From: a virus
Taxonomy: Duplodnaviria; Caudoviricetes
Virus record (IMG/VR): IMGVR_UViG_3300037400_001189
Span: 11,007 to 75,006 of that record
Direction: 5' to 3' (one strand)
Length of the DNA: 64,000 nt
Part shown: positions 1 through 64,000 of the stretch, one piece after another
How the letters are laid out: every line of letters begins with the position of its first letter
Numbering within the stretch: position 1 is the first letter of the stretch
Notes under the pieces: generated by a model
The model's database searches: none
What the model was told of the DNA's origin: nothing
The model's input: only the letters and a program-made list of their open reading frames with translations
Program-made: the position numbers and the translations under genes

Positions 1-1
1 C

Positions 2-2098
2 AAGGCAGACGAGAAGCTTATAGGCCATATCGACTGCTTAACTTCTCTTATTGCCATGCAGAATGCTGATCCTAGCCATAGGCTAGCTATCTCCAAGATG
101 AATTCAAAGGGATTGAAGACTGTACTGGAATGCCATAGAAGCCTTATAGGCAAGGCATTTGATGCAGGCTACATTGAAAGAGCTCACATGATTAAGGGAT
201 GGCATTCCTCTATCATAGACGATACCAAGGACTATGCAGTAGCTCCTGTAGATCCTGCTACAGTAAAAGCTATGGCTGACGATGGATACAAGCTCAATAC
301 AGAGCTTCCTGTAGACGGCATGACCAATGCTGTAATGGGATTCTACATCAAGAGTGTAACTACTCCACAGCATAGGCAAGGTGCAGCTCTTCAGATTACA
401 GGAAAGAGAGCTATAGGCCAGTCTCTTAACTCCTTCATGGAAAGCAACGAGCATATTATAGGAGACAGAAGAGACTACATTACAAGGCAGATAAAGAAGG
501 CTCACTTCATTAGAACCAAGATGCAGGCTAGAATGGAAACTCTAGACGGTCTTAGCTATGAAGATTTCGACAATAGAGGACTAGTTGGTTCCTACTATAC
601 TCCTGTAATTAGTCCTAATGGAGACGTAACAGACTTCCGCATTACCATGTTTAACGACTTCAAGGATGCAGTCATGAACAGAAACAACAATATCTGCGAT
701 GTCATGTCCAAGATGGCTATGACAAATACTGTCAAGACAAGTGCAGGAGGACAGAATACCAACATAGTTCATTTCCTTATAGACGACATGGAAAAGAACA
801 TGGATCCAGATACCCATAGAGCTAGGAGACAGTTTGAAAATCTTGGCGAAGTAGTGCTTGGAAGCAAGGAGCTTAGAAACAAGCATGACATCAAGTATGT
901 AAGAGTAAGAATTGATCCTGACTCTGAATTTGCTGCTCCAGACGTTCCTGCTGCTATCATTCCAGAAGAAATGAGGGAAGCTATGAGAAGACTGGAGAAG
1001 AATGGAGACGGTCTATGGGTTAGGGAAGACTGGCTCTATCAGATATTTGGCACTCCTGACATTTCTCTTGCAGATGCCAAGGTAATGCAGAAGGAAAATA
1101 TGAGAGCTGCCAAATTTGGCATTAGGCTAGCTGAAAACATTGCCAAGGCAGTAGCCACTCTTGCCAAGGTAGCTATCGTATTCAAGAAGCCTCAGGTACT
1201 AGTAGGCAATGCCGTATCCAACTATCTGTTCCATATAATGAATGGACATAATCCAGTTACTGCAGCTGCTATGGATACCGAGAATCTGCAGCTAGTAATC
1301 AAGTACATGCAGACGGAAAAGGAAATCAACAGACTGGATATCAAGAAGGACATTGGAGAAGCTACTGCATCAGAAAAGGCTAAGCTTAACAGGCTAAGAT
1401 CTGCTCTGGAGAACAATCCTATTCACAAGCTAGTTCAGGCAGGACTCTTCTCTGCAGTTGTAGAAGACAACAGCAAGAAGGATCAGGATGCCATGAAGGC
1501 TATGCTTAGATACATTAGCGACAATCCAAAGATGCAGAAAATAGCCAAGTCTGCTTTAGGCGATGCATTCGACATGAAGACTGTAAAAGGAAAGATTGCA
1601 GGACAGCTCTACATGAGAGAAGGAACTCCTCTCTATGACTTCATCTATGCAATGACCCAGTATTCAGACTTTGTATCCAGATGTACCGACTACCGCATTG
1701 GAATGAAGCAGATGCCTGAATCGTTCAGAGGCAATGCCGACATGAAGAGAAAGTATGAGACTGCTCTTATTCAGCAGATAAGAGACGACTACATCAACTA
1801 CGATTCTCCTCAGTCCAAAGCTATGAACTACGTCAATGCAGTAGGCTTGACATTCTTTACAAAATACTTTTTCAGAATTCAGAGAGTAATACGCAGAACA
1901 ACCACTAGACGGCCACTAATGGCATTTAGTATGATGGCTGCCAATGCTCATTTCGATACGCCTGACAACATATTTGAACAAATGCCACTAAGCAAAAACT
2001 ATGGAGCCATATTCCATACTCCATGGGGCAATGCTGCTGACTTGGTATTTCCACCTGCATTTGGTGCATACAATCCAGCAAACTGGTGGCCTTTCTAG
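2..2098 (+). CDS. Virion RNA polymerase (N4 gp50-like), C-terminal part; 5' end lies outside the window
   Basis: Frame is open from base 2 to the stop at 2098. C-terminal motifs LWVREDWLYQIFG, YSDFVSR and INYD...AVGLTFFTKYF match my recollection of the N4 vRNAP C-terminus. Synteny fits: the ORF starting at 61891 follows the gp51-like gene. Confidence 0.72.
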   Translation, partial: KADEKLIGHIDCLTSLIAMQNADPSHRLAISKMNSKGLKTVLECHRSLIGKAFDAGYIERAHMIKGWHSSIIDDTKDYAVAPVDPATVKAMADDGYKLNTELPVDGMTNAVMGFYIKSVTTPQHRQGAALQITGKRAIGQSLNSFMESNEHIIGDRRDYITRQIKKAHFIRTKMQARMETLDGLSYEDFDNRGLVGSYYTPVISPNGDVTDFRITMFNDFKDAVMNRNNNICDVMSKMAMTNTVKTSAGGQNTNIVHFLIDDMEKNMDPDTHRARRQFENLGEVVLGSKELRNKHDIKYVRVRIDPDSEFAAPDVPAAIIPEEMREAMRRLEKNGDGLWVREDWLYQIFGTPDISLADAKVMQKENMRAAKFGIRLAENIAKAVATLAKVAIVFKKPQVLVGNAVSNYLFHIMNGHNPVTAAAMDTENLQLVIKYMQTEKEINRLDIKKDIGEATASEKAKLNRLRSALENNPIHKLVQAGLFSAVVEDNSKKDQDAMKAMLRYISDNPKMQKIAKSALGDAFDMKTVKGKIAGQLYMREGTPLYDFIYAMTQYSDFVSRCTDYRIGMKQMPESFRGNADMKRKYETALIQQIRDDYINYDSPQSKAMNYVNAVGLTFFTKYFFRIQRVIRRTTTRRPLMAFSMMAANAHFDTPDNIFEQMPLSKNYGAIFHTPWGNAADLVFPPAFGAYNPANWWPF

Positions 2099-2110
2099 GA
2101 GGATAAATAC

Positions 2111-2467
2111 ATGCAAGGATTAGCAGGTAGCAATGATGCTAAAAGATATCAGAAACAGCCTTACAAGATGCCTGATGAGCCTATCTTGGACTATAGCAAA
2201 AATTCACTAAGCAACATGGATAAATTGCCAGACATAGAAAAGATTCCTGATCTTGAATCTAGTGAAGGTCTTGTAGACAAGAGAAAAATTCCTAATGGAG
2301 TTAAAGATGAGCTAGGTGCAAGTCCTGATGAACTAATGGCTTCTGTTGAAGACAAAAAGCAGTCTGGCAAGAAGAAAAAGAAGAAGAGAAGGAAGAGTGC
2401 TCCTGATGAAGTAGATGATTCCGATTCTGATATTAAGAACCTAGTAGATGAGGCTAGTGAGTTGTAA
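2111..2467 (+). CDS. Hypothetical protein with a lysine/arginine run (KKQSGKKKKKKRRKS)
   Basis: 118-aa ORF with GGAGG RBS upstream; overlaps the next gene by 1 nt. Confidence 0.6.
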   Translation: MQGLAGSNDAKRYQKQPYKMPDEPILDYSKNSLSNMDKLPDIEKIPDLESSEGLVDKRKIPNGVKDELGASPDELMASVEDKKQSGKKKKKKRRKSAPDEVDDSDSDIKNLVDEASEL

Positions 2468-3159
2468 TGGCTAAAGAATATGAATTTAATCCATACTTTA
2501 AATGGGGGTTAGCAAAACCAGAGGAGGTATTGTATCCTTCAAATCTGTCTGACGATTATTCAGATACAGTTTCTACCAGCTACTTAAATGGTGCTTTTAA
2601 CGATAGGCTTACTCCTAGAGAACTAGCAACTAAGTATGCATGGCTAGCAAATAAAGGCAAAGATTTTAGCTATCCGGGTAATTCTTATGACTATAACTTA
2701 AATGGATTTGTTAAGCATAATTTAGCTAGACAGCAGAATAGTGCCGTAGGAGGCAATGGTCATTTGGATGATTCTGGAAAGAAATGGAACCATTTTACTC
2801 CTAGCACTGGAGCTCTTATTAGCGATGAAAGAATGCTAGGTCTTGCTAGACCTACTGGAGAAGTAGGACAATGGATAGACCTTGATTTAAATAAGCCTGA
2901 TGTAAGAAATTATTATAGAAGTCTATCTCCTGAAGGACAAAGACTAGTAAGACAAATGGCTAGAGATGGAGCTATAGGTGGATACATAACTGGTAGAGCT
3001 AACATGCATGGCAATAAACCTCTTCAAAGATATTTTGATGAAAGAGAAGAAGGATATATTCTTTTAGATCCTAGAAGACCTGAATATTCTTCATCTATAG
3101 AATATCCTTCAAATTATGAATTAATAAATAAACAGCATACTGGTTTAGAAAGAAGGTAA
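2467..3159 (+). CDS. Hypothetical protein
   Basis: 230-aa ORF coupled to the previous stop codon and followed by a terminator. Confidence 0.7.
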   Translation: MAKEYEFNPYFKWGLAKPEEVLYPSNLSDDYSDTVSTSYLNGAFNDRLTPRELATKYAWLANKGKDFSYPGNSYDYNLNGFVKHNLARQQNSAVGGNGHLDDSGKKWNHFTPSTGALISDERMLGLARPTGEVGQWIDLDLNKPDVRNYYRSLSPEGQRLVRQMARDGAIGGYITGRANMHGNKPLQRYFDEREEGYILLDPRRPEYSSSIEYPSNYELINKQHTGLERR

Positions 3160-3165
3160 TAAAAT

Positions 3166-3191
3166 AAACCCCCTCTTTTCAGAGGGGGTTT
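3166..3191. terminator. Bidirectional rho-independent terminator between the convergent arms
   Basis: AAACCCCCTCT-TTTC-AGAGGGGGTTT, flanked by A-rich and T-rich tracts. Confidence 0.85.
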
Positions 3192-3199
3192 CTTTTTAT

Positions 3200-3355
3200 C
3201 TACTTCATCTCAATCATGAGCTTTGGCTCTTCAAGCATCTGCCTTACTTCCTGAAGGCATTCCATGAAGGTTCTCATGTCTACTGTCTTGTCGTCAATTT
3301 CTTTTCCTTTATCAAGCATCTTGTTAATCATTAGCTTTAAAGTATCTAATACCAT
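3200..3355 (-). CDS. Small hypothetical protein (51 aa, MVLDTLKLMINKMLDKGKEID...)
   Basis: Translated by hand, below the ORF-track cutoff; GGAGG RBS upstream; fills the gap between lysin and terminator. Confidence 0.55.
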   Translation of the reverse strand: MVLDTLKLMINKMLDKGKEIDDKTVDMRTFMECLQEVRQMLEEPKLMIEMK

Positions 3356-3364
3356 ATGACCCTC

Positions 3365-3919
3365 CTACAGGCACTTAACTGCAAGACGTTCACATGCATT
3401 AGTCCTGTTCAGCCATCCTTTTAGAAATTTCTTTTGGGTAGGTTTCTTTGCAGCTAGTCCATTATAGAACTTCCGTCTCTGGTCACAGAATCTGGCAATA
3501 ATCTGAGATACAGGCATTGATTCTGCTGCAGCAATAGTCTTGGGACCAATAATGCCGTCATCTGCAGCATTTACAGCTCTCTGTAGAAGCTTGTTAGTTT
3601 GTCTGCATCCACAGTTTACATTGCTGTCAAACATCATCATTGCAACAATGGGATGAAACCTTTCAAGCCTAGGCTTGTCCCAGAATTCTTTCTTGAAGAT
3701 TTCCTTAGCATCCTGCTTAGTGACTGCAATGACATCCCTGCGGTCTACAACACCGTCATGGTTGATGTCACCGCCTCCTCTAGTGCCTAGGTCTCTAAGA
3801 AATTCCATGCAGACTCCGTATTTAGTTTCTCCGCCTGCATCATATTTGTCATTGGAATATACTCCTTCCCATTCGGCTACATGAGCCATTGCTTTTTCAA
3901 ATGCTTCTTCATGCGTCAT
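3365..3919 (-). CDS. Endolysin, glycoside hydrolase family 108 with C-terminal peptidoglycan-binding domain
   Basis: EGVYSNDKYDAGGETKYG catalytic motif, FDSNVNCG, and FLKGWLNR C-terminal motif. Confidence 0.9.
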   Translation of the reverse strand: MTHEEAFEKAMAHVAEWEGVYSNDKYDAGGETKYGVCMEFLRDLGTRGGGDINHDGVVDRRDVIAVTKQDAKEIFKKEFWDKPRLERFHPIVAMMMFDSNVNCGCRQTNKLLQRAVNAADDGIIGPKTIAAAESMPVSQIIARFCDQRRKFYNGLAAKKPTQKKFLKGWLNRTNACERLAVKCL

Positions 3920-4443
3920 GATTTACCCTCATAGTTTACAATGTCAAAAAGTACGTCTGTATCTTCTTCCCATCCATGCAGATAGCTGTTCCATGATTCT
4001 ACATGATCTACAATTATGTCCTGAAGAGCTCCATAGGATAGTGCTTCCCATTGAGCAAACTTTCGTACATCTATGGTATCATTGATGTAGCCGAAAGTAT
4101 GCTTTAGAGCTTCCTTCAAGTCAAAGGAAAAGGCATATTTTCCTGTTCCTCCTGCCTTCAGTTCATCAAGCCTCTGCTGTGCAAGAATTCTGCCTATCTT
4201 CCTGTCCCATCTGTCTTCAGGATTTCTTAATGCAAAGCCTACGTCTACATATACCTCTCCTGAAGAGTTGGGAGGATTGACGGAATATGCAATGGAAGCA
4301 CATGGAAGATACGATTCGAGATGCAGCCTGTAGAATTCATCGCTGAATTTCTCTACATTGTCTTCTCCTACATACATTGCACTATGCTGTCCCGGATAGG
4401 AGGAAGGCTTTGGATAGATATACTTAACTGTATTGAACTGCAT
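3916..4443 (-). CDS. Hypothetical phage protein
   Basis: 175-aa ORF overlapping both neighbours; VGFALRNPEDRWDRKIGRILA resembles a common phage motif. Confidence 0.7.
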   Translation of the reverse strand: MQFNTVKYIYPKPSSYPGQHSAMYVGEDNVEKFSDEFYRLHLESYLPCASIAYSVNPPNSSGEVYVDVGFALRNPEDRWDRKIGRILAQQRLDELKAGGTGKYAFSFDLKEALKHTFGYINDTIDVRKFAQWEALSYGALQDIIVDHVESWNSYLHGWEEDTDVLFDIVNYEGKS

Positions 4444-5012
4444 TAGATAACTCCTAGAATCTTAGCTGCAAGAGCAACACTCCACTTAAGAGTGGAATGT
4501 TTGCTTACCATTTCATACTGGTAGACATCTTCCTTGTATGCCTTGGCAGTAGGACAATATCTTACGATAGGATCTTTTACCTGATAGCCTAGATTGATTA
4601 AAGCCTTGTTAATTATCTGTGCACTGCACTTAATGTTAAAATTAGTCTTGATGTATTCTGCCATCTCTTTTGGAGTAAGCATTTCATTATCTTTAGGCAT
4701 GTTTGCTTCCATTACAGACTTGGCAGCATCAACGGCACTATTAATCTGCTCTTTCTGATTTTCTGAAGATACGCTGTTCAGAATTTCTGCAATTTCATTG
4801 CATGCATTCGCAAGATCATCTTCCGTCATGGTAAGTAGTGCAGCTAGAATATATGAACTGTTTTCAGAGAATTTAGTTTTGCTTAGCATAACCATGAAAT
4901 CATTATAGTCTTCTCCAGAACAGGTATAGAAAGCTTCTGCTGCATTGACTATGCCGTCAGAATAGAGCTTCATAAGCAGTTCAGTAGTCATTTTCTCCAT
5001 AAGAACCCCCAA
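4443..5012 (-). CDS. Hypothetical protein with antirepressor KilAC-like C-terminal DNA-binding region
   Basis: C-terminal LTPKEMAEY...SAQIINKALINLGYQ...CPTAKA. Confidence 0.5.
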   Translation of the reverse strand: MGVLMEKMTTELLMKLYSDGIVNAAEAFYTCSGEDYNDFMVMLSKTKFSENSSYILAALLTMTEDDLANACNEIAEILNSVSSENQKEQINSAVDAAKSVMEANMPKDNEMLTPKEMAEYIKTNFNIKCSAQIINKALINLGYQVKDPIVRYCPTAKAYKEDVYQYEMVSKHSTLKWSVALAAKILGVI

Positions 5013-5018
5013 ATAAAT

Positions 5019-5046
5019 AAGCCTCCTATATTGCTATAGGAGGCTT
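5019..5046 (-). terminator. Rho-independent terminator after the SSB gene
   Basis: AAGCCTCCTATA/TATAGGAGGCTT stem with TATTTATTT tail on the minus strand. Confidence 0.75.
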
Positions 5047-5090
5047 TGCTAAGGCATGTTGTTCTTTCTATTCTATACTTTTATCATTAT

Positions 5091-5786
5091 CTATTTCTTG
5101 ATTGAGAATGATCTCTTTCCTGCAGCTGGCTTTGAAGCAGCCTTAGCAGAAGTGTCTCTACCACTCCTGCGAGAATTAATCCAGTCCTGTATGTCAGTTT
5201 CGGTAAGATCATCCTTGTAAACAGTCTTGTCAGCATAGGCCATTTCCTTCTCATACTGCTTTGCTTCTTCAGAACCATTAATGATTTCAGAAGCAGTTAG
5301 ATGCGTAATGGAATCAAAGAAGTTCTTGATACGCTTTTTCTGCTGAATCTCTCCATTATAAAGAGAATACTCCATCTGAATCCTGACAGTGATGGGAGCA
5401 TCTTCAAACTGTTCAAGAACAGCACAGTCCTTCATTGCACCACCAGCACCGATAGGACATTTCTTTTCAACAGGATCGTCAATTTCAATCTCTTCTCCAC
5501 CACCTAGAATGATGCAGAGCTTGTTAAACAGAGATGCCTCAAAGTTCTCTGAACCATCCTTGTTGGTAAGACGGATTGCAGTATAGATGGTCTGAGGCTG
5601 ACCGTCATATTCAAAGAATAGATTGATATACTCAGAACCGGATGGAGACCTGTCTACAATGACTTCCTTGATAAGAATGTCATAGATGCCAGACTTGTTG
5701 ATGTACTTGCTGCCATTGCCGTCAGTATCGCGAACTGCTTCTGCGTCCTTTTTAACCTTGAAAAATGCCATAGCTAAATCCTCCAC
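5091..5786 (-). CDS. Putative single-stranded DNA-binding protein
   Basis: YINKSGIYDILIKEV OB-fold-like N-terminus; position after exonuclease and AAA ATPase as in N4-like replication blocks. Confidence 0.6.
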   Translation of the reverse strand: MEDLAMAFFKVKKDAEAVRDTDGNGSKYINKSGIYDILIKEVIVDRSPSGSEYINLFFEYDGQPQTIYTAIRLTNKDGSENFEASLFNKLCIILGGGEEIEIDDPVEKKCPIGAGGAMKDCAVLEQFEDAPITVRIQMEYSLYNGEIQQKKRIKNFFDSITHLTASEIINGSEEAKQYEKEMAYADKTVYKDDLTETDIQDWINSRRSGRDTSAKAASKPAAGKRSFSIKK

Positions 5787-6433
5787 TGATCAGCAATGCT
5801 GTCAGCTTTCTGTTGTAAAAGGTTGAGATATTCCTGCAGATTAAACTGTTCTACAGGTTCCTTGTCGGGAAGAGAATCAATAAGAGTCCTGCACATGTTG
5901 CTTCCTCTATGATGGATGATTCTCTTTGTTCCCTGCATGTCCAGATAGACTGCTTCATCTACCGTTGATATGAATCCTCCAAGCTTTGCAAAGGAACCCT
6001 TTGCTACCTCAGAGTAGTTTCCTGTCTTTTCATCATAGGAGCAGTGAGCAATAAGAACTACGTTGAAGCCATTGGCATTCAGCTGATTAATGCATTCACA
6101 GAATGCATTTACGTCCTTGTTGACATTGCTCCATACATCAAAGCCTTTGTACTTGTTTGAATTGAACGTCTCTATGTCAGTGAAGATTCTGGATACAGAA
6201 TCAAAGCAGATAGTGTCTGGAGTCTGTCCAAACTTGTCTGCATACTTGCCTACCGCTTCTTCCACGGTATCAAGAAATGAATTGATTCCTTCAAACTCCA
6301 CTATGTTGACATGAGCCATAGGAAGACTGAAAGGCTTTCCATCATCTGCTATGACAAGAGCATTTTTCAGAGACTTCAGCAAAGTAGTCTTTCCTACATT
6401 TGAACGTCCAATGATAAGAATCTTTGCAGGCAT
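5774..6433 (-). CDS. AAA-family ATPase (Sak4/AAA_24-like)
   Basis: Walker A GRSNVGKTT, Walker B ICFDS, and the VVLIAH motif. Confidence 0.8.
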   Translation of the reverse strand: MPAKILIIGRSNVGKTTLLKSLKNALVIADDGKPFSLPMAHVNIVEFEGINSFLDTVEEAVGKYADKFGQTPDTICFDSVSRIFTDIETFNSNKYKGFDVWSNVNKDVNAFCECINQLNANGFNVVLIAHCSYDEKTGNYSEVAKGSFAKLGGFISTVDEAVYLDMQGTKRIIHHRGSNMCRTLIDSLPDKEPVEQFNLQEYLNLLQQKADSIADQWRI

Positions 6434-7195
6434 CTATGCCTCCTTTAGTTTCATTGACTTGAACAGAAGGTATACAAGAGAAGGATCTTCCTTAGCCTTT
6501 AAGCATGTATCTGCTATGAGATCCATGCAGTCTTTGAACTGCTGTTCTAGTTCATAGTCTATGGCTTTATCTGCAACTAGACATCTGGCAGGAAGAGTCT
6601 TGGTAGGCTTAATGCCGTATATGAGCCTTAGACTGTCAACTATCTTGCCAGTCTTTCTCAATGCCCAAGCATAGGCCATCATCTGCATTAGATACTTGAA
6701 TGGAAACTGTTCGTTAGGAACTCTGGAGACATTCTTGTAGTCGCACAGTATAGTGCCTTCAAGCCTGTCATAAGTTCCCTTGATATAGATTCCATCTCTG
6801 TATTCTACAGCTATTTTCTCTTCTAACCATAGATTCTTTGTCTGATGCTTTAGAACATATTCGTTCACTACAGCCATAGCTACGCTAGGATAGGTTGCCA
6901 TCACTTCATCTATATTGACATCAGGATTGTCTGACATTTCAGCTATGAGTTGTGCATTTATCCCTTCCCTGTCTACAGGTTCTCCCTTGGATACCTTTTC
7001 ATAGATGTAGTGGCATATAGTTCCAGTTACAGAAGCAGTATTGCCTTTAAACTCTGGTTCTTCTCCTAAGAAATTCTCCCTGTACCATACAGGAGGATAG
7101 TCGAAGAACTTATATATACCGCTTGGTGATATTCCTATGCATCCTTCAGGAATGCTGGGAGATTCATATTGAAACAGATCACTGCAGTCTTGCAT
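6434..7195 (-). CDS. PD-(D/E)XK exonuclease (RecB/Cas4-like)
   Basis: GTICH, GTYDRL...LCDYK and QMMAY motifs. Confidence 0.75.
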   Translation of the reverse strand: MQDCSDLFQYESPSIPEGCIGISPSGIYKFFDYPPVWYRENFLGEEPEFKGNTASVTGTICHYIYEKVSKGEPVDREGINAQLIAEMSDNPDVNIDEVMATYPSVAMAVVNEYVLKHQTKNLWLEEKIAVEYRDGIYIKGTYDRLEGTILCDYKNVSRVPNEQFPFKYLMQMMAYAWALRKTGKIVDSLRLIYGIKPTKTLPARCLVADKAIDYELEQQFKDCMDLIADTCLKAKEDPSLVYLLFKSMKLKEA

Positions 7196-7463
7196 TGTAT
7201 ATCTCCAGAAAGAACTTGGCTAAGTCTGAAGGAGTCTTGCATTCAGCAAATGCCTTCTGCTGCTCCTTGTTGAATGAAAGCTCATTCTCTTCGTAGCCTA
7301 GCTCTTTTTCTACATCTACAAGAATATCCATTCTATCTAGTGAATCTAATTCCAAGTCTTCCTTAAGATCAGAATCAGGTTCTGCATGCTTTTCAAATAA
7401 ATTGTATATTATTCTGCATATTAGTGCAGTCATTGAATCTTGGCTGTATTTTTTTGTAGCCAT
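7179..7463 (-). CDS. Acyl carrier protein
   Basis: 94-aa acidic protein with DLKEDLELDSLDRMDILVDVEKELG (DSL phosphopantetheine serine) and C-terminal KTPSDL helix; GGAGG RBS. Confidence 0.78.
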   Translation of the reverse strand: MATKKYSQDSMTALICRIIYNLFEKHAEPDSDLKEDLELDSLDRMDILVDVEKELGYEENELSFNKEQQKAFAECKTPSDLAKFFLEIYNARLQ

Positions 7464-7915
7464 AAGGTTAAGTCCTCCTCTATTTCTCCATTGTCTAGCT
7501 TGAACAGTCTCTGATTGGTATTGGGAGACTGCAGTCCTCCAAGTTCCTTCATATAGGGACCTACTTTGAGATAGTCCAGATAGTCCATATATTCGGTGCC
7601 TTCAAAGAAGGCTAGCTCCTGTCCGCTGTACAGTGCAGTCTTTTTTTCAGGATAGCCTCCTTTGACATATTTTATGAAGTTTATAAGAGAACTGTCCCAT
7701 TCTCCTCCCATGAAGAGAACACAGGTAGCTTTGTCATGCCTTTCCAGCATGTAGGATAAAGCTTCATAGGTGAATGGAGTTCCAAGCCTGTCATCCCATA
7801 GAGGCTCCCAATGGCATCCTTCACAGTGAATTGGACAGCCTGTAAAGGATATGCCAAGAGATATCTCTTTCGGTATTTCATTAAGGTATATATCGCAGTC
7901 AAAGTAGCTTAGCAT
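7430..7915 (-). CDS. nrdG: Anaerobic ribonucleotide reductase activating enzyme (radical SAM)
   Basis: GCPIHCEGCH (CxxxCxxC), FMGGEW, YLKVGPY and SPNTNQR motifs. Confidence 0.9.
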   Translation of the reverse strand: MLSYFDCDIYLNEIPKEISLGISFTGCPIHCEGCHWEPLWDDRLGTPFTYEALSYMLERHDKATCVLFMGGEWDSSLINFIKYVKGGYPEKKTALYSGQELAFFEGTEYMDYLDYLKVGPYMKELGGLQSPNTNQRLFKLDNGEIEEDLTLWLQKNTAKIQ

Positions 7916-7936
7916 GGCATACCTCCATATGCCTTA

Positions 7937-7978
7937 AAAACGCTCCAGAATCGTTTCTAAGCGACTTTGGAGCGTTTT
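7937..7978 (-). terminator. Long hairpin with U-tail directly upstream of nrdG (terminator or attenuator)
   Basis: AAAACGCTCCA/TGGAGCGTTTT 11-bp stem with an inner stem. Confidence 0.5.
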
Positions 7979-8032
7979 ATGATAAATCATACGTCTCTGC
8001 TTAAACAGAGCATTCTAGGGGCACTGCAGGGC

Positions 8033-8455
8033 TCAGAAAGGGTATCCTTTCTTTAGTGCTGAAAGCAGTTCCTGAGTCTGGCTGTAGATCGCCTTGCTGA
8101 GCAGAATGTTCGGATCGTCTTCAAGCACTTCAGGCTCTATTACATATGGAACTATTTCCTTTGACTTGGATATTCTGGAGTTTCTTATTTCCTCCATGCC
8201 ATCACTTATCATTTCCTTTATTGGATTGAACCACATGCGTACAGTTATGATGCTTAGCATTATGCATCCCGGCAGTATGGTCATGCATGCCATTATCATG
8301 AGATATAGCTTGTCTCCTTTGCATCCTAAGGTTTCCTGAACTGTCTCATATCCTAAATATCCAAGCATCATTAAGGAGGCTATGAGAACAAGCAGAAAGC
8401 AGCATGCAAAGACTATTTGAAACGTTCCATGTATCCTTTTATCCATCATGTCCAT
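8033..8455 (-). CDS. Membrane protein with two predicted TM helices, between nrdD and nrdG
   Basis: Hydrophobic segments FQIVFACCFLLVLIASLMMLGYL and LYLMIMACMTILPGCIMLSII. Confidence 0.7.
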   Translation of the reverse strand: MDMMDKRIHGTFQIVFACCFLLVLIASLMMLGYLGYETVQETLGCKGDKLYLMIMACMTILPGCIMLSIITVRMWFNPIKEMISDGMEEIRNSRISKSKEIVPYVIEPEVLEDDPNILLSKAIYSQTQELLSALKKGYPF

Positions 8456-10304
8456 GGTAATACCGTTTAGACTCCTCTATCTGCCTGTCTTTGGAGAAGT
8501 TTGATATTCTCCTTAGATAGCCGATAATTCTAGTGGCATAGTCCAAGTCTGCAGAACCGCAGGAAGGACAGTACTTCAAGGTATGCTTGTCGATATGTCC
8601 ACACTGGTTGCAGATTGTAATCTTCACGTTGGTAGTCCAGTAGCTGCACCCTACCTGTGCAGCTATGTCCAGAAGCTTTTCATAGGTTTCCTTGTCTGGA
8701 TATTCTTCAAGCTGAAGATGGCATGCAGAACCTCCATCCAGATAGTCTACAATTTCCTTTCCATGAAGAACCATCTTGTCAAGAATGGTTATGTCTTCAG
8801 ATTCAGATGGGAAGAAATAGGAATTGTAGCAGTCTCTTGGAACATAGTATCCATCCTTCTTGTCCCATTGGGCAAACTTGACTCCAAGGGATTCGCCGGG
8901 AACCATTTCAGTGTTGATTTTAACTCCTGCATGCTTCCTGCATGTTTCCTTGTTGCAGTCGCTGATGGCTTCAAGAATGGCTGCACAGAACGACTTATAT
9001 TCCTGATTGTTGGAAGGCTCTATTCCGCATGCTTCTGCAGCTTCCACTAGACCATTGATGCCAATGGTAAGAAACTGCTTGTCAAGGGAAATGTAGCCTG
9101 CATCGTATACAGGAAGCATTCCTCCTGCCTGCAGATCCTTGAACAGAGATCTGTAAGCTAGCTGATACTTGTGCATGAGGAATATCTGTTTTTTCAGTTC
9201 AGGAACCAGATCATCTCTTACGTCTACTACAGGATTTATTCTGGAATATACGTCTTGAGTGAATCTATTCAGATTGAGAGATATTACGTTCATTGAACCA
9301 GTCTGAACTCCTCCTGCTCCCAATGAATAGGAGAAGTCATTTTTGATTTCTTCCAGCTGGTCTCCAATGTAGTTCCTGAGACGGCAGCAGGAAGAGAGAC
9401 TGTCTACAGTATCTGAAGTGTAGATAAAGAAAGAATTGCCTTCAGATAGTTCTTGTGCAGTGAATTCTCTATAATCCTTGTCCAGTACACTATGTCCATC
9501 GTGCAGAAGAGCTACGGTTACTACAGGGAAAGTAAGAAGAGCCTTGGTACGTTCCTTGTTGAACCATTTCATGAAGAACTTCTGCAGCTTGTCTACGGAT
9601 TCCCATTTAGGCTTGTCTCCGTCTGGGAAATAGAAGTTTCCAAACAGGGAATCAAAATAGAACTTGTCAAAGATTGACACGTTCCAAAACACGGATTGAA
9701 AACCGCGTGCAGATGCAGGCTGGTTAAGAGCATACACAGTCTGCTGAAGCTCCTGAGTCACTTCATGCTCATGCGTATCCAGATAGTCGTCTCCATAGTC
9801 CTTTCTTGCAAAGTGATCGAAGCACAGGAAGTATTCTACGGTAGCTACTGCTCCTGCAAACTGGGAAGATATTGCAAAGATAAGATTGATGAATCCGCCA
9901 TTGAATGAAGACAGATGCCTAGGTGCCTTGGATTCCCCACCAAATGCTTTCAGTCCATCCGTGAGAAACGGATACATGGAAATAGCTACGCAATAGGGAA
10001 GAAAGGCGCTAGTTTCGTCATGAGCATAAATAAGGTGGTCTTCAAGCTGCTTAATATACGTTTCAGCAATCTCATCTCCATACAGTTCCTTAATTTTTCT
10101 AGTTACCAAGCCTCTCTTGACCTGAATGTTGATATCCTTGTTTAATTCAGCAAGCATGGTAGCTACGTTCTTGTTGGATACATTGCTGTTAGCGTCAAAG
10201 GTGCTTCCAGTAGCTGCATTGGAAGCCCCTATATAGCTGTCGATGAAGTCTAGTTTAGTTTTTAGCTGTGATTCGGACAGCCTGCACATTTTAGCTTTTG
10301 CCAT
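8439..10304 (-). CDS. nrdD: Anaerobic (class III) ribonucleoside-triphosphate reductase
   Basis: LSSCCRL, VPGESL, Zn site CNQC...CPSCG, and glycyl-radical motif TRIIGYL. Confidence 0.95.
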   Translation of the reverse strand: MAKAKMCRLSESQLKTKLDFIDSYIGASNAATGSTFDANSNVSNKNVATMLAELNKDINIQVKRGLVTRKIKELYGDEIAETYIKQLEDHLIYAHDETSAFLPYCVAISMYPFLTDGLKAFGGESKAPRHLSSFNGGFINLIFAISSQFAGAVATVEYFLCFDHFARKDYGDDYLDTHEHEVTQELQQTVYALNQPASARGFQSVFWNVSIFDKFYFDSLFGNFYFPDGDKPKWESVDKLQKFFMKWFNKERTKALLTFPVVTVALLHDGHSVLDKDYREFTAQELSEGNSFFIYTSDTVDSLSSCCRLRNYIGDQLEEIKNDFSYSLGAGGVQTGSMNVISLNLNRFTQDVYSRINPVVDVRDDLVPELKKQIFLMHKYQLAYRSLFKDLQAGGMLPVYDAGYISLDKQFLTIGINGLVEAAEACGIEPSNNQEYKSFCAAILEAISDCNKETCRKHAGVKINTEMVPGESLGVKFAQWDKKDGYYVPRDCYNSYFFPSESEDITILDKMVLHGKEIVDYLDGGSACHLQLEEYPDKETYEKLLDIAAQVGCSYWTTNVKITICNQCGHIDKHTLKYCPSCGSADLDYATRIIGYLRRISNFSKDRQIEESKRYYHGHDG

Positions 10305-10312
10305 TGCACCTC

Positions 10313-10801
10313 CTATCGGGTGCCTGAACTGCCGAAGCCTTCAGCACCCCTTTCAGTTGAGTCTAATGTCTGAACTTCAATCATCTGCATGAGATAGGAT
10401 TTCTCTATGCAGAACTGGCCTATCCTGTCTCCCTTGGAGATGTTGAATTCATAGTCGTTGGAGTTGTGCATGATAACTCCAATGCTGCCACGATAGGTTT
10501 CGTCTATGGTTCCAGTATGAACAAACAGTCCTCTTGACGCTAAACCGCTTCTTCCTCTTACTATGCCGTGATAGCCTCTGGGGAGCTGCACGGCTATGTT
10601 GGAGTGAACTATGGTAGTGTCGTGAGGATAAACTACGATATCTACATCCGAATAGATATCTAGGCAAGCATCTCCTTCACGGGAATACTTGAAGGGAATG
10701 GCAGTGTCTGTAAGCTTTTTAAAACATACCTGAGCTAGAGTACGGTTAGACGATACTCCAAATTCTACATATGAAACGTCTGTTACTGTTGGGTTGAGCA
10801 T
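10313..10801 (-). CDS. dut: Trimeric dUTPase
   Basis: RGRSGLA, GTIDETYRG, GDRIGQ and RGAEGFGSSG motifs. Confidence 0.92.
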   Translation of the reverse strand: MLNPTVTDVSYVEFGVSSNRTLAQVCFKKLTDTAIPFKYSREGDACLDIYSDVDIVVYPHDTTIVHSNIAVQLPRGYHGIVRGRSGLASRGLFVHTGTIDETYRGSIGVIMHNSNDYEFNISKGDRIGQFCIEKSYLMQMIEVQTLDSTERGAEGFGSSGTR

Positions 10802-11901
10802 TTATCCTCCAGAGAAGCTATTGCATTCTCTATGTCTTCTAGGGAGGCTCCATTAGGAACCTCTGCAGTGTCGTACCAGTTGTAGCCTATCTCTCCTACT
10901 GCTTCGTTATGAACTATCTGGTCTTCCAGAAAGTCTGCAGTCATTATAGGGATGATAGTATCATTTACCCATTTAACTAGCTCTGCATCCTTGTCAATGT
11001 GAATATAGAGAGCATCGTAGATGGAAGAGATAACTTCCACTCTATTTTCTAGATGGTTCTCTGCTATCTTTTCATTGAATCTATGAAGAGAGAGAAGAGA
11101 TAGAATTGACCAGAACTGCGAACAGGCATTGAACACTGTCCGTATTTCCTTTTCAGGATGGTCTGTAGTGATTCTGCATCCTAATCCTAATGGGATATAA
11201 CCTTTGCTTTTAGCCTTGACTAGAACAGTGCTTCTCATCTTGTCTACTCCCTTGTACAGTTCATCGTGATATCTATGAAAGATATTCTCTGCCTGTTCTA
11301 GAGAGCATTTAATGGAAGAAGCTACTTTCTCAGGATATGCGCCGTAGTTTAATCCGAAGCTAACTGGTTTAGACTTTTGGCGTATAGCCTTCAATGCCTT
11401 ATTGCCATTGTCTACTTCTCTTTTAAATCTCTTTACGAATGCATAGAGGTCTTCTCCTTCTTCTCTAGGAAGAATGGCTTCTACTTCATCTGTAAAATAG
11501 TAGTAGGCATTCAAACAGTGACCATCTATGCCTTGAGTGAAGATTGCACATTTATTCTTGTCTCTGGACAGATTGGCTATTACCCTGTCTTCTAGAGCAG
11601 AGAAGTCAACTTGATAGATTAAATGGTCTTTGTCTGTAGACAAGCATTGTTTGATTGGCTTTGCATAGACAGAACCAGTGGAAGGAGCATTTAATAAATT
11701 AGGAGCAGAAGAAGTGAGACGAAATGTTTTAGTACCAAACAGTTTGAAAGAACCGTACAGCCTCCCATTAACAGTATTGTCATAGAAAGCTTTAATGAAG
11801 TTGTTTCTAATGATAGCTGCATTGCTGTAATCTAGCATAGCATTAACTACTTCCTTTAGCTGTTTCAGTTCTTCCAGAGACAAATCGCTTACTATAGGCA
11901 T
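10783..11901 (-). CDS. Family A DNA polymerase, part 3 (end of thumb, palm, fingers)
   Basis: TFRLTSSAPNL, motif A DFSALEDR, motif B RQKSKPVSFGLNYG, motif C SIYDAL. Confidence 0.9.
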   Translation of the reverse strand: MPIVSDLSLEELKQLKEVVNAMLDYSNAAIIRNNFIKAFYDNTVNGRLYGSFKLFGTKTFRLTSSAPNLLNAPSTGSVYAKPIKQCLSTDKDHLIYQVDFSALEDRVIANLSRDKNKCAIFTQGIDGHCLNAYYYFTDEVEAILPREEGEDLYAFVKRFKREVDNGNKALKAIRQKSKPVSFGLNYGAYPEKVASSIKCSLEQAENIFHRYHDELYKGVDKMRSTVLVKAKSKGYIPLGLGCRITTDHPEKEIRTVFNACSQFWSILSLLSLHRFNEKIAENHLENRVEVISSIYDALYIHIDKDAELVKWVNDTIIPIMTADFLEDQIVHNEAVGEIGYNWYDTAEVPNGASLEDIENAIASLEDKCSTQQ

Positions 11902-12218
11902 TACAGTTCATCACTCTTTTCATCAAAGATTTCGTTAGGCTTAAGCCAGCTGTACATATCAGCAAAATAAGCATAGCCTGCAATGTCCACTGCATTGTCT
12001 TGATTCCACTGGTCTAGATCTGGATGGATTCTAGCTATCTTTAACAGCATCATCATTACGGCTACGTCTCTAGGACGTATGTCTATGCCTAGAAAAGTAC
12101 TCCAGTATCTAGATATTAAGACAAATACATCTTCAGGATATCCACCACGTTTGCCAGAAATGATGTCCAATGCCTGACTAAGAACATTCTTTGTTTCCAT
12201 TCTGTTCTCCTTGCTCAA
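11901..12218 (-). CDS. DUF6378-like protein (dATP/dGTP diphosphohydrolase-related fold), inserted inside the polymerase locus
   Basis: RGGYPEDVF...WSTFLG...DVAVMMMLLKIAR...DNAVDIAGYA; own AGGAG RBS before MET at about 12200. Confidence 0.65.
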   Translation of the reverse strand: MSKENRMETKNVLSQALDIISGKRGGYPEDVFVLISRYWSTFLGIDIRPRDVAVMMMLLKIARIHPDLDQWNQDNAVDIAGYAYFADMYSWLKPNEIFDEKSDEL

Positions 12219-12984
12219 TTAAAGTATCTAGAAGCTTGTTAAGCTTCTCCAGTTCATCCCTGTTCCAGCAGGGATTGCCTTTGCCAGTAGTAGCTTCAGA
12301 CTGTATGCCAAGAGAGGAGAAGAATTCCGTCTTCTGCTTTGCAGAACCACAATTGAATTCTTCTGCTTCTTCAGTCATAGCCTTGGTAAGCCTAGGCTCT
12401 ATTTTGCTCTTATAGTAAATATCATACTTGTCTGAAGCTAGCTTAAGCATTGCTCTATGCTTTAAATCGTCTAAGCTTTTATGCTCAGGTTCTTCCAATA
12501 AAAGAGAAAGAACAGGATCCTTATGTACCTTTAGAAGAAGCTTCAGATCTTTTAGAGTCCATTCAGGCTGATAGTAATCCATTTGATTCGTATCTTTCAG
12601 TCTCTGATTAACTAGATAGCTTCTATGAATCTTGTTAGATGGATTGCATTCCTTTGGAGTGAAGTCTTCTACAGTCTTTGCCTTCTGCTGTATGCTAGTG
12701 CATTTTACAGCTTGAGACATTGCAGATTGTTCCTGTCTAAACTTCTGCATAAGAGGATTCTGAAGCATAGTATGCTGTACGTTAGCTAATACGTCTTCTA
12801 CGGTATCTTCTAGAACTCTGACTTTGGAAAGGTCTATTGGAATGCCTGCATTTTGCATTTTAATAATATCCGGAAGAAGCATTGAAACTATATGGTCATA
12901 GAACCATTTGCCATCCTGTTCAGGAGGCACTTCCATAGGTCTAGGAATAGGTAGATATTCAGACATTTCATTCATATCTTCCAT
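12178..12984 (-). CDS. Family A DNA polymerase, part 2 (linker and thumb)
   Basis: MQNAGIPIDL, FNCGSAKQKTEFF (cf. FNLNSPKQL) and TTGKGNPCW thumb motifs. Confidence 0.72.
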   Translation of the reverse strand: MEDMNEMSEYLPIPRPMEVPPEQDGKWFYDHIVSMLLPDIIKMQNAGIPIDLSKVRVLEDTVEDVLANVQHTMLQNPLMQKFRQEQSAMSQAVKCTSIQQKAKTVEDFTPKECNPSNKIHRSYLVNQRLKDTNQMDYYQPEWTLKDLKLLLKVHKDPVLSLLLEEPEHKSLDDLKHRAMLKLASDKYDIYYKSKIEPRLTKAMTEEAEEFNCGSAKQKTEFFSSLGIQSEATTGKGNPCWNRDELEKLNKLLDTLIEQGEQNGNKECS

Positions 12985-13643
12985 GCCTCCAAGTCTTTGA
13001 GTATGTCCTGATACAGTGCATAAGTTGCACAGGCATCAGTAGCTGAATATTCAAGCATATAATCCTTATTCTGCTCTTCAAGAGTGAAACTGTCTTTAGA
13101 CAGTCCCCATTTGGAATACTTGTAGGACATTAATGTTTTCAAGCCAGTTTCTCCCTTGAGATGGTCTGCATTGTTGAGAATAGATTTAGCTAGAAGCTGA
13201 GTGTCTATTACATGCTTGGGAAGCTTATGAGTATAGTAGTAGATTATGCCTCCATCATAACCAAAGTTATGAAAGAGCATTGTCTTGTCTGTATTGACAA
13301 GAAATCTCATTAGCATGTCTACCATGTTAGGGTCTTCACAGACTAGAACATAAGCATCGTGGTCAGACCATGCCACTGACAGATGGGTAACTGTAGTTAA
13401 TGATGGATGTGATAGACCTGTACTGTTGACTGATTGCTTAAGCAGACGCTTCTCTTCTCTAGACAGAACAGGAGAGAACTTATCCAGTCTCCACTGATCC
13501 ATCTTCTTTTGAGAGCCATCTGCTCTTGGAGCCACTTCAAAGTCAGCAGCAAACAGGTCTGGAAGGCTTTCAAGCCATTTGCTTCCCCAGTATGTGCTAG
13601 ACGTGCTCTTGAAGCTTACATGCAGCGGCTGAGAGCTTGTCAT
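12972..13643 (-). CDS. Family A DNA polymerase, part 1 (3'-5' exonuclease)
   Basis: ExoI ADFE, ExoII FHNFGYD and ExoIII YSATD motifs. Confidence 0.82.
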   Translation of the reverse strand: MTSSQPLHVSFKSTSSTYWGSKWLESLPDLFAADFEVAPRADGSQKKMDQWRLDKFSPVLSREEKRLLKQSVNSTGLSHPSLTTVTHLSVAWSDHDAYVLVCEDPNMVDMLMRFLVNTDKTMLFHNFGYDGGIIYYYTHKLPKHVIDTQLLAKSILNNADHLKGETGLKTLMSYKYSKWGLSKDSFTLEEQNKDYMLEYSATDACATYALYQDILKDLEAWKI

Positions 13644-13860
13644 AGACTGTGTTCCTTATGTATTCCTTAATAGGACCAAGAGCATCGTACCATGAAACAG
13701 GGATATTCTCTGCATTGATAGTAATATTATTGTTTTTAATGTTAAATTCGTATTCTAGCAGAAATGGATAGTCGTTAATAGTGCAGATGACTGAACCAGT
13801 GCATTTATGCAGTTCATTTACATTTGCAAAGAAACAGTTGACATTAATTGGTTCACTCAT
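13597..13860 (-). CDS. Hypothetical protein, paralog of 13870-14142
   Basis: Shared HKCxGxVxCxIN...EYE(F/Y) and IKxxIxN motifs. Confidence 0.7.
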   Translation of the reverse strand: MSEPINVNCFFANVNELHKCTGSVICTINDYPFLLEYEFNIKNNNITINAENIPVSWYDALGPIKEYIRNTVYDKLSAAACKLQEHV

Positions 13861-13869
13861 GAAATCCTC

Positions 13870-14142
13870 CTAAAATTTACAGAGATAGCTTCTAAGCTGA
13901 TTCTTAATAAATTTCTTTATTTCATCTAGGTGTCTATATGCTTCATCTAAATTAAAGCCTGATATATTGAAGGTATTAAGGTCATCCATAGTAACATCAT
14001 ACTCATATTCAACCTTATAGTTGTTTCCATTAATATGGCATACTACGTTGCCTTTGCACTTGTGAGTTTCATGAATCTCTACTGCAAAAGGAATAAATGT
14101 ATCTTTCTCTTTAAGTTCTTCAGCTTCCATCGTTATCTCCAT
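13870..14142 (-). CDS. Hypothetical protein, paralog of 13597-13860
   Basis: Same shared motifs as the adjacent ORF. Confidence 0.7.
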   Translation of the reverse strand: MEITMEAEELKEKDTFIPFAVEIHETHKCKGNVVCHINGNNYKVEYEYDVTMDDLNTFNISGFNLDEAYRHLDEIKKFIKNQLRSYLCKF

Positions 14143-14347
14143 ATTGGTGGTTTTCCTGATAAAAAAAGAGTGCTCTATATTTCAAGAGCACTCTAATAGC
14201 AATGTACGACTTCCGTGCTTCAGTTGCCGTACCTCCTCTACTCCTATAGCACTCAAGTATCCGGTCATGGAGGATTGGAGTCAGGACTTTTAAGCAGTAG
14301 TGCTCATTTAAGTAGTTCGCTGCTGCCTGAAAAAGATTGTTAAACAT
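14120..14347 (-). CDS. Hypothetical protein
   Basis: 75-aa ORF in the tightly packed operon. Confidence 0.5.
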   Translation of the reverse strand: MFNNLFQAAANYLNEHYCLKVLTPILHDRILECYRSRGGTATEARKSYIAIRVLLKYRALFFYQENHQYGDNDGS

Positions 14348-14368
14348 AACCTAATGCACTTTAAGGTT

Positions 14369-14680
14369 CTATTCATGTTCCTTATCTAGTCTGCATTCTT
14401 TGCCTTCCTTGCATTGACTTATCACATCCTGCTGATTTTCATATGGATCAGTTTTCAATGCATCGTAGACAGTCTCTCCAACTACAGTTCCAGCTGCAGC
14501 TCCTCCCATTGAACTGAATGCAGTTCCCCAATGGCTAGAAGTTCTTGCTGGAGCTTTTCTAGTCATCATACGCATGACTCTTATATAGCTTCCTCTTCGT
14601 GCATCTGCACAGTCGGCTAATGCAAGACTTCCTGCCATAGCGACAATCAATGCAATGGAACATAGCTTAAGAAGTTTCAT
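14369..14680 (-). CDS. Secreted or membrane protein with signal peptide and glycine-zipper segment
   Basis: MKLLKLCSIALIVAMAGSLALA signal; MGGAAAGTVVG; AGGAG RBS. Confidence 0.7.
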   Translation of the reverse strand: MKLLKLCSIALIVAMAGSLALADCADARRGSYIRVMRMMTRKAPARTSSHWGTAFSSMGGAAAGTVVGETVYDALKTDPYENQQDVISQCKEGKECRLDKEHE

Positions 14681-14699
14681 GGAATTCTCCTAATATGAG

Positions 14700-14771
14700 A
14701 GCCAGAGGCAGGACTTGAACTTGCAACTTTGAGATTACAAGACTCTTGCTCTACCGTTGAGCTACTCCGGC
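14700..14771 (-). tRNA. tRNA-Thr(TGT), imperfect stems, no encoded CCA
   Basis: GCCGGAG/CTCTGGC acceptor, GCTC/GAGC D-stem, CTTGTAA loop, TTCAAGT T-loop. Mismatches at pairs 27-43 and 31-39 and one in the T-stem. Confidence 0.75.
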
Positions 14772-14794
14772 AGAAATTTGAAGAGGACAATTAG

Positions 14795-14845
14795 GCTTCC
14801 GGTTTCGGCTCTGCCTCTATCGCGAGGCGGTCTACTCCCGGAAGC
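14795..14845 (-). ncRNA. Candidate structured RNA (extended hairpin with AGUA/GAA internal loop)
   Basis: GCTTCCGG/CCGGAAGC outer stem, CCGCCTC/GAGGCAG inner stem, internal loop AGTAG...CGAA. Confidence 0.35.
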
Positions 14846-14851
14846 GTTGTA

Positions 14852-14883
14852 AAAAGGAGGGGTCCATCACCTCCCCTCCTTTT
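14852..14883 (-). terminator. Rho-independent terminator
   Basis: AAAAGGAGGGG/CCCCTCCTTTT stem with T-tail, just after the stop at 14888. Confidence 0.7.
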
Positions 14884-14887
14884 ATGC

Positions 14888-15067
14888 CTACCGATCCTTC
14901 TCTCTTTCGGTACCTCTGTGCCTAGGCTTGTACTTGTACAGAGGACATTCCTTGATGCTGCATAGACGTGCTTGTGCCACATCATTGCCGCAGCAGTCAA
15001 CACATTTGTTGTAGCAGGCTTTCTTGATGGTTCTAAGCTCTTTTTCCAGTTCAGTCTTTGTACTCAT
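14888..15067 (-). CDS. Small Cys-rich (putative Zn-binding) protein, 59 aa, not in the ORF track
   Basis: Translated by hand: MSTKTELEKELRTIKKACYNKCVDCCGNDVAQARLCSIKECPLYKYKPRHRGTEREKDR; paralog of the upstream ORF. Confidence 0.7.
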   Translation of the reverse strand: MSTKTELEKELRTIKKACYNKCVDCCGNDVAQARLCSIKECPLYKYKPRHRGTEREKDR

Positions 15068-15236
15068 ACAATGGACATTCCTTGAAGGAGCAGGAAGCTA
15101 CCTTGTCATGGTAGCCTCCTACGCATGCAATGCACTTAGCTTTGATAGCCTTCTTCATAAGCTCTTCTGCCGTAAGCTTTGCAGGAGACTTTACTTCCTT
15201 GACTTCTTCAGTCTTCACTTCTGATTTCTTGACCAT
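15051..15236 (-). CDS. Small Cys-rich (putative Zn-binding) protein
   Basis: KKAIKAKCIACVGG...CSFKECPLYEYK; start placed at the ATG with an AGGAG RBS (15236). Confidence 0.7.
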   Translation of the reverse strand: MVKKSEVKTEEVKEVKSPAKLTAEELMKKAIKAKCIACVGGYHDKVASCSFKECPLYEYKD

Positions 15237-15726
15237 CGAATCTCTCCTGAGGAATGGCACCTCTATAGTACCTTCCTCCAATGTTTGAGTTAATGTAGCT
15301 GGGATCTACAATGGCATCGTACTTGAAGAGATTCTTTTCTTCCAGATACGTCAATTCAAGTTTTGAAAAGGCGAAAGCCAGTATTGCACGTTCTACCGGC
15401 TTTCTGCCTTTAACTTCCTTTGAACTGCCTTTGTAGGACTTCCAGTTGGATTCAAGCTTGATAATGTCATATCTCTGCCTGAATCCCTTTCCTGTATTTC
15501 TAAACTTAATGCTTACTATGGCATCCTTGCGCTTGTTAGCCTCAGACTTCACAGTACGCAATGAATACAGGCTTTTCTTTCCGATGTACAGGGTTCCATC
15601 TTCAAATAGTATTCTATAGACGAACCCTGTACATCCTTCTGGAAAGTCCTTTAGAGACAGATACTTCTTTATTTCCTTGCCATGTACCTGAACCCAGTCT
15701 GGTAGACTAGAGCGGGTTGTCATCAA
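15208..15726 (-). CDS. GIY-YIG family endonuclease
   Basis: GFVYRILFEDGTLYIGKK motif, WKSYKGSS, and YINSNIGG. Confidence 0.75.
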   Translation of the reverse strand: MMTTRSSLPDWVQVHGKEIKKYLSLKDFPEGCTGFVYRILFEDGTLYIGKKSLYSLRTVKSEANKRKDAIVSIKFRNTGKGFRQRYDIIKLESNWKSYKGSSKEVKGRKPVERAILAFAFSKLELTYLEEKNLFKYDAIVDPSYINSNIGGRYYRGAIPQERFDGQEIRSED

Positions 15727-16744
15727 TCTTCTTAAGAGTGTTTTCGTTTACCCACCATGTCATGTCATTAATAAAGAGCTTGATATGATAGGTAAGATCA
15801 GGATCGTTACGGTCAATGGCAACCACAGTGCCTGTAGTCCACTGGTCATTGCTGTAGTCGCCACGGTACCAGACCTTCTCGCCTTCCTTGAACTTGTAGT
15901 CTACAGGTGCGTCTTCTTCCTTTTTGCTGCTAGTATCGACACAGGCTTCACGAAGCTGGTCAAGCTTGCACCAAAGGTAATCTTTGTCTCCGTCTTCATC
16001 AATGAAGTCTACACGGTAGATATAGCTGTCACCCTTCTTTTCCTTAGTGGAAATTTCAGCAAGAGTGCCACGGAACCACTTGTCTCTCATAAGATAGAGG
16101 AATTCAACTGCATCACCTTCCTTGAAACTAGTCTTAGCAGTAGCCTTTGTAAAAGTCATTTCCTCATTATAAGGAATGCAATAGCGATACTTGGAAGTAA
16201 GAGTAATGTAAGGATACTCTGCTTTATCACCGTCTTCGTCTTCAGGGACAAAGCGGATGAAAAGATCAGGATTCCATTCCTGATCAATAGAATCACGAAC
16301 AAGAACACGGTCAAAGGTTTCGAATTCATAAGAAGTTTCGTTAGACATAGCAGTCTCCTTTAAATTAGTTTGATGGGTATTGTCAGTCTCTTCGATAGAA
16401 TTTTGTTCATCAAAAAGACGTTTTCTCTCTTTATATAACCAGTCTTCAAATTTCATGGCTACTTTTTTAGGTGGAACAGCTTTATTCCATACAGTTTCCC
16501 CTATTGAATATTCAAATTCATATTTTTCTCTAGGTATAGATTCACATTTTGAAAGCCAAGCATATGGATAATTTTCAATCCATACTTTATAAATATTATC
16601 TTTATACTCTATGAAAGCATAAAAATCATTTTCTTTTATAAGCTTTCCTTCATCTATAAAGCTGCCTACCAAATAGCCTATCATGTCACTTGATGGATAG
16701 ATTCTGTTGGCAAAGAACCATTTTATTTTTTTAAATGCATTCAT
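15707..16744 (-). CDS. Multi-domain hypothetical protein with two SH3/Tudor-like repeats; probable internal start
   Basis: FKEGDAVEF and FKEGEKVWY repeats; internal AAGGAG-N6-ATG before MSNETSY. Confidence 0.65.
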   Translation of the reverse strand: MNAFKKIKWFFANRIYPSSDMIGYLVGSFIDEGKLIKENDFYAFIEYKDNIYKVWIENYPYAWLSKCESIPREKYEFEYSIGETVWNKAVPPKKVAMKFEDWLYKERKRLFDEQNSIEETDNTHQTNLKETAMSNETSYEFETFDRVLVRDSIDQEWNPDLFIRFVPEDEDGDKAEYPYITLTSKYRYCIPYNEEMTFTKATAKTSFKEGDAVEFLYLMRDKWFRGTLAEISTKEKKGDSYIYRVDFIDEDGDKDYLWCKLDQLREACVDTSSKKEEDAPVDYKFKEGEKVWYRGDYSNDQWTTGTVVAIDRNDPDLTYHIKLFINDMTWWVNENTLKKIDDNPL

Positions 16745-16745
16745 G

Positions 16746-18956
16746 CTACTCCTGCCAGTTCCATCTGGATATCTGCCTCTCTAAAGCCAGCAGCCTGTCT
16801 TCAGGAAAAGGCTTTACCCAGTAGGAACTGATTTGATGAACAAGATCTAGTGCATAGTTCAAGTCTGCTCCAAGCTCTCTTGCATACTTTACAGCCCATA
16901 TAAGCTTTCTGGAGCCTTCTCCATCCTTAGCCTGAAATGCCTGTTCAAAGGTGCTTAATGGATTCTCAAGCATCTTGCTACAGGAACTTTTTGTAGGAGC
17001 TTTCTTAGGAGCTACAGGCTGTGCAGCAAGAAGATCTAGTACAGGCTTTACGTCAAATGGTTCTGCTTCCAGATTCTCCAAGAGAGTGAAAGCAGACTTT
17101 GCATAGCTGAAGAATATCTGGCTCTTTGGAAGCAAATCGCAGTTTAGTCCCAGTTCATTGGATACCAGTTCAAGAAACAGTCTCCATTGAATGTCTGGAA
17201 CATCTATTACGCAGGACAGTTCCAGCAGCACTCTATACTTGCTTTCATTGTCTGGATTGGATGTACGGCATATGAAATGCCTTATGTCTCCTAGAAGCAG
17301 ATGGGCTTCTGCATCAACTATTTCTGAATCGTCAATGTCAAGTACAAGCCATTTAGTTCCTCCTTCTATATTCTCTTTAGATCTTACTCCATTGGAGAAT
17401 ACAAAGTTTGAATAGGCAAAGTCTCCCTGAAGAAGATTCTTCAAATCCTTGAATTCCACCTCTTCAGATTGATAGCCCATAGCTACCTTGGTAGCTCTCT
17501 GCTGCTTGGTTCCAGATGCTTCTACATATGATACTGTAAGATACAGGGGCTTCTGCAGTTCTTCATAGAATACTTCATCTCCCTTGACAGTATAGGCTCC
17601 ATCCTTGTCGAATGAATTAGCAAGCTTAACCAGCTCTTTCATTTGAGTAGTAGAGCTTCCTTTTAAAGAGATAAATCCATGCTTTCTTAGATTATGCAGA
17701 GACATACTGTATCTGCCATCTAAAGCATACATTCTACAGTAGCTTGTAAAGAGTTCATATGGTTCCTTGACAAGCTCCTTTTCGAACAATCCTATGTCTT
17801 CAGAGATAAGCTCTACATAGCTGACTGCCTGTATGTAGTGTTCCTGCATGATAGTTGGAGAATACTCCAGAAGAGCCAATGCTCCAGCAAGCTTGAATGC
17901 CTTCCAGTACATGTGCTGTCTGCACAGCTTTGCAATAGGAAACATTGAGTTCATTGGCTTAGCCATTTCCTCGCAGTACTGCTTGTATAGAGTGCATAGC
18001 TCTCTGGCTTCCTTTGACACTGTTAAACAGGAGAATGGACAGGAAACTAGATCAACAGTGAGAGAATCTATGAACGTAGACAGTCTCTCTCTGCTTTCCT
18101 TTGCCTTGTCTTCCATAGCTGTCTGTGCAGCAAGAAGCTCGTCTACAGAATTGTAGTCTAGAACTTCTTCCTGATCATTGGCGAATATGAAGAAGGATCT
18201 TCTGGCAAGTTTAGTAGTGAATTGATCCTTAAACTTTCTTTTAATAGATTCATCAAACAGAAGATGGTCAGGGGATGATATGAACAATGCTGAGACGGGA
18301 AGATTCTTTATTTCCTTTCCCTGACGTTCTCTGTCCTTCAAGATTTTAACTTCCTTAGTTCCTTCATCATAGAGTTCAGAAATGATCTTGCACATTTCCA
18401 CCATATTGGCATTGGATTCCAGTTCCTGTCCAAATTCTCCTGAATATATGTAGCCTGCTCCCATAGGATTCTCAGCCAAGTCATTTAGATGCTGAAGAAA
18501 TCCTTCAGGAGTGGAAACAGCTACAAACAATGGATTAGGAGGCACTAAGAATTCCTTGTAGACTGAAAAGTCATTTGGATTTCTTTTACCTGCCTCCTTG
18601 GCTGCTTCCTTTGCATGTATCCTAGCAAAGTCAGCACGGTATTCATTTATTTTCTCATAGCTAGACTGAAAGCATTTCCGTGCATTTCGCAGAGAAGAAT
18701 CTTTTGCTGCACCAGACTTGGCAATGCAGAAGGTAATGGCATTCACTGGTATCATGCTGTCGTTCCAGTGCCTGATGTTGATGCGGAACTGGGAAGCATA
18801 CAGCATCAGTTCAGACACTGCAATGGCAGTCTTCATCCGATAGGGAAGAGTGGTAGTTGGAATGGAATCTGCCACTGCCTTTACAATTTCAGGAAGCTCT
18901 CCACTGAATGCTCCACGGCTGTAGAGTTCCTTTTCAAGCATGTCCAGCATGTTCAT
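16746..18956 (-). CDS. DNA primase (N4 gp43-like; DUF3987/P-loop N-terminus, AEP-type C-terminus)
   Basis: AKSGAAKDS, ELYD, WLVLDIDD, RTSNPDNESKYRVLL and a PriCT-like tail. Confidence 0.7.
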   Translation of the reverse strand: MNMLDMLEKELYSRGAFSGELPEIVKAVADSIPTTTLPYRMKTAIAVSELMLYASQFRINIRHWNDSMIPVNAITFCIAKSGAAKDSSLRNARKCFQSSYEKINEYRADFARIHAKEAAKEAGKRNPNDFSVYKEFLVPPNPLFVAVSTPEGFLQHLNDLAENPMGAGYIYSGEFGQELESNANMVEMCKIISELYDEGTKEVKILKDRERQGKEIKNLPVSALFISSPDHLLFDESIKRKFKDQFTTKLARRSFFIFANDQEEVLDYNSVDELLAAQTAMEDKAKESRERLSTFIDSLTVDLVSCPFSCLTVSKEARELCTLYKQYCEEMAKPMNSMFPIAKLCRQHMYWKAFKLAGALALLEYSPTIMQEHYIQAVSYVELISEDIGLFEKELVKEPYELFTSYCRMYALDGRYSMSLHNLRKHGFISLKGSSTTQMKELVKLANSFDKDGAYTVKGDEVFYEELQKPLYLTVSYVEASGTKQQRATKVAMGYQSEEVEFKDLKNLLQGDFAYSNFVFSNGVRSKENIEGGTKWLVLDIDDSEIVDAEAHLLLGDIRHFICRTSNPDNESKYRVLLELSCVIDVPDIQWRLFLELVSNELGLNCDLLPKSQIFFSYAKSAFTLLENLEAEPFDVKPVLDLLAAQPVAPKKAPTKSSCSKMLENPLSTFEQAFQAKDGEGSRKLIWAVKYARELGADLNYALDLVHQISSYWVKPFPEDRLLALERQISRWNWQE

Positions 18957-18958
18957 GT

Positions 18959-19546
18959 CTACACCTCATATGCCACAATAAAGTCTCTATTTACAAACTT
19001 TCCTGATTCAAATTTGGACATGTAGTAGAGAAGCTCTTCAAGACGTTCTGCTATGGAAAACTCTTCTTTAGGCTTCAGCTTAAGATGACGGCTAAGATAC
19101 CTTACATATTCACGGTTTCCTCCACAGAACCTTTTTATCACTCCTTCAAGAGTCTTGATTCCATGTCTCCTTTCATAGTTAAGAAGAGTAATGGCTCCTG
19201 CTCTAAGTCCATAGTGAAGATTCTTGAAGACAATATGCTTGTACTTGTCTACTCCTATCTGTCCCTTCCACTTCTTTCCATTGACATCAACCTTGATGTT
19301 CAATGGATTATTGTTCTGGCAGGAAAGAGTTCCTTCTTTGCCAGCCTTGTAGGAAAGCAGAATAGCTCTTTCTTCATCAGTAACTCCAACTGTTCTAGTG
19401 ACAATTTTTGGAGCTTGAGGAACACTGAGCTTTGCGATGGCATTCTCTGCTTTAGTAATCTTTGAAAACCATTGAAGTTCATGGACACTCAAGAATCCAA
19501 GAACAATAAGAACCATCACTAATTTAAATTTCCAGTTGGATTTCAT
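18959..19546 (-). CDS. Membrane-anchored lysozyme-like protein (NNPxNI family)
   Basis: N-terminal hydrophobic helix, then QNNNPLNIK...FKNLHYGLRAG...IKTLEGVIKRF. Confidence 0.5.
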   Translation of the reverse strand: MKSNWKFKLVMVLIVLGFLSVHELQWFSKITKAENAIAKLSVPQAPKIVTRTVGVTDEERAILLSYKAGKEGTLSCQNNNPLNIKVDVNGKKWKGQIGVDKYKHIVFKNLHYGLRAGAITLLNYERRHGIKTLEGVIKRFCGGNREYVRYLSRHLKLKPKEEFSIAERLEELLYYMSKFESGKFVNRDFIVAYEV

Positions 19547-19555
19547 TTCAGTCTC

Positions 19556-19792
19556 CTAGTCTGAATCTGATATGAAAAGCTTTTTCCAGTCTTCTTCTGT
19601 TATGGTAAGACATTCCCTTTCCAGTTCATCAGGAAAGGGACAGTTAAATACTTCACCTAAAGGACAATGCTTTTCCCATTTTCTTTTCTGCTCATTCTGG
19701 CCTTCCAGAAGCTGCTCTCCAAATGCATGACATCTCTTGTAGAGCATTTGTGCAGAAAATGGAGTTGGACATGCTACATAGTTCATAGTCAT
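19556..19792 (-). CDS. Small Cys-rich hypothetical protein
   Basis: 78-aa ORF containing HCPLGEVFNCPF. Confidence 0.6.
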   Translation of the reverse strand: MTMNYVACPTPFSAQMLYKRCHAFGEQLLEGQNEQKRKWEKHCPLGEVFNCPFPDELERECLTITEEDWKKLFISDSD

Positions 19793-19855
19793 CCTTTGCA
19801 GCTCTCTCTGTCCTAGGAGGTATTCAATGAACTCTCTCTAGGACAGGAGGCACTG

Positions 19856-20497
19856 CTATTTAAACTTGCATCCAGATACTTCAGTGCATGCATCGCAGTT
19901 GGGTCTGCACAATTCATGCACAGATGGGTAGATTTCCTTGATGGATTCTCTCAACAGTCCAAACAGATCTCTTATCTCTTTCTGTGCTCTAAGGCATAGC
20001 CTTAGCTTGCAGATTTCAACAAAAGCTCTGGCATTCATGCTGAGAATTAAATTGGTGAGAGTGCAGTTGGGAAGAATATATCTGGCATCTTCAGGCTTTA
20101 TGCCTTCCTTCAGGAAATGTTCATAAGTCTGCTTTATTAGATTAAGCAGTCCAAAATATGTTTTGCTTATTTCATCATCCTTCTGAAAGCATTCAGGCAC
20201 ATGCCATTCAGGACTGTCCATAGCTACATATCTCTGGCTTTCCACTGAAAGAGAAATATGCCTATGCCTAGACAGCTGTGCCAGAAGAGCTCTGGAAACT
20301 CCTCTGACGCTCCATGTCAATGGCAGATGCTCTATTAGAGAGTAATGTCCACTTGCCAGAGCCTTTTCCAGACCAATAACGGAAGGAGTTTCCTTTCCAA
20401 CGCAGTATGATGCTCCCAGCTGTGCAGCTTCTTCGTTTTGATAGCTATATAGAAGTTTTACTTCCATTAGACCTTTTCTCCATGGCATTCTTATCAT
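19856..20497 (-). CDS. thyX: Flavin-dependent thymidylate synthase
   Basis: GHYSLIEH, RHRHISLSVESQRY, EDARYILP and AQKEIR motifs. Confidence 0.93.
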   Translation of the reverse strand: MIRMPWRKGLMEVKLLYSYQNEEAAQLGASYCVGKETPSVIGLEKALASGHYSLIEHLPLTWSVRGVSRALLAQLSRHRHISLSVESQRYVAMDSPEWHVPECFQKDDEISKTYFGLLNLIKQTYEHFLKEGIKPEDARYILPNCTLTNLILSMNARAFVEICKLRLCLRAQKEIRDLFGLLRESIKEIYPSVHELCRPNCDACTEVSGCKFK

Positions 20498-20855
20498 TGT
20501 CTTCTTTTATTACATCCATCATCCATTTGTTGGTAAGTGCAGTTAAAGTTTCGAGAAGGTTGGTTCCCATGGTTGCAACCTTCTCGTTGTTTACCACAGC
20601 CGGGACTATGTACATGGCTGCTAGAAGCTTCGTATCTGGCAAGAGGGTCTTCCCCGCAACCAAAATGCTCAATATCAGCAAAGCACGTTTAGCATGCTTC
20701 CAAAATCCGTCTGGAATGTCAGAACTATCATGGCGATTTAAGAAAACAGCCATTCCAACAGCCCCTATGACTGTAACGGATGCAAATATTGAGAAACCAA
20801 GCACTGCATGAATATTGTCAAGAATGCCTATCAGATACACTTCTAGAGCAGTCAT
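20445..20855 (-). CDS. Membrane protein with 2-3 TM helices
   Basis: Several hydrophobic segments; AGGAGG RBS. Confidence 0.7.
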   Translation of the reverse strand: MTALEVYLIGILDNIHAVLGFSIFASVTVIGAVGMAVFLNRHDSSDIPDGFWKHAKRALLILSILVAGKTLLPDTKLLAAMYIVPAVVNNEKVATMGTNLLETLTALTNKWMMDVIKEDNDKNAMEKRSNGSKTSI

Positions 20856-20863
20856 GCTTCCTC

Positions 20864-21049
20864 CTAGGCTACGGGTAGATCTACTACTAGATCGACATTA
20901 TCGACTTCACCTACAGTTTCATCGCCTTTCTTGCCAATCATGGTAAGATTGGTTTCATCAACTTCAGGAGAATTTGGATTGAGAGATTTAAGCTGGTCAT
21001 TGAGAACCTTGACAAACTGATCTTTGCCAAACCTAACTGATACTTGCAT
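20864..21049 (-). CDS. Small hypothetical protein
   Basis: 61-aa ORF with GGAGG RBS. Confidence 0.65.
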   Translation of the reverse strand: MQVSVRFGKDQFVKVLNDQLKSLNPNSPEVDETNLTMIGKKGDETVGEVDNVDLVVDLPVA

Positions 21050-21050
21050 T

Positions 21051-22031
21051 CTAGCCTCCGTAAGTGCGAATTATTTCGTTCATCTTTCTCATGTAGCGTT
21101 GACAGGTAGACTTCTTGATGCCCATCTTCTTACAAATCTGGGCTTCAGAAAGACCATCTGTCTTAACGTACTTGTACAGATCCTTGTAACGTCCAGTAAG
21201 ATACCTAGGACAGTCATCCTCTTCTGGAAGAAGATCAGATTCCTCTTCATATTCCTCCTCTTCAGCACGAAGAAGATTAGTGTCTCCAATGGTATCATAC
21301 TCTCTGAGCTTCTTCAGCTTAATAGCTTCATTAGCCTTTTCTTCGAGAATAGCCACTGTCTTGTACTTCCTGCACCTTCCCTTAGAGAAGTTGTAGTCGT
21401 CAGGAATGGCTACAATGTCCCTAGGATCAACTTCTACTGCAATGACCGTATCTCCGCTGAAGCAGTTGAGATAGCTGTAGGAGCAGAAGTGAAGGCCATT
21501 GGAGCATGTCCTAGTGCGATCTGTATCGAATTCCTTCTCTTCAGTGTATTGGCCTACTGCATGCTGAGTAGTTCCATCATGGCAGGAAGTAAGATCTGAA
21601 TTCACTCTCTTGTAGGCAATAAGATTGCCTTCTCTAGTGATTTCAAAATCTCCTGCTTCGCAGAATTCATACAGTTCAGTAAGACAGTTGATGAACTTGT
21701 TTTGAAGAATCTTCATCAGGAAAGGCTTTACAGGCTCGATGTCTGCGTTTTCAGAAATCATGCCTCTCTTAACGAGAAGCTTGATAAAGTTGGAAAGCTC
21801 GTTCCTGCTGACGATTTCAGTGCCGTCTTCAGTAACTGGAATTCCATTCTTTACCTTGACAGTGCCAAGAATGATAAGCTTGGTGCTTTCAAAATAGTTT
21901 CGTATGAAAGCTTCATCGTCATTGACTGCAGCTTTATACACCCTGTTGAAATTAGGTTCATCGGAAGAAATGGAATAGAGCTCTCCGTCAAGAACGATGG
22001 TAAGCATTCCGTCTGTCTTGATGTAAGTCAT
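21051..22031 (-). CDS. rIIB: rIIB-like protein
   Basis: LIAYKRV, RTCSNGLHFCS and VDPRDIVAIPDDY...KGRC motifs; follows rIIA; C-terminal HTH. Confidence 0.85.
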   Translation of the reverse strand: MTYIKTDGMLTIVLDGELYSISSDEPNFNRVYKAAVNDDEAFIRNYFESTKLIILGTVKVKNGIPVTEDGTEIVSRNELSNFIKLLVKRGMISENADIEPVKPFLMKILQNKFINCLTELYEFCEAGDFEITREGNLIAYKRVNSDLTSCHDGTTQHAVGQYTEEKEFDTDRTRTCSNGLHFCSYSYLNCFSGDTVIAVEVDPRDIVAIPDDYNFSKGRCRKYKTVAILEEKANEAIKLKKLREYDTIGDTNLLRAEEEEYEEESDLLPEEDDCPRYLTGRYKDLYKYVKTDGLSEAQICKKMGIKKSTCQRYMRKMNEIIRTYGG

Positions 22032-22040
22032 TTGACCTCC

Positions 22041-24359
22041 CTACAGATGGTTTTTGTTGTTTAAAATGAAATTGGCAATCCTGTACTGGTCTTCCTTGCT
22101 AGGAAACCTGTAGCTGCTTCTCCTCTCGGAGAAATAGTTATAAAACTTTGCCAGTCTAGGCAGAATGGCAATGTTTCTGTACTCGCATATCCTGACTGTG
22201 GAAGAACCTTTGAAAAATCTTTCCATTAGGTCTGTCATGCTGTCATACAAGCTATCCAGTGAATTTCTAGCTATCTTTTCTATAAAAGACAGATACATCT
22301 CATGCATTTTATAGATATAGCTGCTTTTCAGTCTTCTTATAAGACTGAGATGCAGCTTTATGCCTCTCTGCCTTCTGATTTCATGATCTTCAGTAAACAT
22401 TTTGCTTACGAAATAAAGTTCAGAGATGTCTACAGAACGAGACTTTATGTACATGGATATGCTCATTGCCTTTACGTCTTCTATCAGCTTGTTAAAGTCC
22501 AAAGGCTTCAATCCCATGTCTAGTGCCTGTTTATAGCCTCTTGAAGACAGAAAAAGAACATGATGCTTGGAATTTACATCATTTATTCCTTTTACATTGA
22601 TGCCTTGATTTGCCAATGCTTCGTCAACTGCAATGTTTCCTTTGGAATTTGTAATCTTGCGGTTGAATAGAAACATAAGGGCTCTAAGGTCTTCAAGATG
22701 TGGACAGTCCTTCTTTAATGCAACTCCAATTACGTTCCAGCTGTTTACCTGCTTTTCCAGAGTAGAATCTCTGAAATACATTGGACATGCATTGTTGTAG
22801 TTGGACATTTCAATAACGCCTACAAGAGTGTTCACAGGAGCAGAAGGAGTTTTTCTTTTTGCTGGAGCACTCTTGAACTTCCTAAGGAAAGTCTTTATCG
22901 GCATTATCTGAATGTCGAAATTAAGCTCTGGAATGCTATTGTAAGTCCAAACTATGTTTTTAAGATACTGAATTGCTTCTTTAGGTTCTATTCCAGTAGC
23001 ACAGGGAATTCCTTTAGTTAAAGCATGTGCACATATTGGATATTCACTGTCATTGGGATGATTAAGCCAACGGTCATAATTAAATCCCTTTACATAGATG
23101 TTCATGTCCTTAAAGTCAGGATAGGTTGACATCTTACGTTTTACCTTGCTCCAGTCAGGATCATTTCCTTTTCCAACAACAATTATCATTGGAATATCAT
23201 CTCTTACGGATGACTCTGAAAGACTGAAATAATCCTTTACATAGCTTTTTATTTCAAACAGTCCTGCTATGTAACCTGTATAGGCAATCTTATGCATTGA
23301 CCTGTCTTTATAGGATTTCTGTACATCTATGGAACTGCTGTCTCTGTAGTATGTGTAAGTACTCAGGAAAGACTTAGTTGGAAAATACTTTTTCCTTAGT
23401 GCTTCAGCTATAGGTTCATGAAGATAGGAATTAAACACGAATGTAGAATGAGGTTCAAATTCGTTAAGAATGTTGGACATTAGTTTTTGAACTGAATTCT
23501 TCATTCTAATGAGATTTCTTTTGTTGGATTCACTTTCTGACAAGGCTTCCCTTGAAGGAACTATTTCAAATGTTCCAATGGGAACTTCCACCACTGCAGT
23601 GAATCCATATAGAGAGATATCTTCCTTGCATTGAAAGATATTCATGCCCTGCTTAATGTAAGGACATGAATTTCTGTATGAACTATTGTCCATAGCAAGT
23701 CTTACCTTGCAGAAGCTGTCTTCATATTCCTTAAAGAATTCTACATATTCTACAGATGCATTGGCTTCTATAGCTTTTCCCAAGTCAGGCTGATACTTAA
23801 CGTACTTGCAGAATTCATAGTAGAAGTCTTTGTCTCCTTCAGGAACAGGGATAGTAATCTTAAGGCCATTGCCTTCATCAGTTTCCTTTTCTCCAATCTT
23901 GGTTACCTTAGGATAGCCATTCATCTTAGCCATAAGATACTTTTTGGAAATTCCATTCTGGAAAGATTCAACCATAAAGCTGTCTCCATAGGCAAATGGA
24001 GACTTGGAACCTAAGCCATAGCAGCCTGTGAATTCATTTGAATCACGCTTAGTGGACTTAAAGAAAGTAGTGTACAGATTGAACACTTCTTCTTCAGACA
24101 GTCCATTGCCGTAGTCCCTGACAATGAATCGGGATTCCATCATGTCTGGAAAGTGGACTTCTATCTTTTTGCTTTCAAGAGTTCCTGCCTCTGCCATTGC
24201 ATCGTAGGCATTTGACAGAATCTCCCTGACGATAGCTAAAGTCGTGTTTGAATACAGCCTTGAAGACAGGATGTCGAAGGCAACTGGACTAGCTTCTATT
24301 CCAAAAGACTTGAAAGTGTTCTGGAAATTGGATTCAGTGGCTGCAGTGGCCAGTAGCAT
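22041..24359 (-). CDS. rIIA: rIIA-like protein (GHKL/HSP90-type ATPase N-terminus)
   Basis: LYSN...IVREILSNAYDA, VRDYGNGLS, STKRDSNE and GLGSKSPFAY motifs. Confidence 0.88.
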   Translation of the reverse strand: MLLATAATESNFQNTFKSFGIEASPVAFDILSSRLYSNTTLAIVREILSNAYDAMAEAGTLESKKIEVHFPDMMESRFIVRDYGNGLSEEEVFNLYTTFFKSTKRDSNEFTGCYGLGSKSPFAYGDSFMVESFQNGISKKYLMAKMNGYPKVTKIGEKETDEGNGLKITIPVPEGDKDFYYEFCKYVKYQPDLGKAIEANASVEYVEFFKEYEDSFCKVRLAMDNSSYRNSCPYIKQGMNIFQCKEDISLYGFTAVVEVPIGTFEIVPSREALSESESNKRNLIRMKNSVQKLMSNILNEFEPHSTFVFNSYLHEPIAEALRKKYFPTKSFLSTYTYYRDSSSIDVQKSYKDRSMHKIAYTGYIAGLFEIKSYVKDYFSLSESSVRDDIPMIIVVGKGNDPDWSKVKRKMSTYPDFKDMNIYVKGFNYDRWLNHPNDSEYPICAHALTKGIPCATGIEPKEAIQYLKNIVWTYNSIPELNFDIQIMPIKTFLRKFKSAPAKRKTPSAPVNTLVGVIEMSNYNNACPMYFRDSTLEKQVNSWNVIGVALKKDCPHLEDLRALMFLFNRKITNSKGNIAVDEALANQGINVKGINDVNSKHHVLFLSSRGYKQALDMGLKPLDFNKLIEDVKAMSISMYIKSRSVDISELYFVSKMFTEDHEIRRQRGIKLHLSLIRRLKSSYIYKMHEMYLSFIEKIARNSLDSLYDSMTDLMERFFKGSSTVRICEYRNIAILPRLAKFYNYFSERRSSYRFPSKEDQYRIANFILNNKNHL

Positions 24360-24400
24360 TTTAAATTCTCCTTTGCAGTTCTAGTGTCTTCTCAATTAAA

Positions 24401-24420
24401 AAGCCTCCTTTCGGAGGCTT
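24401..24420 (-). terminator. Terminator downstream of the tRNA pair
   Basis: AAGCCTCC-GAAA-GGAGGCTT followed by TTTAATT on the minus strand. Confidence 0.75.
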
Positions 24421-24426
24421 GAAATT

Positions 24427-24503
24427 TGGCGGGTCTAGAAGGAGTCGAACCTTCGACCAACAGCTTAGAAGGCTGATGCTCTATCCTACTGAGCTATAGA
24501 CCC
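24427..24503 (-). tRNA. tRNA-Arg(TCT) with CCA
   Basis: Complete cloverleaf: GGGTCTA/TAGACCC acceptor, CTTCTAA loop, TTCGACT T-loop. Confidence 0.93.
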
Positions 24504-24506
24504 TTA

Positions 24507-24590
24507 TGGTACAGGCAGAGGGATTCGAACCCTCATGGCATAAGCCGGAGCATTTTGAGTGCTGTGCGTATTCCATTCCGCCATGCCTGC
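24507..24590 (-). tRNA. tRNA-Leu(CAA) with long variable arm and CCA
   Basis: GCAGGCA/TGCCTGT acceptor, CTCAAAA loop, GGC/GCC variable arm, TTCGAAT T-loop. Confidence 0.92.
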
Positions 24591-24599
24591 ATTGTAATT

Positions 24600-24734
24600 C
24601 TAGTTGTCTCCACCACCTAGATGGAAAAAGAACATGAATGCCATAGCCAGAATTATTGGAGCAAGAATGAAGCAGCAGAACACTCCAGTTCCAGCTATAG
24701 CTGCAGCTATCAAAGTATCAACTATCTGGTTCAT
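24600..24734 (-). CDS. Small single-TM membrane protein
   Basis: MNQIVDTLIAAAIAGTGVFCCFILAPIILAMAFMFFF; start re-called at the ATG with an AGGA RBS. Confidence 0.45.
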   Translation of the reverse strand: MNQIVDTLIAAAIAGTGVFCCFILAPIILAMAFMFFFHLGGGDN

Positions 24735-24903
24735 GATCGTTCCTGCCTGTTCTTTCATTAAATTCAAATTCATCTTCAGGTTCCTCTTCCTCATACTCTC
24801 CGTCTTCGGAATATTCCCATTCAGTACATGGAAAAGGAATTCCCTTTCCCCAAGTGCAGTGTCCATATGTGTTTTCATATGGACATCCCATTCCGTAGCA
24901 CAT
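24718..24903 (-). CDS. Small Cys-rich protein with acidic tail
   Basis: MCYGMGCPYE...C...PC followed by an E/D-rich tail. Confidence 0.55.
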   Translation of the reverse strand: MCYGMGCPYENTYGHCTWGKGIPFPCTEWEYSEDGEYEEEEPEDEFEFNERTGRNDHEPDS

Positions 24904-24912
24904 GGCTTTCTC

Positions 24913-25107
24913 CTATGCTTCAAATCCTTCAACATCTCTCATGAGCTTGTCATGCTTGTACTGGTATCTTGCTTCCTTTCTCATCTTGGCTAAATGCCTT
25001 GCCTCCTTCTGCTTTCGTTCCCGCCTCTGCACTTTCTGCTTCAGCTTGTACTCTTCGTCATCGTCATCAATGTCTTCATAGCAGTCGTAGCGGTAGTAGC
25101 GTGACAT
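24913..25107 (-). CDS. Small hypothetical protein
   Basis: 64-aa ORF with GGAGG RBS. Confidence 0.65.
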   Translation of the reverse strand: MSRYYRYDCYEDIDDDDEEYKLKQKVQRRERKQKEARHLAKMRKEARYQYKHDKLMRDVEGFEA

Positions 25108-25482
25108 CTAGTCCTCCTTCAGTTTTACGATTTCGCCTTCTTCGTTAGTATAGAAGACGTTCTTTATTCCTATGTAGTTCATCAGCTTTCTGCACATCTC
25201 GCATGGACATGCATTGCCAAGCCTTTCCTCAGCCCTGCTTATCTTCACGACAAGCATGGAGCAGCCTTTCAGCTTCTTCCATTCCAAACCAAGTAATGCA
25301 GACTGTTCCGCATGTAAAGAGTTCTCGTAGTTTTTATGTTTGAGGGAAGAGGAACGTATCTGGTTCCAGCCAGTAGACAGAATCCTCTTTCCCTTAAACA
25401 CGACAGCTCCAAGTTTAACCCTGTAGGTGGATTTCCTAGCAGCTTCTATGGCTGCATGGAGTATGCCTGTAGACAGTGCCAT
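25108..25482 (-). CDS. Cytidine/dCMP deaminase family protein
   Basis: Zn-binding HAE and PCEMC motifs; KLGAVV...STGWN. Confidence 0.85.
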   Translation of the reverse strand: MALSTGILHAAIEAARKSTYRVKLGAVVFKGKRILSTGWNQIRSSSLKHKNYENSLHAEQSALLGLEWKKLKGCSMLVVKISRAEERLGNACPCEMCRKLMNYIGIKNVFYTNEEGEIVKLKED

Positions 25483-25590
25483 GGATATGCCCTAATTTTG
25501 CACGAGGATGGCTTCTCCTGCATTTCTTTTAGCTTCATGGATGATTTATCCTGAAACTTCAGGAAATGCCTTAGAGAGCCTTCTAGGGGC

Positions 25591-26589
25591 CTAAATAGAC
25601 GTTCGTATGCAAATGGATGCACAATGTCCATTTAAACCTACCGAATTGATGCAGGCTACGGAGTTCTTAGGAGAGGATGCCACGGTAAGAGCAGTCTCCA
25701 CTGCTCCACATGCTCCCAGCATGTGTCCCAGATGCTTCTTCCAAGTGAATGTCTTAGGCTTCTCTTTAAATTCAAACATCTCGCAATGTCTCTTTACTGC
25801 TTCCATCTCTACTTCGTCTCCCATTGGAGTGCCTGTGGCATGCATGGAGAGAACGGAAGGAACGAAGTTGAAGCATGCAGTTCTCATGCATGCAAATATT
25901 TCGTCTGGAGAAGATGCAGTTCTAGACATTCCTGTATGTTCAGAGAAGCCTTCTATGATTCCATAGATGTTTCTGCCATGCTCTAGTGCATCGTAATAGT
26001 CTTCCAGAACAAGCAGTCCACAGCCTGAAGAGAGAACTGTTCCTGTCCTGTCTGGATCTAGAGGCATGCATTCATGCTTAGTGAGAAGATGCATCTTCCT
26101 GAAGAACTCAAGAGTGTTGAGGTCTAGTGCATTTGTACCTCCCACTACTGCCATGTCTGCATAGCCATGCCTGATAGCCTTCACTCCTGCTATGATGTTG
26201 GAAAGAGAAGTGCAGCATACGGAAGATATGCCTTGCACTGTTCCTCTGAATCTGTTTGCAAGAGCTACAGTATCTGCAACATTGGAATTAAAAGACTTGT
26301 AGAAGTCTGATGCACGTTCTAGTTCCTTTCCATGAGTACTGATCTCTCCTATGTAGACATCAGTGTTAGGAGCAAACCATAGAGCTTCCTTTTCCTTGAT
26401 GGCATCTAGAGTGTCTAGTGCCATCTTTGAAGAAGAAATGTTTCCACAGGAACCATACGGATAGGGATAGTCTTCATGCTTTCTATAGCATTTCATTCCC
26501 TTCTCTATGAATTCCTTGGTGGATTCTAGTGAGCCAAGAGGAGTAGTCACTCCCATTCCAACGATAGCTACTGGAATATAGTGGTTCAT
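25591..26589 (-). CDS. Beta-ketoacyl-ACP synthase (FabF/FabB-like condensing enzyme), compact
   Basis: VAIVGMGVTTPLG, catalytic SVCCTS, AVVGG, CMPLDPDRTG, LLVLE, MHATGTPMGD, KKHLGHMLGACG and NSVGLNG motifs. Confidence 0.9.
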   Translation of the reverse strand: MNHYIPVAIVGMGVTTPLGSLESTKEFIEKGMKCYRKHEDYPYPYGSCGNISSSKMALDTLDAIKEKEALWFAPNTDVYIGEISTHGKELERASDFYKSFNSNVADTVALANRFRGTVQGISSVCCTSLSNIIAGVKAIRHGYADMAVVGGTNALDLNTLEFFRKMHLLTKHECMPLDPDRTGTVLSSGCGLLVLEDYYDALEHGRNIYGIIEGFSEHTGMSRTASSPDEIFACMRTACFNFVPSVLSMHATGTPMGDEVEMEAVKRHCEMFEFKEKPKTFTWKKHLGHMLGACGAVETALTVASSPKNSVACINSVGLNGHCASICIRTSI

Positions 26590-26613
26590 TTAATAGCCTC
26601 CTATAGGGGTATT

Positions 26614-26626
26614 TGACATAGTGTCA
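26614..26626 (-). promoter_or_regulatory. Hairpin element TGACA-TAG-TGTCA upstream of the KAS gene (candidate phage RNAP promoter)
   Basis: 5-bp stem with 3-nt loop; related to the early hairpin family; about 25 nt before the ATG. Confidence 0.45.
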
Positions 26627-26720
26627 CTATAGGGAAAATAGGGTTCAAAAAGAGATTTGTCATATAGGTTGACAGATTTTTTTACAAGATTATTTCTGAA
26701 TAGAAAGCTGTACAAAAAAT

Positions 26721-26750
26721 AAGGGAGAGACTCCGAAGAGTCCCTCCCTT
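26721..26750 (-). terminator. Terminator after the RNA polymerase gene
   Basis: GC stem with TTCG loop on the minus strand and a T-tail. Confidence 0.75.
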
Positions 26751-26763
26751 TGTAATTTTCCTG

Positions 26764-28488
26764 CTATTTCATGGCTGTGCCAAAGAACTGAGGCACTTCC
26801 TCTCTGTTAACGTCACGGATAGTCTTGGTGTTGCCTATGCTGTCCATGAAGTTTCTGAGAATGGAATGCCTGTCCTTGTATATCTCGTAGAGCTTGGACG
26901 TATAGAGAATTCTGACTCTATGAGCATCGTTTGGATGAACTATGGCAGCATCATGATTGCATAGAATCCAGTTCATGTTAGCTCCTATATAGTTCATCAC
27001 CTGAGAATCAAGATTGTGGACTAGCAGAGTGCAGTGGTATCTGACAAACTGCTTAACGTCTACAACCCTATCAGCTCTAGCGTACGGCTTATAATAGCCG
27101 TTAGTAGTAGTATATATCTTGACATGCTGCTTTTCCTCTGAATCCTTGAATTTGGAGCAGTTTACAGTGAATTCCTCGTTCCATATCTTCACTTTCCTAG
27201 TCTCTGCAGGAACGCACTTGAGAATGGTATCCTTGAAGAGATTGGGAGCAAAGAATCTTCCTCCTCTCTCGAAATCCTTCTCTATGTTCTCCTCGTCTTC
27301 CTGAGTATACTCAAGATGGTGACGATCCCATAGATCTGCAGGAGAGGCAGAAGAACCATAGATTCTAGGAGTTACTGCAAACTTGACATACTTCCGAGGA
27401 AGATAGTCTACAGTCCAGTAGTCTTCTAGAACATACGGATTTATCAAGTTAGTAAGATTCATGAGATTATGGTCGTTCATGAGAACACCCATAATCTGGA
27501 CAGCAGATGCAGTAGCATCTACCTCGATAGGCACTGTCCAGTGGTCAGTGTCTTCCAGATTCTCATAGATTCTCTTGAGCCATATCTGTTCGTGAAGGTC
27601 TGCAGATTCAGGGATTTCCCTGTTCTCTGCATGAAGCTTTCCAAGCTCTATCTTCTCCTTGAGAGTTCTAGGCTTGTCTCCGAATATCTCTGCTATAAAG
27701 AGATATACGTTCTTCAGTCCAGCAGTGGTAAGCTTCTGGACAGGACACTTCACGATAGATCTGGCTACCTTATGAGAGATGGGATTGAACACTCTATGAA
27801 CGCAGTCGAATATAGCTCTTCCACGGGAATCGGAAGTGCATTCGCCTAATACATAGCGTTCATCCTTGGATGCTCCCGTATAGAGCAGAAGAGATTCAAC
27901 TATTTCGGAATATGTAGGCTTCTCTCCTTCATATCCTTCTTGAGGCTTCTGATAGTCTGCATAGACTTCCTTAGCCATCTCTTCAAGATATTCCTTGACG
28001 TACTTTACGTCATACTTGAAGGGACAGGAGCCAGACTTGGCAAAGCCAAGACGCTTGAGACCTACGTCTCTAGTAACCTTGGCTCCATGACTGTTCACAG
28101 TCCTAGTCCTGTTCCAGTGCCTAGGGAGCTTGGAAGACATCATAGTCTTTCTTATCTTGAACTCTCTAATCACTGAATTAAGCTCTTCTTCGCTTACCCA
28201 CTTGAGAAGCTTTTCATAGTTGAGTTCAATGGTTCCAAACTTGCCTACAGTCTTGACCAGTATCCAGCCCGTAACGCCCAAGATCATGAAGATCTTGTTA
28301 AGATGCTTGGAATCTATGCGTTCAATCCAAGCATTGAGACTCATGGTCTTTCCATGGAAGAACTTCACAACCATGCGGTTCCAAAGTTCCTCTATGTCTC
28401 TCTTTTCATCTTCATTTACATGAATGTATTCCCACAGCTTTGCAGGAATGTTCACGATTCCTTGAAGAATCTCTTCACGTCTAGCCAT
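26764..28488 (-). CDS. Single-subunit T7-family RNA polymerase (N4 RNAP II counterpart), 574 aa
   Basis: DSRGRA, motif A EVDATASAVQI, motif B RKYVKFAVTPRIYG, VHNLDS, and motif C NHDA. Confidence 0.88.
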   Translation of the reverse strand: MARREEILQGIVNIPAKLWEYIHVNEDEKRDIEELWNRMVVKFFHGKTMSLNAWIERIDSKHLNKIFMILGVTGWILVKTVGKFGTIELNYEKLLKWVSEEELNSVIREFKIRKTMMSSKLPRHWNRTRTVNSHGAKVTRDVGLKRLGFAKSGSCPFKYDVKYVKEYLEEMAKEVYADYQKPQEGYEGEKPTYSEIVESLLLYTGASKDERYVLGECTSDSRGRAIFDCVHRVFNPISHKVARSIVKCPVQKLTTAGLKNVYLFIAEIFGDKPRTLKEKIELGKLHAENREIPESADLHEQIWLKRIYENLEDTDHWTVPIEVDATASAVQIMGVLMNDHNLMNLTNLINPYVLEDYWTVDYLPRKYVKFAVTPRIYGSSASPADLWDRHHLEYTQEDEENIEKDFERGGRFFAPNLFKDTILKCVPAETRKVKIWNEEFTVNCSKFKDSEEKQHVKIYTTTNGYYKPYARADRVVDVKQFVRYHCTLLVHNLDSQVMNYIGANMNWILCNHDAAIVHPNDAHRVRILYTSKLYEIYKDRHSILRNFMDSIGNTKTIRDVNREEVPQFFGTAMK

Positions 28489-28541
28489 TGAATACCTCCT
28501 AGTACTAGTCGTAGGTGATTTTCCTGAGACTTAAAAAACAA

Positions 28542-28561
28542 GGGAGAGCCGAAGCTCTCCC
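28542..28561 (-). terminator. Terminator with UUCG loop
   Basis: GGGAGAGC-TTCG-GCTCTCCC followed by TTGTTTTTT on the minus strand. Confidence 0.8.
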
Positions 28562-28571
28562 CTATTTCTAG

Positions 28572-29099
28572 CTAATCAAAGCTCTCGCGAAGAGCCTGAC
28601 GGATGTCCTCGTCAGACTCCTCTTCATCGTTTTCCAGAAGCTCACGCTTCTTTTCGACAAAGGCTTCCCAGTTCTCGTCAGTGATGTCGGCAAAGTCTTC
28701 ATCGCTGTAGGACAGGCTGTAGCCATCGCAGAATGCCTTGACGATTTCAATCGTCTTGGCACAGTCGCGCTTCTTGCCTTCCACCATAGTGCCATCGGCA
28801 CTGATGAAGGGAGCAACGCCACAATACTTCCTGTACATGTCGATAAAGACAGGAGGAAGGCCAATGGCCTTGTGCACCGGAGACTTGGCATTGCGAGAGT
28901 TCACGCATTGCTTGATCATGCCAAGGACAAACTGGCAGAGTTCGTTCTGGGTGCTATAGTCAACCCAGACCTGAGAGACCTTGCGACCGAGACAAGAAAG
29001 AGCCTGAGAGCGAAGCTCGTCCATGATTGCAGCATTCTTTTCAGAAGTGGCAATAGCGGCAGAGAAGGCACCAGAGATACGGGAAGAATCGAACGACAT
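28572..29099 (-). CDS. Early hypothetical protein with acidic C-terminus
   Basis: 175-aa ORF with RBS; more GC-rich codon usage than the structural genes. Confidence 0.75.
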   Translation of the reverse strand: MSFDSSRISGAFSAAIATSEKNAAIMDELRSQALSCLGRKVSQVWVDYSTQNELCQFVLGMIKQCVNSRNAKSPVHKAIGLPPVFIDMYRKYCGVAPFISADGTMVEGKKRDCAKTIEIVKAFCDGYSLSYSDEDFADITDENWEAFVEKKRELLENDEEESDEDIRQALRESFD

Positions 29100-29208
29100 G
29101 GTAGTACTCCTTATGATTTTGATGGATTATTTAAGGACTAGTGTCCTCTAAATAAAAAAAGAAAAGGGTGGAACACGAACCATGAAGTTCATGTCCACCC
29201 TAGTCTCT

Positions 29209-29451
29209 TTAGAGGAGAGCCCTAAGGCTCTCTACTGCCTTGGGATCTACAGCAGCCAGCTTCTCGCTGGCATCCTTGGCAATCTCACAGGAGAGAGCCT
29301 TTGCCTGACCTCGAAGCGAGGTTGTAACATCTGACACAGTGTCAATGGAATCAGACATCACATTGAGACACTTTTCGTAAGTGTTAGGAGAAACCTTTTT
29401 AAGAATGAGAGCACCAAGACCAAGACCGATAACTGTACGAATCATAACCAT
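29209..29451 (-). CDS. Early protein with N-terminal hydrophobic helix, paralog of 32794-33090
   Basis: Aligns along its length with 32794-33090. Confidence 0.75.
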   Translation of the reverse strand: MVMIRTVIGLGLGALILKKVSPNTYEKCLNVMSDSIDTVSDVTTSLRGQAKALSCEIAKDASEKLAAVDPKAVESLRALL

Positions 29452-29657
29452 ACTCCTTGAATTAAAGATAATTTGCGCTAGTGCGCTATCTAAAAAAAGA
29501 AAAGGAATAGGAAGGAATCTAGACGGTAGGCCGCAAGGAAGAGAATTGAAGAGAGAGTTGGAGGAAGATAATAGGCTGGGACGGTGCAGACGTGTATAAA
29601 GTGTATTTCAAAAAACAAGGAGAGACCTTTCGGTCCCTCCTTGTCTTCTGCACCTCC

Positions 29658-29978
29658 TTATGCAGCAATGTGAAGACGGATATAGTCAGCTAGCCATTGA
29701 GGCAGCATTGTCGTATCTCCATATCTCTTGCCATAGCCACCCTTGTAGACGGATATGAGAGGAAGATACGGATATACTAGTGCCACACGGACAGCTCCCA
29801 TAGTCTTGAAGACTACGAGAAGACGTTCCTTGCCAGATTGGCTAATATCCTTGCCAATCACTGTCACTTCCTTGAAGGAAGTGTTCCCTTCAAACATGAA
29901 GGAAACGATGCGCTGGTAAGGATCGCAGAGATGGAAACGGGAAGAAATTCTCATGGCAACCTCCTTTAGTTTAGCCAC
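29658..29978 (-). CDS. Early hypothetical protein
   Basis: 106-aa ORF; AGGAGG RBS suggests a start at the second Met. Confidence 0.65.
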   Translation of the reverse strand: MAKLKEVAMRISSRFHLCDPYQRIVSFMFEGNTSFKEVTVIGKDISQSGKERLLVVFKTMGAVRVALVYPYLPLISVYKGGYGKRYGDTTMLPQWLADYIRLHIAA

Positions 29979-30187
29979 TCAATTTCGGAACTGAATTCAT
30001 GCGTACCTTGGTGCATATGCACGATGTAGGAAGGATAGCCTTCACATTCCACCAAGGCATTGAAGTAATGGCTATTGCTGTTCTGGTCATCTTCTTCAAC
30101 AGTATCCTTCTGGATGTAGCTAAGAAGAGAACGGTCAGAACGAATGGCACGATGCATGATTTCGAGATAATCAGAATCAGAATACAT
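29966..30187 (-). CDS. Early hypothetical protein (acidic)
   Basis: Start re-called at MYSDSD with an AGGAGG RBS. Confidence 0.65.
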   Translation of the reverse strand: MYSDSDYLEIMHRAIRSDRSLLSYIQKDTVEEDDQNSNSHYFNALVECEGYPSYIVHMHQGTHEFSSEIEWLN

Positions 30188-30270
30188 AGCAGTACCTCCT
30201 AATGGATTGCTATCTAAAAAAAGAAAAAGATGGAACACTGCTCTAGACAGCATTTCATCCTTTCTCTCTC

Positions 30271-30633
30271 CTAAAGCTCCACTATATTCATGTTAAACCT
30301 AACATTCATATAGTCAGCTAGCAATCTTCTATGGCAGAACTTGCCACTTGCTTCCCAGCATAACAATAGCACATTCTGCCTACGTTCCTTAGCAATTAGC
30401 CTTTCAGCTAAATACTTTAAAGTATTATCCTTATCCAAAAGGATATTTAAATACTTTCTAGTATATTCATTGCTATCGCCTGTAGCCTTATATCTAGTCA
30501 GCATCTCCCATGTAGGAGCCAGCCAAGTCAACTGGCAATCTGGCTTAAAATAGCTAGGAACAGTACGGCTAATGGCAATCCTGAACGTATCAGGATACTT
30601 TACTGCCTTGGCATAGTAACTAGTGCAAATCAT
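30271..30633 (-). CDS. DUF488-family protein
   Basis: CTSYYA, IAISRTVP, LAPTWEML and LLCWE...FCHR motifs; start re-called at MICTS. Confidence 0.75.
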   Translation of the reverse strand: MICTSYYAKAVKYPDTFRIAISRTVPSYFKPDCQLTWLAPTWEMLTRYKATGDSNEYTRKYLNILLDKDNTLKYLAERLIAKERRQNVLLLCWEASGKFCHRRLLADYMNVRFNMNIVEL

Positions 30634-30717
30634 ATCTACCTCCTTAGGCATAATTACCCTAGTTAAAAAAAGAAAAAATAAAGGAGCCTAGGATTTCTCC
30701 TAGACTCCTTCATCTAT

Positions 30718-31002
30718 TTAGTCCTCGAAGTAGTGGTATTCCGCATCGTCAATAGCCTTTTGAGCTATTTCAGACCATGTGTGAATCTTATAGTTGCATT
30801 CGAAAGCCCACTGAATAGCGTTATACGACTCCTCTTCAGAGAGGTAGAACTTATAGCTCTGCTGAGAGTAGTCGTACCACCTCACCACGATCTCCAGATA
30901 TTCTGGATACTCGTAGATATCCAGATCCATGACCTGTGCATGCTCGTCTGCATCCTGAAGGGACATGAGAATGCTCTTGAAATTGTGGTAGCTAATCGAC
31001 AT
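30718..31002 (-). CDS. Small acidic early protein
   Basis: 94 aa, D/E- and aromatic-rich; RBS present. Confidence 0.7.
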   Translation of the reverse strand: MSISYHNFKSILMSLQDADEHAQVMDLDIYEYPEYLEIVVRWYDYSQQSYKFYLSEEESYNAIQWAFECNYKIHTWSEIAQKAIDDAEYHYFED

Positions 31003-31086
31003 GGCTAATCTCCTTGGATTTAGATTGTCAGAGGCTAATGCCTCCTAAATAAAAAAATAAAGGGAGCCGTTAGGCTCCCAGTATTG

Positions 31087-31236
31087 CTAAGACTGATAGG
31101 GCATAGGCCCAATGGATTCTCCCATGTCTTCCTCTGTACCATTAGGCATAAAGGATTCCATCATTTCCATTTCTTCTTCTCTCTGAATGAGCATTTCAAT
31201 CTGCTCTTCAGACAGGCTGTCAATAGTGCATCCCAT
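31087..31236 (-). CDS. Small very acidic early protein, 49 aa, not in the ORF track
   Basis: Translated by hand: MGCTIDSLSEEQIEMLIQREEEMEMMESFMPNGTEEDMGESIGPMPYQS; AAGGAG RBS; own terminator. Confidence 0.65.
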   Translation of the reverse strand: MGCTIDSLSEEQIEMLIQREEEMEMMESFMPNGTEEDMGESIGPMPYQS

Positions 31237-31286
31237 TGCTAGTCTCCTTGAATTTTAAAGGAGGAGCCGAAGCTCCTCCCATTCTG

Positions 31287-31469
31287 CTAGAAGTCAGGAC
31301 AGTAGTCTTCGTAGTTGTACAAAGCACTATCACCGAATGAAGAATCTATATCTTCATACAGATCTCCATTCATAATTGCCTCTATAGCTCTCTTTGAGTT
31401 CTCTTCAACAGTGAGTTCATCGCTGTAGTCGAGTTCAAAGCCAAGTGCCATAAGAGTAGCAGTATCCAT
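31287..31469 (-). CDS. Small very acidic early protein
   Basis: 60 aa with only two basic residues; AGGAGG RBS. Confidence 0.7.
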   Translation of the reverse strand: MDTATLMALGFELDYSDELTVEENSKRAIEAIMNGDLYEDIDSSFGDSALYNYEDYCPDF

Positions 31470-31555
31470 AATTTCCTCCTAGGGATTTAAGGACTAGGCA
31501 TAATTGCCTATATAATAAAAGAAAAAGGAGGAGCGTTAGCTCCTCCAATTCTTCT

Positions 31556-31858
31556 TTAGCTGTTTTCTATCTGCCTCATTCTCTTTTCGAGAATAGATGC
31601 AGCTTCTAGAACAGCTCTTGCTGCTGAATCAGTCATTTCTCCCTGTTTTTCAATTAAAGAGAAATACATCTCTTCAATTTCAAAGTAGGAGAGAACCTTA
31701 TGGTACTTTCTGTACCATAAAGATTCTTCTTCAGTATTCTGTTCTCCATTCCATTCATGATCTAATGAATAGATGGAGACTTCATAAGCAAGATTCTGGA
31801 TTTCTGGATTTTCAGATACTCCTGAAATCATGCTTGCGATTCTGAATACTTCTGTCAT
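31556..31858 (-). CDS. Small acidic early protein
   Basis: 100 aa, E-rich; AGGAGG RBS. Confidence 0.7.
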   Translation of the reverse strand: MTEVFRIASMISGVSENPEIQNLAYEVSIYSLDHEWNGEQNTEEESLWYRKYHKVLSYFEIEEMYFSLIEKQGEMTDSAARAVLEAASILEKRMRQIENS

Positions 31859-31974
31859 TTTCTAATCCTCCTTTGGATTGATAAAGGCATAACTGCCTGC
31901 ATAATAAAATAAATACTTGACATTGGGACTAGGGAAGACATAGGTATGGAATGTCAGGAAAATGACAGGGAAAT

Positions 31975-32120
31975 TTGAGTAGTGATGTACTCATGTACTA
32001 CTGTACATATATCTTATACATGAGAATGATGTGCCAATGCACTTAGTACTTAAGTGCTAGTAATAGTGCTAGTAAAGTACTAGTGGAAGTGTCTAATGTG
32101 TATAACATGTGTCTAACCTC
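31975..32120. repeat. Non-coding tract rich in TAGTA/AGTAC words with a central palindrome
   Basis: GCACTTA-GTACT-TAAGTGC inverted repeat at about 32039-32057 and multiple GTACT/TAGTA words. Confidence 0.45.
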
Positions 32121-32167
32121 TCGACAAAAAATAAGGAGGCAGGAGCCTAAGCTCCCACCTCCAGATA

Positions 32168-32404
32168 CTACAGCAAACCGTAGTCGCCTTCGAGGACATC
32201 CTCGATTGAACGACAAGTCTTCTTGTCCCTACGGCGCATAGCCGTATCGAATTCAGCTTCCGAGTAGTTGGTGTGCAGGATATCCACAGTCCTCTCCTGC
32301 CAGTAGGCGAAGATGGACCACATGTGGATCTGATCGTCCCTGTTCATAAGAGCAAGGTCAATATTCCTGTAACCGTAGTACTCGAACATATCGTTGATAG
32401 ACAT
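32168..32404 (-). CDS. Early hypothetical protein
   Basis: 78 aa; AGGAGG RBS. Confidence 0.7.
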   Translation of the reverse strand: MSINDMFEYYGYRNIDLALMNRDDQIHMWSIFAYWQERTVDILHTNYSEAEFDTAMRRRDKKTCRSIEDVLEGDYGLL

Positions 32405-32500
32405 AACAGCCTCCTATGGCTTTAATTGTCAGGACATAATTGTCCTATCTAAAAAAAGAAAAGGTCCACACCTCCGAAGAGATGCAGACCTTGTTGATGT

Positions 32501-32725
32501 TTAGAAGGGAAGCTCCATGACTTCTAAGCCATAGAACTGGAGCACAATAACCTGAGATGCAGTGCCTTGGAAGCACCAGTCACCGTCTTCACGGTCCCAG
32601 AGCTTCCAGCCACAGCGATACTGCAGGTTGGAGTACCGAATGTTCCTGCCTTGTGACAGCGTAGCCATGACCTCATCCATAAGGTCACGGTCGTTACATT
32701 CGAAGTAAACGAACTCTTCGCTCAT
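32501..32725 (-). CDS. Early hypothetical protein
   Basis: Start re-called at MSEEFVY with an AAGGAGG RBS. Confidence 0.65.
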   Translation of the reverse strand: MSEEFVYFECNDRDLMDEVMATLSQGRNIRYSNLQYRCGWKLWDREDGDWCFQGTASQVIVLQFYGLEVMELPF

Positions 32726-32793
32726 GTTGTCCTCCTTTGGACAAAAACTGACCTGCATCCCCGAAGGGACACAGGTCAGGAAGGGAGCAACGG

Positions 32794-33090
32794 TTACGGA
32801 CGGCGAACTGCACGGCGAGATGCAGGACGCACAGGCTGCTGAGGCTGCTGTCCATCGAGCAGAGCACGGAGCTCTTCGATAGCAGCAGGGTTCACTGCCT
32901 GCAGACGCTGGGTAGCATCCGCAGCAGCCTCGGAAGTGTAAGCCTTCACCTGACCACGGACAGCCGTGGTGAGGTCAGCAGCGGAGTCGATGATGTCGGT
33001 AGCAGCCTGCACTGCCTGCTCGTATGCACGAGGGCAAGCACGCTTTGCGACAAAGCCAGCGACAGCGAGACCGATGATGGTCTTAAACAT
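32794..33090 (-). CDS. First early gene; paralog of 29209-29451
   Basis: MFKTIIGLAVAG...AVRGQVKA...AVNPAAIEELRALL. Confidence 0.78.
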   Translation of the reverse strand: MFKTIIGLAVAGFVAKRACPRAYEQAVQAATDIIDSAADLTTAVRGQVKAYTSEAAADATQRLQAVNPAAIEELRALLDGQQPQQPVRPASRRAVRRP

Positions 33091-33185
33091 GGTATACCTC
33101 CTACGGTATATTTTGTTGCAGCATAATTGCTGCTATTTAACAAAAGAAAGGAGCGAAGCGACCAGATACATTTCCCCTGTGGCAG

Positions 33186-33350
33186 GAGCACAGGACAGCA
33201 TAGCACACACCTACCCCCACCCCCTATGGCACAGGGACAGCATGGCACAGCAGGGACAGCAGGCAGGAGAGAGCACAGTGCAGCACAGCACAGGTGCACA
33301 GGCAGCACACAGTACCGCAGGCTCGATAAGGGGCTCCACAGCACACGACA
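33186..33350 (+). repeat. GC-rich tract of GCACAG-type hexamer repeats at the junction of the divergent arms (likely genome end region)
   Basis: Six exact GCACAG (33188, 33229, 33245, 33271, 33281, 33296) plus GCACAC/GGACAG variants. Confidence 0.7.
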
Positions 33351-33538
33351 CCGGGGGGAGTCTTCGATTTCTTGAGCTCGGTGGCGCAGTGCTACCTCCA
33401 TAAAAAATTATTAAAATTTCAAGTATAATTTTGACCAGTATGCTATGGAGATTTATATGGAACAGAACAGATGGTTTTTCTTTATATGGCTTTGGAACTT
33501 GATTAAGAAGGTTAATAAATTATTAGGAGGACACTAGT

Positions 33539-33856
33539 ATGAAAGCTATGATTAGCCAGCCTATGGCTGGAAAGACTGATGAAGAAATACAGATGGCTAA
33601 GATTAAAGCTTCTAAAGATTTGGAAGATATGGGATATGAAGTGGTAGATACTCTCTTTAGCGGTGACTGGTGCAATCGTGAATCACTGAAAAGACTAGGC
33701 ATAGCTAATATTCCTTTATGGTTTCTTTCCAAGTCTCTTGAGAAGATGAGCGAATGCGATGCAGTGTATTTCTGCAAGGGATGGGCTAATGCAAGAGGAT
33801 GCAAGGTAGAGCATGAAGCTGCTCTTAGATATGACTTAAGGTGCATTCATGAATAG
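33539..33856 (+). CDS. DUF4406 / nucleoside 2-deoxyribosyltransferase-like protein
   Basis: MISQPMAG, SKSLEKMSECDAVYFCKGW and RGCKVE motifs. Confidence 0.75.
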   Translation: MKAMISQPMAGKTDEEIQMAKIKASKDLEDMGYEVVDTLFSGDWCNRESLKRLGIANIPLWFLSKSLEKMSECDAVYFCKGWANARGCKVEHEAALRYDLRCIHE

Positions 33857-34013
33857 ATTCAAGATAGCCAGAAGACTTATAGTATGGTTTATGAGTCTAT
33901 GGGACGATAACTGGTGGTACAGCTACAGGTATGACAGATGGTTTCCCAAGTGCAGGAACTGCTATGGAGAAAGAACATGGAAATGTCCTGTAGACTGTGA
34001 AGGAGACAGGTAA
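33849..34013 (+). CDS. Small Trp/Cys-rich protein, 54 aa, not in the ORF track
   Basis: MNRFKIARRLIVWFMSLWDDNWWYSYRYDRWFPKCRNCYGERTWKCPVDCEGDR; its TAA overlaps the terminase small subunit ATG. Confidence 0.55.
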   Translation: MNRFKIARRLIVWFMSLWDDNWWYSYRYDRWFPKCRNCYGERTWKCPVDCEGDR

Positions 34014-34693
34014 TGGAAATAGAGGCTGTTAAAAGGCTCGTTCCCAAGAACCAGAGAGGAATGATAACTCCTGAGTTCTGCGAGAAGGTGGAGAAATGCG
34101 TTAACGATCCAGTTCTTGCAGAACAGGTAAAGAGCAATTTCATTTCCTATCTGAATGTGCTTAGCACTGGCAAGTTCTCCATGGACGAGTATCTTAATGC
34201 AGTGAAGTATGTATCGTTCAAGCTTCTCAACTATACCAATAGAGATGCCTATGCAGCTACCTTCCCTGACAGATGGGAGAGAATGGTGAAGGAAGGTGTA
34301 GAAGAGAAAAGGATGGATGCATATGTGGCAATGTACAACAAGTCCAAGCTTGTGATGGCTATCTATGAGCAGACTATTGTTCCTACATATGTTCTTAATG
34401 CTCCTCTGCATCAGGAAGCATTGAATGTTCTTGCAAAGATGATAAAGGATCCTTCTGTAAGAGGAATGGCTAAGGTAAAGGCATGCGAAGCTATTCTTAC
34501 CCATACTAAGCAGCCAGAGATAGTGAAGGGAGAATTGACCATAGGACTGCAGGAGAACGAGACTATAGCAGAGCTTAGGGAAGTTACTGAACAGCTTGCC
34601 AATACCTTTAGAGCTTCCATAGGAAAGGGAAAGACATTGCAGGATGTAGCTGAAGCACAAATCATAGATGTCAAGGTAGAGGAGATAGAGTAA
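34013..34693 (+). CDS. terS: Terminase small subunit (N4 gp69-like)
   Basis: YLNAVKYVSFKL, YVAMYNKSKLV and VKACEAILTH motifs; directly upstream of the large terminase. Confidence 0.75.
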   Translation: MEIEAVKRLVPKNQRGMITPEFCEKVEKCVNDPVLAEQVKSNFISYLNVLSTGKFSMDEYLNAVKYVSFKLLNYTNRDAYAATFPDRWERMVKEGVEEKRMDAYVAMYNKSKLVMAIYEQTIVPTYVLNAPLHQEALNVLAKMIKDPSVRGMAKVKACEAILTHTKQPEIVKGELTIGLQENETIAELREVTEQLANTFRASIGKGKTLQDVAEAQIIDVKVEEIE

Positions 34694-36303
34694 TGGATGC
34701 TGAAGTTAATTCTACCTTGGATGATCTGCTTAAGAAAGTAGACTACCATAAGTTCAATGAAGGATATGTCCCTACTGCCTTTGCTGTTAAGTTTATTAAC
34801 TTTATTAAGCTAGTTAATGGAGAAGCAGGAGAAGAAAATAAGTCTCCTTTGTTTCACTATGACATGCTTGATGCAGTGCATGACAATAGCAATACTCTCA
34901 TAGTCAGCTTCCGTGGTTCAGCCAAGTCTACTGTCATGGCAGAATACATGTTTCTGTACATAGCAGTATTTGGACAGCTTGATGGATTTGGAAATGTCAC
35001 TGTAGCCATGTATGTAGGCGATACTATGGAGAATGGCTGCAAGAACCTTAGAGCCAACATAGAGCACAGGTATACTAATTCTGAGTTCTTGAAAAAGTTT
35101 ATCCCAAAGACTAGGTTTACTGATGTAGAGATGGAGTTTGTCAATGCAGAAGGACACCAGTTCTGTGTCAGAATGTTTGGTGCCAATACAGGTGTCCGTG
35201 GTTTCAAGAAGTATGGACAGAGACCTCAGTTTGCAGTGCTTGACGACTTGATGTCTGATAAAAGTGCAGAGTCAAAGACTATTGTCAAAGACATAGAGAA
35301 TGTCATATACAAAGCTGTCAGGCAAGCTATGCATCCTACTAAAAGAAAAGTTGTATGGATAGGAACTCCTTTTAATAAGAAGGATCCTCTTTACAAGGCT
35401 GCAGGAAGTCCAGCATGGACTACTAGAGCCTATCCCATATGCGAGAAGTTTCCCTGCATCAAGGGAGAATTCATAGGAGCATGGGAAGACAGATTCAGTT
35501 ACAAGGCTGTGAAGGCAGAGTATGATTTGCTTAAAAGCACTGGCAAGATAGATGCCTTTAATCAGGAATTGATGCTGAGGATTCTTAGCGATGATGACAG
35601 GCTTGTACTGGATGAAGACATTATCTGGTACAAGAGAAGTTCAGTAATGGATAGCTTGGAAGACTATAATGTCTATATAACTACTGACTTTGCTACCAGT
35701 GAAGATGATAGGTCTGATTTCTCTGTTATATCAGTATGGGCAGTGGATTATACAGGAAGGTTTCACTGGATAGATGGAATAGTTAAGAGACAGGACATGG
35801 CTAAGAATATGGATGATCTGTTTAGGCTTGTAGACTTGTATCATCCATTAAGCACTGGCATAGAGGTGTCTGGACAGCAGAAGGGATTTGTAGCTTGGGC
35901 TAAGAGAGAGATGGTAACTAGAGGAATATTCTTTGGAATAGCTTCAGACAAGACTTCTGGAGAGGAGGGATTAAGACCTAATACTAGCAAGCTTACTAGG
36001 TTTAATGTAGCTCTTCCTTTATTCAAGGCTAGGAAGATAGCTTTTCCAGAAGAATTAAAGGAATCTGCTTCAATGGTGGAATTCATGGATGAATTGACTA
36101 GCGTTACTCCCAGTGGATTCAAGTCTCAGCATGACGACTGTGCAGATACAATTAGTCAGCTTCCATTGATAGATTATTTCTCTCCAATGGATCCTAAGCT
36201 GAAAAAGAAGAGTCCTGCAGTTGAACCAGTATGCAGAGGAAGATATTTTGACTTAGGTGTAGAGCAGGCTGAAACCAATCAGCTTGCTTCATACATCGTA
36301 TAG
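34693..36303 (+). CDS. terL: Terminase large subunit (N4 gp68-like)
   Basis: FRGSAKST P-loop, AVLDDL Walker B, IGTPFN, nuclease TTDFATS and HDDCADT motifs. Confidence 0.93.
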   Translation: MDAEVNSTLDDLLKKVDYHKFNEGYVPTAFAVKFINFIKLVNGEAGEENKSPLFHYDMLDAVHDNSNTLIVSFRGSAKSTVMAEYMFLYIAVFGQLDGFGNVTVAMYVGDTMENGCKNLRANIEHRYTNSEFLKKFIPKTRFTDVEMEFVNAEGHQFCVRMFGANTGVRGFKKYGQRPQFAVLDDLMSDKSAESKTIVKDIENVIYKAVRQAMHPTKRKVVWIGTPFNKKDPLYKAAGSPAWTTRAYPICEKFPCIKGEFIGAWEDRFSYKAVKAEYDLLKSTGKIDAFNQELMLRILSDDDRLVLDEDIIWYKRSSVMDSLEDYNVYITTDFATSEDDRSDFSVISVWAVDYTGRFHWIDGIVKRQDMAKNMDDLFRLVDLYHPLSTGIEVSGQQKGFVAWAKREMVTRGIFFGIASDKTSGEEGLRPNTSKLTRFNVALPLFKARKIAFPEELKESASMVEFMDELTSVTPSGFKSQHDDCADTISQLPLIDYFSPMDPKLKKKSPAVEPVCRGRYFDLGVEQAETNQLASYIV

Positions 36304-36311
36304 GAGGACAG

Positions 36312-36722
36312 ATGAAAACAGCTGTCTGTAATTTGGAACTGTATCAGGGAAATGATGATATCTATGTTCTTAAGTTTGAAGACGTAGACAATGATGGAAA
36401 CAAGACTCAGTCGGATCTTACAGGATACTATTTCTTTATGGCTGTAAAGGCTGAAATAACTGGAGATGCATTGGCTGAATTGAGTACAGGCAATGGCTGT
36501 ATTCGTTCAGGTATACTGAATGAAGAAGGAAGCTTTGAAGATTCAGAAGTTAAGCCTTATGCCATTAGACTGCAGTTTCCTCACGAGTTTACTGAAACTC
36601 TTCAGTTTCCCAAGTATGTATATGACTTGTTTGGCATAAAGAAGGACGGAACTAGAGAAGTGCTCATGAAAGGCTCTCTAGACGTGTCTAGGAGCGTTAG
36701 CTATGGGTCTAAACGCAAATAG
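36312..36722 (+). CDS. Putative tail/baseplate adaptor (BppU N-terminal-like Ig fold)
   Basis: LELYQGNDD...DLTGY...YVYDL...LMKG pattern. Confidence 0.55.
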   Translation: MKTAVCNLELYQGNDDIYVLKFEDVDNDGNKTQSDLTGYYFFMAVKAEITGDALAELSTGNGCIRSGILNEEGSFEDSEVKPYAIRLQFPHEFTETLQFPKYVYDLFGIKKDGTREVLMKGSLDVSRSVSYGSKRK

Positions 36723-37020
36723 CATAGTTACAGTCCAGAAAGTAAGGCATAATGTTTCTGCCATAGAAAAGCCAAAGCATACTGAAATACTTGTAATGAA
36801 GGCTGCTGCTGGATCTGACGGCAGAGATGGCAGAAATGGATATGACGGAAGAGACGGCATAGATGGTCAGGATGGAGAAGTGTTTGTTCCTCATGTAAAT
36901 GACAGAGGCATTATAGAGTGGACAAAGGAATCTAATCCTGAATCTGCCAGTTCTATTAACATGCTGGCTAACATAGCTAGCATAACTAATATTGAAATTT
37001 TGAATATAGTAAATAGCTAG
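36703..37020 (+). CDS. Short collagen-repeat tail-associated protein ending in ITNIEIL
   Basis: GSDGRDGRNGYDGRDGIDGQDG Gly-X-Y repeats. Confidence 0.75.
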   Translation: MGLNANSIVTVQKVRHNVSAIEKPKHTEILVMKAAAGSDGRDGRNGYDGRDGIDGQDGEVFVPHVNDRGIIEWTKESNPESASSINMLANIASITNIEILNIVNS

Positions 37021-37028
37021 GAGATGGT

Positions 37029-38504
37029 ATGGCTGCTACAAAATATCTAGATTATGATGGTTTGCTTTATTTCTGGTCTTTAATCAAAGCTAAGCTTGCT
37101 CTTAAAGCTGATGCACAGTCTGTAACTGCAGGTTCATATGGACCTAGTGCTGATGCTAGTCCTGCACATAGCGGTACATTCAAGGTTCCTTATGTACAGG
37201 TAACTTCTCAAGGTGTTGTTACTGCTATTTCAGAGAAGACTATTACTCTTCCTGCTAGTGGCAATACTGATACCAAGGTAAAGCAGAACCTTAAGGCTAC
37301 TTCTGATACTGGCAAGTATCCTATTCTTTTAAAGAATAGTACCACAGCTACAGATAACCCTACAGGTGAAGCTAACTATGCTGCAGCTATTACTGTACAG
37401 CCTTCTACAGGTACAGTTAAAGCTACCAAGTTTGAAGGTGCAGTAACTGGCAATGCTGATAGTGCTACTGAATTTAGTTCTGCCCAGTCTGTGACTCTTA
37501 CTGGAGATGTTACTGGTACAGCATCTAGCAAAGCAGGATGGTCTATTGCCACTACTCTTGCTGATTCTGGTGTTGCTGCAGGAACAGTTGGCAATACTAC
37601 TCAGCAGACTCCTTCACATGGCGGTACATTTAATATTCCTTATGTAACTGTTGATGCTAAAGGCAGAGTTACTGCTGCAGGAACTACTACAGTAAAGCTT
37701 CCTGCTGATAACAATACAGATACTTTAGTTACTCAGAACGTTTCTACTGCTAATGAAGAACATCCTATTCTTTTAACTGTAACTAAGGATGCTGTTAACA
37801 ATCAAGGAGCAAAGACTTCTATATTTGCTGCTGGTGTTAAAGTTAATCCTTCTACCGGAACCATTACTGCTACAAAGTTTAGCGGTGCTGTACAAGGTAA
37901 AGCTACAGATGCAGATCATGCAGATGAAGCAGATGTTGCTGATAAAGTAACTAACGATTTAGTCCTTAAGATTAAAACTGGTACATCTGAAGGAACTAGT
38001 CTTTATACTTATAATGGCAGTGCAGGAAAGACTTTAGATATTAAACAGGGAAGTAATATTACTCTTACTGCTGCAGCTAACAGTCTTACTATTGCCGGTG
38101 TAGGTGATACAAAAAATACTGCTGGTTCTACTGATTCTTCTAGCAAGTTGTTTATTATAGGTGCTACTTCACAAGCAGCTAATCCTCAGACGTATAGCCA
38201 AGATACTGCTTATGTAGGTACTGATGGATGTTTGTATTCTAATAGCAAGAAATGTTTTACTTCAGATGATGCTTATACCAAAACTGAAATAGATAATAAA
38301 CTTACTTCTGCTATGCATTATAAGGGCAGTAAAAATACTTATGCTGATCTTCCTGCTACAGGTAATGCAGTAGGTGATTTTTACAATATTACTCAAACTG
38401 GAGAAAACTATGCTTGGACAGGTGATACATGGGATGTAACAGGCAGCATAGTTGATCTTCAGTCTATTACTAATGCTGAAATTGATACTGTAGTTGCTAG
38501 CTAA
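37029..38504 (+). CDS. Tail fibre protein (Thr/Ala-rich, internal duplications)
   Basis: Repeated PSHxGTFxxPYV and DTxVxQN...YPILL modules; N-terminal YLDYDGLLYFW; C-terminal ITNAEID. Confidence 0.8.
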   Translation: MAATKYLDYDGLLYFWSLIKAKLALKADAQSVTAGSYGPSADASPAHSGTFKVPYVQVTSQGVVTAISEKTITLPASGNTDTKVKQNLKATSDTGKYPILLKNSTTATDNPTGEANYAAAITVQPSTGTVKATKFEGAVTGNADSATEFSSAQSVTLTGDVTGTASSKAGWSIATTLADSGVAAGTVGNTTQQTPSHGGTFNIPYVTVDAKGRVTAAGTTTVKLPADNNTDTLVTQNVSTANEEHPILLTVTKDAVNNQGAKTSIFAAGVKVNPSTGTITATKFSGAVQGKATDADHADEADVADKVTNDLVLKIKTGTSEGTSLYTYNGSAGKTLDIKQGSNITLTAAANSLTIAGVGDTKNTAGSTDSSSKLFIIGATSQAANPQTYSQDTAYVGTDGCLYSNSKKCFTSDDAYTKTEIDNKLTSAMHYKGSKNTYADLPATGNAVGDFYNITQTGENYAWTGDTWDVTGSIVDLQSITNAEIDTVVAS

Positions 38505-38514
38505 GGAGTAGGTT

Positions 38515-41379
38515 ATGGCTGTAAAGTTTCTAGATAATACTGGCCTTGCTTATTTTTGGACGAAGATAAAGAACTACGTTATAAATTTGCTTAGCTCAAA
38601 AGCAGATGATTCTGCTGTTGTGCATATTGCTGAGGCAGAAACGGTAACTGGAGCTAAGACATTCACATCAACCGTTGCTACTAATGGCTCTTATACAAAA
38701 AAAGCAGGTAACATAGATAAAACGGCAACTGGTACTGGAGAACAGGAATCTGTAATATTCAATACCGTCGATAAAAATAACATTGCAATATGTCAATTAA
38801 ATGCAGAACGAAATCTTGTTGAAGCATTTCAAGAACTTCGATTTAGAAATTGGAATATCAATAATCTTTGGAGTGATTTTAGACTAAGATGTACTGATGA
38901 TAACAAATATTGGCTTACTATGGCGGCCAAAAATGGAATGAGTTTTGGTCTTTCTGCAACAGATAATAGTCTTAGCATTCCAACTACATCTTGGGTAAGA
39001 TCTGCAACTGGAAATTTTGCCTGCAATGCAGCCACCGCTTCTGCTGTTGCATGGTCTGGTATTACTAATAAACCTACGACTATATCTGGTTATGGTATTA
39101 CTGATGCCAAGATAGCCAATGGAACAATAACCCTTGGTTCCAATAGCATCACACCTTTAACTTCTCATCAAACATTACCTACTCTTAGTAGAACTATATC
39201 TGGTTCTGGTAATGCCATTACAGACATTACTGTATCCAATCATGCTATAACTGCTACTAAAGGAAGCACATTTCTTACATCTGCTTCTACTTTAGATGCT
39301 ACTAAGTTATCTGGTACTATTCCTTCTAGTTGCTATACTAATACAACTTATACTGCTGGTACTGGGTTATCTCTTAGTGGTACAAAGTTTTCTTTAGCTA
39401 GTCATAATCAGGCATCGAATACTATCAATGCTATGACCGGATACAGCAAGCCCAGTTCTACGTCTGCTATCGCGGCTAGTGATACTCTCAACCAAGCCAT
39501 AGGCAAGCTGGAAAAAGCCGTAGACGATGCAGATATTTCAAATGTTGTACATAAAACTGGCGATGAAATTATTCAAGGTGTAAAAACTTTTAGTAATGCT
39601 CATAATTGGTACACAGATGGTGCTGAAACTTTATCAAGTATTCAAATACAATGTCCTTTTTTAGAAAGGAACACAGTACCAGTAGATGCAAGTTATGGTG
39701 GTTTAATTATTTTAGATAAAAATGCTAATGGAGTTGATATAGATTATAGCCATAGATTAGCTGCATTAGAATTTTCTAAGTTAGCTGATAATACTTCTTA
39801 TATACGATTAAAAACATATAATCCAACAACTATAGGTGCTGGTTTTGAACAAATATCTGTAGGATATGATGAGAATACTATACCATATAGTACTGCTCCA
39901 TCTACATCTTTAGATAGAACTGATGGTGAAGATATTTTAACAAGAAATTGGATACCAAAAGATACAAGAATAGTACACACAACAGGTGCTGAAACTGTAG
40001 CTGGAGCTAAAACCCTAAATGATAAGTTAACTATAAATAATGAAATTCAAATAAATAGGGATAACGGTTCTGTATTCGGGTTATATCTTAGAGGTGCTAA
40101 TCAAAATTTTGGTATTTGTCTATCTGCTACAGATATAACTAAAGGTACAAATCCGAGTGCTACAGAACAATATGGTATAGGTTTTTACGGTACTGATGTA
40201 AGTAGCTGGAAGCAACGTATTGGTTATATAGGTGGTAAAGTAGCTACAAACGGATTGTGTACTTTTGGTATATATACCTATGATTTTCATAAAACTGATG
40301 GAACTAGTAGTGGTATTGAAGTTACTATAGATGCTAATGGTGCAGCATATACTTCTGCTGTTACTCCTGCAGCATCTTCAAATACAACAAATATTGCTAC
40401 TACTGCATGGGTAAGAACATTTTGTGATACTACTCAAAAATACATGAAAGCTGTATCTGTTACAGGATCTGGTAATGCTGTAACTACTGCTTCTCTTTCT
40501 AATGGTACTCTTACTCTTACTAAAGGAACTACATTTCTTACTAGTCATCAAAGTTTAGCTAATTATGCTACTTTAAATACTGAACAAACTTTTTCTCGTG
40601 GTAAACACTTTTGGTATTGGTCAGCTTTTAAAGATCAAACTTATACATATAAGCAACAAGTATATTGTGTAGTTCAATTTAGAGATAAAAATAATGCTAT
40701 TTATGCACAGAATAAAGTATTTGGATCAGAGGATGGTACAACAGCATATTATCAATGGATTTTAAACGATCCTAAAAAAACTATTAGTGATAGTAATAAC
40801 GTAACTATAGAATTAACTGTTACTAATTCTTCATGGACGTTTTGTCCAGTATCTAATAATGATAATGTTGTTACCCTAGGTTCTGCTGGAAGAAGATGGA
40901 AACAATTATATGCTGGTACTACTACTATTGGAACATCGGATAAACGGCTAAAAAATAGTATATCTGATATTCCTAGTAAAGTGTTAGATGCTTGGGATAA
41001 AATCAACTGGGTGCAATTCAAATTTAATGATGCTACTGATGAAAAGCCTGCTGATCAAGTTAGGCTACATACAGGTCTTATTGCCCAAGATATTCAACAA
41101 ATAATGTTGAATGATGATGTTGATATTAGTAAGTATGGACTATTTTGCTATGATGTATGGGAACATAAAGATCCTATATATGATAAAGAAGGAAATATTA
41201 TTCACAACGAGGTACAAGCTGGTGATAGGTATTCCTTACGTTATGAAGAAGCTCTCTGCATGGAAGCAGCATATCAAAGACGTAAAAATAAAATTTTAGA
41301 AAACCGTATCTCTGAACTTGAAAAGCAGGTTTCAGATATGCTAATTCTGTTACAGAATTTAACCAACGGTAATGGTTAA
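38515..41379 (+). CDS. Tail fibre / receptor-binding protein with C-terminal intramolecular chaperone (peptidase S74-like)
   Basis: Repeated VVHxxGxETxxGxKT linkers; SDKRLKN autocleavage motif; LHTGLIAQD; RYSLRYEE; coiled-coil end. Confidence 0.88.
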   Translation: MAVKFLDNTGLAYFWTKIKNYVINLLSSKADDSAVVHIAEAETVTGAKTFTSTVATNGSYTKKAGNIDKTATGTGEQESVIFNTVDKNNIAICQLNAERNLVEAFQELRFRNWNINNLWSDFRLRCTDDNKYWLTMAAKNGMSFGLSATDNSLSIPTTSWVRSATGNFACNAATASAVAWSGITNKPTTISGYGITDAKIANGTITLGSNSITPLTSHQTLPTLSRTISGSGNAITDITVSNHAITATKGSTFLTSASTLDATKLSGTIPSSCYTNTTYTAGTGLSLSGTKFSLASHNQASNTINAMTGYSKPSSTSAIAASDTLNQAIGKLEKAVDDADISNVVHKTGDEIIQGVKTFSNAHNWYTDGAETLSSIQIQCPFLERNTVPVDASYGGLIILDKNANGVDIDYSHRLAALEFSKLADNTSYIRLKTYNPTTIGAGFEQISVGYDENTIPYSTAPSTSLDRTDGEDILTRNWIPKDTRIVHTTGAETVAGAKTLNDKLTINNEIQINRDNGSVFGLYLRGANQNFGICLSATDITKGTNPSATEQYGIGFYGTDVSSWKQRIGYIGGKVATNGLCTFGIYTYDFHKTDGTSSGIEVTIDANGAAYTSAVTPAASSNTTNIATTAWVRTFCDTTQKYMKAVSVTGSGNAVTTASLSNGTLTLTKGTTFLTSHQSLANYATLNTEQTFSRGKHFWYWSAFKDQTYTYKQQVYCVVQFRDKNNAIYAQNKVFGSEDGTTAYYQWILNDPKKTISDSNNVTIELTVTNSSWTFCPVSNNDNVVTLGSAGRRWKQLYAGTTTIGTSDKRLKNSISDIPSKVLDAWDKINWVQFKFNDATDEKPADQVRLHTGLIAQDIQQIMLNDDVDISKYGLFCYDVWEHKDPIYDKEGNIIHNEVQAGDRYSLRYEEALCMEAAYQRRKNKILENRISELEKQVSDMLILLQNLTNGNG

Positions 41380-41407
41380 ATTATTCACTAACATTTAACA
41401 AAGGAGT

Positions 41408-42178
41408 ATGCCTATGGACAGTGTAGCTATGCCTGTTCTTGAAAACAGTGGTTTTGGTGGTGCTGGTATGGGTGCTGGTTTCATTGGTGGTTTAGTTCTT
41501 GGCTCCATCTGGAATGGTGGATGGGGAGGCTGGGGAGGCAATGGCAGAGGTGCTATGCAGGCAGGAGCAGATGTTGCTCTTGCTAATGCAGTAGAGCATG
41601 TTGGTGATGCTGTTAATCAGGGCACTATTTCTCAGCTTCAGTCTGCTAATCAGCTTGGTCTTCAGATTGCCAACAGCAATGCAGGTACTGTTAACGCTGT
41701 GAATCAGAATACCATTGCAGGCATGCAGGGCAATGCTCAGCTTGCTCAGCAGATGTGCATGTCTACTGGCAGATTGTCTCAGGAAATTGATCAGACTGGT
41801 GACATGACTAATGCTGCCATTAATCAGGTTAATATCCAGAGCATGCAGAATACTCAGGCTCTTGGTGAGAAGCTCTGTGCTATTAATAATAACATTACTT
41901 CTCAAGGCTACGAGAACAGGCTACAGGCTCAGGCATTAGCTTCTCAGCTTCAGGCTCAGCATGCAGAACTTTCTGCACAGATTTCTGATGAAAACTGCAA
42001 GGACAGGGAACTTATGCGTGAGATTGCTGCACAGAATGTCAGAGATCAGCTTGCTCAGGCTCAGGCTCAGAATGCTGCTCTTGTTGCTCAGATTAATCTT
42101 CAGGGACAGCTTCAGCAGCAAACCTTGTATCTTATCGACCAGTTGAAGACTACAACTACACCTACTGCAGGTGCATAG
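41408..42178 (+). CDS. Gly-rich hydrophobic N-terminus with Gln/Asn/Ala-rich coiled-coil body; function unknown
   Basis: GFGGAGMGAGFIGGLVLGSIWNGGWGG; Q/A-rich helices; followed by a terminator. Confidence 0.75.
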   Translation: MPMDSVAMPVLENSGFGGAGMGAGFIGGLVLGSIWNGGWGGWGGNGRGAMQAGADVALANAVEHVGDAVNQGTISQLQSANQLGLQIANSNAGTVNAVNQNTIAGMQGNAQLAQQMCMSTGRLSQEIDQTGDMTNAAINQVNIQSMQNTQALGEKLCAINNNITSQGYENRLQAQALASQLQAQHAELSAQISDENCKDRELMREIAAQNVRDQLAQAQAQNAALVAQINLQGQLQQQTLYLIDQLKTTTTPTAGA

Positions 42179-42203
42179 TAGACAATAGGTAGAAATTTGT
42201 ATA

Positions 42204-42233
42204 AGGAGCTTTATCAGTAAAGGTAAAGCTCCT
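42204..42233 (+). terminator. Rho-independent terminator
   Basis: AGGAGCTTTA/TAAAGCTCCT stem followed by ATTTT. Confidence 0.65.
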
Positions 42234-42254
42234 ATTTTATATAAGGAGTATGGT

Positions 42255-42716
42255 ATGGTGAGATGGATTTACCTTACTGGCAAGAAAGATACTACTGATG
42301 GTCTTATTGATGAACAGCTAAAGGAACAGATGCCTAACCATTCTTTTAGCGAATATGACCTTGAAGACCATGCTACTAAGCATAAGCTTGAACAAGTAAT
42401 GCATAATCTGGATGAATGGGTTAAAAAGCATATAGAAGAAAAAAAGGAAGAGCATTTCTATGACACTCAGAAGGAAATGATTACTTTTGAAAAACCAAAG
42501 GACTGGGCTTTCATGAAGCAGTCTGGAAATGTTCTTAAGAATTATCCTGCTACATGGATGACCTATCCTAATACTATAGAAGGAGCTAGGGGCATCATAG
42601 ACATGGAGTATAATGAGTATAAGAATGCAGCTTCATATCAGGATATAAGCCATGAACTGGTGCATCTAGCTTCAGCTTGTCTCTTGTTATGGAGGAAATT
42701 AAACAATGCTGAGTAA
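42255..42716 (+). CDS. Hypothetical protein
   Basis: 153-aa ORF with AAGGAG RBS. Confidence 0.7.
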   Translation: MVRWIYLTGKKDTTDGLIDEQLKEQMPNHSFSEYDLEDHATKHKLEQVMHNLDEWVKKHIEEKKEEHFYDTQKEMITFEKPKDWAFMKQSGNVLKNYPATWMTYPNTIEGARGIIDMEYNEYKNAASYQDISHELVHLASACLLLWRKLNNAE

Positions 42717-43278
42717 TCCCTACTTGCAGTCTTTTCAGCAGAACTATCTGCAACCACAGAGTTCTGACATGATAAAGATGCCTTCTTTGTCTCAGAATCT
42801 AGTGAAGCCTACTCTTGGTCTTACTCAAATAGAAAACTTCAAGCCAGTAGAACGGTTTACTGACAGTACTGGTACTCTATGGAAATTATCCAAATCTAGC
42901 TTTGATTCTACCAAGGATGTACCTGATCCTAAAGGAGTACAGATTTTAGACTACTGGAATCATGAGTTTCTTAATGTAAAGCAGAAGTTGTATGTTTATG
43001 TGGTAGAAGGCACTAGATTACCTAGAGTTGACACTGAGCAGCCTTCACGCATAATGTATCAATGGTTTAGTCAGACATTTGTTCCAAAGTTTGATCCTAC
43101 AATGATTACAGAGAAAGAATGGTTAAAAGCTAATATTTATTCTGCTCCAATAGTTGACTCTCGTGTAAGCAAGCTGTATGCGATATGTCATGTTACAGCT
43201 CCTGAACCACAAGTTGAAGCTGTCATAGACGAAAATGGTCTATTGAAAGTAGAGGAGCTGACTGATGAAACTGCTTAA
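42706..43278 (+). CDS. Hypothetical protein with Gln/Pro-rich N-terminus
   Basis: 190-aa ORF overlapping both neighbours. Confidence 0.7.
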   Translation: MLSNPYLQSFQQNYLQPQSSDMIKMPSLSQNLVKPTLGLTQIENFKPVERFTDSTGTLWKLSKSSFDSTKDVPDPKGVQILDYWNHEFLNVKQKLYVYVVEGTRLPRVDTEQPSRIMYQWFSQTFVPKFDPTMITEKEWLKANIYSAPIVDSRVSKLYAICHVTAPEPQVEAVIDENGLLKVEELTDETA

Positions 43279-43483
43279 AGATGTAGAGGATTTCATTAAG
43301 AAAGATGACAGAAATCCTGCAGAGCAGATGAACTATATAAAACAGCTTGGTACAATGATGATGTTCAGCTCTAGGCTGCATAGGGATCATGTAGTAGCTT
43401 TCTGTGGTTCATTATTAGGCATGTATGAAAACTTAAATAAAGATGCTGATGAGCAGGAACAGCTCATTAAGCTGGAGAAGTAA
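43265..43483 (+). CDS. Small hypothetical protein
   Basis: 72-aa ORF abutting the next gene. Confidence 0.65.
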   Translation: MKLLKDVEDFIKKDDRNPAEQMNYIKQLGTMMMFSSRLHRDHVVAFCGSLLGMYENLNKDADEQEQLIKLEK

Positions 43484-45961
43484 ATGGCATATTTAGATTA
43501 TCCCGGACTAGCCTACTTTAAAAGTCTCTTGGATCAAACCTACCTTCGTGTAGATTATGATGGAGACACTACTATTGCAGGTCATGTCACTTTCACTAAT
43601 CCAATTACTGGAGATATTGATGGCAGAGCTAAAAAAGATTGGCTAGGTCAGCAATTTGATACTACTTATCTCAAGGACATTCAGCCTGATGAAAGTGGTG
43701 CATTAAAGCTTATTCTTGGCAATGGACAAGTATCCCATCTAGTAACTGATACTACAGTTACTCAGGAACGTTCTAGTGCTAATGAAACCTATCCTATTCT
43801 TCTTTGCTATGATGAAAATGCAACAGCTGATCAAATAGCCAAGAAAGTTAAGTATGGTCATGATGTGCAGATTAATCCTGCATATGGCTATATCTATGCT
43901 CAAGGCTATGTAGAAAAGCATCCTGCGTACAACCGTACTACTGCTCAGTCTTCTAGAGTAGAATGGATGTTTGATTTTAGAGATAGTGTTCTTAATCCTG
44001 TTGGTCAGATTTACAGCTATATTGATCCATCTGGTCAAGGTGGAGAGCATAGAATGGAATTTAGGCTGTATGGTAATCCTCATACAACTAGCCTTAATCT
44101 TCCAAACTATAACTTTGAGACAGATACTGTAAGCCTTGGTGTAAGTTCTACTAAAGGTGACAAGCTTACCTTCTTTGGTTATGCACCTTCTACCCCAATA
44201 TACCTTGAAAACGGTTCTACTATGCGTAAGTCTACTGTTCGTGGTGACCAGTATGGTAGAGATATTATTACTCGTGACTGGCTTAATTTAAATGGTTCCA
44301 TTACTGGCTTAGTTCATACCTATATGGATGAAACTATTGATGGTTACAAAACATTCTTAAAGACTGTTACTATTGATAGTGGCAATGATAATGCCAAGGC
44401 TGGACTAAATGTTCAGGGTGATGTCAATATTGATAGTGGAGATGCTAGCAAACCTAGCAACCTTTATGTTCAGGGCAATAGTCATATCCACGGCAATGAG
44501 GACATTGACGGTAATCTGAATGTTGATGGTACTAGCGATCAGCATGGCAATGTTCATATGTATCATAATCTTGATGTAGATGGTAATGCCAATACCGATG
44601 GTAATCAGACCATAGGTGGTATTCTTACTGTTACAGGCAAGATTACTGGCAATGGTGGTGCTGAAATCAGTGGTGGTAGTGGATTAAAAGTTAATGGTAC
44701 TACAACTACTACTAATCTTTCTGTTACTGATGATGCTACTATTGGTGATGATTTAACTGTTAATGGTGATACTTCTGTTGCAGGATCTTTAAATAAAATC
44801 GTTAATAATGCTGTAACTGAATATGTTCAATATATTACTAATCAACCTTCTAATAGACAGCAAATTGCTGCTAACTTAATAGATACCTCTAAGGGTTTAA
44901 AGCTTTATAGTGGTAAGATTGGTGTTAATGCTGGTCAGAGTTTATCCTTTGATTCTAATGGTGTAATTGATGTTGATTTTGATCAAATGCCTACTGATAA
45001 ATTTGAAAAACTTTTACAGCAATTACATTTACCTCTTTATGTAGGTGAAAAGAATGGTTCCAGCACTATCGGTACTGAATTTTATGTAGCTCCTAATGGT
45101 GTAAACAATACTGCAGATGGTCGTGGTAGATCTGCAGATAAGCCTTGGCAGACTATTGCTTATGCTACTCAAACTATTGCTAAAAACTATAACATTAGCA
45201 CAAAGACTGTTCATATTAATGTAGCTGCAGGTGAATATGATGAACATGTAGATTTGCCTATGCTCCAACGTACTACAGGTAAAGTGGTTATTCGTCCTGC
45301 TAGTTCTAATGCTTCTGTTACAATTTCTAGGAATGCTGCATCTGGTGGTTGTATTGCTCATACAGGTGGTGCTTGGGAGCTTCATAAAATTACTTTAAAA
45401 ATGACGATTCAAACTGCAAGTTCTAATTCATTTCCATATTTAGTAGAATCTACAGATTCAACTGGTTATGTTGAATTGCATGGATGTCCAATGCAAGTTA
45501 TTGATAGTACGTCTGGCACTACTCAAACAGATGCTAGATTAATTTGGGTTGCTGGTGGTAAAATTAATATCAATACTCATAACGATTTTACAGGAACAGA
45601 TTCCCAGATTACTTGGTCCCGTACTGGTACTAATATTAACTCTTTACATTGGCTGTATATTGAAAATAGTGGTGTAGTTCAGTTTCTTAGAAGTACAGCA
45701 TCAGGTAATAAAGTTATTAATGTAACTGGTACATTTAATACTTTTGCTAAAGTTCTTTACATGGGATTACTTAGGTATTTAGGTACAGGTACAGGTGTTT
45801 CATTTACGGGTAATGCTACCGGTACTGAATTTGCTGTTAGTACTGGTGGTGCTATTACTACAGATGCTGAAAACAATGCTCACTGGTTCCCCGGTGATAC
45901 TAATGGCTGGGTATCTTCTGGTACTGGTTCTTGGATTTCTCCTGCCGCTAACTATGAATAA
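43484..45961 (+). CDS. Tail fibre/tailspike protein with beta-helix-like C-terminal domain
   Basis: N-terminal YLDYPGLAYF; (L/I)xVxG repeats; FYVAPNG...G...DKPWQTIAYA...INVAAGEY pectin-lyase-like start. Confidence 0.8.
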   Translation: MAYLDYPGLAYFKSLLDQTYLRVDYDGDTTIAGHVTFTNPITGDIDGRAKKDWLGQQFDTTYLKDIQPDESGALKLILGNGQVSHLVTDTTVTQERSSANETYPILLCYDENATADQIAKKVKYGHDVQINPAYGYIYAQGYVEKHPAYNRTTAQSSRVEWMFDFRDSVLNPVGQIYSYIDPSGQGGEHRMEFRLYGNPHTTSLNLPNYNFETDTVSLGVSSTKGDKLTFFGYAPSTPIYLENGSTMRKSTVRGDQYGRDIITRDWLNLNGSITGLVHTYMDETIDGYKTFLKTVTIDSGNDNAKAGLNVQGDVNIDSGDASKPSNLYVQGNSHIHGNEDIDGNLNVDGTSDQHGNVHMYHNLDVDGNANTDGNQTIGGILTVTGKITGNGGAEISGGSGLKVNGTTTTTNLSVTDDATIGDDLTVNGDTSVAGSLNKIVNNAVTEYVQYITNQPSNRQQIAANLIDTSKGLKLYSGKIGVNAGQSLSFDSNGVIDVDFDQMPTDKFEKLLQQLHLPLYVGEKNGSSTIGTEFYVAPNGVNNTADGRGRSADKPWQTIAYATQTIAKNYNISTKTVHINVAAGEYDEHVDLPMLQRTTGKVVIRPASSNASVTISRNAASGGCIAHTGGAWELHKITLKMTIQTASSNSFPYLVESTDSTGYVELHGCPMQVIDSTSGTTQTDARLIWVAGGKININTHNDFTGTDSQITWSRTGTNINSLHWLYIENSGVVQFLRSTASGNKVINVTGTFNTFAKVLYMGLLRYLGTGTGVSFTGNATGTEFAVSTGGAITTDAENNAHWFPGDTNGWVSSGTGSWISPAANYE

Positions 45962-45963
45962 TT

Positions 45964-46551
45964 ATGATAGTTCAAGACATTATTTCTTTAATACAGATTA
46001 GATCTCAGCATCTTGCTATAGCCAAGAATAATGATGCTATTATTCATTTCATTAATCTTGGAATGGAAGAGCTTTATCGTAGATTTAATCTGTCTATTAA
46101 ATCAGAAACAGTATTAACTGTATCTGATAGAGCTCTCTATGAGCTTTCTAATGAAGATGTGCAGATGCTGTTATCTCTTAATCATAGAACTGGCATAGAA
46201 ATGAAACAGTCTGATGTACTAGATTCTATGAACTATGACTATAAGATAGTAAACTATAGATCTTTTATATTAAGAAAACCATTTGATGGCTATGTCTATG
46301 CTATTTATAAAGCATCTCCAGTTATGTTAAGAGATATAAACGACAAGATAAAGCTTCCTGGTACTATGATTCCTGCACTGCTTACTTATGTCATGTACAT
46401 GAGTCATGATGTCATAAATAGAGATAATAAGACTGAATCTAATAATTTCTACAAGATGTTTGAACTGCAGTGCAGGGAACTTGATTTACAAGGCTTTACA
46501 GTTCCTTTAAATACTGAAAGCACAGCTGTACAGGCTAGAGGATATGTATAA
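45964..46551 (+). CDS. Head-tail adaptor / tail protein (N4 gp67-like)
   Basis: IIHFINLGMEELYRRF motif; position before the portal block. Confidence 0.6.
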   Translation: MIVQDIISLIQIRSQHLAIAKNNDAIIHFINLGMEELYRRFNLSIKSETVLTVSDRALYELSNEDVQMLLSLNHRTGIEMKQSDVLDSMNYDYKIVNYRSFILRKPFDGYVYAIYKASPVMLRDINDKIKLPGTMIPALLTYVMYMSHDVINRDNKTESNNFYKMFELQCRELDLQGFTVPLNTESTAVQARGYV

Positions 46552-46973
46552 TGATATATACATGCATAGGTAATATACCTCTTCAGGTACATCCTAGATG
46601 CAGACATGCTCCTATGGATGTGTATCATAAGAAGAAATGGTGCAAACCTGTTAAAGGTACATTAAGCGAGATAAATGCTTCTCAGCCTTATCTGTATGTC
46701 AATGAAACTATGGATGGCTGTAAGGAAGTTAAATATCATGTTAATTTGATTGATCTGTTAGACAGGGTTTTTATGAATGACAATTTGAAGAATCTCAGCG
46801 AGGAGCAGATGGAGTTTATTACTGCCTTCTTTGAACAGGCAGGACTAGCTACAGACAGAATTAGGTCCAATGTTCCCAATCCATACAGCGGCATGGATGA
46901 AGCATTCATGGACTTAAACAGCTTCTTAGGAGGTTATTCAGGAGTTGACTATGGGCAATATGCACGACTGTAA
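46551..46973 (+). CDS. Hypothetical virion-module protein
   Basis: 140-aa ORF coupled to the gp67-like gene. Confidence 0.65.
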   Translation: MIYTCIGNIPLQVHPRCRHAPMDVYHKKKWCKPVKGTLSEINASQPYLYVNETMDGCKEVKYHVNLIDLLDRVFMNDNLKNLSEEQMEFITAFFEQAGLATDRIRSNVPNPYSGMDEAFMDLNSFLGGYSGVDYGQYARL

Positions 46974-47655
46974 CTGTACACCTCCACCTTCTGGTGGACT
47001 TCCTCCTAAATTTCATCCTATGCCTCCATACTGGGGCTATGGATTTCCACCTCCTCCAATGGGAGGCTGCATGCCTCCTCCACCTCCTGCTCCTTATAGG
47101 CCAGCTCCTTATCCTCATGTGCATGGATGTCCTGATCATCCTCATATGCTAGATCCAAAGCATCTGCATTTGTTTCTAGAGGAAAGGAACAACAAGAATA
47201 ACAGTTTCATCGCCAATGTTAACGTAGTAGCTGCTAATATTAATTCTCTTAATCTAGTGGCTAACCATATGTGCGAAATCATCAGGGTTGCATATGGCAT
47301 GGAAGATATTCAGATGGTTTCTGAACATCTGGAATACGTTAACTTTCTTGCCAAGAACATTGGTCCTATTACTGCTCTTATTTCCCAAAATTCTGGTCTT
47401 GCATTTAGATTTGTAGATACTGTAGTCATTGATGAACCACAGGATGAACAGTATGTGATTACATTTGCAGACGAGTATGCTGGATACCTTCCCGGCAGTG
47501 CAATGCTGCTAGTATCCTATAATGGAGCAGACTGCAGAATTGGAGAGCAGTACGAGGAAGTGGGAGATATTGGAGTTCTTTCCAATAAAGTGAAGATGCT
47601 GTTCCCGTTGAGAGCAGGAGACGAGATTACATTCAGAGTTATTGCACAGTGCTAG
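46945..47655 (+). CDS. Tail-associated protein with Pro/His-rich N-terminus and small beta-sandwich C-terminus
   Basis: PPPP runs; ANVNVVAANIN; YNG...YEEVG...FPLRAGDEITF. Confidence 0.65.
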   Translation: MTMGNMHDCNCTPPPSGGLPPKFHPMPPYWGYGFPPPPMGGCMPPPPPAPYRPAPYPHVHGCPDHPHMLDPKHLHLFLEERNNKNNSFIANVNVVAANINSLNLVANHMCEIIRVAYGMEDIQMVSEHLEYVNFLAKNIGPITALISQNSGLAFRFVDTVVIDEPQDEQYVITFADEYAGYLPGSAMLLVSYNGADCRIGEQYEEVGDIGVLSNKVKMLFPLRAGDEITFRVIAQC

Positions 47656-47719
47656 TATAGTGGAGGCTCTGCTTCGGCAGAGTCTCTGCTATGTGTAATG
47701 TTCCTGATAGGAGGATGCT

Positions 47720-48022
47720 ATGGGTAAAGCCCCTAAAGTATGGATTCCAGTAGCAACTGGTACTACTGCTGAACGTGATCTCAGAGATCGTTTTGCAGAC
47801 TTTATTAATTTGAAAGACTATGGTGCTGTAGGTGATCAGGTAACTGACGATACTACTGCTTGGAATTATTTTCAGACTGCAGAAGGTGGAGTGAAGTACA
47901 TTCCTAGAGGTCACTATCGGGTTAATGGAGAAATTCTTCATTATCCAGATGGAGAGATTCTTGGCTATGTAAAGATTCCTGACACTATAACTAATCCGCA
48001 GATTCTTGCACTGTTCGAGTAG
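47720..48022 (+). CDS. Stand-alone tailspike neck fragment ending in ITNPQIL
   Basis: RDLRDRFADFINLKDYGAVGDQVTDDT...YIPRGHY, the classic tailspike N-terminal segment, stopping at 100 aa. Confidence 0.7.
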   Translation: MGKAPKVWIPVATGTTAERDLRDRFADFINLKDYGAVGDQVTDDTTAWNYFQTAEGGVKYIPRGHYRVNGEILHYPDGEILGYVKIPDTITNPQILALFE

Positions 48023-48027
48023 TAGCC

Positions 48028-48207
48028 ATGGGAAACATAGTAGGTGCATGTCCATTTTATCATGACGATCATCCCTGTCTCTATGGAAGCAAATGTCCCA
48101 GCTGCAAGTATTTTATTAAGTTTCAGAAAAGACAGAAAATCTTTAGATGGTTGCTAGTGGCTATTGGCATTGCCTTTGTAGCAACTCAACTATATGTGAT
48201 GTGGTAG
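48028..48207 (+). CDS. Small Cys-rich protein with C-terminal TM helix, 59 aa, not in the ORF track; possible lysis accessory
   Basis: MGNIVGACPFYHDDHPCLYGSKCPSCKYF...WLLVAIGIAFVATQLYVMW. Confidence 0.55.
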   Translation: MGNIVGACPFYHDDHPCLYGSKCPSCKYFIKFQKRQKIFRWLLVAIGIAFVATQLYVMW

Positions 48208-48210
48208 CAT

Positions 48211-48546
48211 ATGTTTGATTTAAGCACTTTACAGTTAACCATATTTGCTGCATTTGGTGGCTTTATTGGTTTCTTTGCTTTTAGCAACAAGCCTTCCATG
48301 ACTCGCATTGAACGATGCTTTGGACTGCTTGTTTCTGTTGGCATAGGAGTTATTCTTGCCTTGCCAGTGCATGCTTATCTGGTTGACTATGAAATCTGCT
48401 CCAAGCATCTAGCCGACATGATAGTTGGAGTTGTGGGATTAGGCATGCCTGATTTAGTAAAGACTAATCTTCCACAGCTGCAAAAGTTATTTGTAGAAAA
48501 ATTCCTTCGTGGAAGCATTAATGCTGGAAAGGTGAAAGATGACTAG
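48211..48546 (+). CDS. Putative holin (2-3 TM)
   Basis: Hydrophobic helices, VVGLGMPD, basic C-terminus; just upstream of the portal. Confidence 0.55.
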   Translation: MFDLSTLQLTIFAAFGGFIGFFAFSNKPSMTRIERCFGLLVSVGIGVILALPVHAYLVDYEICSKHLADMIVGVVGLGMPDLVKTNLPQLQKLFVEKFLRGSINAGKVKDD

Positions 48547-50680
48547 AGAAGAATTAAGAACAGTGCTTGAAGAAGGGATTGCTGAAGCAGAAGATAGGCA
48601 GGATGAACTGCAGGAAAGGGATTCTCTCGTTGACTGGGAGAATCCCCCTACTGTTAAAGATTTAAAGGCTGACTTAGATGAAGCTAGAGGAAGCCATCAG
48701 CAGCATGTAGCAAAAGTAAATGAATGGATAGACTCTCTTCGTGGCAAATTGAAGATCAAGGTTCAGGATGGCAGAAGCAGAGTTCAGCCTAAGCTTGTTA
48801 GAAAGCAGAATGAATGGAGATATTCTGCTCTTGAAGAGCCTTTTTTAAGCACTGACAAGATGTTTGTAGTTGATCCTGTTACTGCAATGGACGTAGAAGC
48901 AGCTAGGCAGAATCAGCTTATACTTAACAAGCAGTTTCGTACTGACATTAATAAAGTTAAGTTCATTAACAAGTATGTAAGAACTGCAGTCAATACAGGT
49001 ACAGTAATTGTTAAGCTGTCATGGGAAACTCAAACAGGAGTTGTTACTGAAGAAGTTCCAACTATGACAGAGACTCCTGAACAGCTCTATTTTGCTCTTG
49101 AACAGATGATGATGCAGGGAGAAATAGATCCTGAAACTGCACAGCAGATGATGGCTTCTGGTGAACCTATTCAGGTAGGCACTCATTATGAAGAAGTAGA
49201 AAAGGAGATAGTTAATCGTCCTGTACTGGAAGTTAAAGATAGCAGAGATGTTATTATAGATCCTTCTTGTGAAGGTGTTATAGAGCATGCACAGTTTATT
49301 ATAGACAGATTTACTTCTGATCTGTCTACGTTGAAGAAGGATGGAAGATACAGTAATTTAGATAAGATACCTGAATCTGCCTATAATACCTTTGATGACT
49401 ATGGCTATAGAAAAGTGGAAGAAGATGTAAGCTTCAGGTTTAATGACAAGGCTAGAAAGAAGCTTACAGTATATGAATACTGGGGATTCTGGGATATTCA
49501 TAATGATGGTACTGTACTGCCTATTGTAGCTACATGGGTAGGAGATACCATGATTAGACTGGAAGAGAATCCTTATCCAGACAAGGAACTTCCATTTGTA
49601 GTGGTGCAGTATCTTCCTCCAGACAATGATACAGTATATGGAGATGCAGATGCTTCATTGCTGAAAGACAATCAGGACATTATAGGTGCTGTTACAAGGT
49701 CTATGGTAGATCTTATAGGAAGATCAGCTAATGCACAGCAAGGTGTTAGAAAAGATATACTAGATCCAATTAATCGTGACAGGTTTAACAAAGGATTAGA
49801 CTTTGAATTTAACCCTGTAGGCAATCTTCAGGATGGCATCTATATGACCAAGCTTCCAGAGATTCCTCAATCTGCTATGGAAGTAATAGGTCTTCAGAAT
49901 AGCGAAGCAGAAGCTCTTACAGGCGTTAAGAGCTTTAGCCAAGGTATTACATCTGAATCTTTAGGCAATGTAGCTTCAGGCATTAGATCTGCTATGGATG
50001 CTACAGCTAAAAGAGAATTAGGCATTCTTAGAAGACTATCTGATGGCATTAGACAGATTGGAAGAAAGATAATGGCTATGAATTCTGTATGGCTTTCTGA
50101 TGAAGAAGTTATACGGATTACAGATGACGAGTTTGTGAACATTAGCAGAGCATCTCTTGCAGGAAATTTTGATTTAAATATCAATGTTTCTACTGCAGAA
50201 GTTGACAATCAGAAAGCAGAAGAGTTAGCTTTCATGCTTCAAACTACAGGCAATACTCTTCCCTTTGACATTACAAAGATTATATTGTGCAAAATAGCTG
50301 AACTTAGGAAGCTTCCTGATTTAGCTAAAATGATAATGGATTATACTCCTCAGCCTGATCCTCTTATGCAGCAGAAGGCACAGCTTGAATGTCAGCTGCT
50401 TGAAGCTCAGATTGCCAATGAACAGGCTAAGGCTTACGAGAATGAGGCTGACATTGACCTTAAGAGAGCTAAGACTGATTCTGAACGTGCCAAGTCTAGA
50501 AAGACTGTCAGTGAAGCTGATAGAATTGATCTTGATTATGTCAATGAGGCTACAGGAGTTAATAGAGCTAATCAGCTGCAGGACAAGCAGATGGATGCTC
50601 AAAATGCACAGGAACAGACTATGCTTAAAGGTCATTACGACTTAAGAAAGCAAAGTCAGAAACCAAGTCAATCCAAATAG
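48539..50680 (+). CDS. Portal protein (N4 gp59-like)
   Basis: WENPPTVKDLKADL, VQPKLVRKQNEWRYSALEEPFL and ALTGVKSFSQG motifs. Confidence 0.92.
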   Translation: MTREELRTVLEEGIAEAEDRQDELQERDSLVDWENPPTVKDLKADLDEARGSHQQHVAKVNEWIDSLRGKLKIKVQDGRSRVQPKLVRKQNEWRYSALEEPFLSTDKMFVVDPVTAMDVEAARQNQLILNKQFRTDINKVKFINKYVRTAVNTGTVIVKLSWETQTGVVTEEVPTMTETPEQLYFALEQMMMQGEIDPETAQQMMASGEPIQVGTHYEEVEKEIVNRPVLEVKDSRDVIIDPSCEGVIEHAQFIIDRFTSDLSTLKKDGRYSNLDKIPESAYNTFDDYGYRKVEEDVSFRFNDKARKKLTVYEYWGFWDIHNDGTVLPIVATWVGDTMIRLEENPYPDKELPFVVVQYLPPDNDTVYGDADASLLKDNQDIIGAVTRSMVDLIGRSANAQQGVRKDILDPINRDRFNKGLDFEFNPVGNLQDGIYMTKLPEIPQSAMEVIGLQNSEAEALTGVKSFSQGITSESLGNVASGIRSAMDATAKRELGILRRLSDGIRQIGRKIMAMNSVWLSDEEVIRITDDEFVNISRASLAGNFDLNINVSTAEVDNQKAEELAFMLQTTGNTLPFDITKIILCKIAELRKLPDLAKMIMDYTPQPDPLMQQKAQLECQLLEAQIANEQAKAYENEADIDLKRAKTDSERAKSRKTVSEADRIDLDYVNEATGVNRANQLQDKQMDAQNAQEQTMLKGHYDLRKQSQKPSQSK

Positions 50681-50743
50681 GTTGACATAATTTTAATTTA
50701 CGATTAACAGCGAAAGCTGAATCGAAGACACAAGGAGAATTTT

Positions 50744-51130
50744 ATGTCAGAAGAAACCAAGACTGAACAGATTTCCATTACTCCCGAACAGGCTAACGAG
50801 ATTCGCAAGGAGTGCAACAAGCGTATTGAAATGGCTAAGGCTCTTAGGAATCTCTATGACAATGCAGATTTCAAGAAGGTGTTTCTTGAAGGCTACCGTA
50901 AGGATGAAGCTACTAGGCTTGTAGGTCTTCTAGGTGAAGCTAACTTTAATGCTTCAGACAAGAAGGCTGCATATCGTGAAGAGCTTCATGAATGCATGGT
51001 AGGCATTGGCAGATTTACAGAGTATTGCAGAAATGTATTTAACATTGCAGAACAGGCAGACAAAACTCTTCATGATCTTCATGAAGCTGAAACTAGTTCT
51101 GAAGAGCCTGCAGTGGAAACAGTTCAGTAG
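50744..51130 (+). CDS. Conserved hypothetical protein between portal and scaffold-like gene (N4 gp58-like)
   Basis: LRNLYDNADFKKVFLEGY motif; synteny. Confidence 0.65.
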   Translation: MSEETKTEQISITPEQANEIRKECNKRIEMAKALRNLYDNADFKKVFLEGYRKDEATRLVGLLGEANFNASDKKAAYREELHECMVGIGRFTEYCRNVFNIAEQADKTLHDLHEAETSSEEPAVETVQ

Positions 51131-51139
51131 GAGTAGAGC

Positions 51140-52246
51140 ATGGCAGACGATACCGAAAAGGAAGATCAGACTCTTGACGAAGAAGAGCAATTTGATGACT
51201 CTGAAGAGGTAGAAGAAGCTGAATCTTCTGAAGAAGAGGAACAGCAGGAAAGTTCTGAAGAAGAAAAATCTGAGGAGATTGACTTTGAATCAATGTCTGA
51301 TGAAGAATTCTCTCAGTACATGGCTAATGAAGAGAAGATTATTGCTTCTCAGAAAGAGCCTAAGGAAGAACCTAAAGCTGAACCTAGGCAGAAGGAGAAG
51401 GTTGAAGATGCTCCTGAAGTAGAGGAATCTGACAAGACTCCTTCATTCGACTATAAAGCAGCCTATGAAAGCTTATTCAAGCCTTTCAAGGCTAACGGAA
51501 AGGAAATAGCTCCACGTTCAATGGAAGACATTGTGAGCCTTATGCAGATGGGTGCCAACTACACCAAGAAGATGCAGCTGATGGCTCCAATGAAGAGAGC
51601 AGTAGAATCTCTCAATAAAGCAGGCATTAATGAAGAGGAGCTTAATTTTCTTATAGACGTGCATAGGGGAGATAAGGAAGCTATCAAGACTCTGCTAAAG
51701 AGAAATGAGATTGACCCTATGGACGTGGATTTGGAGGATACAAACTATCGTCCAAATGCAAACCTAGCTTCCGATGAAGACGTAGAATTTTCTGATGCAC
51801 TTCAGGATGCACATGATTCTCTTCCAAGGATTAATGAGATTCTCAAGGATACTTGGGATGCAAAGAGCAAGGAACAACTCCTGCAGAATCCTGCTCTTAT
51901 CAGAGGTCTGCATGAAGAGATTCAAATGGGCAGATTTGACGGTGTACAGAAGATTGTGGAAAGCGAGAAGATGTTTGGCAGATATAAAGGAGTTTCCGAT
52001 ATTGATGCCTACATTGACGTGGTTACAAAGCTGGTAGCACAGCAGCAACAGCAGCAAGGCATGGCTAAGCCTCAAGCTCCTAAGTCTGCAGCTCCAAGAC
52101 AAAGCAAACCTGTCCCAGACAAATCCAAGGCTGCTCCTACTAGGACTAAAGCTAAGTCCAGCAAGAAGAGCCAGATGACTATGGAAGATCTATTCTCTCT
52201 TTCTGACGAAGAGTTCGAAAAGTTATCAATTAAAGACATTATTTAG
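51140..52246 (+). CDS. Scaffold-like protein (N4 gp57-like)
   Basis: Acidic N-terminus; PFKANGKEI...LMQMGANYTKKMQ motif; directly upstream of the major capsid gene. Confidence 0.78.
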   Translation: MADDTEKEDQTLDEEEQFDDSEEVEEAESSEEEEQQESSEEEKSEEIDFESMSDEEFSQYMANEEKIIASQKEPKEEPKAEPRQKEKVEDAPEVEESDKTPSFDYKAAYESLFKPFKANGKEIAPRSMEDIVSLMQMGANYTKKMQLMAPMKRAVESLNKAGINEEELNFLIDVHRGDKEAIKTLLKRNEIDPMDVDLEDTNYRPNANLASDEDVEFSDALQDAHDSLPRINEILKDTWDAKSKEQLLQNPALIRGLHEEIQMGRFDGVQKIVESEKMFGRYKGVSDIDAYIDVVTKLVAQQQQQQGMAKPQAPKSAAPRQSKPVPDKSKAAPTRTKAKSSKKSQMTMEDLFSLSDEEFEKLSIKDII

Positions 52247-52257
52247 GAGAATAGACT

Positions 52258-53667
52258 ATGCCCTTTGACGGAATGAAATATAACAATGGCAACAGTGCTC
52301 CAGTAAGCACTATGTATCCTCAGCTTAATGATTTCTATTGGCAGAGAAAGTCCCTTATTGAACTCCAGAAGGAGACCTTCTTTGGTCAGCTTGCCGACAC
52401 TACTACAATGCCCAAGCATTTTGGCAAGACCATTAAGCTCTATCACTATCTTCCTCTCTTGGATGATAGGAACATTAACGACCAAGGCATCAATGCTGCA
52501 GGTTCATCTACCGGTACTGTCTACTACATTACTGCTGTAGTTGCTGCAGGCAAGAAGAATGCTGGTCGTCTTGTAAAGAAGTTTACCTCTACCGTTTCTG
52601 CTGCTGATGCTCAGAACAAGGCTATCAAGTGGGCTACTGAAGCTAGAATTACTAGCTCCACTACTTGGGCTAATGTTCAGGCTGATCTTGCTGCAGACAT
52701 CACTTTTACTGAATCTACTCTTTCCAAGGTTAATCCCGGCAACCTCTATGGTTCCAGCAGAGATATCGGTACTATTCCTTCCAAGCTTCCCACTCTTTCT
52801 GAAGATGGTGGCAGAGTCAACAGAGTTGGCTTTAGCCGTGTAACTTTGGAAGGCACTATCAACAACTTCGGTTTCTTTGACGAGTACACTCAGGAATCTC
52901 TTGACTTCGATACTGATGCTGAGCTTATGTCCCACATTACCCGTGAGACTACTAGAGCCATGAACCAGATGAACGAAGACATGATTCAAATGGATCTCAT
53001 CAATGGTGCAGGTGTTGTCTACTATGGTGGCACTGCTACCAAGAGAGCTGACATCTCCCCTGAAACTGGTACTGATTCCAAGCTGTCTCTTGACATCCTT
53101 TACAAGGTAGATGCCATTCTCAATGAGAATATGTGTCCCAAGGACACCAAGATCATCACCGGCTCCAGAATGATTGATACCAAGGTTGTTGGTGCTGCCA
53201 GATATGCCTTCATTGGTTCCGAGCTTAAGCCTGAACTTATGAAGCTTGGCAACGGCTTTGGTGGTCCTGCATTCATTCCTGTTCAGCAGTATGCTGCTGC
53301 AGGCACCATTGCTAATGGTGAGATTGGTGCTATTGGCAACTTCCGCTTCATTGAGAACCCCAACATGATGCACTGGGAGGGTGCTGGTGCTGCAGTCACT
53401 ACTAACCCCGGCTATAGAGCTACTGGCGGCAAGTATGACGTATTCCCAATTCTTATCGTAGGTTCTGGTTCTTTCACTACCATTGGCTTCCAGACCAGTG
53501 GTCAGGGTTCCAAGTTCAAGATCCTTCATAAGGCTCCCGGTGAAGCTATGGCTACCTACAATGATCCTTATGGCAAGACTGGCTTCTATTCCATCCAGTG
53601 GTGGTATGGCAGTATGGTTCTTCGTCCTGAATGGATTGCCTGCATTCAGGTAGCTGCTCCTTACTAG
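52258..53667 (+). CDS. Major capsid protein (N4 gp56-like) with an insertion
   Basis: MPKHFGKTIKLYHYLPLLDDRNINDQG, GNLYGSSRDIG, LSEDGGRVNRVG and DPYGKTGF motifs. Confidence 0.95.
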   Translation: MPFDGMKYNNGNSAPVSTMYPQLNDFYWQRKSLIELQKETFFGQLADTTTMPKHFGKTIKLYHYLPLLDDRNINDQGINAAGSSTGTVYYITAVVAAGKKNAGRLVKKFTSTVSAADAQNKAIKWATEARITSSTTWANVQADLAADITFTESTLSKVNPGNLYGSSRDIGTIPSKLPTLSEDGGRVNRVGFSRVTLEGTINNFGFFDEYTQESLDFDTDAELMSHITRETTRAMNQMNEDMIQMDLINGAGVVYYGGTATKRADISPETGTDSKLSLDILYKVDAILNENMCPKDTKIITGSRMIDTKVVGAARYAFIGSELKPELMKLGNGFGGPAFIPVQQYAAAGTIANGEIGAIGNFRFIENPNMMHWEGAGAAVTTNPGYRATGGKYDVFPILIVGSGSFTTIGFQTSGQGSKFKILHKAPGEAMATYNDPYGKTGFYSIQWWYGSMVLRPEWIACIQVAAPY

Positions 53668-53706
53668 TTCATTATCCATAACCCTATACAAATCTGACTA
53701 AACCAT

Positions 53707-53732
53707 AGGGGAGGGGTATACGCTCCTCCCCT
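53707..53732 (+). terminator. Terminator after the capsid gene
   Basis: AGGGGAGGGG/CTCCTCCCCT stem followed by TCTTT. Confidence 0.7.
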
Positions 53733-53753
53733 TCTTTATAAGAGGAAGAAGAC

Positions 53754-54203
53754 ATGGCAAAAGAAGAAACGACTAATACTGAGACCAGCACGTCTAAGCC
53801 ATCTGCACTTGACATTCTTGAAAGCTACGAGAAGGAGCAGAAGGCTAAGGCATTGGAAGATGCCAACAAGCTTGTTCGTGTAAGAATCACATGCAACAAT
53901 CCAAACAAGACTAACTATACTTCTGAAATCTTCTGTGTAAGAAACGACAAGGTAGCAGAGATTAAGAAGGCAGTTCCATTTGGCGTTGCATGGCATGTAC
54001 CTAGGATGCTTCTCAACATGATTGAAGAAAAGCAGTTCCAGAAGTTTGAGAAGAAAAGAGTAAACGGCAATCAGATAACTACTACCAAGCTTATGCCTGA
54101 ATATACCGTTGAATATCTTCCTCCCCTTACTGAAGAAGAATTTGAAGCTATTAGACAGAAGCAGTTAGCTGAAGGTCTGAATGGAGATACTCTTTATGAG
54201 TAA
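53754..54203 (+). CDS. N4 gp55-like protein
   Basis: LVRVRITCNNP and VPFGVAWHVP...LPPLTEEE motifs; synteny. Confidence 0.75.
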   Translation: MAKEETTNTETSTSKPSALDILESYEKEQKAKALEDANKLVRVRITCNNPNKTNYTSEIFCVRNDKVAEIKKAVPFGVAWHVPRMLLNMIEEKQFQKFEKKRVNGNQITTTKLMPEYTVEYLPPLTEEEFEAIRQKQLAEGLNGDTLYE

Positions 54204-55689
54204 CGATATCGAAGAAGGTCAGAAATCAATCAAAGAAGTAGTAGATTCTGAACTTGTATCCCAGTATGAAGAGGATGCTACCGGCAAGGTAACGTCCAAC
54301 GTACATGTAGATAAAGAATACATTTCAGACAAGTATGACGTAGACAGCGATCTGCTTCCTGATGATATGCTTGATCTGAATTTTCAGATTCCAGATATAG
54401 AAAAGCTGTCTAAGATAGACATTACCGAATTTACAAAGAACGTATACATGGATTCCACTACGTTCGATGTAACTGGTGACGGCATGTTCGATGACTTGAT
54501 GGAAACTGCATCAACTCATCTTATTGCACAGTTTGAAGCAGGAAGAATTCATGGAGAAGAGTATGCTACTGCTTACGTTGATATCTATAAAGCTACTCTT
54601 CAAATTCTTACCAATGCATGGGTAGCAAAAGCTCAGGCAGCTGCACAGGCTGTACAGGCTCTCAGTCAGGCACATTTAGCCAAGGCACAGGCTCTTAAAG
54701 CCTATATAGAAGCCAAGTATGCCATTCCTATGGCTAAGGCACAGCTTTATCTTGTACAGGCTCAAGGCGAGGCTCAGAAGAACCAAGCTCAGGTGTATGC
54801 TGGACAGCTTAACAAGCTTGCTGCAGAGATTAAGCTTATTACTGCACAGACTGCTGTACAGGTTAAGGAAATTGACAGAGTTACTGCAGTTATTGGTCTT
54901 ACCAATGCTCAGACTGCTACAGAGCTTAAAAAGCCTGACAATGTAGAAGCCCAGACTAACCATGTTAATGCACAAACAGATTTGACTGAAGCTCAAACCG
55001 TTACAGAGTCTAAGAAGCCTGCAAACGTAGAAGCTCAAACTGAACATGTAGAAGCTCAAACTGCCAACGTAGAAGCGCAGACAGTTACTGAACAGAAGAA
55101 GCCTGCCAACGTACAGGCACAGACAGATCACATTATTGCACAGACAGGACAGGTAGAAGCTCAGACGGAGCTTACTGAAGCTCAGACTGAAACTGAAGAA
55201 AAGAAACCTGCCAATGTTCAGGCTCAGACTGCTCTTGTTACTGCACAGTCTGTCACTGAATCCAAGAAGCCTGCAAATGTTGAAGCACAGACTGCATACC
55301 TGCTTGCTCAGGCTGAAACTGAAGCTCAGAGAATTCAGCTTATGATAGAGCAGGTTAAGCTCTTGAGAGAACAGGTAAAGACTCAAACTCAGCAGATTGA
55401 AACTGAAAAAGCTAAGGCTAAGCTCTATATGAGACAGATTGAAGGCTTTGATGAAAACTTCAAGGAAAAGATGCTGAAGATCATGATAGATGGCTTTACT
55501 GTCGTATATTCTGTAGCTAAGGATGCCTTTAGCGGTGCATTGCCTGAACCTGTTACAGTAGACGGCATCAATGCAATCTACCGTGCATACATGAAGAGAG
55601 AATTTGACTTGCCTGACACTGTATCTCAGTCTGCAGACAATGAGGGAGGCAATGCAATCTCTGGATTGAACCATCCTAGACTAGAATAG
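54181..55689 (+). CDS. Virion structural protein (N4 gp54-like) with expanded AQT heptad repeats
   Basis: GDGMFDDLM...QFEAGRIHGEEYA motif; internal KKPxNVxAQT repeats; YMRQIEGF. Confidence 0.8.
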   Translation: MEILFMSNDIEEGQKSIKEVVDSELVSQYEEDATGKVTSNVHVDKEYISDKYDVDSDLLPDDMLDLNFQIPDIEKLSKIDITEFTKNVYMDSTTFDVTGDGMFDDLMETASTHLIAQFEAGRIHGEEYATAYVDIYKATLQILTNAWVAKAQAAAQAVQALSQAHLAKAQALKAYIEAKYAIPMAKAQLYLVQAQGEAQKNQAQVYAGQLNKLAAEIKLITAQTAVQVKEIDRVTAVIGLTNAQTATELKKPDNVEAQTNHVNAQTDLTEAQTVTESKKPANVEAQTEHVEAQTANVEAQTVTEQKKPANVQAQTDHIIAQTGQVEAQTELTEAQTETEEKKPANVQAQTALVTAQSVTESKKPANVEAQTAYLLAQAETEAQRIQLMIEQVKLLREQVKTQTQQIETEKAKAKLYMRQIEGFDENFKEKMLKIMIDGFTVVYSVAKDAFSGALPEPVTVDGINAIYRAYMKREFDLPDTVSQSADNEGGNAISGLNHPRLE

Positions 55690-55697
55690 GAGCATAT

Positions 55698-56192
55698 ATG
55701 ATTAAATACCTGTATCGAGGACATGAATACTCGGTAGAGGGATGTTCAAAAGAAGAAGTACCCTCTCATTTAGAGAGGGTACTTGTTTATTATGAACATA
55801 CTGATGCCGGAGTAAAATTTCAAACTAAGCTGCTAGAAAAGTGCATAGACAATAATACTGCTTGGCAAATAAAAGATAATGAAGGAAACAGCCAAGGACA
55901 GATGTACTTCATGCCTCATGGCAAGCATGAAATGAATGCTCATCATCTATGGTTTCAGAACAAAAGAGTATTTGCCATGATGGCTCACTATCTTATGTAC
56001 CATACTGATTGCGAGACTATCTACTATATGCCTCATCAAAGAAAGGTATTGCCTTTTAAGTTTCTAATGTCTGAAGACAATGCCAAGAGATTCTATAACA
56101 GTGAAGATCCTCTTATTATCCCTATCTACACTACTCCTAATTTAAAAATGGTAGAAAAATACTTTATCAATGAAGGCATAGAGGAAATCTAA
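55698..56192 (+). CDS. Hypothetical protein in the virion module
   Basis: 164-aa ORF with AGGAG RBS. Confidence 0.7.
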   Translation: MIKYLYRGHEYSVEGCSKEEVPSHLERVLVYYEHTDAGVKFQTKLLEKCIDNNTAWQIKDNEGNSQGQMYFMPHGKHEMNAHHLWFQNKRVFAMMAHYLMYHTDCETIYYMPHQRKVLPFKFLMSEDNAKRFYNSEDPLIIPIYTTPNLKMVEKYFINEGIEEI

Positions 56193-58948
56193 TGGGTGGA
56201 TTTATAAGCGGTGTAATAGGCTTCTTTAGTGCTATTATTACTTCTGTAGTAAACATAGTTAAAGCTCTGTTTACTCTTAACTTTATGGCTCTATTATTTG
56301 AGCCTCTTAGACCTATTTGCTATCTGCTAGGTATTGTAGATAGAGATATAACCAACGGTTCTGCCAGTTTAGTGAAGGTATTTCACAAGAGTGAATTTCC
56401 AGATACCAGAGTTAGACTGATTTCTGAAAAAGCTAGAAATGATTCTGATCTTCCTGACATGTACTGGGGATATTCCTATACTGGACAGAATCAGTATGAC
56501 AAGTATTTCTACTATGCACAGTCTAATTTTATGGATCATCTACCTGAAGGCCACATTGGTTCTTCAGGTATAGATGCCAAAGTAGTAGTGAATGCTCTTA
56601 AAGATGATCTAGGATTAAGCAAGGTCTACATAGATTCCATAGACTACGGCATACCAAGTAACTATGTATGGGCTCAATGGTATCTGCAGGAGCATAATGG
56701 TTATAAGTATGCTTCTAATACTGTTATTATCAATGATATAGTTTATGAAGTAGTAAATGCTGTCTATGATATGGATAGAAACAAGATAGTAGCTTATCTT
56801 ACAGCTGTATCTTCTATTAGAATAGTCGTAGTTGACAGAACCATAGTTACCATAGAACCTTTAGATAGTATTTATGATAAAAAGACTACTGTAATTAAAA
56901 GAGAAACTACCAAGTATACTGAAGGCTATGAAATAATAAGCTTTACTTCATCTACTATATCTACTGCTGTTTCAAATATTCCTAAAGATTCAGAAGAAAA
57001 TTCAGAAACTGTAGTTACTGTATCTGAAACTGAAGAGCATCCTAGCAATCCTAACATTACTTTAGATATTGATCCTCCTCAGCATGTTAACTTTTATCAA
57101 GTAACGTATGCTGAAGTAGGTACAAGCGATGGCAATAAGCTATGGCTATGCTCAATTACAGATCCTAGATACAATCTTAGCAATCCTGATAAGCGCATAG
57201 AACAGGCTATAGATCTTTTTCCTATAGTAGCATTAAGGAATTCTAAAGTAGATGTAAGAGATGCAGAGAATAATAATGACTGTACTGCAAGCTTTAGAAG
57301 ACCGGGCAGATATGCTCAGTCAAAGGAAATGCTTCAGCAGATAGGAATACCCATAGACAAACTTATAGATGAATATAGAAAGAATGATTCTATCAATGAT
57401 GTCTATGATGTATTCTTTGTAGTAGGCATTAGCCCTAAGCAGACTATGGATGACCATGATGAAGATCCACAGGGAAATGATTTCTCTAGGCAATGTGTAG
57501 GAAGACTTCTTTATGAGACTGTAGACTATGTATATAGATGTCTTCCATGCGTTCAAGCTGGACAAACCTACTATGTTACTTTCTCTGAAGATCCTTTTAG
57601 AGGAGGCGTATATTGGGGAGGAGTACCTCCTGTAAGAAAGCAGGGAAAAGTATGTAATCTTTACGATGTAGTAATGGATATGGGTACTGTTAAACTATCT
57701 AAAGTAAAAGTTAAAAAGATAGACAGGCTTGTACGAACTGAAAACTACTACTCAGATTCTGATTACTACTATAGCAGCTATAATCAGAGAAAAAGATACA
57801 TCTATCATTATAGCCAGTATGATGTACAGGTAGAAGAAAAAGTTACTGGAAAGGCTATAAGCGATGCTCTTAATGGTGTAGATTCTTCTGGTGGAGGAGA
57901 AATTGGTCTTCTTGAAGAACTAGCTTCTTTACCTGTTTATAGGGTAGATCCAGTATCTACATACGACTATTACAGTGGTGATGATAATAACAGTGGATCT
58001 TCATATTCCTCTATAAATCTTGATGTAAATGACAATAGCACTGAATTAAGCAGAGTATATCTAAGTGATACAGTAACTATTGATTCTCTTACATTAGATT
58101 ATCAGATAGCTATGTCTGAATATCGTAGGATAGTTCTTAGAGACATGCATTCTCTTGCATTTACTGATGAAGTAGATCAAGGACTTGTTTCTGTAAGCAA
58201 GGTATCTGAATCAGGATTCTTTATGCCGTTAGCTGTCAAGTCTCTGGAACAGCTTAATCTATATGACAAGAACAAGCTTGTAAGTGAAGCCTTCTACATG
58301 ATGTTCTTTGCCAAGAAAACTCAGCATCTAGAATTCTATCAGACTCCTGAATTTGCTACATTCATTAAGATTATAGGCATCTGCATTATTGTCATTGTGC
58401 AGATATTTACTTGGTGGTCTGGTCCTTCTACATCTCTTACTCTTACTGCTGTACTTATGGCAGTATTGAAGATGATAGTCATAGCTGTAGCTCTTACTTT
58501 AGCTATTCATCTTATTCAGACATTTGTTAAGGATCCTATGCTTAAGATGGCTCTTACTGCAGCAGCTATGGTAGCTGCAATGTATGCAGGAGGAGGGTTT
58601 GACAACTTTGATTTCTCTTCTGTTATACAGCTAGTAGAGATTCCTTGCAAAATAGCTGAAATGTATGTAGGAGACCAGATGAAGGCTCTGCAACAGGATT
58701 ACAATGAATTCCAGCAAGGAGCAGAGCGTAGCATGCAGGAGATGAAAGAGAAGAAAGCTGCACTAGATACTGGCATGGAGACTGAAGATATAGTGCAGCT
58801 GCAAAGTGTCACTAGGATGGCAGGACTATCCAATATAAGCGTAGATAGTTATTTCTTCTTAGCAAAAAATATTTCTCCAGTTGACTATGTATATGATCAG
58901 TATAGTCAGCTGTATGACTATGATTCTAAATTTGATTTAGCTTTTTAG
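56192..58948 (+). CDS. Large virion/tail protein (N4 gp53-like) with hydrophobic N- and C-terminal helices
   Basis: LFPIVALR, FFMPL and EFYQTPEF motifs, followed by TM-like helices; synteny. Confidence 0.7.
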   Translation: MGGFISGVIGFFSAIITSVVNIVKALFTLNFMALLFEPLRPICYLLGIVDRDITNGSASLVKVFHKSEFPDTRVRLISEKARNDSDLPDMYWGYSYTGQNQYDKYFYYAQSNFMDHLPEGHIGSSGIDAKVVVNALKDDLGLSKVYIDSIDYGIPSNYVWAQWYLQEHNGYKYASNTVIINDIVYEVVNAVYDMDRNKIVAYLTAVSSIRIVVVDRTIVTIEPLDSIYDKKTTVIKRETTKYTEGYEIISFTSSTISTAVSNIPKDSEENSETVVTVSETEEHPSNPNITLDIDPPQHVNFYQVTYAEVGTSDGNKLWLCSITDPRYNLSNPDKRIEQAIDLFPIVALRNSKVDVRDAENNNDCTASFRRPGRYAQSKEMLQQIGIPIDKLIDEYRKNDSINDVYDVFFVVGISPKQTMDDHDEDPQGNDFSRQCVGRLLYETVDYVYRCLPCVQAGQTYYVTFSEDPFRGGVYWGGVPPVRKQGKVCNLYDVVMDMGTVKLSKVKVKKIDRLVRTENYYSDSDYYYSSYNQRKRYIYHYSQYDVQVEEKVTGKAISDALNGVDSSGGGEIGLLEELASLPVYRVDPVSTYDYYSGDDNNSGSSYSSINLDVNDNSTELSRVYLSDTVTIDSLTLDYQIAMSEYRRIVLRDMHSLAFTDEVDQGLVSVSKVSESGFFMPLAVKSLEQLNLYDKNKLVSEAFYMMFFAKKTQHLEFYQTPEFATFIKIIGICIIVIVQIFTWWSGPSTSLTLTAVLMAVLKMIVIAVALTLAIHLIQTFVKDPMLKMALTAAAMVAAMYAGGGFDNFDFSSVIQLVEIPCKIAEMYVGDQMKALQQDYNEFQQGAERSMQEMKEKKAALDTGMETEDIVQLQSVTRMAGLSNISVDSYFFLAKNISPVDYVYDQYSQLYDYDSKFDLAF

Positions 58949-58960
58949 CAGGAGATAAAT

Positions 58961-59428
58961 ATGGCTCAGCAATATGGTCCATTAGATGATGAATTTGAAT
59001 ATCCTTGGTTAAACCCTAGTGCTTCAGGTTCAACTCAAAGCGGTGTACTAGGCACTCCTAATGTATCTTGGGATGGAACTAACTTTACTAGAAATGACAT
59101 GGGACTAGGTGGCAATAGCTGGTTTGGCAAGTCAGGCATTCTTCCTACTGCCTTTCAAGGTCTCAGTGCTCTAGGTGGCCTTATGCAGGCATATACAGGT
59201 TTCAAGGGACTGCAGCTTGCTAAAGAACAGCTGCAAAATTCTGTAGATGCATTTCGTACCCAGTTTGATGCCAATAAAACTTCTCTTGCCAATCAAGGCA
59301 GAAATGCTTCTGCTACCAACTATGCAATGCATAACGGCTTAGCTAGATCCTTTAATCAGGATGAACAGAATCGAGTAGCTGATGCTGAATATGACAGAAT
59401 AAATAAAAGTTATAAGAGCTATGTATAA
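58961..59428 (+). CDS. Small ejection-type virion protein (N4 gp52-like)
   Basis: GLSALGGLMQAYTGFKGLQLAKEQL amphipathic segment; synteny. Confidence 0.65.
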   Translation: MAQQYGPLDDEFEYPWLNPSASGSTQSGVLGTPNVSWDGTNFTRNDMGLGGNSWFGKSGILPTAFQGLSALGGLMQAYTGFKGLQLAKEQLQNSVDAFRTQFDANKTSLANQGRNASATNYAMHNGLARSFNQDEQNRVADAEYDRINKSYKSYV

Positions 59429-59439
59429 GGTGATTTAAG

Positions 59440-61875
59440 ATGGCAGGATCTATATATGATAGAATGATGGCTACTCCTCAGTATGATTCCAATGCTGGGA
59501 CAAGTGCTCTAAATTCTGCAGCTAATGCATTTCAAGGTATGGCTAGTACCTTTAATACTATGAGGCAGTCCATTATTGATGAAGAGCAGAAGAATCTTCA
59601 GAGAGAAATGGAGAAGCAGCATCACAGAGAAGAGATGGACTATAAAGATAGATCTCTTGCTCAGGACTATAAGCAGCATTCTGAAAGACTAGATTTTGAT
59701 AGATTAAAGCATGCTGATGACATGTCTATGGAACAAAAGAAGCTAGACATGCAGTGGAGAATAGCTAATCTCCGTTCCTCTGGTGGAGGAGGTGGAGGTG
59801 GTGGAAGAAGTGGAGGAGGCAGAAAATCTGGTAAGTTTTCTGCAGAAGGAGCTCTTTTATCTAATATACAAAATTTATGGGGAAATCTAAGTAACGAAGA
59901 AAAGTCTGCTTCTACAGGTAATACTCAAAAACCATCTCAAGGTACTTCTCAGCCTTCTGTTACTGTTCAGAAACCTTCTGTTTCTGCTAATGAAAATAAA
60001 GGCAGTAATGCTGGTGGTAGTGATTCTACTGTTTTAGCAGATTCTAATGCTTCTAAACCTTCTGATGTTTCAGTTGGTCCTCTTTTTTCAAAAGATACTT
60101 TTGCTAGAAGAGCAGCTGCACTTATGGGTGAAGATTCACCTTCATTTACAAGCAAGCCTTCTACTGATGTCTCTATTCCTTTTAAAACTGATAGTCCTGC
60201 ATTATCAGAAGAACAGTCAAAAATAGAGGCTAATAGAGCTTTAGACTTTACTCCTTCTCGTCAAAAGCTACCTGATTTTGAATTACGTTCTTCTTTCATG
60301 GATAAACCTCGTACAGATGTTTCTATTCCTTTTGAGACTAATACTCCTGCATTATCTAATGCATTATCTAAAGAAGACCAAAAAGCAAAGATTGATTCTG
60401 AAATAGCTGATTATGCTTCTTCTCAAGCTCCTAGGATGCCTGATTTTGGTGTACCTACTTCAGGAACAGAAACTACTAGAATAAGTCCTATTACTGCTCT
60501 TCCTGTATATACACCGATGGATGAAGATCAATTAAGACAGGATAGAGCTCATTTCTTAGAAAACAATGGTTTATTAGAAAATAATAGAACTTATAGAATT
60601 GATGGACGTGATGTTTCTTCTGGTTCTGTTGCTGGTGTAAATCAGCAAATAAATGATTTCTCTCAGCTTTCAAGACAAGAGCAGTTAGAACAGCTTTCAA
60701 AGAATGGTTCTGGAAGAAGTGCTAATGATTTGAGAAAAGAACTAGATAGATTAGCATTTCCTTCTAAGGAAGAAACACCAAGCAGTGTATTAACCAGACC
60801 TGCTAACTCTTCTTCAAGTTCTGATCTTCCTGCTAAAGAAGCTCAGCTAGTGCAAGCAGGAGAACCTACTGAAAAAGATTTAAGAGAAGTTGGAACTAAT
60901 GCTAAGAAAATGGCTGATACTCTATATGAAATTGAAACAAAGGGTGGAAGTGTAACAGGAGTACGATCTGGTACTACTGCAATAAATTATGATCCTACTG
61001 TTATGCCTTCTGATGCAGATATATTTAATGCTGATTCATCTAAACTTATGAATGCTACTCCTACAGTAGCTAAACAGTTAATAAGTTCTCCTGTAGGATC
61101 TGGATTCTTAGAAGATCTAGAACTTAATTTAATTAAAAGAGATTCTCATGGTAATGTTGACCATAAAACAACTAACGCTAATATAGCTAATTATGTTGGT
61201 AGGTCTATTGTTGAAAAAAGTAAACAGGATAGATATAACCTTATGAAATTATGTTACTATTTAGCTAATAGACCAGAATATAAAAATAAAAGAATGGGTA
61301 CATATTTTAAGGCTGTAGGAGAAGTTTTACAGGATTCTTTTGATATAAATGTAGATACTGGTGATAATCGTTATTCTGATATTTTAACAGCTAAAGCTTA
61401 TAAAATGCTTGGTGGCACTGATAAGGAAATATACAAGAATAGAAGAGAAGCTGAAAAGTCTCTTAATGAAGAAAGAACTGCTATAGAAAAGAGACAAGGG
61501 TTAAGAGCTCCCGGTACAGTAACTAGTAAAGATTTAGATAGTCTAACTGGATTATCAAAACTAGATCATATTACTAGAGCTGATACTAAGAAAATACTAA
61601 ATGATCCATTTAGTAATCCTGTTGTAGCTAGATATTTATATCTAAAAGGTAAAGGTAAATTTACTAATAGAGATTTAAAGATAGCTTCTACAGCTTATAT
61701 TTATGCAATGATGGGTACATGGAATCGTGAAGCTGAAGATCGTGTATTCAAACGTCCAGATCAAGTCAGAAGATTTTTCTATGATGTTGCAGATAAAACA
61801 TCTTCTACCCATGAAGATTTTAAAAATGCTTTCTTAGATTTTGCTGAAATCTTAGAAAAGGGTGGAGCTATATAA
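59440..61875 (+). CDS. Ejection-type internal virion protein (N4 gp51 position)
   Basis: 811 aa; N-terminal coiled coil, Gly/Ser-rich linker; immediately upstream of the vRNAP gene. Confidence 0.65.
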   Translation: MAGSIYDRMMATPQYDSNAGTSALNSAANAFQGMASTFNTMRQSIIDEEQKNLQREMEKQHHREEMDYKDRSLAQDYKQHSERLDFDRLKHADDMSMEQKKLDMQWRIANLRSSGGGGGGGGRSGGGRKSGKFSAEGALLSNIQNLWGNLSNEEKSASTGNTQKPSQGTSQPSVTVQKPSVSANENKGSNAGGSDSTVLADSNASKPSDVSVGPLFSKDTFARRAAALMGEDSPSFTSKPSTDVSIPFKTDSPALSEEQSKIEANRALDFTPSRQKLPDFELRSSFMDKPRTDVSIPFETNTPALSNALSKEDQKAKIDSEIADYASSQAPRMPDFGVPTSGTETTRISPITALPVYTPMDEDQLRQDRAHFLENNGLLENNRTYRIDGRDVSSGSVAGVNQQINDFSQLSRQEQLEQLSKNGSGRSANDLRKELDRLAFPSKEETPSSVLTRPANSSSSSDLPAKEAQLVQAGEPTEKDLREVGTNAKKMADTLYEIETKGGSVTGVRSGTTAINYDPTVMPSDADIFNADSSKLMNATPTVAKQLISSPVGSGFLEDLELNLIKRDSHGNVDHKTTNANIANYVGRSIVEKSKQDRYNLMKLCYYLANRPEYKNKRMGTYFKAVGEVLQDSFDINVDTGDNRYSDILTAKAYKMLGGTDKEIYKNRREAEKSLNEERTAIEKRQGLRAPGTVTSKDLDSLTGLSKLDHITRADTKKILNDPFSNPVVARYLYLKGKGKFTNRDLKIASTAYIYAMMGTWNREAEDRVFKRPDQVRRFFYDVADKTSSTHEDFKNAFLDFAEILEKGGAI

Positions 61876-61890
61876 CTATTAGGAGTTTAT

Positions 61891-64000
61891 ATGTCTAAAA
61901 TAGATGACTTCTTTACACAATTAAGAAATCAGTCAGATACATCTGTCCAAGATCAGCAGCCTATAATTCAAGCTCCTGCTGCTCCAGAAGAAGATGCTGA
62001 GGCTGCTGCTATAGAAGAAAGGAGAAGACAGCGTTCACAGTTGATGAACGATCTTGCTTTGCAAACTACACGAGATAGACTAAGCAGCATACCTTCTCCA
62101 GTAGAACGCAAGCGTTTAGAATCAAAGTTTACAGTAGAGCAGAAACTGCAATTATTGGAAGGAAACACTGTAGACAAGTATCATGGTCTAGATGGTTTCC
62201 AAAGAATGCGTATTAAGAGGTCACCTGATGGAGACTCTGGCTGGATTGTAGATAAAGATGGTAATACACATGAGTTTCGTCTTAGCTCTAGCAGTTCAAC
62301 CTATATTGATGCTCCTGACTTGTTAGGAAGTGTACAAAGATCTCGTTATAAGTCCCGTACTCAGCCAGAAGCTGTTGCTAGAGCTACTGGTAAGCCTGTA
62401 GATCAACTTACAGAATTTGATTACACTAACTATGATCATTATGCTCAGAATGAATTCATTAAAAAGATATCTTCTAAAGATGGATATAAATCTGAGCAAT
62501 ATGATCCTTCTAAAGTATATTCTGAGATAAATGCTGATGGTCTAGAAGTATATGCTCGTTTTGAAGGAGAAGATAGCACTTCTTCAAAACGTAAGCTTAC
62601 TACTATTCTTAATCCATATACTGGTGAAGATATTGGCTACTTAAGTAGCTTAGATCCTAACGTAAATACTGGGTTTAGCTTATTTAAATCCATGAGAACT
62701 GCTGGTAATGCTAGAAGAGCATTAACAGCTCAACGCTTAGGTGAGTTCTATAGGGATGAAATTAATCCTGAAAATGGATATGTTGATGACTTAGCTGCTG
62801 CAAAGAGAATCTTTGAAGAAAATAAGACTATGGAGACTCCTGATAATTTTGCTGTAGGAGCATTAAAGCAATTAGGAGGTTCTGCTCTTAGCACTGTTGG
62901 CAGCATGGCAGTAGCTATAAATGATACTCTTGGTGGTTCTTCACAATTAAGACCCGGTTTTGATTTACGAAAGTATGCAGATAGAGAAGCAGCTGATATT
63001 ACTGTAGGCAAGACAGCCAAGAGACGTGATGAGTATAATACCTACATGCAAAATGTTTCCTCTAAGTTTGAAGAAGGAGACATTGCAGGTGGTTTATGGG
63101 AGTTTATTAAGCATCCTACTCAGGTAAGTATGTTTGTAGCTGAACAGCTAGGCAACATGGCTCCCGGTATTGCAGCTACTATAGCTACAGGCGGTGCTGG
63201 TGCAGCTTCATTTGGTGCAGCTACTGCTACTGATTTGCTAGCCAACATAGGCATGGACTTCATGGAATTTAGAAAGAACCATGGACGTTCCATGAATGCT
63301 AGTGAAATGGCTAAAGCCTATCTTAGACAGCTTCCTGCTGCTATAATGGATGCCTTGTCTGACAAGATATTAGTAGGCAACAGCAATGTGCTTAGGACTG
63401 CTAGATATACTCCTCTTAGAGCTGCAGGAGAAGTAGCTAAAGAGATGGGTGTAGAAGGCAGTCAGGAAGTAGTGCAGAACATTGCTTCCCAGATGAATGC
63501 TGAAGACAAGTCTCTTGCAGAAGCAGCTGCAGATCCATCCAACATTAGCAACTTTATGCTAGGTGCTCTTGGTGGTGGTTTAATGTCTGGTCCTGTAGGT
63601 GGTGGTCAGGCAGTTAGGCACTACATTAAGCAAGCTAACTATGACCGCATTAGACAGCAGTATGGCGAAGACTATGACAAAACTGCCTATCATAATGGAG
63701 ATACTCTTAAAGAAGACCATAGAGCAGTAAGAGAGAATTTAATCTCTTCTACTAAGGATTCCTTTGATAAAGCAAAGGAATCTGTTGATATTAATGGAAT
63801 GGTCTCCAATATTGGAACTCTTAACAATGAAATAAAGAATACCCAGTCTGGTCTTTCTAAAAGAGACGTAGACCATATGAGAACAAGTCTTTATGACATG
63901 ATTTCCGATATGGTTGCTACTACTGCAGCTAATGGAATGCTCAGTGAAGACTTGAACAATGTTCTTAAGCAGCTTCAAGATAGTCTTGGAGTTGAGAACA
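61891..64000 (+). CDS. Virion RNA polymerase (N4 gp50-like), N-terminal part, open at the window end
   Basis: AGGAG RBS and ATG at 61891; frame checked by hand as open to 64000; Gly/Ala-rich helices and EGSQEVVQ typical of ejected proteins; synteny. Confidence 0.72.
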   Translation, partial: MSKIDDFFTQLRNQSDTSVQDQQPIIQAPAAPEEDAEAAAIEERRRQRSQLMNDLALQTTRDRLSSIPSPVERKRLESKFTVEQKLQLLEGNTVDKYHGLDGFQRMRIKRSPDGDSGWIVDKDGNTHEFRLSSSSSTYIDAPDLLGSVQRSRYKSRTQPEAVARATGKPVDQLTEFDYTNYDHYAQNEFIKKISSKDGYKSEQYDPSKVYSEINADGLEVYARFEGEDSTSSKRKLTTILNPYTGEDIGYLSSLDPNVNTGFSLFKSMRTAGNARRALTAQRLGEFYRDEINPENGYVDDLAAAKRIFEENKTMETPDNFAVGALKQLGGSALSTVGSMAVAINDTLGGSSQLRPGFDLRKYADREAADITVGKTAKRRDEYNTYMQNVSSKFEEGDIAGGLWEFIKHPTQVSMFVAEQLGNMAPGIAATIATGGAGAASFGAATATDLLANIGMDFMEFRKNHGRSMNASEMAKAYLRQLPAAIMDALSDKILVGNSNVLRTARYTPLRAAGEVAKEMGVEGSQEVVQNIASQMNAEDKSLAEAAADPSNISNFMLGALGGGLMSGPVGGGQAVRHYIKQANYDRIRQQYGEDYDKTAYHNGDTLKEDHRAVRENLISSTKDSFDKAKESVDINGMVSNIGTLNNEIKNTQSGLSKRDVDHMRTSLYDMISDMVATTAANGMLSEDLNNVLKQLQDSLGVEN

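Follow-up and report, generated by a model that had tools for sequence, protein, structure and literature searches.

Dedicated pairs of a carrier protein and a condensing enzyme are known from bacteria. In rhizobia, NodF and NodE are a specialised acyl carrier protein (ACP) and a KAS-II-like synthase, which rely on housekeeping FASII enzymes. To our knowledge, no ketosynthase (KS) or carrier protein encoded by a phage has a demonstrated function, and such genes appear in print only in lists of auxiliary genes. Two of these entries, both annotation only, are an 'ACP' in the Alteromonas phage R22Y (PMC11705849) and fabF on rumen viral contigs (PMC5704599). The initial annotation of the DNA analyzed here knew of no described KAS and ACP pair in N4-like phages; that such a pair is new is not supported, as the carrier of one N4-like phage has already been published among the auxiliary genes (PMC11705849). 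In podoviruses, a small acetyltransferase-like gene heads the internal-virion-protein module (PMC4819975). For FabF, the basic residues that dock AcpP (K65, R68, K69, R127, K128, R206) and the GFGG/D265/N404 gate have been described, and mutation of Phe400 was found to disturb the reaction order (PMC7138838).

We analyzed a window of 64,000 nucleotides from the complete genome (75,006 bp) of a putatively N4-like phage, assembled from metagenomes. A 5,028-aa gene call spans the contig ends, and the genome contains an rIIA-like (HATPase_c_3) and an rIIB-like gene. Among cultured phages, the Alteromonas phages PT11-V19, R22Y and AD45-P1 are nearest, with 32-40% identity; R22Y belongs to this group by its AAA_24 protein (~40% identity). 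The window encodes a FabF/FabB-like KS, an ACP and a protein called X here, which is homologous to the third gene of a carrier/mini-KS/X cassette in N4-like relatives (Table 1). A condensing enzyme with an intact Cys-His-His triad, located behind its own hairpin and after the RNAP terminator, and an ACP with the DSL serine, 18 kb away in an nrdG-exonuclease operon, had been proposed earlier. Both ORFs were located exactly as proposed, and the motifs, the hairpin and the terminator were confirmed.

Table 1. Features of the KS, ACP and X loci (positions in the 64,000-nt window).
Feature	Position	Strand	Remarks
PD-(D/E)XK nuclease gene	6434-7195	minus	start overlaps ACP stop by 17 nt
ACP, 94 aa, DSL serine Ser41	7179-7463	minus	PF00550, fold, dN/dS
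NrdG-like radical-SAM activase gene	7430-7915	minus	3' end overlaps ACP start by 34 nt
tRNA-Leu(CAA), tRNA-Arg(TCT), strong terminator (24401-24420)	24401-24590	minus	
dCMP/cytidine deaminase-like gene, 124 aa	25108-25482	minus	directly downstream of KS
KS, FabF/FabB-like, 332 aa	25591-26589	minus	Pfam, fold, dN/dS
Hairpin TGACA-CTA-TGTCA	26614-26626	minus	25 nt ahead of KS start codon
Intrinsic terminator, 13-bp stem and T run	26721-26750	minus	closes RNAP gene unit just upstream of KS
Protein X, 164 aa	55698-56192	plus	homologous to gene 3 of the carrier/mini-KS/X cassette

The KS matches the N-terminal (PF00109, 79.3 bits) and C-terminal (PF02801, 39.9 bits) ketoacyl-synthase families of Pfam at a cut-off of 20.8 bits. 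In alignments with solved FabF/OXSM structures and E. coli FabF, the motifs SVCCTS, MHATGT and KKHLGH map onto FabF Cys163, His303 and His340. The catalytic set Cys125, His250, His289 and Lys284 (FabF C163, H303, H340 and K335) is invariant in an alignment of 35 sequences comprising phage variants and distant KS homologues, and the equivalents of FabF Asp311, Glu314 and Phe202 are retained as well. The predicted structure (pLDDT 91) shows the thiolase fold of FabF and FabB with TM scores of 0.85-0.89 to solved structures of both. Fold, triad, Lys335, Asp311, Glu314 and Phe202 are thus common to the phage KS and E. coli FabF/FabB (KAS II/KAS I). The dN/dS values of 0.10-0.28 over the whole protein indicate purifying selection.

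The surfaces around this catalytic core are different. The phage KS is ~80 residues shorter than FabF, and the K65/R68/K69 segment is deleted, in an alignment that is uncertain around the deletions. The counterparts of R127, K128, the hydrophobic patch 129-132 and R206 are E89, L90, E91, R92, A93, S94 and H167, so that the basic residues R127, K128 and R206 are replaced by E89, L90 and H167. A loop of ~36 residues ahead of the GFGG motif is missing, and the gate itself reads GLNG. N396 is retained, while Asn404 is changed to Cys323, Asp265 falls into a gap without a counterpart and Phe400 is changed to Leu. The lack of the AcpP-docking residues and of the gate argues against a plain FabF substitute, and the loss of the surface that binds the housekeeping ACP fits a dedicated partner better. 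The KS is also not a fabF equivalog (TIGR03150, 105.2 bits against a cut-off of 493.75), and it scores far under the cut-off of each of the 24 NCBIfam KS models. In the phylogeny that had been suggested as a check, it stands outside both the FabF and the FabB clade on a stem of 4.4 substitutions/site. A search of 5.8 billion clusters gave no bacterial protein with more than ~33% identity, and when 1.84 billion representatives were scanned without a profile, the best 150 contained no single-domain relative except the phage cluster. The KS is therefore an orphan, with no protein beyond its own lineage exceeding ~33% identity.

The ACP matches PF00550 with 26.7 bits (cut-off 20.8), and its matches among PDB sequences are all ACPs, aligned across the DSLD motif and helix II. 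In the structural model (pLDDT 72) helices were assigned to residues 8-26, 41-54, 66-73 and 78-93, and the top structural matches are again all ACPs. Ser41, where helix II begins, is invariant in 15 ACP variants. With dN/dS values of 0-0.13 the ACP is under purifying selection and far more constrained than the KS. It is not a housekeeping AcpP equivalog, as the best NCBIfam ACP model gives 25.6 bits against a cut-off of 65 bits. Helix II retains the acidic AcpP-like residues that are used by FASII enzymes; this resemblance to a housekeeping FAS ACP would also fit a simple use by host FASII.

The hairpin upstream of the KS resembles those ahead of nine early ORFs in type and is for this reason a candidate early promoter element. 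A Shine-Dalgarno sequence is located upstream of the KS, which is probably expressed early. Only a single weak terminator-like site (25296-25313, within the deaminase-like gene) precedes the strong terminator next to the tRNA genes. The deaminase-like gene is thus likely co-transcribed with the KS, and the transcription unit probably ends at the tRNA genes and this terminator. The expression classes of the three genes seem to differ, with an early-type hairpin at the KS, a replication operon for the ACP and virion genes around X.

KS and ACP are co-located on four sibling contigs of 59-77 kb besides the studied genome. In one of these, an assembly of 73,814 bp that likely represents the same virus, KS and ACP are identical to those studied here; the three others are further siblings. 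No counter-example was found, and every sibling contig long enough for both genes carries both. A search of all 75,006 bp for a phosphopantetheinyl transferase (PPTase, PF01648) gave no match at E<=10, and the Pfam matches over most called genes, with the giant virion ORF covered in small part, include no FabD, FabG, FabZ or acyltransferase family. Since no PPTase, reductase or FASII acyltransferase was found, host enzymes would be needed. The initial annotation had suggested the co-occurrence of KS and ACP as a check and had expected this dependence on the host; the contigs and the Pfam searches support both.

For comparison, a set of 34 genomes was used, consisting of the studied phage and 33 more distant relatives. 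X was found in 11 of these genomes, in the relatives as a gene of the virion block. The X of the studied phage was recognized by hmmsearch (E 2.2e-13) with a profile built without it, and a profile search gave 185.5 bits. All 11 X-bearing genomes contain a carrier, which in 10 is of the cassette type and directly upstream of X; the eleventh is the unlinked ACP of the studied phage. A KS is present in seven of the 11, namely the KS of the studied phage and six mini-KS located between carrier and X (G006, G009, G010, G020, G029 and G034). G031, G032, PT11-V19 and R22Y have carrier and X without any KS. Neither carrier nor KS was detected in the 23 X-negative records, eight of which are at least 90% complete. 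However, since carrier and X are adjacent in the cassette, their co-occurrence among the relatives is largely linkage, and the independent event is essentially the studied lineage alone.

The cassette genomes and the studied phage have the same three functions within one phage group. An X homologue occupies the same structural position, the KS has Cys, His, His and Lys, and no PPTase was found in the 10 cassette-bearing genomes, as in the studied phage. The mini-KS proteins (277-286 aa, about 280) retain the Cys, His, Lys and His residues and are true KS homologues (hhalign 98.5%, E 1.6e-15). In contrast to the contiguous cassette, the three genes of the studied phage are dispersed over 48 kb, its carrier is a FAS-type ACP without profile similarity to the cassette carriers, and its KS is longer and FabF-derived. 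The cassette carrier profile has no match in the studied genome and the mini-KS profile finds only the 332-aa KS (25.9 bits), so that no relatedness beyond the family level is detectable between the two sets. The R22Y carrier is also unlike that of the studied phage, as it is of the cassette type and adjoins X among the virion genes, with no KS. KS, ACP and X are 18-30 kb apart in the studied phage.

X stands first in the block of internal-virion and ejection genes. It is adjoined by a virion structural protein gene (phrog_2050) and a 918-aa ORF, and is separated by a gap of 8 nt from a 502-aa ORF; neither carrier nor KS is located beside it. It has no significant match in Pfam, PHROGs or PDB sequences, nor to T7 gp13. 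Its language-model features are nearest to viral GNAT acetyltransferase clusters, which is a weak lead. X, a small non-annotated gene, occupies a position equivalent to that of T7 gp13 (IVP-A) and of the small podovirus gene with acetyltransferase likeness (PMC4819975), behind a gene for a virion structural or tail protein and ahead of large ORFs of the ejection type, although no similarity between T7 gp13 and the X family was detected.

Our preferred, though tentative, reading is that KS, ACP and X may form one dispersed, phage-private acyl-carrier system, for which AcpS and FabD would come from the host. The comparison of the relatives suggests that KS and ACP serve X rather than simply boost host lipid synthesis. 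The cassette's own carrier and KS would have been lost from the X site, and a FAS-type ACP and a FabF-derived KS stand elsewhere in the genome; we infer that unrelated versions replaced them. In the proposed scheme, host AcpS would add phosphopantetheine to Ser41, as no phage PPTase was found, and host FabD would load malonate on the phage ACP. The early KS would then decarboxylate malonyl-ACP or condense it with an acyl primer via Cys125, His250, His289 and Lys284, so that the phage ACP would carry an acyl or beta-ketoacyl group as a thioester. This chemistry is suggested by the intact catalytic residues and the partner by the distribution of the genes. In a last, speculative step, X might take up the acyl-ACP and perhaps transfer the acyl group to an ejection protein or a different target; a GNAT fold of X is suggested by its language-model neighbours. 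The scheme resembles NodF/NodE, where a dedicated carrier and a dedicated condensing enzyme lack a reductase, dehydratase, malonyl transferase and PPTase of their own and pass the product to an acyltransferase. The likeness is one of tasks, and the phage genes are not adjacent. Among the roles listed in the initial annotation, a dedicated acyl-ACP for protein acylation is favoured and a general diversion of host FASII less so, because the KS lacks the AcpP-docking residues, the relatives have the carrier/mini-KS/X cassette and X is retained. The distances between the three genes, their seemingly different expression classes, the lack of a significant match for X, the linkage of carrier and X in the cassette and the housekeeping-like helix II of the ACP speak against our reading.

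Going beyond the published gene lists, a complete lytic phage genome keeps KS and ACP under selection, its KS has shed the surfaces for the housekeeping carrier, and carrier and KS genes occur among the relatives only alongside one small gene that heads the ejection module. If KS, ACP and X act together, the virus would make its own system for acyl transfer, possibly for the lipidation of virion components, and we know of no description of such phage biochemistry. In that case, the enigmatic small gene at the start of the internal-virion-protein module of podoviruses would gain a function as well. With its genes dispersed, the studied phage is a natural test of functional linkage independent of gene adjacency. 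A wider and rather doubtful extension is a private lipidation pathway in N4-like phages. Here, KS would assist the loading of the carrier and X would acylate an internal or ejection protein, possibly easing the passage of the giant polymerase and of the proteins injected with it through the host envelope; the pathway would have been kept despite the replacement of carrier and KS by unrelated genes elsewhere in the genome.

Alternatively, KS and ACP could be ordinary auxiliary metabolic genes that feed or redirect host FASII, e.g., for membrane lipids in a long N4-type infection, without a link to X. The catalytic residues of the KS are those of an elongating KAS, the KS is probably early, and helix II of the ACP is acidic and AcpP-like. 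Moreover, the rIIA/rIIB-like genes may point to delayed lysis, and a published list of rumen viral contigs includes fabF (PMC5704599). We regard this explanation as less likely than our preferred reading, because the KS lacks the docking patch and gating loops conserved in FabF and FabB, stands on a stem of 4.4 substitutions/site outside both clades and reaches 105 bits against the 494-bit fabF equivalog cut-off, and because KS and carrier occur only in the X-bearing genomes among the 34. The genes may also act independently, the ACP alone being the carrier for X or binding a host ACP client and the KS acting on host acyl-ACP or acyl-CoA to a different end. This would agree with the four genomes that have carrier and X without KS, with the 18 kb between KS and ACP and their probably different transcription classes, and with the far stronger constraint on the ACP. 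However, none of the 34 genomes has a KS without a carrier, both genes are found on every sibling contig able to hold them, and a KS that lost the housekeeping-ACP-binding surface fits a dedicated partner better, which makes independent action rather unlikely.

A KS that is no enzyme in vivo but binds malonyl-ACP, acyl-ACP or a FASII protein of the host as a decoy or inhibitor, or one that only decarboxylates malonyl-ACP and so drains the pool, seems very improbable. The loss of docking and gating residues and the change of Phe400 to Leu, at a position where mutation is reported to disturb the reaction order (PMC7138838), would be in line with it. However, an intact set of Cys, His, His, Lys, Asp and Glu would be superfluous in a decoy, phage variants and distant KS homologues share every catalytic residue without exception, and the dN/dS of 0.10-0.28 extends across the whole KS. 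Host contamination or a misassembly that put a bacterial fabF into the contig, considered possible before the analysis, was not borne out and is effectively refuted. Many 'phage' records that match the KS in a public phage collection are indeed host fab operons, but no bacterial protein above ~33% identity was found among the 5.8 billion clusters, and the best 150 of the 1.84 billion-representative scan contain no single-domain relative beyond the phage cluster. The KS is preceded by a phage-type hairpin and a Shine-Dalgarno sequence, and the same gene with the same RNAP-KS-deaminase-like synteny is repeated on many independent assemblies from JGI, ENA and Logan.

The ketosynthase (KS) of this phage matches both Pfam ketoacyl-synthase domains above the cut-off. 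It is also matched by 24 NCBIfam KS models, with fabF at the top (105 bits), all of them far under their curated cut-offs. FabF and FabB are the top structural matches of the AlphaFold2 model (pLDDT 91, pTM 0.92), with query-normalised TM values of 0.85-0.89. The initial annotation had claimed an intact Cys-His-His triad, and this holds: C125, H250 and H289 are, like K284, invariant in an alignment of 35 sequences. They correspond to C163, H303, H340 and K335 of E. coli FabF, of which D311, E314 and F202 are retained, too. The decarboxylating chemistry of a condensing enzyme is predicted to be preserved in KS.

Coordinates of the features discussed in the text
Feature	Record	Position	Strand	Remarks
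Acyl carrier protein (ACP) gene	window	7179-7463	-	94 aa
140-aa ORF	window	8033-8455	-	between nrdD and nrdG-like genes, overlapping the nrdD end
DNA polymerase A	window	10783-13643		split
Primase/helicase gene	window	16746-18956		
RNA ligase insertion site	window	24374-24393		gene absent here
RNA ligase gene	L003 (sibling locus)	12200-13153		
RNA ligase gene	L002 (sibling locus)	about 12215-13170		
Terminator downstream of KS	window	24401-24420		
Terminator-like site downstream of KS	window	25296-25313		weak
KS gene	window	25591-26589	-	332 aa
KS hairpin	window	26614-26626		TGACA-CTA-TGTCA; 25 nt before KS start codon, followed by AGGAGG ribosome-binding site
Terminator of RNAP gene	window	26721-26750		strong
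Nine early ORFs	window	29099-33090		
X gene	window	55698-56192	+	164 aa
Giant ORF	window	61891-63999 and 2-2098		spans contig ends
485-aa protein gene	L055 (relative)	1522-2979		in KS slot
Carrier-gene match	G020:C1	15761-15997		one in-frame TAG
Carrier-gene match	G029:C1	51035-51283		one in-frame TAG

Compared with FabF, KS is shorter by about 80 residues. FabF docks AcpP through a set of listed residues (PMC7138838). In the alignment with E. coli FabF, K65, R68 and K69 fall within a deletion of the phage enzyme, and R127, K128 and R206 align with E89, L90 and H167. By this comparison, the overall loss of the basic patch appears clear, though the alignment beside the deletions is uncertain. 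The GFGG gate of FabF reads GLNG in KS, with Leu in place of Phe400. Asn404 is replaced by Cys, Asp265 has no counterpart, and a loop of about 36 residues preceding the gate is missing. The surfaces that make FabF and FabB partners of the housekeeping ACP appear not to be preserved in KS.

The nine phage KSs group together as a single clade (support 100) when placed by a quick maximum-likelihood tree. The stem of this clade, 4.4 substitutions per site long, emerges from an unresolved polytomy including E. coli FabF and a FabB-containing clade; no donor can be named. Among 5.8 billion clusters, no protein outside the phage lineage is more than about 33% identical to KS. When 1.84 billion representatives were scanned exhaustively without a profile, the best 150 matches were multi-domain megasynthases, and no family closer to KS is found among these. 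The bacterial short KS forms P0034-P0036 were considered as kin; their gene surroundings are those of ordinary bacteria, and they show no kinship with the phage clade. Matches of KS in the public phage collection look like host fab operons and were rejected as phage genes. MT835740.1 (locus L037), named 'Bacteriophage sp.', has ORF sizes and an ORF order which we read as those of a bacterial fab/acc operon.

The ACP of this phage matches PF00550 with 26.7 bits (cut-off 20.8). Its PDB sequence matches are all ACPs, aligned over the DSLD motif and helix II. The model, of moderate confidence (pLDDT 72), comprises four helices, the second of which begins at Ser41, and its top fold matches are again all ACPs, with weak E-values as expected at such small size. 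Across 15 variants, Ser41 never changes. The ACP gene shares 34 nt with the nrdG-like gene and 17 nt with the PD-(D/E)XK nuclease gene, in agreement with the earlier description of an ACP with a DSL serine within the nrdG-exonuclease operon. Being embedded in this replication operon, ACP would be made along with the replication genes. With E. coli AcpP set by the shared DSLD, helix II keeps by eye the acidic and hydrophobic positions which AcpP uses with its partners, and for this reason it is plausible that host AcpS and FabD could use the phage ACP. In the window, no phosphopantetheinyl transferase (PPTase), reductase or acyltransferase gene had been seen initially. In line with this, PF01648 gave nothing in the genome at E<=10, and the Pfam matches, which cover most of the called genes and a lesser part of the giant virion ORF, include neither a reductase nor a dehydratase nor a malonyl transferase of FASII. 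By tblastn, ACP has no match in the public phage collection. A 99-aa ORF at the ACP position in a relative of 48% identity was considered as a carrier and found not to be one.

As proposed before, KS lies behind its own hairpin and after the strong terminator which closes the RNAP gene. The same layout of hairpin, spacer and Shine-Dalgarno sequence is found at nine early ORFs, whose hairpins have stems that vary but are complementary, and loops reading A(T/C)TA or GTTA; the loop of the KS hairpin is CTA or ACTAT. At these ORFs and at KS, the hairpin is located 15-30 nt upstream of a strong Shine-Dalgarno sequence, and a terminator or a T-run precedes most of the hairpins of the early ORFs. All these hairpins are candidate single-stranded hairpin promoters for the virion polymerase. 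Because the nine early ORFs share this layout, we infer that KS belongs to the early class. Downstream on the KS strand, the terminator scan found a single, weak terminator-like site ahead of the terminator at the end of this region. The KS unit probably also includes a deaminase-like gene, two small ORFs, tRNA-Leu and tRNA-Arg.

Within the lineage, 31 variants of KS (83-100% identical to this KS where measured, nearly all of 332 aa) and 44 variants of ACP were found. Pairwise dN/dS values are 0.10-0.28 for KS and 0-0.13 for ACP, and many ACP pairs show 5-13 synonymous changes with zero replacement. KS and ACP, which the initial annotation had proposed as a minimal fatty-acid/polyketide module, occur together on one contig in this genome and on four sibling contigs (Logan, 73,814 bp; ENA, 76,353 bp, 77,071 bp and 59,493 bp). 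The 68-kb IMG/VR contig G002 was considered as a KS-less exception and turned out to be an assembly break; the missing 8.4 kb including KS are present as a separate contig from the same metagenome. Misassembly and host contamination are excluded for KS. The KS slot upstream of rIIA is a variable 'cargo' site. In a relative of 58% identity (locus L055), it is occupied by a 485-aa protein of the DUF2828/DUF7788/vWA type.

With a profile of the primase/helicase, 80 related viral loci were identified. The comparison set of 34 genomes consisted of the whole records of 31 long loci, the cultured Alteromonas phages PT11-V19 and R22Y, and this genome. No Pfam-detectable KS is present in the 33 records of the relatives. 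Following up two weak PP-binding matches revealed a cassette of three genes within the virion block of relatives, with the order carrier (79-93 aa, G/L-D-S-F/L-G motif), mini-ketosynthase (mini-KS, 277-286 aa) and a small third protein (155-176 aa), here called X. The mini-KS occurs in six relatives with invariant Cys, His, Lys and His; compared with the KS alignment by hhalign, it proves to be a genuine KS homologue (98.5%, E 1.6e-15). In profile searches, X was found in 11 of the 34 genomes and the cassette carrier in exactly the ten X-bearing relatives, every time immediately upstream of X. Four of these (the viral records G031 and G032 as well as PT11-V19 and R22Y) have carrier and X without KS. 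The eleventh genome with X is that of this phage, whose protein matches an X profile built without it (E 2.2e-13). The gene starts 8 nt after that of a 502-aa virion structural protein (phrog_2050) and abuts the start of a 918-aa ORF, and neither carrier nor KS is located between these three genes. Carrier and KS are likewise absent from the X-negative records (0 of 23, eight of them at least 90% complete). Across the 34 genomes, a carrier is present if and only if X is, and KS only where both are; among the relatives, this co-occurrence is mostly linkage in one cassette. No PPTase was found in the ten cassette-bearing genomes. The single in-frame TAG in the carrier matches of two relatives could mean that the match extends too far, that the sequence contains an error or that the stop codon is reassigned.

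Profile comparison shows no similarity between ACP and the cassette carriers. For KS, the relationship to bacterial KSs (99.9%, E 8.8e-34) is much closer than that to the mini-KS family. For these reasons, carrier and KS of this phage, which are unlinked, appear to be of different origin. Since the mini-KS family is as distant from this KS as from bacterial KSs or more so, relocation of the cassette genes is unsupported, and independent replacement is the better reading. As the simplest account, we tentatively propose functional replacement: the lineage would have kept X, would still require an acyl carrier as well as a condensing enzyme, and would now obtain both from other genes elsewhere. 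Alternatively, KS and ACP could be a plain auxiliary pair that boosts FASII, a somewhat unlikely reading for which the FAS-like character of ACP and the listing of fabF on rumen viral contigs (PMC5704599) speak. Four relatives manage on carrier and X without KS, which would suit independent roles of the two genes; these we regard as unlikely. That KS acts as a non-catalytic decoy is very improbable, as its catalytic set is fully conserved.

Compared with Pfam, PHROGs, a PDB sequence profile and T7 gp13, X gave nothing significant. The one positive lead comes from language-model features, by which the named neighbours nearest to X all belong to viral GNAT acetyltransferase clusters; such neighbours often arise by chance. 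In podoviruses, a small acetyltransferase-like gene heads the internal-virion-protein module (PMC4819975), and the position of X matches that of this gene. Acyl transfer from the phage ACP onto an ejection protein may be formulated as a hypothesis, albeit a distinctly unlikely one.

The mentions of phage-borne carrier and KS genes found in print are at annotation level only: the R22Y carrier as an auxiliary gene (PMC11705849), acpP-fabF-fabG in predicted Rhodobacteraceae prophages, and fabF in virome lists (including PMC5704599). New here is the dispersed and apparently replaced version, in which an early-type hairpin precedes a KS derived from FabF.

The window covers positions 11007-75006 of its source record, a 75,006-bp viral contig of IMG/VR which has direct terminal repeats and a completeness rating of 100%. 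The giant ORF (5,028 aa by the gene call on a sibling contig) spans the contig ends and continues into the first 11 kb of the genome, so the largest gene is interrupted at the 'direct terminal repeat' ends. The point at which the contig starts was probably chosen during assembly of a circularly closed sequence. Genes for rIIA-like, rIIB-like, ThyX, NrdD, NrdG-like activase and dUTPase proteins are present. For the 574-aa ORF, described initially as a T7-type RNA polymerase, position and relatives were confirmed. The closest cultured relatives are the Alteromonas phages PT11-V19 and R22Y (about 40% identity in the AAA_24 protein) and AD45-P1 to P4 (32% identity in the 574-aa protein). Since these nearest kin are Alteromonas phages and R22Y was classed in the Schitoviridae by its authors (PMC11705849), the label 'N4-like' seems reasonable for this phage. 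The strong AGGAGG sites and the kinship with Alteromonas phages hint at a gammaproteobacterial host, and the sample labels suggest rumen metagenomes as the origin.

The 140-aa ORF next to nrdD is conserved in the siblings; it has no family match and contains, by eye, hydrophobic stretches resembling membrane segments. Siblings carry an RNA ligase gene of about 950 bp (RNA_ligase and T4_Rnl2_C) between the tRNA/terminator region and rIIA, a clean presence/absence polymorphism. DNA polymerase A is encoded by separate ORFs for the exonuclease, middle and palm/fingers parts, with a DUF6378 gene in between. It is split in relatives, too, where L055 has a DNA ligase gene inserted.

What the first reader, a model, noticed from the sequence alone, without database searches (positions are those of the whole stretch)
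10783..13643. Family A DNA polymerase encoded as three separate polypeptides with an unrelated gene wedged into the thumb
Seen: exonuclease (223 aa), linker/thumb (about 265 aa) and palm/fingers (372 aa) are separate ORFs in different frames. Together they make about 860 aa, a normal full-length PolA. The break between parts 2 and 3 falls in the thumb and is occupied by a 105-aa DUF6378-like gene with its own RBS that overlaps both neighbours. I see no intron, intein or homing endonuclease at the breaks, and all catalytic motifs are intact. Inference: a naturally tripartite replicase assembled in trans, possibly co-regulated with a nucleotide-sanitising enzyme.
Basis: partly seen in the sequence, partly recalled or inferred. 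Interest (0 to 1): 0.72.

Follow-up and report, generated by a model that had tools for sequence, protein, structure and literature searches.

The report
Three-gene phage DNA polymerase, thumb split
A complete 75-kb N4-like phage encodes its only DNA polymerase as three separate genes, with one cut at the tip of the DNA-gripping thumb; this cut is shared by a large group of uncultured relatives that keep changing sets of unrelated small genes in the gap, so the split is natural but a new variant of a known kind.

Summary
On the minus strand lie exo (12972-13643), p2 (12178-12984; N-terminal palm plus most of the thumb), a DUF6378 gene (11901-12200) and p3 (10783-11901; thumb helix I, palm and fingers). 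All overlap and appear translationally coupled.

It is not an artefact. Two independent assemblies (95-97% identity) have the same layout, and dN/dS is 0.03-0.07 for every piece. The p2|p3 cut loses nothing: profile positions 8-252 and 255-607 are covered. It falls between thumb helices H2 and I.

Rfam finds no intron in the gap, yet it finds group I introns elsewhere in this gene in relatives. There is no room for an intein. Eleven stops of all three kinds block read-through.

The cut is inherited. Thirty-nine stand-alone p2 clusters were found, 34 of them in one clade, and 79 of the top 119 p3 clusters are p3-only. The exo|pol cut is older and common to the whole family.

The gap is a variable cargo slot (DUF6378, DUF932, a dGTP diphosphohydrolase domain, DnaJ, or only a 43-aa ORF), so DUF6378 is not an obligate partner. 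Nothing supports a nucleotide-sanitising role for it.

Assembly of the pieces in trans is inferred, not shown. Split PolAs are published at other cut sites, and this scan has noted several on other DNA.

The parts
12972..13643 (-). exo: stand-alone 3'-5' proofreading exonuclease subunit (223 aa)
   Evidence: PF01612 at 32 bits and phrog_25155 at 1e-47. The DxE, NxxYD and YxxxD motifs are present. AAGGA lies 9 nt before the ATG. dN/dS is 0.03-0.04. It is a separate ORF in nearly all relatives.
12178..12984 (-). p2: N-terminal palm helices plus thumb helices H to H2, with a helical insertion of about 130 aa (268 aa; probably starts at ATG 12975, overlapping the exo stop as ATGA)
   Evidence: Covers positions 8-252 of the profile of continuous homologs. 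Aligns to Klenow 517-569 and from 571 to about 618. dN/dS is 0.07. Thirty-nine stand-alone representative clusters share a conserved tail.
11901..12200 (-). DUF6378 gene in the gap (99 aa from ATG 12200; the ORF is open from TTG 12218)
   Evidence: PF19905 at 64 bits. AAGGAG lies 6 nt upstream. It overlaps p2 by 23 nt and p3 by 1 nt. dN/dS is 0.03-0.05. The AF2 model is a four-helix bundle at pLDDT 68 with no significant fold match.
10783..11901 (-). p3: thumb helix I plus palm and fingers with motifs A, B and C (372 aa)
   Evidence: PF00476 at 102 bits, model positions 63-380. Covers profile positions 257-607. dN/dS is 0.045. The start overlaps the DUF6378 stop as TAATG and has no clear SD. 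Of the top 119 clusters, 79 are p3-only.
10313..10801 (-). dUTPase, next gene of the same overlapping operon (context, not part of the polymerase)
   Evidence: PF00692 at 111 bits. It overlaps p3 by 19 nt and has GGAGG before its ATG.

Best explanation
The phage's only DNA polymerase is a family A enzyme made from three separately translated proteins. These are a proofreading exonuclease, p2 (the start of the palm plus thumb helices H to H2, with a helical insertion of about 130 residues), and p3 (thumb helix I, the rest of the palm and the fingers, with all catalytic motifs). The p2|p3 cut is a clean fission in the variable loop at the thumb tip. Inferred mechanism: the two long antiparallel stem helices of the thumb, now on different chains, pack against each other, and the p2 N-terminal helices pack on the p3 palm, which rebuilds a normal pol domain non-covalently. 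The split forms have gained about 16-25 junction residues: a longer amphipathic helix with an acidic tail on p2, and a fixed head of the MSLEDMSLEEL type on p3. These may act as a clasp. The exonuclease docks as in other PolAs whose exo and pol are separate genes. Overlapping stops and starts (ATGA, a 23-nt overlap, TAATG) couple translation of the pieces. Once the gene was split, the gap became a tolerated slot for unrelated small genes, and DUF6378 is this lineage's occupant. Shown here: the gene structure, its conservation, purifying selection, the position of the cut and the absence of detectable splicing elements. Inferred: complex formation, the clasp and translational coupling.
For: The same layout occurs in two independent assemblies at 95-97% protein identity, with dS 0.17-0.53 and dN/dS 0.03-0.07 for all four genes. 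The break is clean, covering profile 8-252 and 255-607. It maps between Klenow helix H2 and helix I. In the AF2 model of a continuous relative (pLDDT 93) it lies in a 4-residue loop that is the least confident stretch of the model, and the model superposes on Klenow 519-928 with Z about 30. Rfam finds nothing in the gap of the window, L007 or L008, but finds group I introns at 69-109 bits inside p3 of L006, L015 and L016. Thirty-nine stand-alone p2 clusters exist, 34 of them in one clade of 38. Seventy-nine of 119 top p3 clusters are p3-only, and 41 have an identical 25-residue head length. The frame relation of p2 and p3 differs among lineages, and the gap runs from 134 nt to about 2 kb. This is the only PolA and there is no PolB in a complete genome with terminal repeats. 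Precedents exist: exo|pol fission with a predicted preserved complex in T7-like cyanophages (PMC10201439), viable OM43 phages with a PolA split before motif A (PMC10580990), and PhiKZ split PolB shown to be a 1:1 complex (PMC13648687).
Against: No complex, activity, transcript or peptide data exist for this enzyme. No multimer prediction could be run. Motif C lacks the usual Glu (YDA), although this is family-wide. The tree supports for the split clade are moderate (SH-aLRT 84-90), with four continuous forms nested inside and five split forms outside, so the number of origins and re-fusions is not settled. The clasp idea rests only on conserved sequence patterns.
Confidence: 0.78

Rival explanations
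1. The pieces are rejoined into one chain, either by a self-splicing intron that carries the gap genes or by protein splicing or trans-splicing.
For: Group I introns are common in this very gene family. In the window, p2 and p3 happen to share a reading frame.
Against: No Rfam match at E <= 1 was found in the window gap, nor at E <= 0.1 in L007 and L008, while the same scan found introns in p3 of relatives. The window gap is almost fully occupied by a gene with its own SD. The gap is 134 nt in L051. Frames differ among lineages. The p2 tail is only 8-17 aa and the p3 head 8-10 aa, with no intein blocks and no Pfam intein hit.
Confidence: 0.04
2. p3 alone, with or without exo, is the working polymerase, and p2 has drifted to another role or is dispensable.
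For: All catalytic motifs lie in p3. p2 has no Pfam hit of its own.
Against: p2 is under purifying selection (dN/dS 0.07). It aligns end to end with the N-terminal 250 residues of continuous homologs. It always lies upstream of p3 where both are seen on a contig. It supplies half of the thumb and the N-terminal palm helices of the fold.
Confidence: 0.08
3. The split is an assembly or sequencing error, or a recently inactivated gene.
For: The record is a single metagenome-derived sequence.
Against: Identical architecture occurs in two other assemblies and in diverged lineages. dN/dS is low. Hundreds of stand-alone p2 and p3 proteins exist in public data. This is the only polymerase in a complete genome.
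Confidence: 0.01
4. Ribosomal frameshifting, stop-codon read-through or bypassing fuses the pieces.
For: The genes overlap, and exo and p2 differ by one frame.
Against: Eleven stops of all three kinds lie in the p2 frame across the gap. I saw no slippery heptamer in the exo/p2 overlap. In relatives, exo and p2 are up to about 750-1100 nt apart.
Confidence: 0.01

Closest known systems
Exo|pol gene fission in S-SBP1-like T7-like cyanophage PolAs (Czernecki et al. 2023, PMC10201439)
   Same: The proofreading domain and the pol domain are separate adjacent genes, no splicing is involved, and the complex is predicted to be preserved. This matches break 1 here.
   Different: It is a different PolA subfamily and has only two pieces, with no cut inside the pol domain. 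Here the exo is separate in nearly the whole family, and in some relatives it lies more than 700 nt away.
MEP401/MEP402-type OM43 phage PolA (Zobellviridae; PMC10580990)
   Same: The pol domain is divided into two ORFs with a small unknown ORF between them, in cultured viable phages. L051 here has the same exo+N-pol | small ORF | C-pol layout.
   Different: The MEP401 cut lies at PF00476 positions 132-154, just before motif A. The cut here lies about 90 residues earlier (window p3 begins at PF00476 position 63), at the thumb tip. The p2 search did not find MEP401.
PhiKZ split family B DNA polymerase, DNAP-N plus DNAP-C (PMC13648687)
   Same: A phage replicative polymerase encoded as two genes and shown to form a stable 1:1 complex.
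   Different: It is family B, with a different fold position of the cut, and it has experimental proof, which is lacking here.
Genes in pieces made by homing-endonuclease insertion (Aeromonas phage Aeh1 nrdA split by mobE; split gp43 of some T4-like phages; from my own knowledge, not checked here)
   Same: An essential phage enzyme is cut by inserted DNA and works as non-covalently associated fragments.
   Different: No endonuclease gene lies in any of the gaps examined here. The gap content is varied cargo.
Thumb-tip insertions of phage PolAs (T7 thioredoxin-binding domain; phiKMV-like insertion of about 100 aa; PMC10201439)
   Same: The thumb tip is the part of the fold that tolerates large changes. 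This family also has an insertion of about 130 aa there.
   Different: Those are insertions within one chain. Here the chain itself is broken.

Membership tests
Family A DNA polymerase (Pol I-like) | Pfam DNA_pol_A and 3'-5' exonuclease matches above the curated cut-offs | tested here: met
   p3 matches PF00476 at 102.5 bits (cut-off 34.3) and exo matches PF01612 at 32 bits (cut-off 23.6).
Family A DNA polymerase (Pol I-like) | Complete pol-domain fold (palm, thumb, fingers) | tested here: met
   p2 and p3 together cover positions 8-607 of the continuous-homolog profile. The model of the continuous relative P0031 superposes on Klenow 519-928 with Z 29-30 and rmsd 2.3-2.6 A. The window pieces themselves were not modelled.
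Family A DNA polymerase (Pol I-like) | Catalytic Asp of motif A and Asp of motif C, and the motif B R...K...F...YG pattern | tested here: met
   VDFSALEDR, RQKSKPVSFGLNYG and IYDALY are present in p3. The Glu after the motif C Asp is Ala, as it is Ser or Ala family-wide.
Split (genes-in-pieces) polymerase without splicing | Pieces are separate ORFs with their own starts, and the break is conserved in diverged relatives under purifying selection | tested here: met
Split (genes-in-pieces) polymerase without splicing | Pieces associate into an active enzyme | not testable with these tools
   No multimer prediction or experiment was available.
Group I intron-interrupted gene | Ribozyme core between the exons | tested here: not met
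   No Rfam match in window 10000-14500 at E <= 1, and none in the gaps of L007 and L008. Positive controls scored 69-109 bits in p3 of L006, L015 and L016.
Intein or split intein | Hint-domain blocks at the junction (roughly 100 aa on the N side and 35 aa on the C side) | tested here: not met
   The p2 tail extends 8-17 aa and the p3 head 8-10 aa beyond the homologous point. There is no intein Pfam hit.
DUF6378 (PF19905) | Pfam match above the cut-off | tested here: met
   64.2 bits against a cut-off of 27.1. The Atlas neighbours are all DUF6378 clusters.
MazG-like or dATP/dGTP diphosphohydrolase (nucleotide-sanitising) for the DUF6378 protein | Sequence-profile or fold similarity to the family | tested here: inconclusive
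   hhalign of the DUF6378 alignment against the PF18909 protein of L043 gave probability 0.1%. In Foldseek the best hit was E 0.93 and a MazG-like chain ranked 50th at E 8.5, on a model of only pLDDT 68.

The most novel reading that the evidence does not exclude
The open thumb tip is functional rather than merely tolerated. The conserved p2 tail and p3 head would form a new non-covalent clasp that either binds a processivity or regulatory partner (as the T7 thumb tip binds thioredoxin) or lets the phage control polymerase assembly. Under this reading the genes kept in the gap, such as DUF6378 and DUF932, would be translated in step with the pieces because they act on the replisome.
Probability: 0.12. 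Interest if true: 0.7.

Novelty: new variant of a known kind. Interest (0 to 1): 0.5.

Why it matters
It shows that a family A replicase can be cut at the thumb tip, between helices H2 and I, in addition to the known exo|pol fission, and still serve as the sole polymerase of a successful and diversified phage lineage. That gives a natural design for three-piece or split PolA enzymes. It marks a cut site different from the published MEP401 site. It also shows that a fission site can become a stable slot for cargo genes. For annotation, the 250-270 aa p2 proteins have no Pfam hit of their own and could be left unannotated, while the 360-380 aa p3 proteins are not truncated polymerases.

Tried and rejected
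Intron: the Rfam E-value scans were negative in the gap, with positive controls elsewhere in the gene. Intein or split intein: there is no room for one and no motifs. A duplicated junction segment, which I suspected from a first alignment, was not borne out. The profile shows no overlap, only extended helices. DUF6378 as an obligate polymerase partner is rejected, because the gap lacks it in L043 and L051 and in the sequenced parts of L040-L042. DUF6378 as a MazG-like enzyme has no support. Cultured phages with a stand-alone p2: none found, only seven Alteromonas phages with continuous genes. The MAFFT mapping of fragments onto P0031 was unreliable, so I placed the break by motif instead.
Full report
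GENE LAYOUT. The window is bases 11007-75006 of a complete 75,006-bp virus record with direct terminal repeats. Other notes of this scan call it a divergent N4-like podophage. Its closest cultured relatives by polymerase are Alteromonas podophages at about 49% identity, one of which shows part of a 6.2-kb RNA polymerase gene in the fetched region. On the minus strand, one search lists exo (12972-13643, 223 aa), p2 (12178-12984, 268 aa), a DUF6378 ORF (11901-12218) and p3 (10783-11901, 372 aa), followed by dUTPase and NrdD. Pfam and PHROGs confirm the identities. p2 and p3 hit one 611-position polymerase PHROG at positions 24-255 and 260-607. Exo hits a separate 223-position PHROG.

INITIATION CONTEXTS. 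Exo has AAGGA upstream. p2 most likely starts at ATG 12975, which is 10 nt after GGAGG and overlaps the exo stop as ATGA. DUF6378 starts at ATG 12200, 6 nt after AAGGAG and inside the end of p2. p3 has no clear SD, and its ATG overlaps the DUF6378 stop as TAATG. dUTPase overlaps p3 by 19 nt. No promoter-like or terminator-like signal stands out within the block. I infer one operon with coupled translation.

p2 and p3 are in the same frame but are separated by 276 nt holding 11 stops of all three kinds. Motif C is YDA rather than HDE, as in the whole family.

THE SPLIT IS REAL AND UNDER SELECTION. Two other assemblies (L005/L018 and L006/L017, 95-97% protein identity) have the same four-gene layout. 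Against them, dS is 0.17-0.53 and dN/dS is 0.03-0.07 for exo, p2, DUF6378 and p3. The genome has one PolA and no PolB.

WHERE THE CUTS ARE. A profile of continuous homologs is covered by p2 at positions 8-252 and by p3 at 255-607. Nothing is lost or duplicated. A profile search of PDB sequences aligns the region to Klenow. The cut lies between the STSEEVLEELA helix (H2, to about residue 618) and the LPKVILEYR631 helix (I). p2 also carries about 130 extra residues between Klenow 569 and 571. An AF2 model of P0031, a continuous relative nested in the split clade (pLDDT 93.2), shows helix 236-252, a loop at 253-256 and the long helix 257-290. The two blocks covering residues 241-260 are the least confident of the model. 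The model superposes on Klenow 519-928 with Z about 30. So p2 holds one thumb stem helix (162-197 in the model) and p3 holds the other.

Measured between the W.R and DYS anchors, continuous outgroups have 29-31 residues, whereas split forms have 20-29 plus 25-26. The extra residues are a longer amphipathic helix with an acidic end on p2 (L..LL..LIE, conserved in the stand-alone p2 proteins) and a fixed head on p3. In 41 of 79 p3-only clusters that head is exactly 25 residues long, of the MSLEDMSLEELK type.

NO SPLICING ELEMENTS. Rfam at permissive thresholds finds nothing in window 10000-14500 or in the gaps of L007 and L008. The same run finds group I introns inside p3 of L006 (100 bits, with an HNH/NUMOD endonuclease ORF), L015 and L016. 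The junction extensions are far too short for intein halves. The p2/p3 frame relation differs among lineages: it is the same in the window and L043 but different in L007, L008 and L051.

HOW WIDESPREAD THE SPLIT IS. A full HMMER scan of 1.84 billion representatives with p2 gave 143 hits. Classified against the profile, 39 end at positions 247-259 (stand-alone p2, 245-273 aa) and 69 continue into p3. In a tree of the p2 region, 34 of the 39 lie in one clade of 38 rows (SH-aLRT 84-90), with four continuous forms nested inside. The label needs at least 4 changes on well-supported branches. P0031 has a 41-residue junction resembling a p2 tail joined to a p3 head, which suggests re-fusion, though weakly.

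With p3 as query, 79 of the top 119 clusters are p3-only (340-390 aa), several of them on 72-77 kb contigs. Continuous forms appear only at <=54% identity. No cultured phage in the collection has a stand-alone p2.

Exo is a separate ORF in nearly all relatives, sometimes more than 700 nt from the pol gene. Forms of 740-930 aa with exo fused also exist. L051/P0055 has exo fused to p2 while still being cut before p3. The family therefore shows all four architectures.

WHAT THE GAP HOLDS. The window group has DUF6378 alone. L007 has DUF932, a predicted membrane protein, a 151-aa DUF6378 protein and an 88-aa ORF. L008/L056 has zinc-finger-like and coiled-coil ORFs, a DUF6378 protein, a DnaJ-domain protein and a zinc-ribbon-like ORF. 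L043 has a small ORF, DUF932 and a dATP/dGTP diphosphohydrolase N-domain protein. L040-L042 show DUF932-like ORFs, named from their likeness to the L007 and L043 proteins (no Pfam run on these three). L051 has only a 43-aa ORF in 134 nt. No endonuclease was found in any gap.

DUF6378 ITSELF. It is a phage-restricted family, frequent in mycobacteriophage replication modules next to primase or NrdH. Its model is a moderate-confidence four-helix bundle with no significant PDB match and no profile similarity to the diphosphohydrolase. The three papers that mention it only list it as an annotation.

COMPARISON WITH THE LITERATURE. Exo|pol fission was reported as a first for PolAs in T7-like cyanophages, with a predicted intact complex (PMC10201439). 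The same paper documents thumb-tip insertions such as the T7 thioredoxin-binding domain. OM43 phages MEP401/402 have exo+N-pol | small ORF | C-pol (PMC10580990). I mapped their cut to PF00476 positions 132-154, just before motif A, which is about 90 residues downstream of the cut described here. PhiKZ split PolB is an experimentally shown 1:1 complex (PMC13648687). I found no paper describing a PolA cut between thumb helices H2 and I or a three-gene PolA, though the library is incomplete. Earlier notes of this scan report split PolAs, some cut in the thumb, in other genomes.

VERDICT. The feature is real, natural and inherited. It is a new variant of the known class of split phage polymerases, with a distinct cut site, three pieces and a cargo slot. 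Function in trans is likely but untested.

Noticed in passing
L006:5784-6827 (relative at 96% identity; corresponds to window p3 residue 261, about window 11120): The near-identical relative carries a group I intron of about 1 kb (Rfam 100 bits) with a 241-aa HNH/NUMOD endonuclease ORF, inserted at FNA|CSQFW in p3. The window and L005 lack it, so intron presence varies among near-identical phages.
   Followed up: partly
L015, L016, L012; representatives P0028, P0041, P0039, P0061 and others: This PolA family is heavily invaded. L015 and L016 carry two to four group I intron matches inside p3. Many database proteins stop at profile positions of about 311 (TSNSP motif), 347 (motif A) and 428 (motif B), which look like exon-1 ORFs at intron hot spots.
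   Followed up: partly
window 12178-12984 (p2), Klenow 569/571 equivalent: The whole family, split or not, has a helical insertion of about 130 residues in the thumb relative to Klenow. This is near the site where T7 and phiKMV-like polymerases carry their thumb-tip insertions. Its role is unknown.
   Followed up: no
window 10783-11901 (p3), motif C: Motif C reads IYDALY (IYDS in relatives) instead of VHDE. The second acidic residue of the canonical motif is missing in the whole family, including cultured Alteromonas phages.
   Followed up: partly
window 13597-13860 and 13870-14142: Two adjacent small ORFs (87 and 90 aa) upstream of exo look like tandem paralogs. The 87-aa protein hits two neighbouring places in L005 and L006, at 97-99% and 32% identity. 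Neither has a Pfam family.
   Followed up: no
L043:7898-8383; L007:944-1882; L041:926-1873: In other split lineages the p2|p3 gap holds a genuine dATP/dGTP diphosphohydrolase N-domain gene (L043). A DUF932 gene recurs in five loci, confirmed by Pfam in L007 and L043 and named by sequence likeness in L040-L042. DUF932 may be the older occupant of the slot.
   Followed up: partly
P0031 residues 234-274: A continuous polymerase nested in the split clade has a 41-residue junction that resembles a p2 tail fused to a p3 head. This would be a possible re-fusion of a formerly split gene.
   Followed up: partly
L006:2116-2187: A tRNA gene (Rfam 66 bits) lies about 1.1 kb upstream of exo in the close relative. 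I did not check whether the window has it.
   Followed up: no

Follow-up and report, generated by a model that had tools for sequence, protein, structure and literature searches.

The window analyzed here, a 64,000-nt stretch of a 75-kb genome, derives from a very divergent N4-like phage, in which two RNA polymerase genes frame the questions that follow:

61891-64000, plus strand: N-terminal part of the giant virion RNA polymerase (vRNAP) ORF, running on across the contig junction
1-2098, plus strand: C-terminal end of the same ORF, which ends at window position 2098
26764-28488, minus strand: second RNA polymerase (RNAP), unsplit, 574 aa, T7-like (N4 RNAPII-like), at the far end of the early region

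The contig overlaps with itself at its ends, and the giant ORF occupies genome positions 1-13101, corresponding to some 5,000 aa in all. It matches phrog_2206 (virion RNA polymerase) with an E value of 5.5e-105, the polymerase region covering profile positions 1028-1376 (4e-13) and 1556-1882 (1.7e-5), and judged from these profile matches the phage encodes an N4-type vRNAP homologous to N4 gp50. The 574-aa enzyme matches phrog_2051 (1e-10) and phrog_414 (4e-5), both named RNA polymerase, and its family comprises 86 homologues, all from metagenomic contigs.

Minus-strand early genes and plus-strand late genes diverge at 33.1-33.5 kb. From 29127 to 33158, the minus (coding) strand carries nine elements, which fill the 4.6 kb adjoining this point and are directed away from it, with element 1 located about 300 nt from the divergence. 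By analogy with the N4 layout, this would be the end of the genome that enters first; the contig itself assembles as a circle. All elements follow a common plan, a T-rich block leading via TAG into a hairpin, and are listed with their scores against our covariance model (R1), the folding energy of the template strand as single-stranded DNA, and orthologous copies in the related genomes L001, L035 and L146:

33112-33158, minus strand: element 1, T-block and TAG, hairpin 33118-33133 (6-bp stem, coding-strand loop ATTA), 51.5 bits; gene 32794-33090 downstream, no upstream terminator stem; fold -6.6 kcal/mol, z -2.9; L001 copy identical
32425-32470, minus strand: element 2, T-block, TAG, hairpin 32431-32446 (6 bp, ATTA), 52.8 bits; gene 32168-32404 downstream, adjoins terminator 32461-32492; fold -4.7 kcal/mol; stem of the L146 orthologue shorter by one whole base pair
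31878-31922, minus strand: element 3, AT-rich block, hairpin 31885-31898 (5 bp, GTTA), 38.1 bits; gene 31556-31858 downstream; fold -4.3 kcal/mol; G-C to C-G swap in the L001 orthologue
31489-31533, minus strand: element 4, T-block, hairpin 31495-31510 (6 bp, ATTA), 49.9 bits; gene 31287-31469 downstream, adjoins terminator 31527-31546; fold -4.7 kcal/mol; coding-strand C.A mismatch, equivalent to a template-strand G.T wobble, in the L001 orthologue
31024-31070, minus strand: element 5, T-block, hairpin 31031-31044 (5 bp, ATTA), 45.0 bits; gene 30718-31002 downstream, adjoins terminator 31062-31079; fold -4.9 kcal/mol, z -3.7
30639-30684, minus strand: element 6 (weak hairpin), T-block, stem-loop 30647-30658 with 4 pairs, including a coding-strand T.G wobble (template-strand A.C mismatch), 44.8 bits; SD of gene 30271-30633 only 1-2 nt away; template fold no better than shuffles; wobble kept in L146, perfect pairs in L001
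30188-30235, minus strand: element 7 (degenerate), perfect T-block and TAG, 3-bp stem 30197-30206, 42.9 bits carried by the linear block; stem overlaps the SD of gene 29966-30187; fold -0.9 kcal/mol, z -0.5; proper 5-bp hairpin in L001 and L146
29467-29511, minus strand: element 8, T-block, hairpin 29475-29486 (4 bp, ACTA), 47.0 bits; gene 29209-29445 downstream, no terminator stem directly 5'; fold -5.0 kcal/mol; loop ATTA in L001 and L035
29127-29173, minus strand: element 9, T-block, hairpin 29134-29147 (5 bp, ACTA), 54.1 bits; conserved 175-aa gene 28572-29099 downstream, adjoining the RNAP gene; fold -4.5 kcal/mol, z -3.7; in the L001 orthologue, two pairs altered by compensatory changes and a GCTA loop

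The initial annotation of this DNA had treated an A-tract as a conserved adjunct of the hairpin. Conserved it is, but the linear block is in fact the most conserved part of the element: about 20 nt on the coding strand, composed of CC, a T-run with one C and then A-NN-TAG, with T, A and G positions that are invariant in all 20 aligned copies as well as in seven further copies from L146. Between the final G and the stem base there are 0-2 nt, irrespective of stem length (4 to 7 bp), and the block is retained in the elements without a terminator stem (1 and 8) and in the one without a real hairpin (7). Immediately 3' follows the inverted repeat, its 4-7 bp stem enclosing an AT-rich centre with the consensus N-Y-Y-A on the coding strand, equivalent to T-R-R-N on the template strand. 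Congruent with the previously proposed departure from the 3-nt loop of N4, this loop measures 4 nt in 28 of 28 copies from this genome and relatives, and both central template-strand bases are always purines; the last A is invariant and the third position is T in 20 of 21 copies. The loops are of the A-Y-T-A form, never the UUCG or GAAA type present in the phage's own terminators. The stem also displays base preferences, the closing pair being A-T or C-G and the fourth purine-pyrimidine. As had been described, the copies sit just 5' of early gene starts, each 12-40 nt (loop end to ATG) from a small gene, while four genes in the region, that of the RNAP among them, have no copy. Downstream of the loop no nucleotide is conserved at an N4-like distance (positions +11 to +16, counted from the loop start, carry <0.3 bits); at +12/+13 there is a weak pyrimidine-A step, and G is almost missing from the expected start window.

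Ten stem-loops had originally been quoted and all were recovered in place, one of which is however a different element:

26614-26626, minus strand: stem-loop with a 3-nt loop, 5' of the ketosynthase-like gene 25591-26589

It was rejected as a family member due to its loop length, the lack of an R1 match at E up to 10, and broken pairing in L001, where three of five pairs are lost and one more is only a G.T wobble. What is conserved at this site, in place of the stem, is the linear core surrounding GACACTAT together with a duplicated CCCTATAG.

Seven elements carry perfect hairpins with stems of 4-6 bp (loop starts 33127, 32440, 31893, 31504, 31039, 29482 and 29142), all within one 4-kb stretch of one strand, whereas the remaining ~146 kb (both strands) contain only 13 hairpins with R-Y-T-A loops, mostly of 4 bp and inside genes. 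The clustering thus exceeds chance. As template-strand single-stranded DNA these seven fold with -4.3 to -6.6 kcal/mol (z -2.4 to -3.7), and the copies at 30647 and 30197 are not convincing (-0.5 and -0.9 kcal/mol, z about 0). For covariation we exploited 18 distinct copies from this genome and relatives, with 500 shuffles and slid controls. Paired cells amount to 88.9% against 51.1% when shuffled, a value reached by none of the 500 shuffles, the covariation score is 0.93 against 0.24 (slid controls at most 0.19), and all six stem pairs vary on both sides. Judged by this covariation, hairpin pairing is under selection, and the earlier statement that stem sequences differ while pairing is kept holds. 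The count of nine to ten covarying hairpins does so only in part, with strong covariation and seven perfect hairpins, but two copies weak on the template strand and the 26614 stem-loop outside the family.

With R1 the nine copies score 38-54 bits, the next best match in the entire 75-kb genome reaching 12 bits, and no copy occurs in the 25 kb of replication genes downstream. Among relatives, compensatory changes were found at orthologous copies in four close genomes, but no match was recovered in 35 distant ones. At least four such changes, one of them the loss of a whole base pair, are independent among genomes with 86-96% identical RNAPs. Imperfect pairs occur in both senses, coding-strand T.G in element 6 and template-strand G.T in the L001 copy of element 4, and there is thus no RNA-type strand bias, which fits a DNA-level role; the mirror case in L001 cancels the strand argument that the initial annotation had drawn from the 30647 wobble. 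The nearest other lineage (L036 and L039, RNAP about 41-42% identical) carries a linear motif without hairpin before its first early genes. A look-alike precedes the RNAP gene of the present phage, which lacks a class-A element and has a motif starting ATCACCTA at 28505-28522, and the first gene after the RNAP gene is fronted by a different, SP6-like core.

Several elements abut terminator-like hairpins:

32461-32492, minus strand: intrinsic-terminator-like hairpin, T-tail running into element 2
32748-32779, 32135-32162, 31527-31546, 31062-31079, 30676-30715 and 28543-28562: further terminator-like hairpins

The scan detected 15 terminators against 5.4 expected, mostly on the minus strand. In five of the six copies having a terminator stem, 16-18 nt separate this stem from the final G of the block; the remaining copy has 23 nt. 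We also considered the elements as intrinsic terminators themselves and discarded the idea: their T-run is located 5' of a small hairpin with A-rich sequence 3', and the real terminators are separate GC-rich hairpins upstream. Sigma-70-like sites number 12 against 13.4 expected, none of them upstream of the element-linked genes, with no -35/-10 pattern, and no Rfam family reaches its gathering score within 26000-34000. In addition, SD-containing hairpins are present near the elements, indicating that the phage uses RNA structure around start sites.

Collectively, the vRNAP homologue, the position at the early end, the selected pairing and the lack of host-type promoters support an interpretation of the nine elements as putative early promoters for the injected vRNAP, which would be recognized through an extruded DNA hairpin and have a predicted start site and N4 geometry. 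We favor this interpretation, at somewhat less than an even chance. Negative supercoiling would extrude the inverted repeat as a small cruciform, assisted by the ready melting of the T/A tract and by the AT-rich centre. The polymerase would then bind the template-strand hairpin, the T-R-R-N loop offering central purines as in N4, and initiate ~13 nt further 3' than the first loop base, at the weak pyrimidine-A step that occupies the position equivalent to the N4 start, yielding leaders of about 20 nt. The non-template oligo-dT run may double as the U-tail of the preceding terminator, and could also be a good loading site for host SSB, which opens the non-template hairpin in N4. That the loops are not RNA-optimized counts for a DNA-level hairpin, and elements 6 and 7 remain eligible despite their short spacing, as in N4 no more than about 20 nt separate P2 and the start codon of gp2. 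On the other hand, the absence of a fixed-distance nucleotide downstream of the loop (T4-G in N4, G in LUZ7), the two of nine copies that do not fold on the template strand, and the hairpin-free early motif of L036 and L039 all count against this interpretation. Moreover, the invariant TA-G at the stem base whatever the stem length, and a block kept without hairpin, are not predicted by the N4 model. The original equation with N4 vRNAP promoters stands for the polymerase, the position beside the early/late divergence, the selected pairing and the missing sigma-70-like promoters, and falls short for the conserved nucleotide at N4 distance.

The prominence of the linear block and its final G at the stem base make a linear promoter with a transcribed 5' hairpin a serious rival, albeit a somewhat unlikely one. 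Here, the ~17-nt T-rich block ending in TA would be read by vRNAP or the 574-aa RNAP, with the start at the invariant G. The hairpin would form the first 14-18 nt of the transcript, for 5'-end protection or nascent-RNA release, or act as a downstream DNA structure holding the AT tract open. Such a model accounts for the invariance of the block, its fixed placement at the stem base and its retention without terminator stem or hairpin, and the 16-18 nt that separate terminator stem and G correspond roughly to a T7-type promoter in length. N4 (PMC4496689) and LUZ7 (PMC9163698) both prefer to initiate with G, the early transcripts from N4 P1 and P2, read against published +1 positions, likewise seem to start with a hairpin at +1, and L036 and L039 have their linear early motif. 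It leaves unexplained, however, the conserved loop and stem base preferences; a pure RNA stabilizer would be expected to carry stable tetraloops like those of this phage's terminators, the L001 copy tolerates a coding-strand mismatch, and N4 vRNAP requires a promoter hairpin 5' of the start for its activity (PMC4496689).

It is improbable that the hairpins instead serve the 574-aa RNAPII-like enzyme, with vRNAP using another signal such as the motif of the RNAP gene. The middle promoters of LUZ7 do consist of hairpins, located about 15 bp 5' of the start and with loops of 3-4 nt (PMC9163698), and the RNAP gene itself has the L036/L039-like motif in place of an element. Nevertheless, the DNA carrying element 1 is expected to enter first, at a time when no second polymerase exists yet, the genes behind the elements are small orphans rather than the replication genes, whose 25 kb contain no copy, and the first gene after the RNAP gene has the SP6-like core. 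Of the LUZ7 middle features only the loop length fits; GC-rich stems of at least 6 bp and linkage to middle genes do not.

Still less probable is a purely RNA-level element, a processing, stability or translation signal in read-through transcripts with no promoter function. The hairpins do lie within 5' leaders on the coding strand, the U.G-compatible wobble of element 6 is kept in two genomes, and the nearby SD-containing hairpins exemplify RNA structure around starts. Strong terminators precede the units, however, and a promoter is consequently needed between terminator and SD, where no other candidate is found; furthermore, the loops are not stable RNA tetraloops, the C.A mismatch in L001 is tolerated and Rfam provides no match. 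Finally, it is highly improbable that the elements are operators of a dimeric DNA-binding regulator or promoters of the host polymerase: an inverted repeat precedes each early gene and the flanking block could be a regulator site, but stems that differ between copies while pairing is kept are the reverse of operator behavior, and host-type -35/-10 patterns are missing.

Returning to DNA-hairpin promoters for vRNAP, the elements most likely serve as its early promoters, an expected feature of an N4-like phage in an unusual form. The form, with a 4-nt loop and a T-block, is new. Conceivably, though this is an unlikely extension, a divergent N4-like branch characterized by a vRNAP of roughly 5,000 aa, a second RNAP that is unsplit and strong SD sites re-coded its vRNAP promoter into a strand-asymmetric oligo-dT/TAG block with an adjoining 4-nt-loop hairpin, both fused to the terminator before them, the nine cassettes allowing stepwise genome entry. 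If so, nine terminator-promoter cassettes, one per 300-700 bp, would let a few injected polymerases pull the genome in step by step, each newly entered promoter taking over from the previous one.

How do the elements compare with known systems? Promoters of the T7 group (T7, T3, SP6) act as duplex of ~17-23 bp (-17 to +6) with a TATA-G end and +1 G. They share with the elements a ~17-nt conserved linear block ending in TA and then G, and their polymerases are of the same single-subunit family. In contrast, the block here is of low complexity, a T-run that matches none of the T7, T3 and SP6 consensus sequences, and T7-group promoters have no covarying hairpin with a conserved loop.

N4-type promoters are conserved from -17 to +1, with a 3-nt loop containing a central purine and a start 11 nt from the loop centre, and are active on single-stranded or supercoiled DNA with host SSB, which opens the non-template hairpin. 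The early promoters P1-P3 of N4 are vRNAP DNA-hairpin promoters with hairpins at -17 to -5, in which conserved stem bases mix with free ones that need only pair (PMC4496689). The elements resemble them in their placement at the presumed first-entering end of a phage with a giant virion RNAP, the short inverted repeats (5-7 bp in N4) with free but paired stem bases, the loop centre (pyrimidine on the coding, purine on the template strand) and the proximity of some copies to the start codon, as for P2. They differ in the 4-nt loop, the lack of a GC-rich heptamer and of a conserved T4-G between hairpin and start, the invariant T-rich block with TAG upstream of the stem, to which P1 and P2 have nothing similar, and the nine copies, fused to the preceding terminator where a terminator stem is present.

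As to the Pseudomonas phage LUZ7, its transcripts start with G 13-14 nt from the hairpin centre, whereas no downstream G is conserved here, the stems of its middle promoters measure at least 6 bp and are GC-rich, as compared to 4-6 bp of mixed composition, and a T-block has not been described. Nine early start sites were however mapped in LUZ7 by ONT-cappable-seq, the majority having a hairpin with 4 bp or more (PMC9163698). Nine copies, which the initial annotation had set apart as three times as many as in N4, are thus not new; together with the 3-4-nt loops of the LUZ7 middle promoters, both the copy number and the 4-nt loop have precedent within the family.

The contig of 75,006 bp, 64 kb of which lies in the window, has overlapping ends and so assembles as a circle. 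The minus strand carries the genes between about 33.1 and 3.4 kb, the plus strand those from 33.5 kb onward. The source phage is N4-like but very divergent. A plus-strand ORF of about 5,000 aa, occupying 61891-64000 and continuing across the contig junction through 1-2098, matches the PHROG "virion RNA polymerase" (phrog_2206, E 5.5e-105), and separate matches of this ORF also cover the N4 polymerase-domain part of the profile; we refer to it as vRNAP, the injected virion RNA polymerase. It exceeds N4 gp50 in length by some 1,500 aa and displays a weak NADAR-like match in its N-terminal third (Pfam 24 bits, below the cut-off). A second polymerase, an unsplit T7-like RNAP of 574 aa, is encoded at 26764-28488 and is followed on the minus strand by rIIA, primase and NrdD. 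Megablast against public phage genomes returned no match to the phage, tblastn of the vRNAP centre against the same genomes yielded a weak match to Alteromonas N4-like phages only, and a sequence search of the solved structures in the PDB gave no match for either polymerase. Three tRNA genes (Thr-TGT, Arg-TCT and Leu-CAA; 14699-14771, 24427-24503 and 24507-24590) are present among the middle genes of the minus strand.

By analogy with N4, the physical genome ends should be located at the divergence point, 33.1-33.5 kb, in which case the early genes would be the small ones on the minus strand between 33.1 and 28.5 kb. Directly 5' of the first of these, a GC-rich, non-coding stretch at 33183-33353 contains degenerate direct repeats on GCACAG/CTGTGC with a spacing of about 42 nt, and repeats of this type occupy the same place in the close relative L001 (5440-5600) and in L036 (about 5190-5280), a distant relative. 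The stretch may represent the terminus of the genome or a site for packaging or related to ejection.

All ten stem-loops of the initial annotation were recovered at their positions. Nine elements at 29127-33158, here class-A and numbered from 33158 downward, share one order on the coding (minus) strand in 9/9 copies: a T-rich block is followed by a hairpin (stem of 4-7 bp, loop of 4 nt), after which come an A-rich spacer, the SD and the ATG. The block consists of CC, a T-run with one C, and then A-NN-TAG. The loops observed are ATTA, ACTA, GTTA, GCTA, TCTA and ATCA, with an invariant last A and a T as third base in all copies but one. A whole-genome scan for perfect R-Y-T-A-loop hairpins placed seven in this 4-kb stretch, on the minus strand; elsewhere in the genome such hairpins are scattered, mostly of 4 bp and within genes. 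As single-stranded template DNA the seven fold with -4.3 to -6.6 kcal/mol (z -2.4 to -3.7), whereas the stem-loops at 30647 (element 6) and 30197 (element 7) fold no better than shuffles. A covariance model of the 46-nt element scored the nine copies at 38-54 bits, the next best match in the whole genome reaching 12 bits. The stem-loop at 26614, previously counted with this family, has no covariance-model match, and in L001 its pairing is broken and a linear core is kept instead; it belongs to another class.

We then turned to four close relatives retrieved with the RNAP protein (86-96% identity), namely L001 (the same contig as L147) from IMG/VR, the JGI contig L146, and L034 and L035 from Logan and ENA. 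Orthologous places in all four carry the same elements, and the stem differences compensate.

Stem changes between genomes.
Element 2: whole base pair lost in L146
Element 3: G-C to C-G
Element 6: T.G and A-T to C-G and G-C
Element 9: two pairs altered

When 20 copies, 18 of them distinct, were aligned on the loop, 88.9% of cells were paired as compared to 51.1% in shuffles, congruent with the earlier observation that the stems vary while pairing is kept. The covariation score was 0.93 versus 0.24, slid controls did not exceed 0.19, and both-side changes are present at 6/6 stem pairs. The model detected ten copies in L001, and in L146 it detected seven. Class-A elements are absent from 35 distant loci (RNAP 29-42% identical), where no match exceeded 19 bits and a simple scan found N-Y-T-A-loop hairpins only sporadically. 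The T-block pattern gave about 100 single, unspecific matches in IMG/VR, the three best model-scored of which have no hairpin. Enrichment of 9-mers across loci was too noisy for use.

The minus strand is enriched in terminator-like GC-rich hairpins whose loops are of UUCG or GAAA type (15 versus 5.4 expected), and six lead straight into the T-block of the following element. Sigma-70-like promoters are not enriched (12 versus 13.4 expected), with none before these genes, and no Rfam family matches the element region. Thus, promoter-gene-terminator cassettes follow one another in this region, and the element is the sole candidate promoter of each. A 74-aa gene with its own terminator (32501-32725, minus strand) is absent from L001, where the terminator of the first gene runs directly into the orthologue of element 2; gain and loss of early cassettes thus affects entire units. 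The non-coding spacer of 200 nt between a terminator and element 3 (31920-32135, minus strand), also found in L001 (about 6330-6560), holds short direct repeats, such as AGTGCTAGTAA twice at 32053-32075, and could encode a small RNA, serve as an origin or bind protein as an array. Many SDs are enclosed as the loop of a covarying short hairpin, (A/G)TAGGA or TGGAGG being flanked by 3-6 complementary bases per side, which looks like a recurrent RBS structure in the phage clade.

Hairpins with the SD in the loop.
33092-33112, minus strand, window
32407-32420, minus strand, window
7917-7935, minus strand, window
5295-5312, L036
5965-5982, L036
7002-7018, L036

Our leading interpretation, held at somewhat under an even chance, is that the elements are N4-type promoters, in which the polymerase would bind the hairpin on the template strand and transcription would begin downstream of it. 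Such promoters have precedent within the family; the template-strand loop has central purines, a trait of N4 too, and the stem-internal base preferences point in the same direction. So do the imperfect pairs, which lack a strand bias (T.G on the coding strand in element 6, G.T on the template strand in the element 4 copy of L001), and the element loops, which avoid the stable RNA tetraloops found in the phage's terminators. If transcription starts at the position equivalent to that in N4, which shows a weak pyrimidine-A step, the leaders would be about 20 nt. However, there is no true conservation downstream of the loop, where G is almost absent, and an invariant block is not something this model would predict. 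Cruciform extrusion is known to be favoured by AT richness at the centre as well as in the flank, and the preferred ligand of bacterial SSB is oligo-dT; through these properties the T-block could plausibly play a part under the N4-type interpretation.

A second reading likewise fits the data but is less likely, at rather more than a one-in-four chance: the T-block itself would be the promoter, with the invariant G as +1. The block is the most conserved part of the element, spans 16-18 nt in most copies when counted from the terminator stem, and persists where the terminator stem (elements 1 and 8) or a real hairpin (element 7) is missing, while the G is 0-2 nt from the stem base regardless of stem length. 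Moreover, by published +1 positions, the N4 P1/P2 transcripts appear to start with a hairpin at +1. Such a linear promoter would however account neither for the conservation of the loop nor for the base preferences of the stem.

That the second polymerase reads the elements is unlikely. Element 1 and the inferred end of the genome are about 300 nt apart, so that it lies within the DNA expected to enter first, and the elements precede small orphan genes only, with 0 copies in 25 kb of replication genes. We assign them to vRNAP mainly because this position is the territory of the injected vRNAP in N4 and LUZ7. Caution is warranted, as the RNAP gene has no class-A element and is instead preceded by a linear motif starting ATCACCTA (28505-28522, minus strand), which closely resembles the linear motif before the first early genes of L036 (three times) and L039 (once), two loci of another lineage with RNAPs about 41-42% identical. 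The motif is kept in L001 and L035 and differs by one substitution in L034; it may be a second promoter class common to the wider clade. Additional sites are a duplicated CCCTATAG with the core GACACTAT, matching the SP6 promoter core, before a ketosynthase-like gene (26600-26640, minus strand), and GACACTAG between a terminator and the rIIA start (24380-24395, minus strand); these may be promoters for the 574-aa RNAP.

A role of the elements in RNA only is more improbable still, and any other explanation has a very slim chance. A start directly after the loop, taken as the TATA of T7-type promoters, was rejected, considering that the TAG-to-loop spacing ranges between 3 and 6 nt and that the 3' arm would be template locked in the stem. 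Likewise dismissed were TAG as a stop-codon trap, as upstream genes end before the terminators, and an operator for a dimeric protein, as the stems covary without the sequence being kept.

The findings would allow promoters and terminators to be annotated readily in an uncultured phage lineage and, provided that the polymerase domain proves expressible, would supply a compact orthogonal part for transcription. To our knowledge, vRNAP promoters have been mapped in two phages only, N4 and LUZ7, both as 3-nt-loop hairpins. N4 has three hairpin promoters with 3-nt loops; in LUZ7, hairpins accompany nine early start sites, and the middle promoters have 3-4-nt loops (PMC4496689, PMC9163698, PMC3715699). 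The copy number, initially described as three times that of N4, is thus not new, and the hairpin promoter set is no new principle. The clade rather represents a natural variant whose loop length differs, whose linear block dominates and whose stems have clearly evolved by compensation, making it testable how structure and sequence share in vRNAP promoter recognition and whether the hairpin lies before or after the start. As compared to N4 and LUZ7, the loop is uniformly 4 nt, a T-rich/TAG block dominates, each element is fused to the preceding terminator, and the phage belongs to a different lineage.
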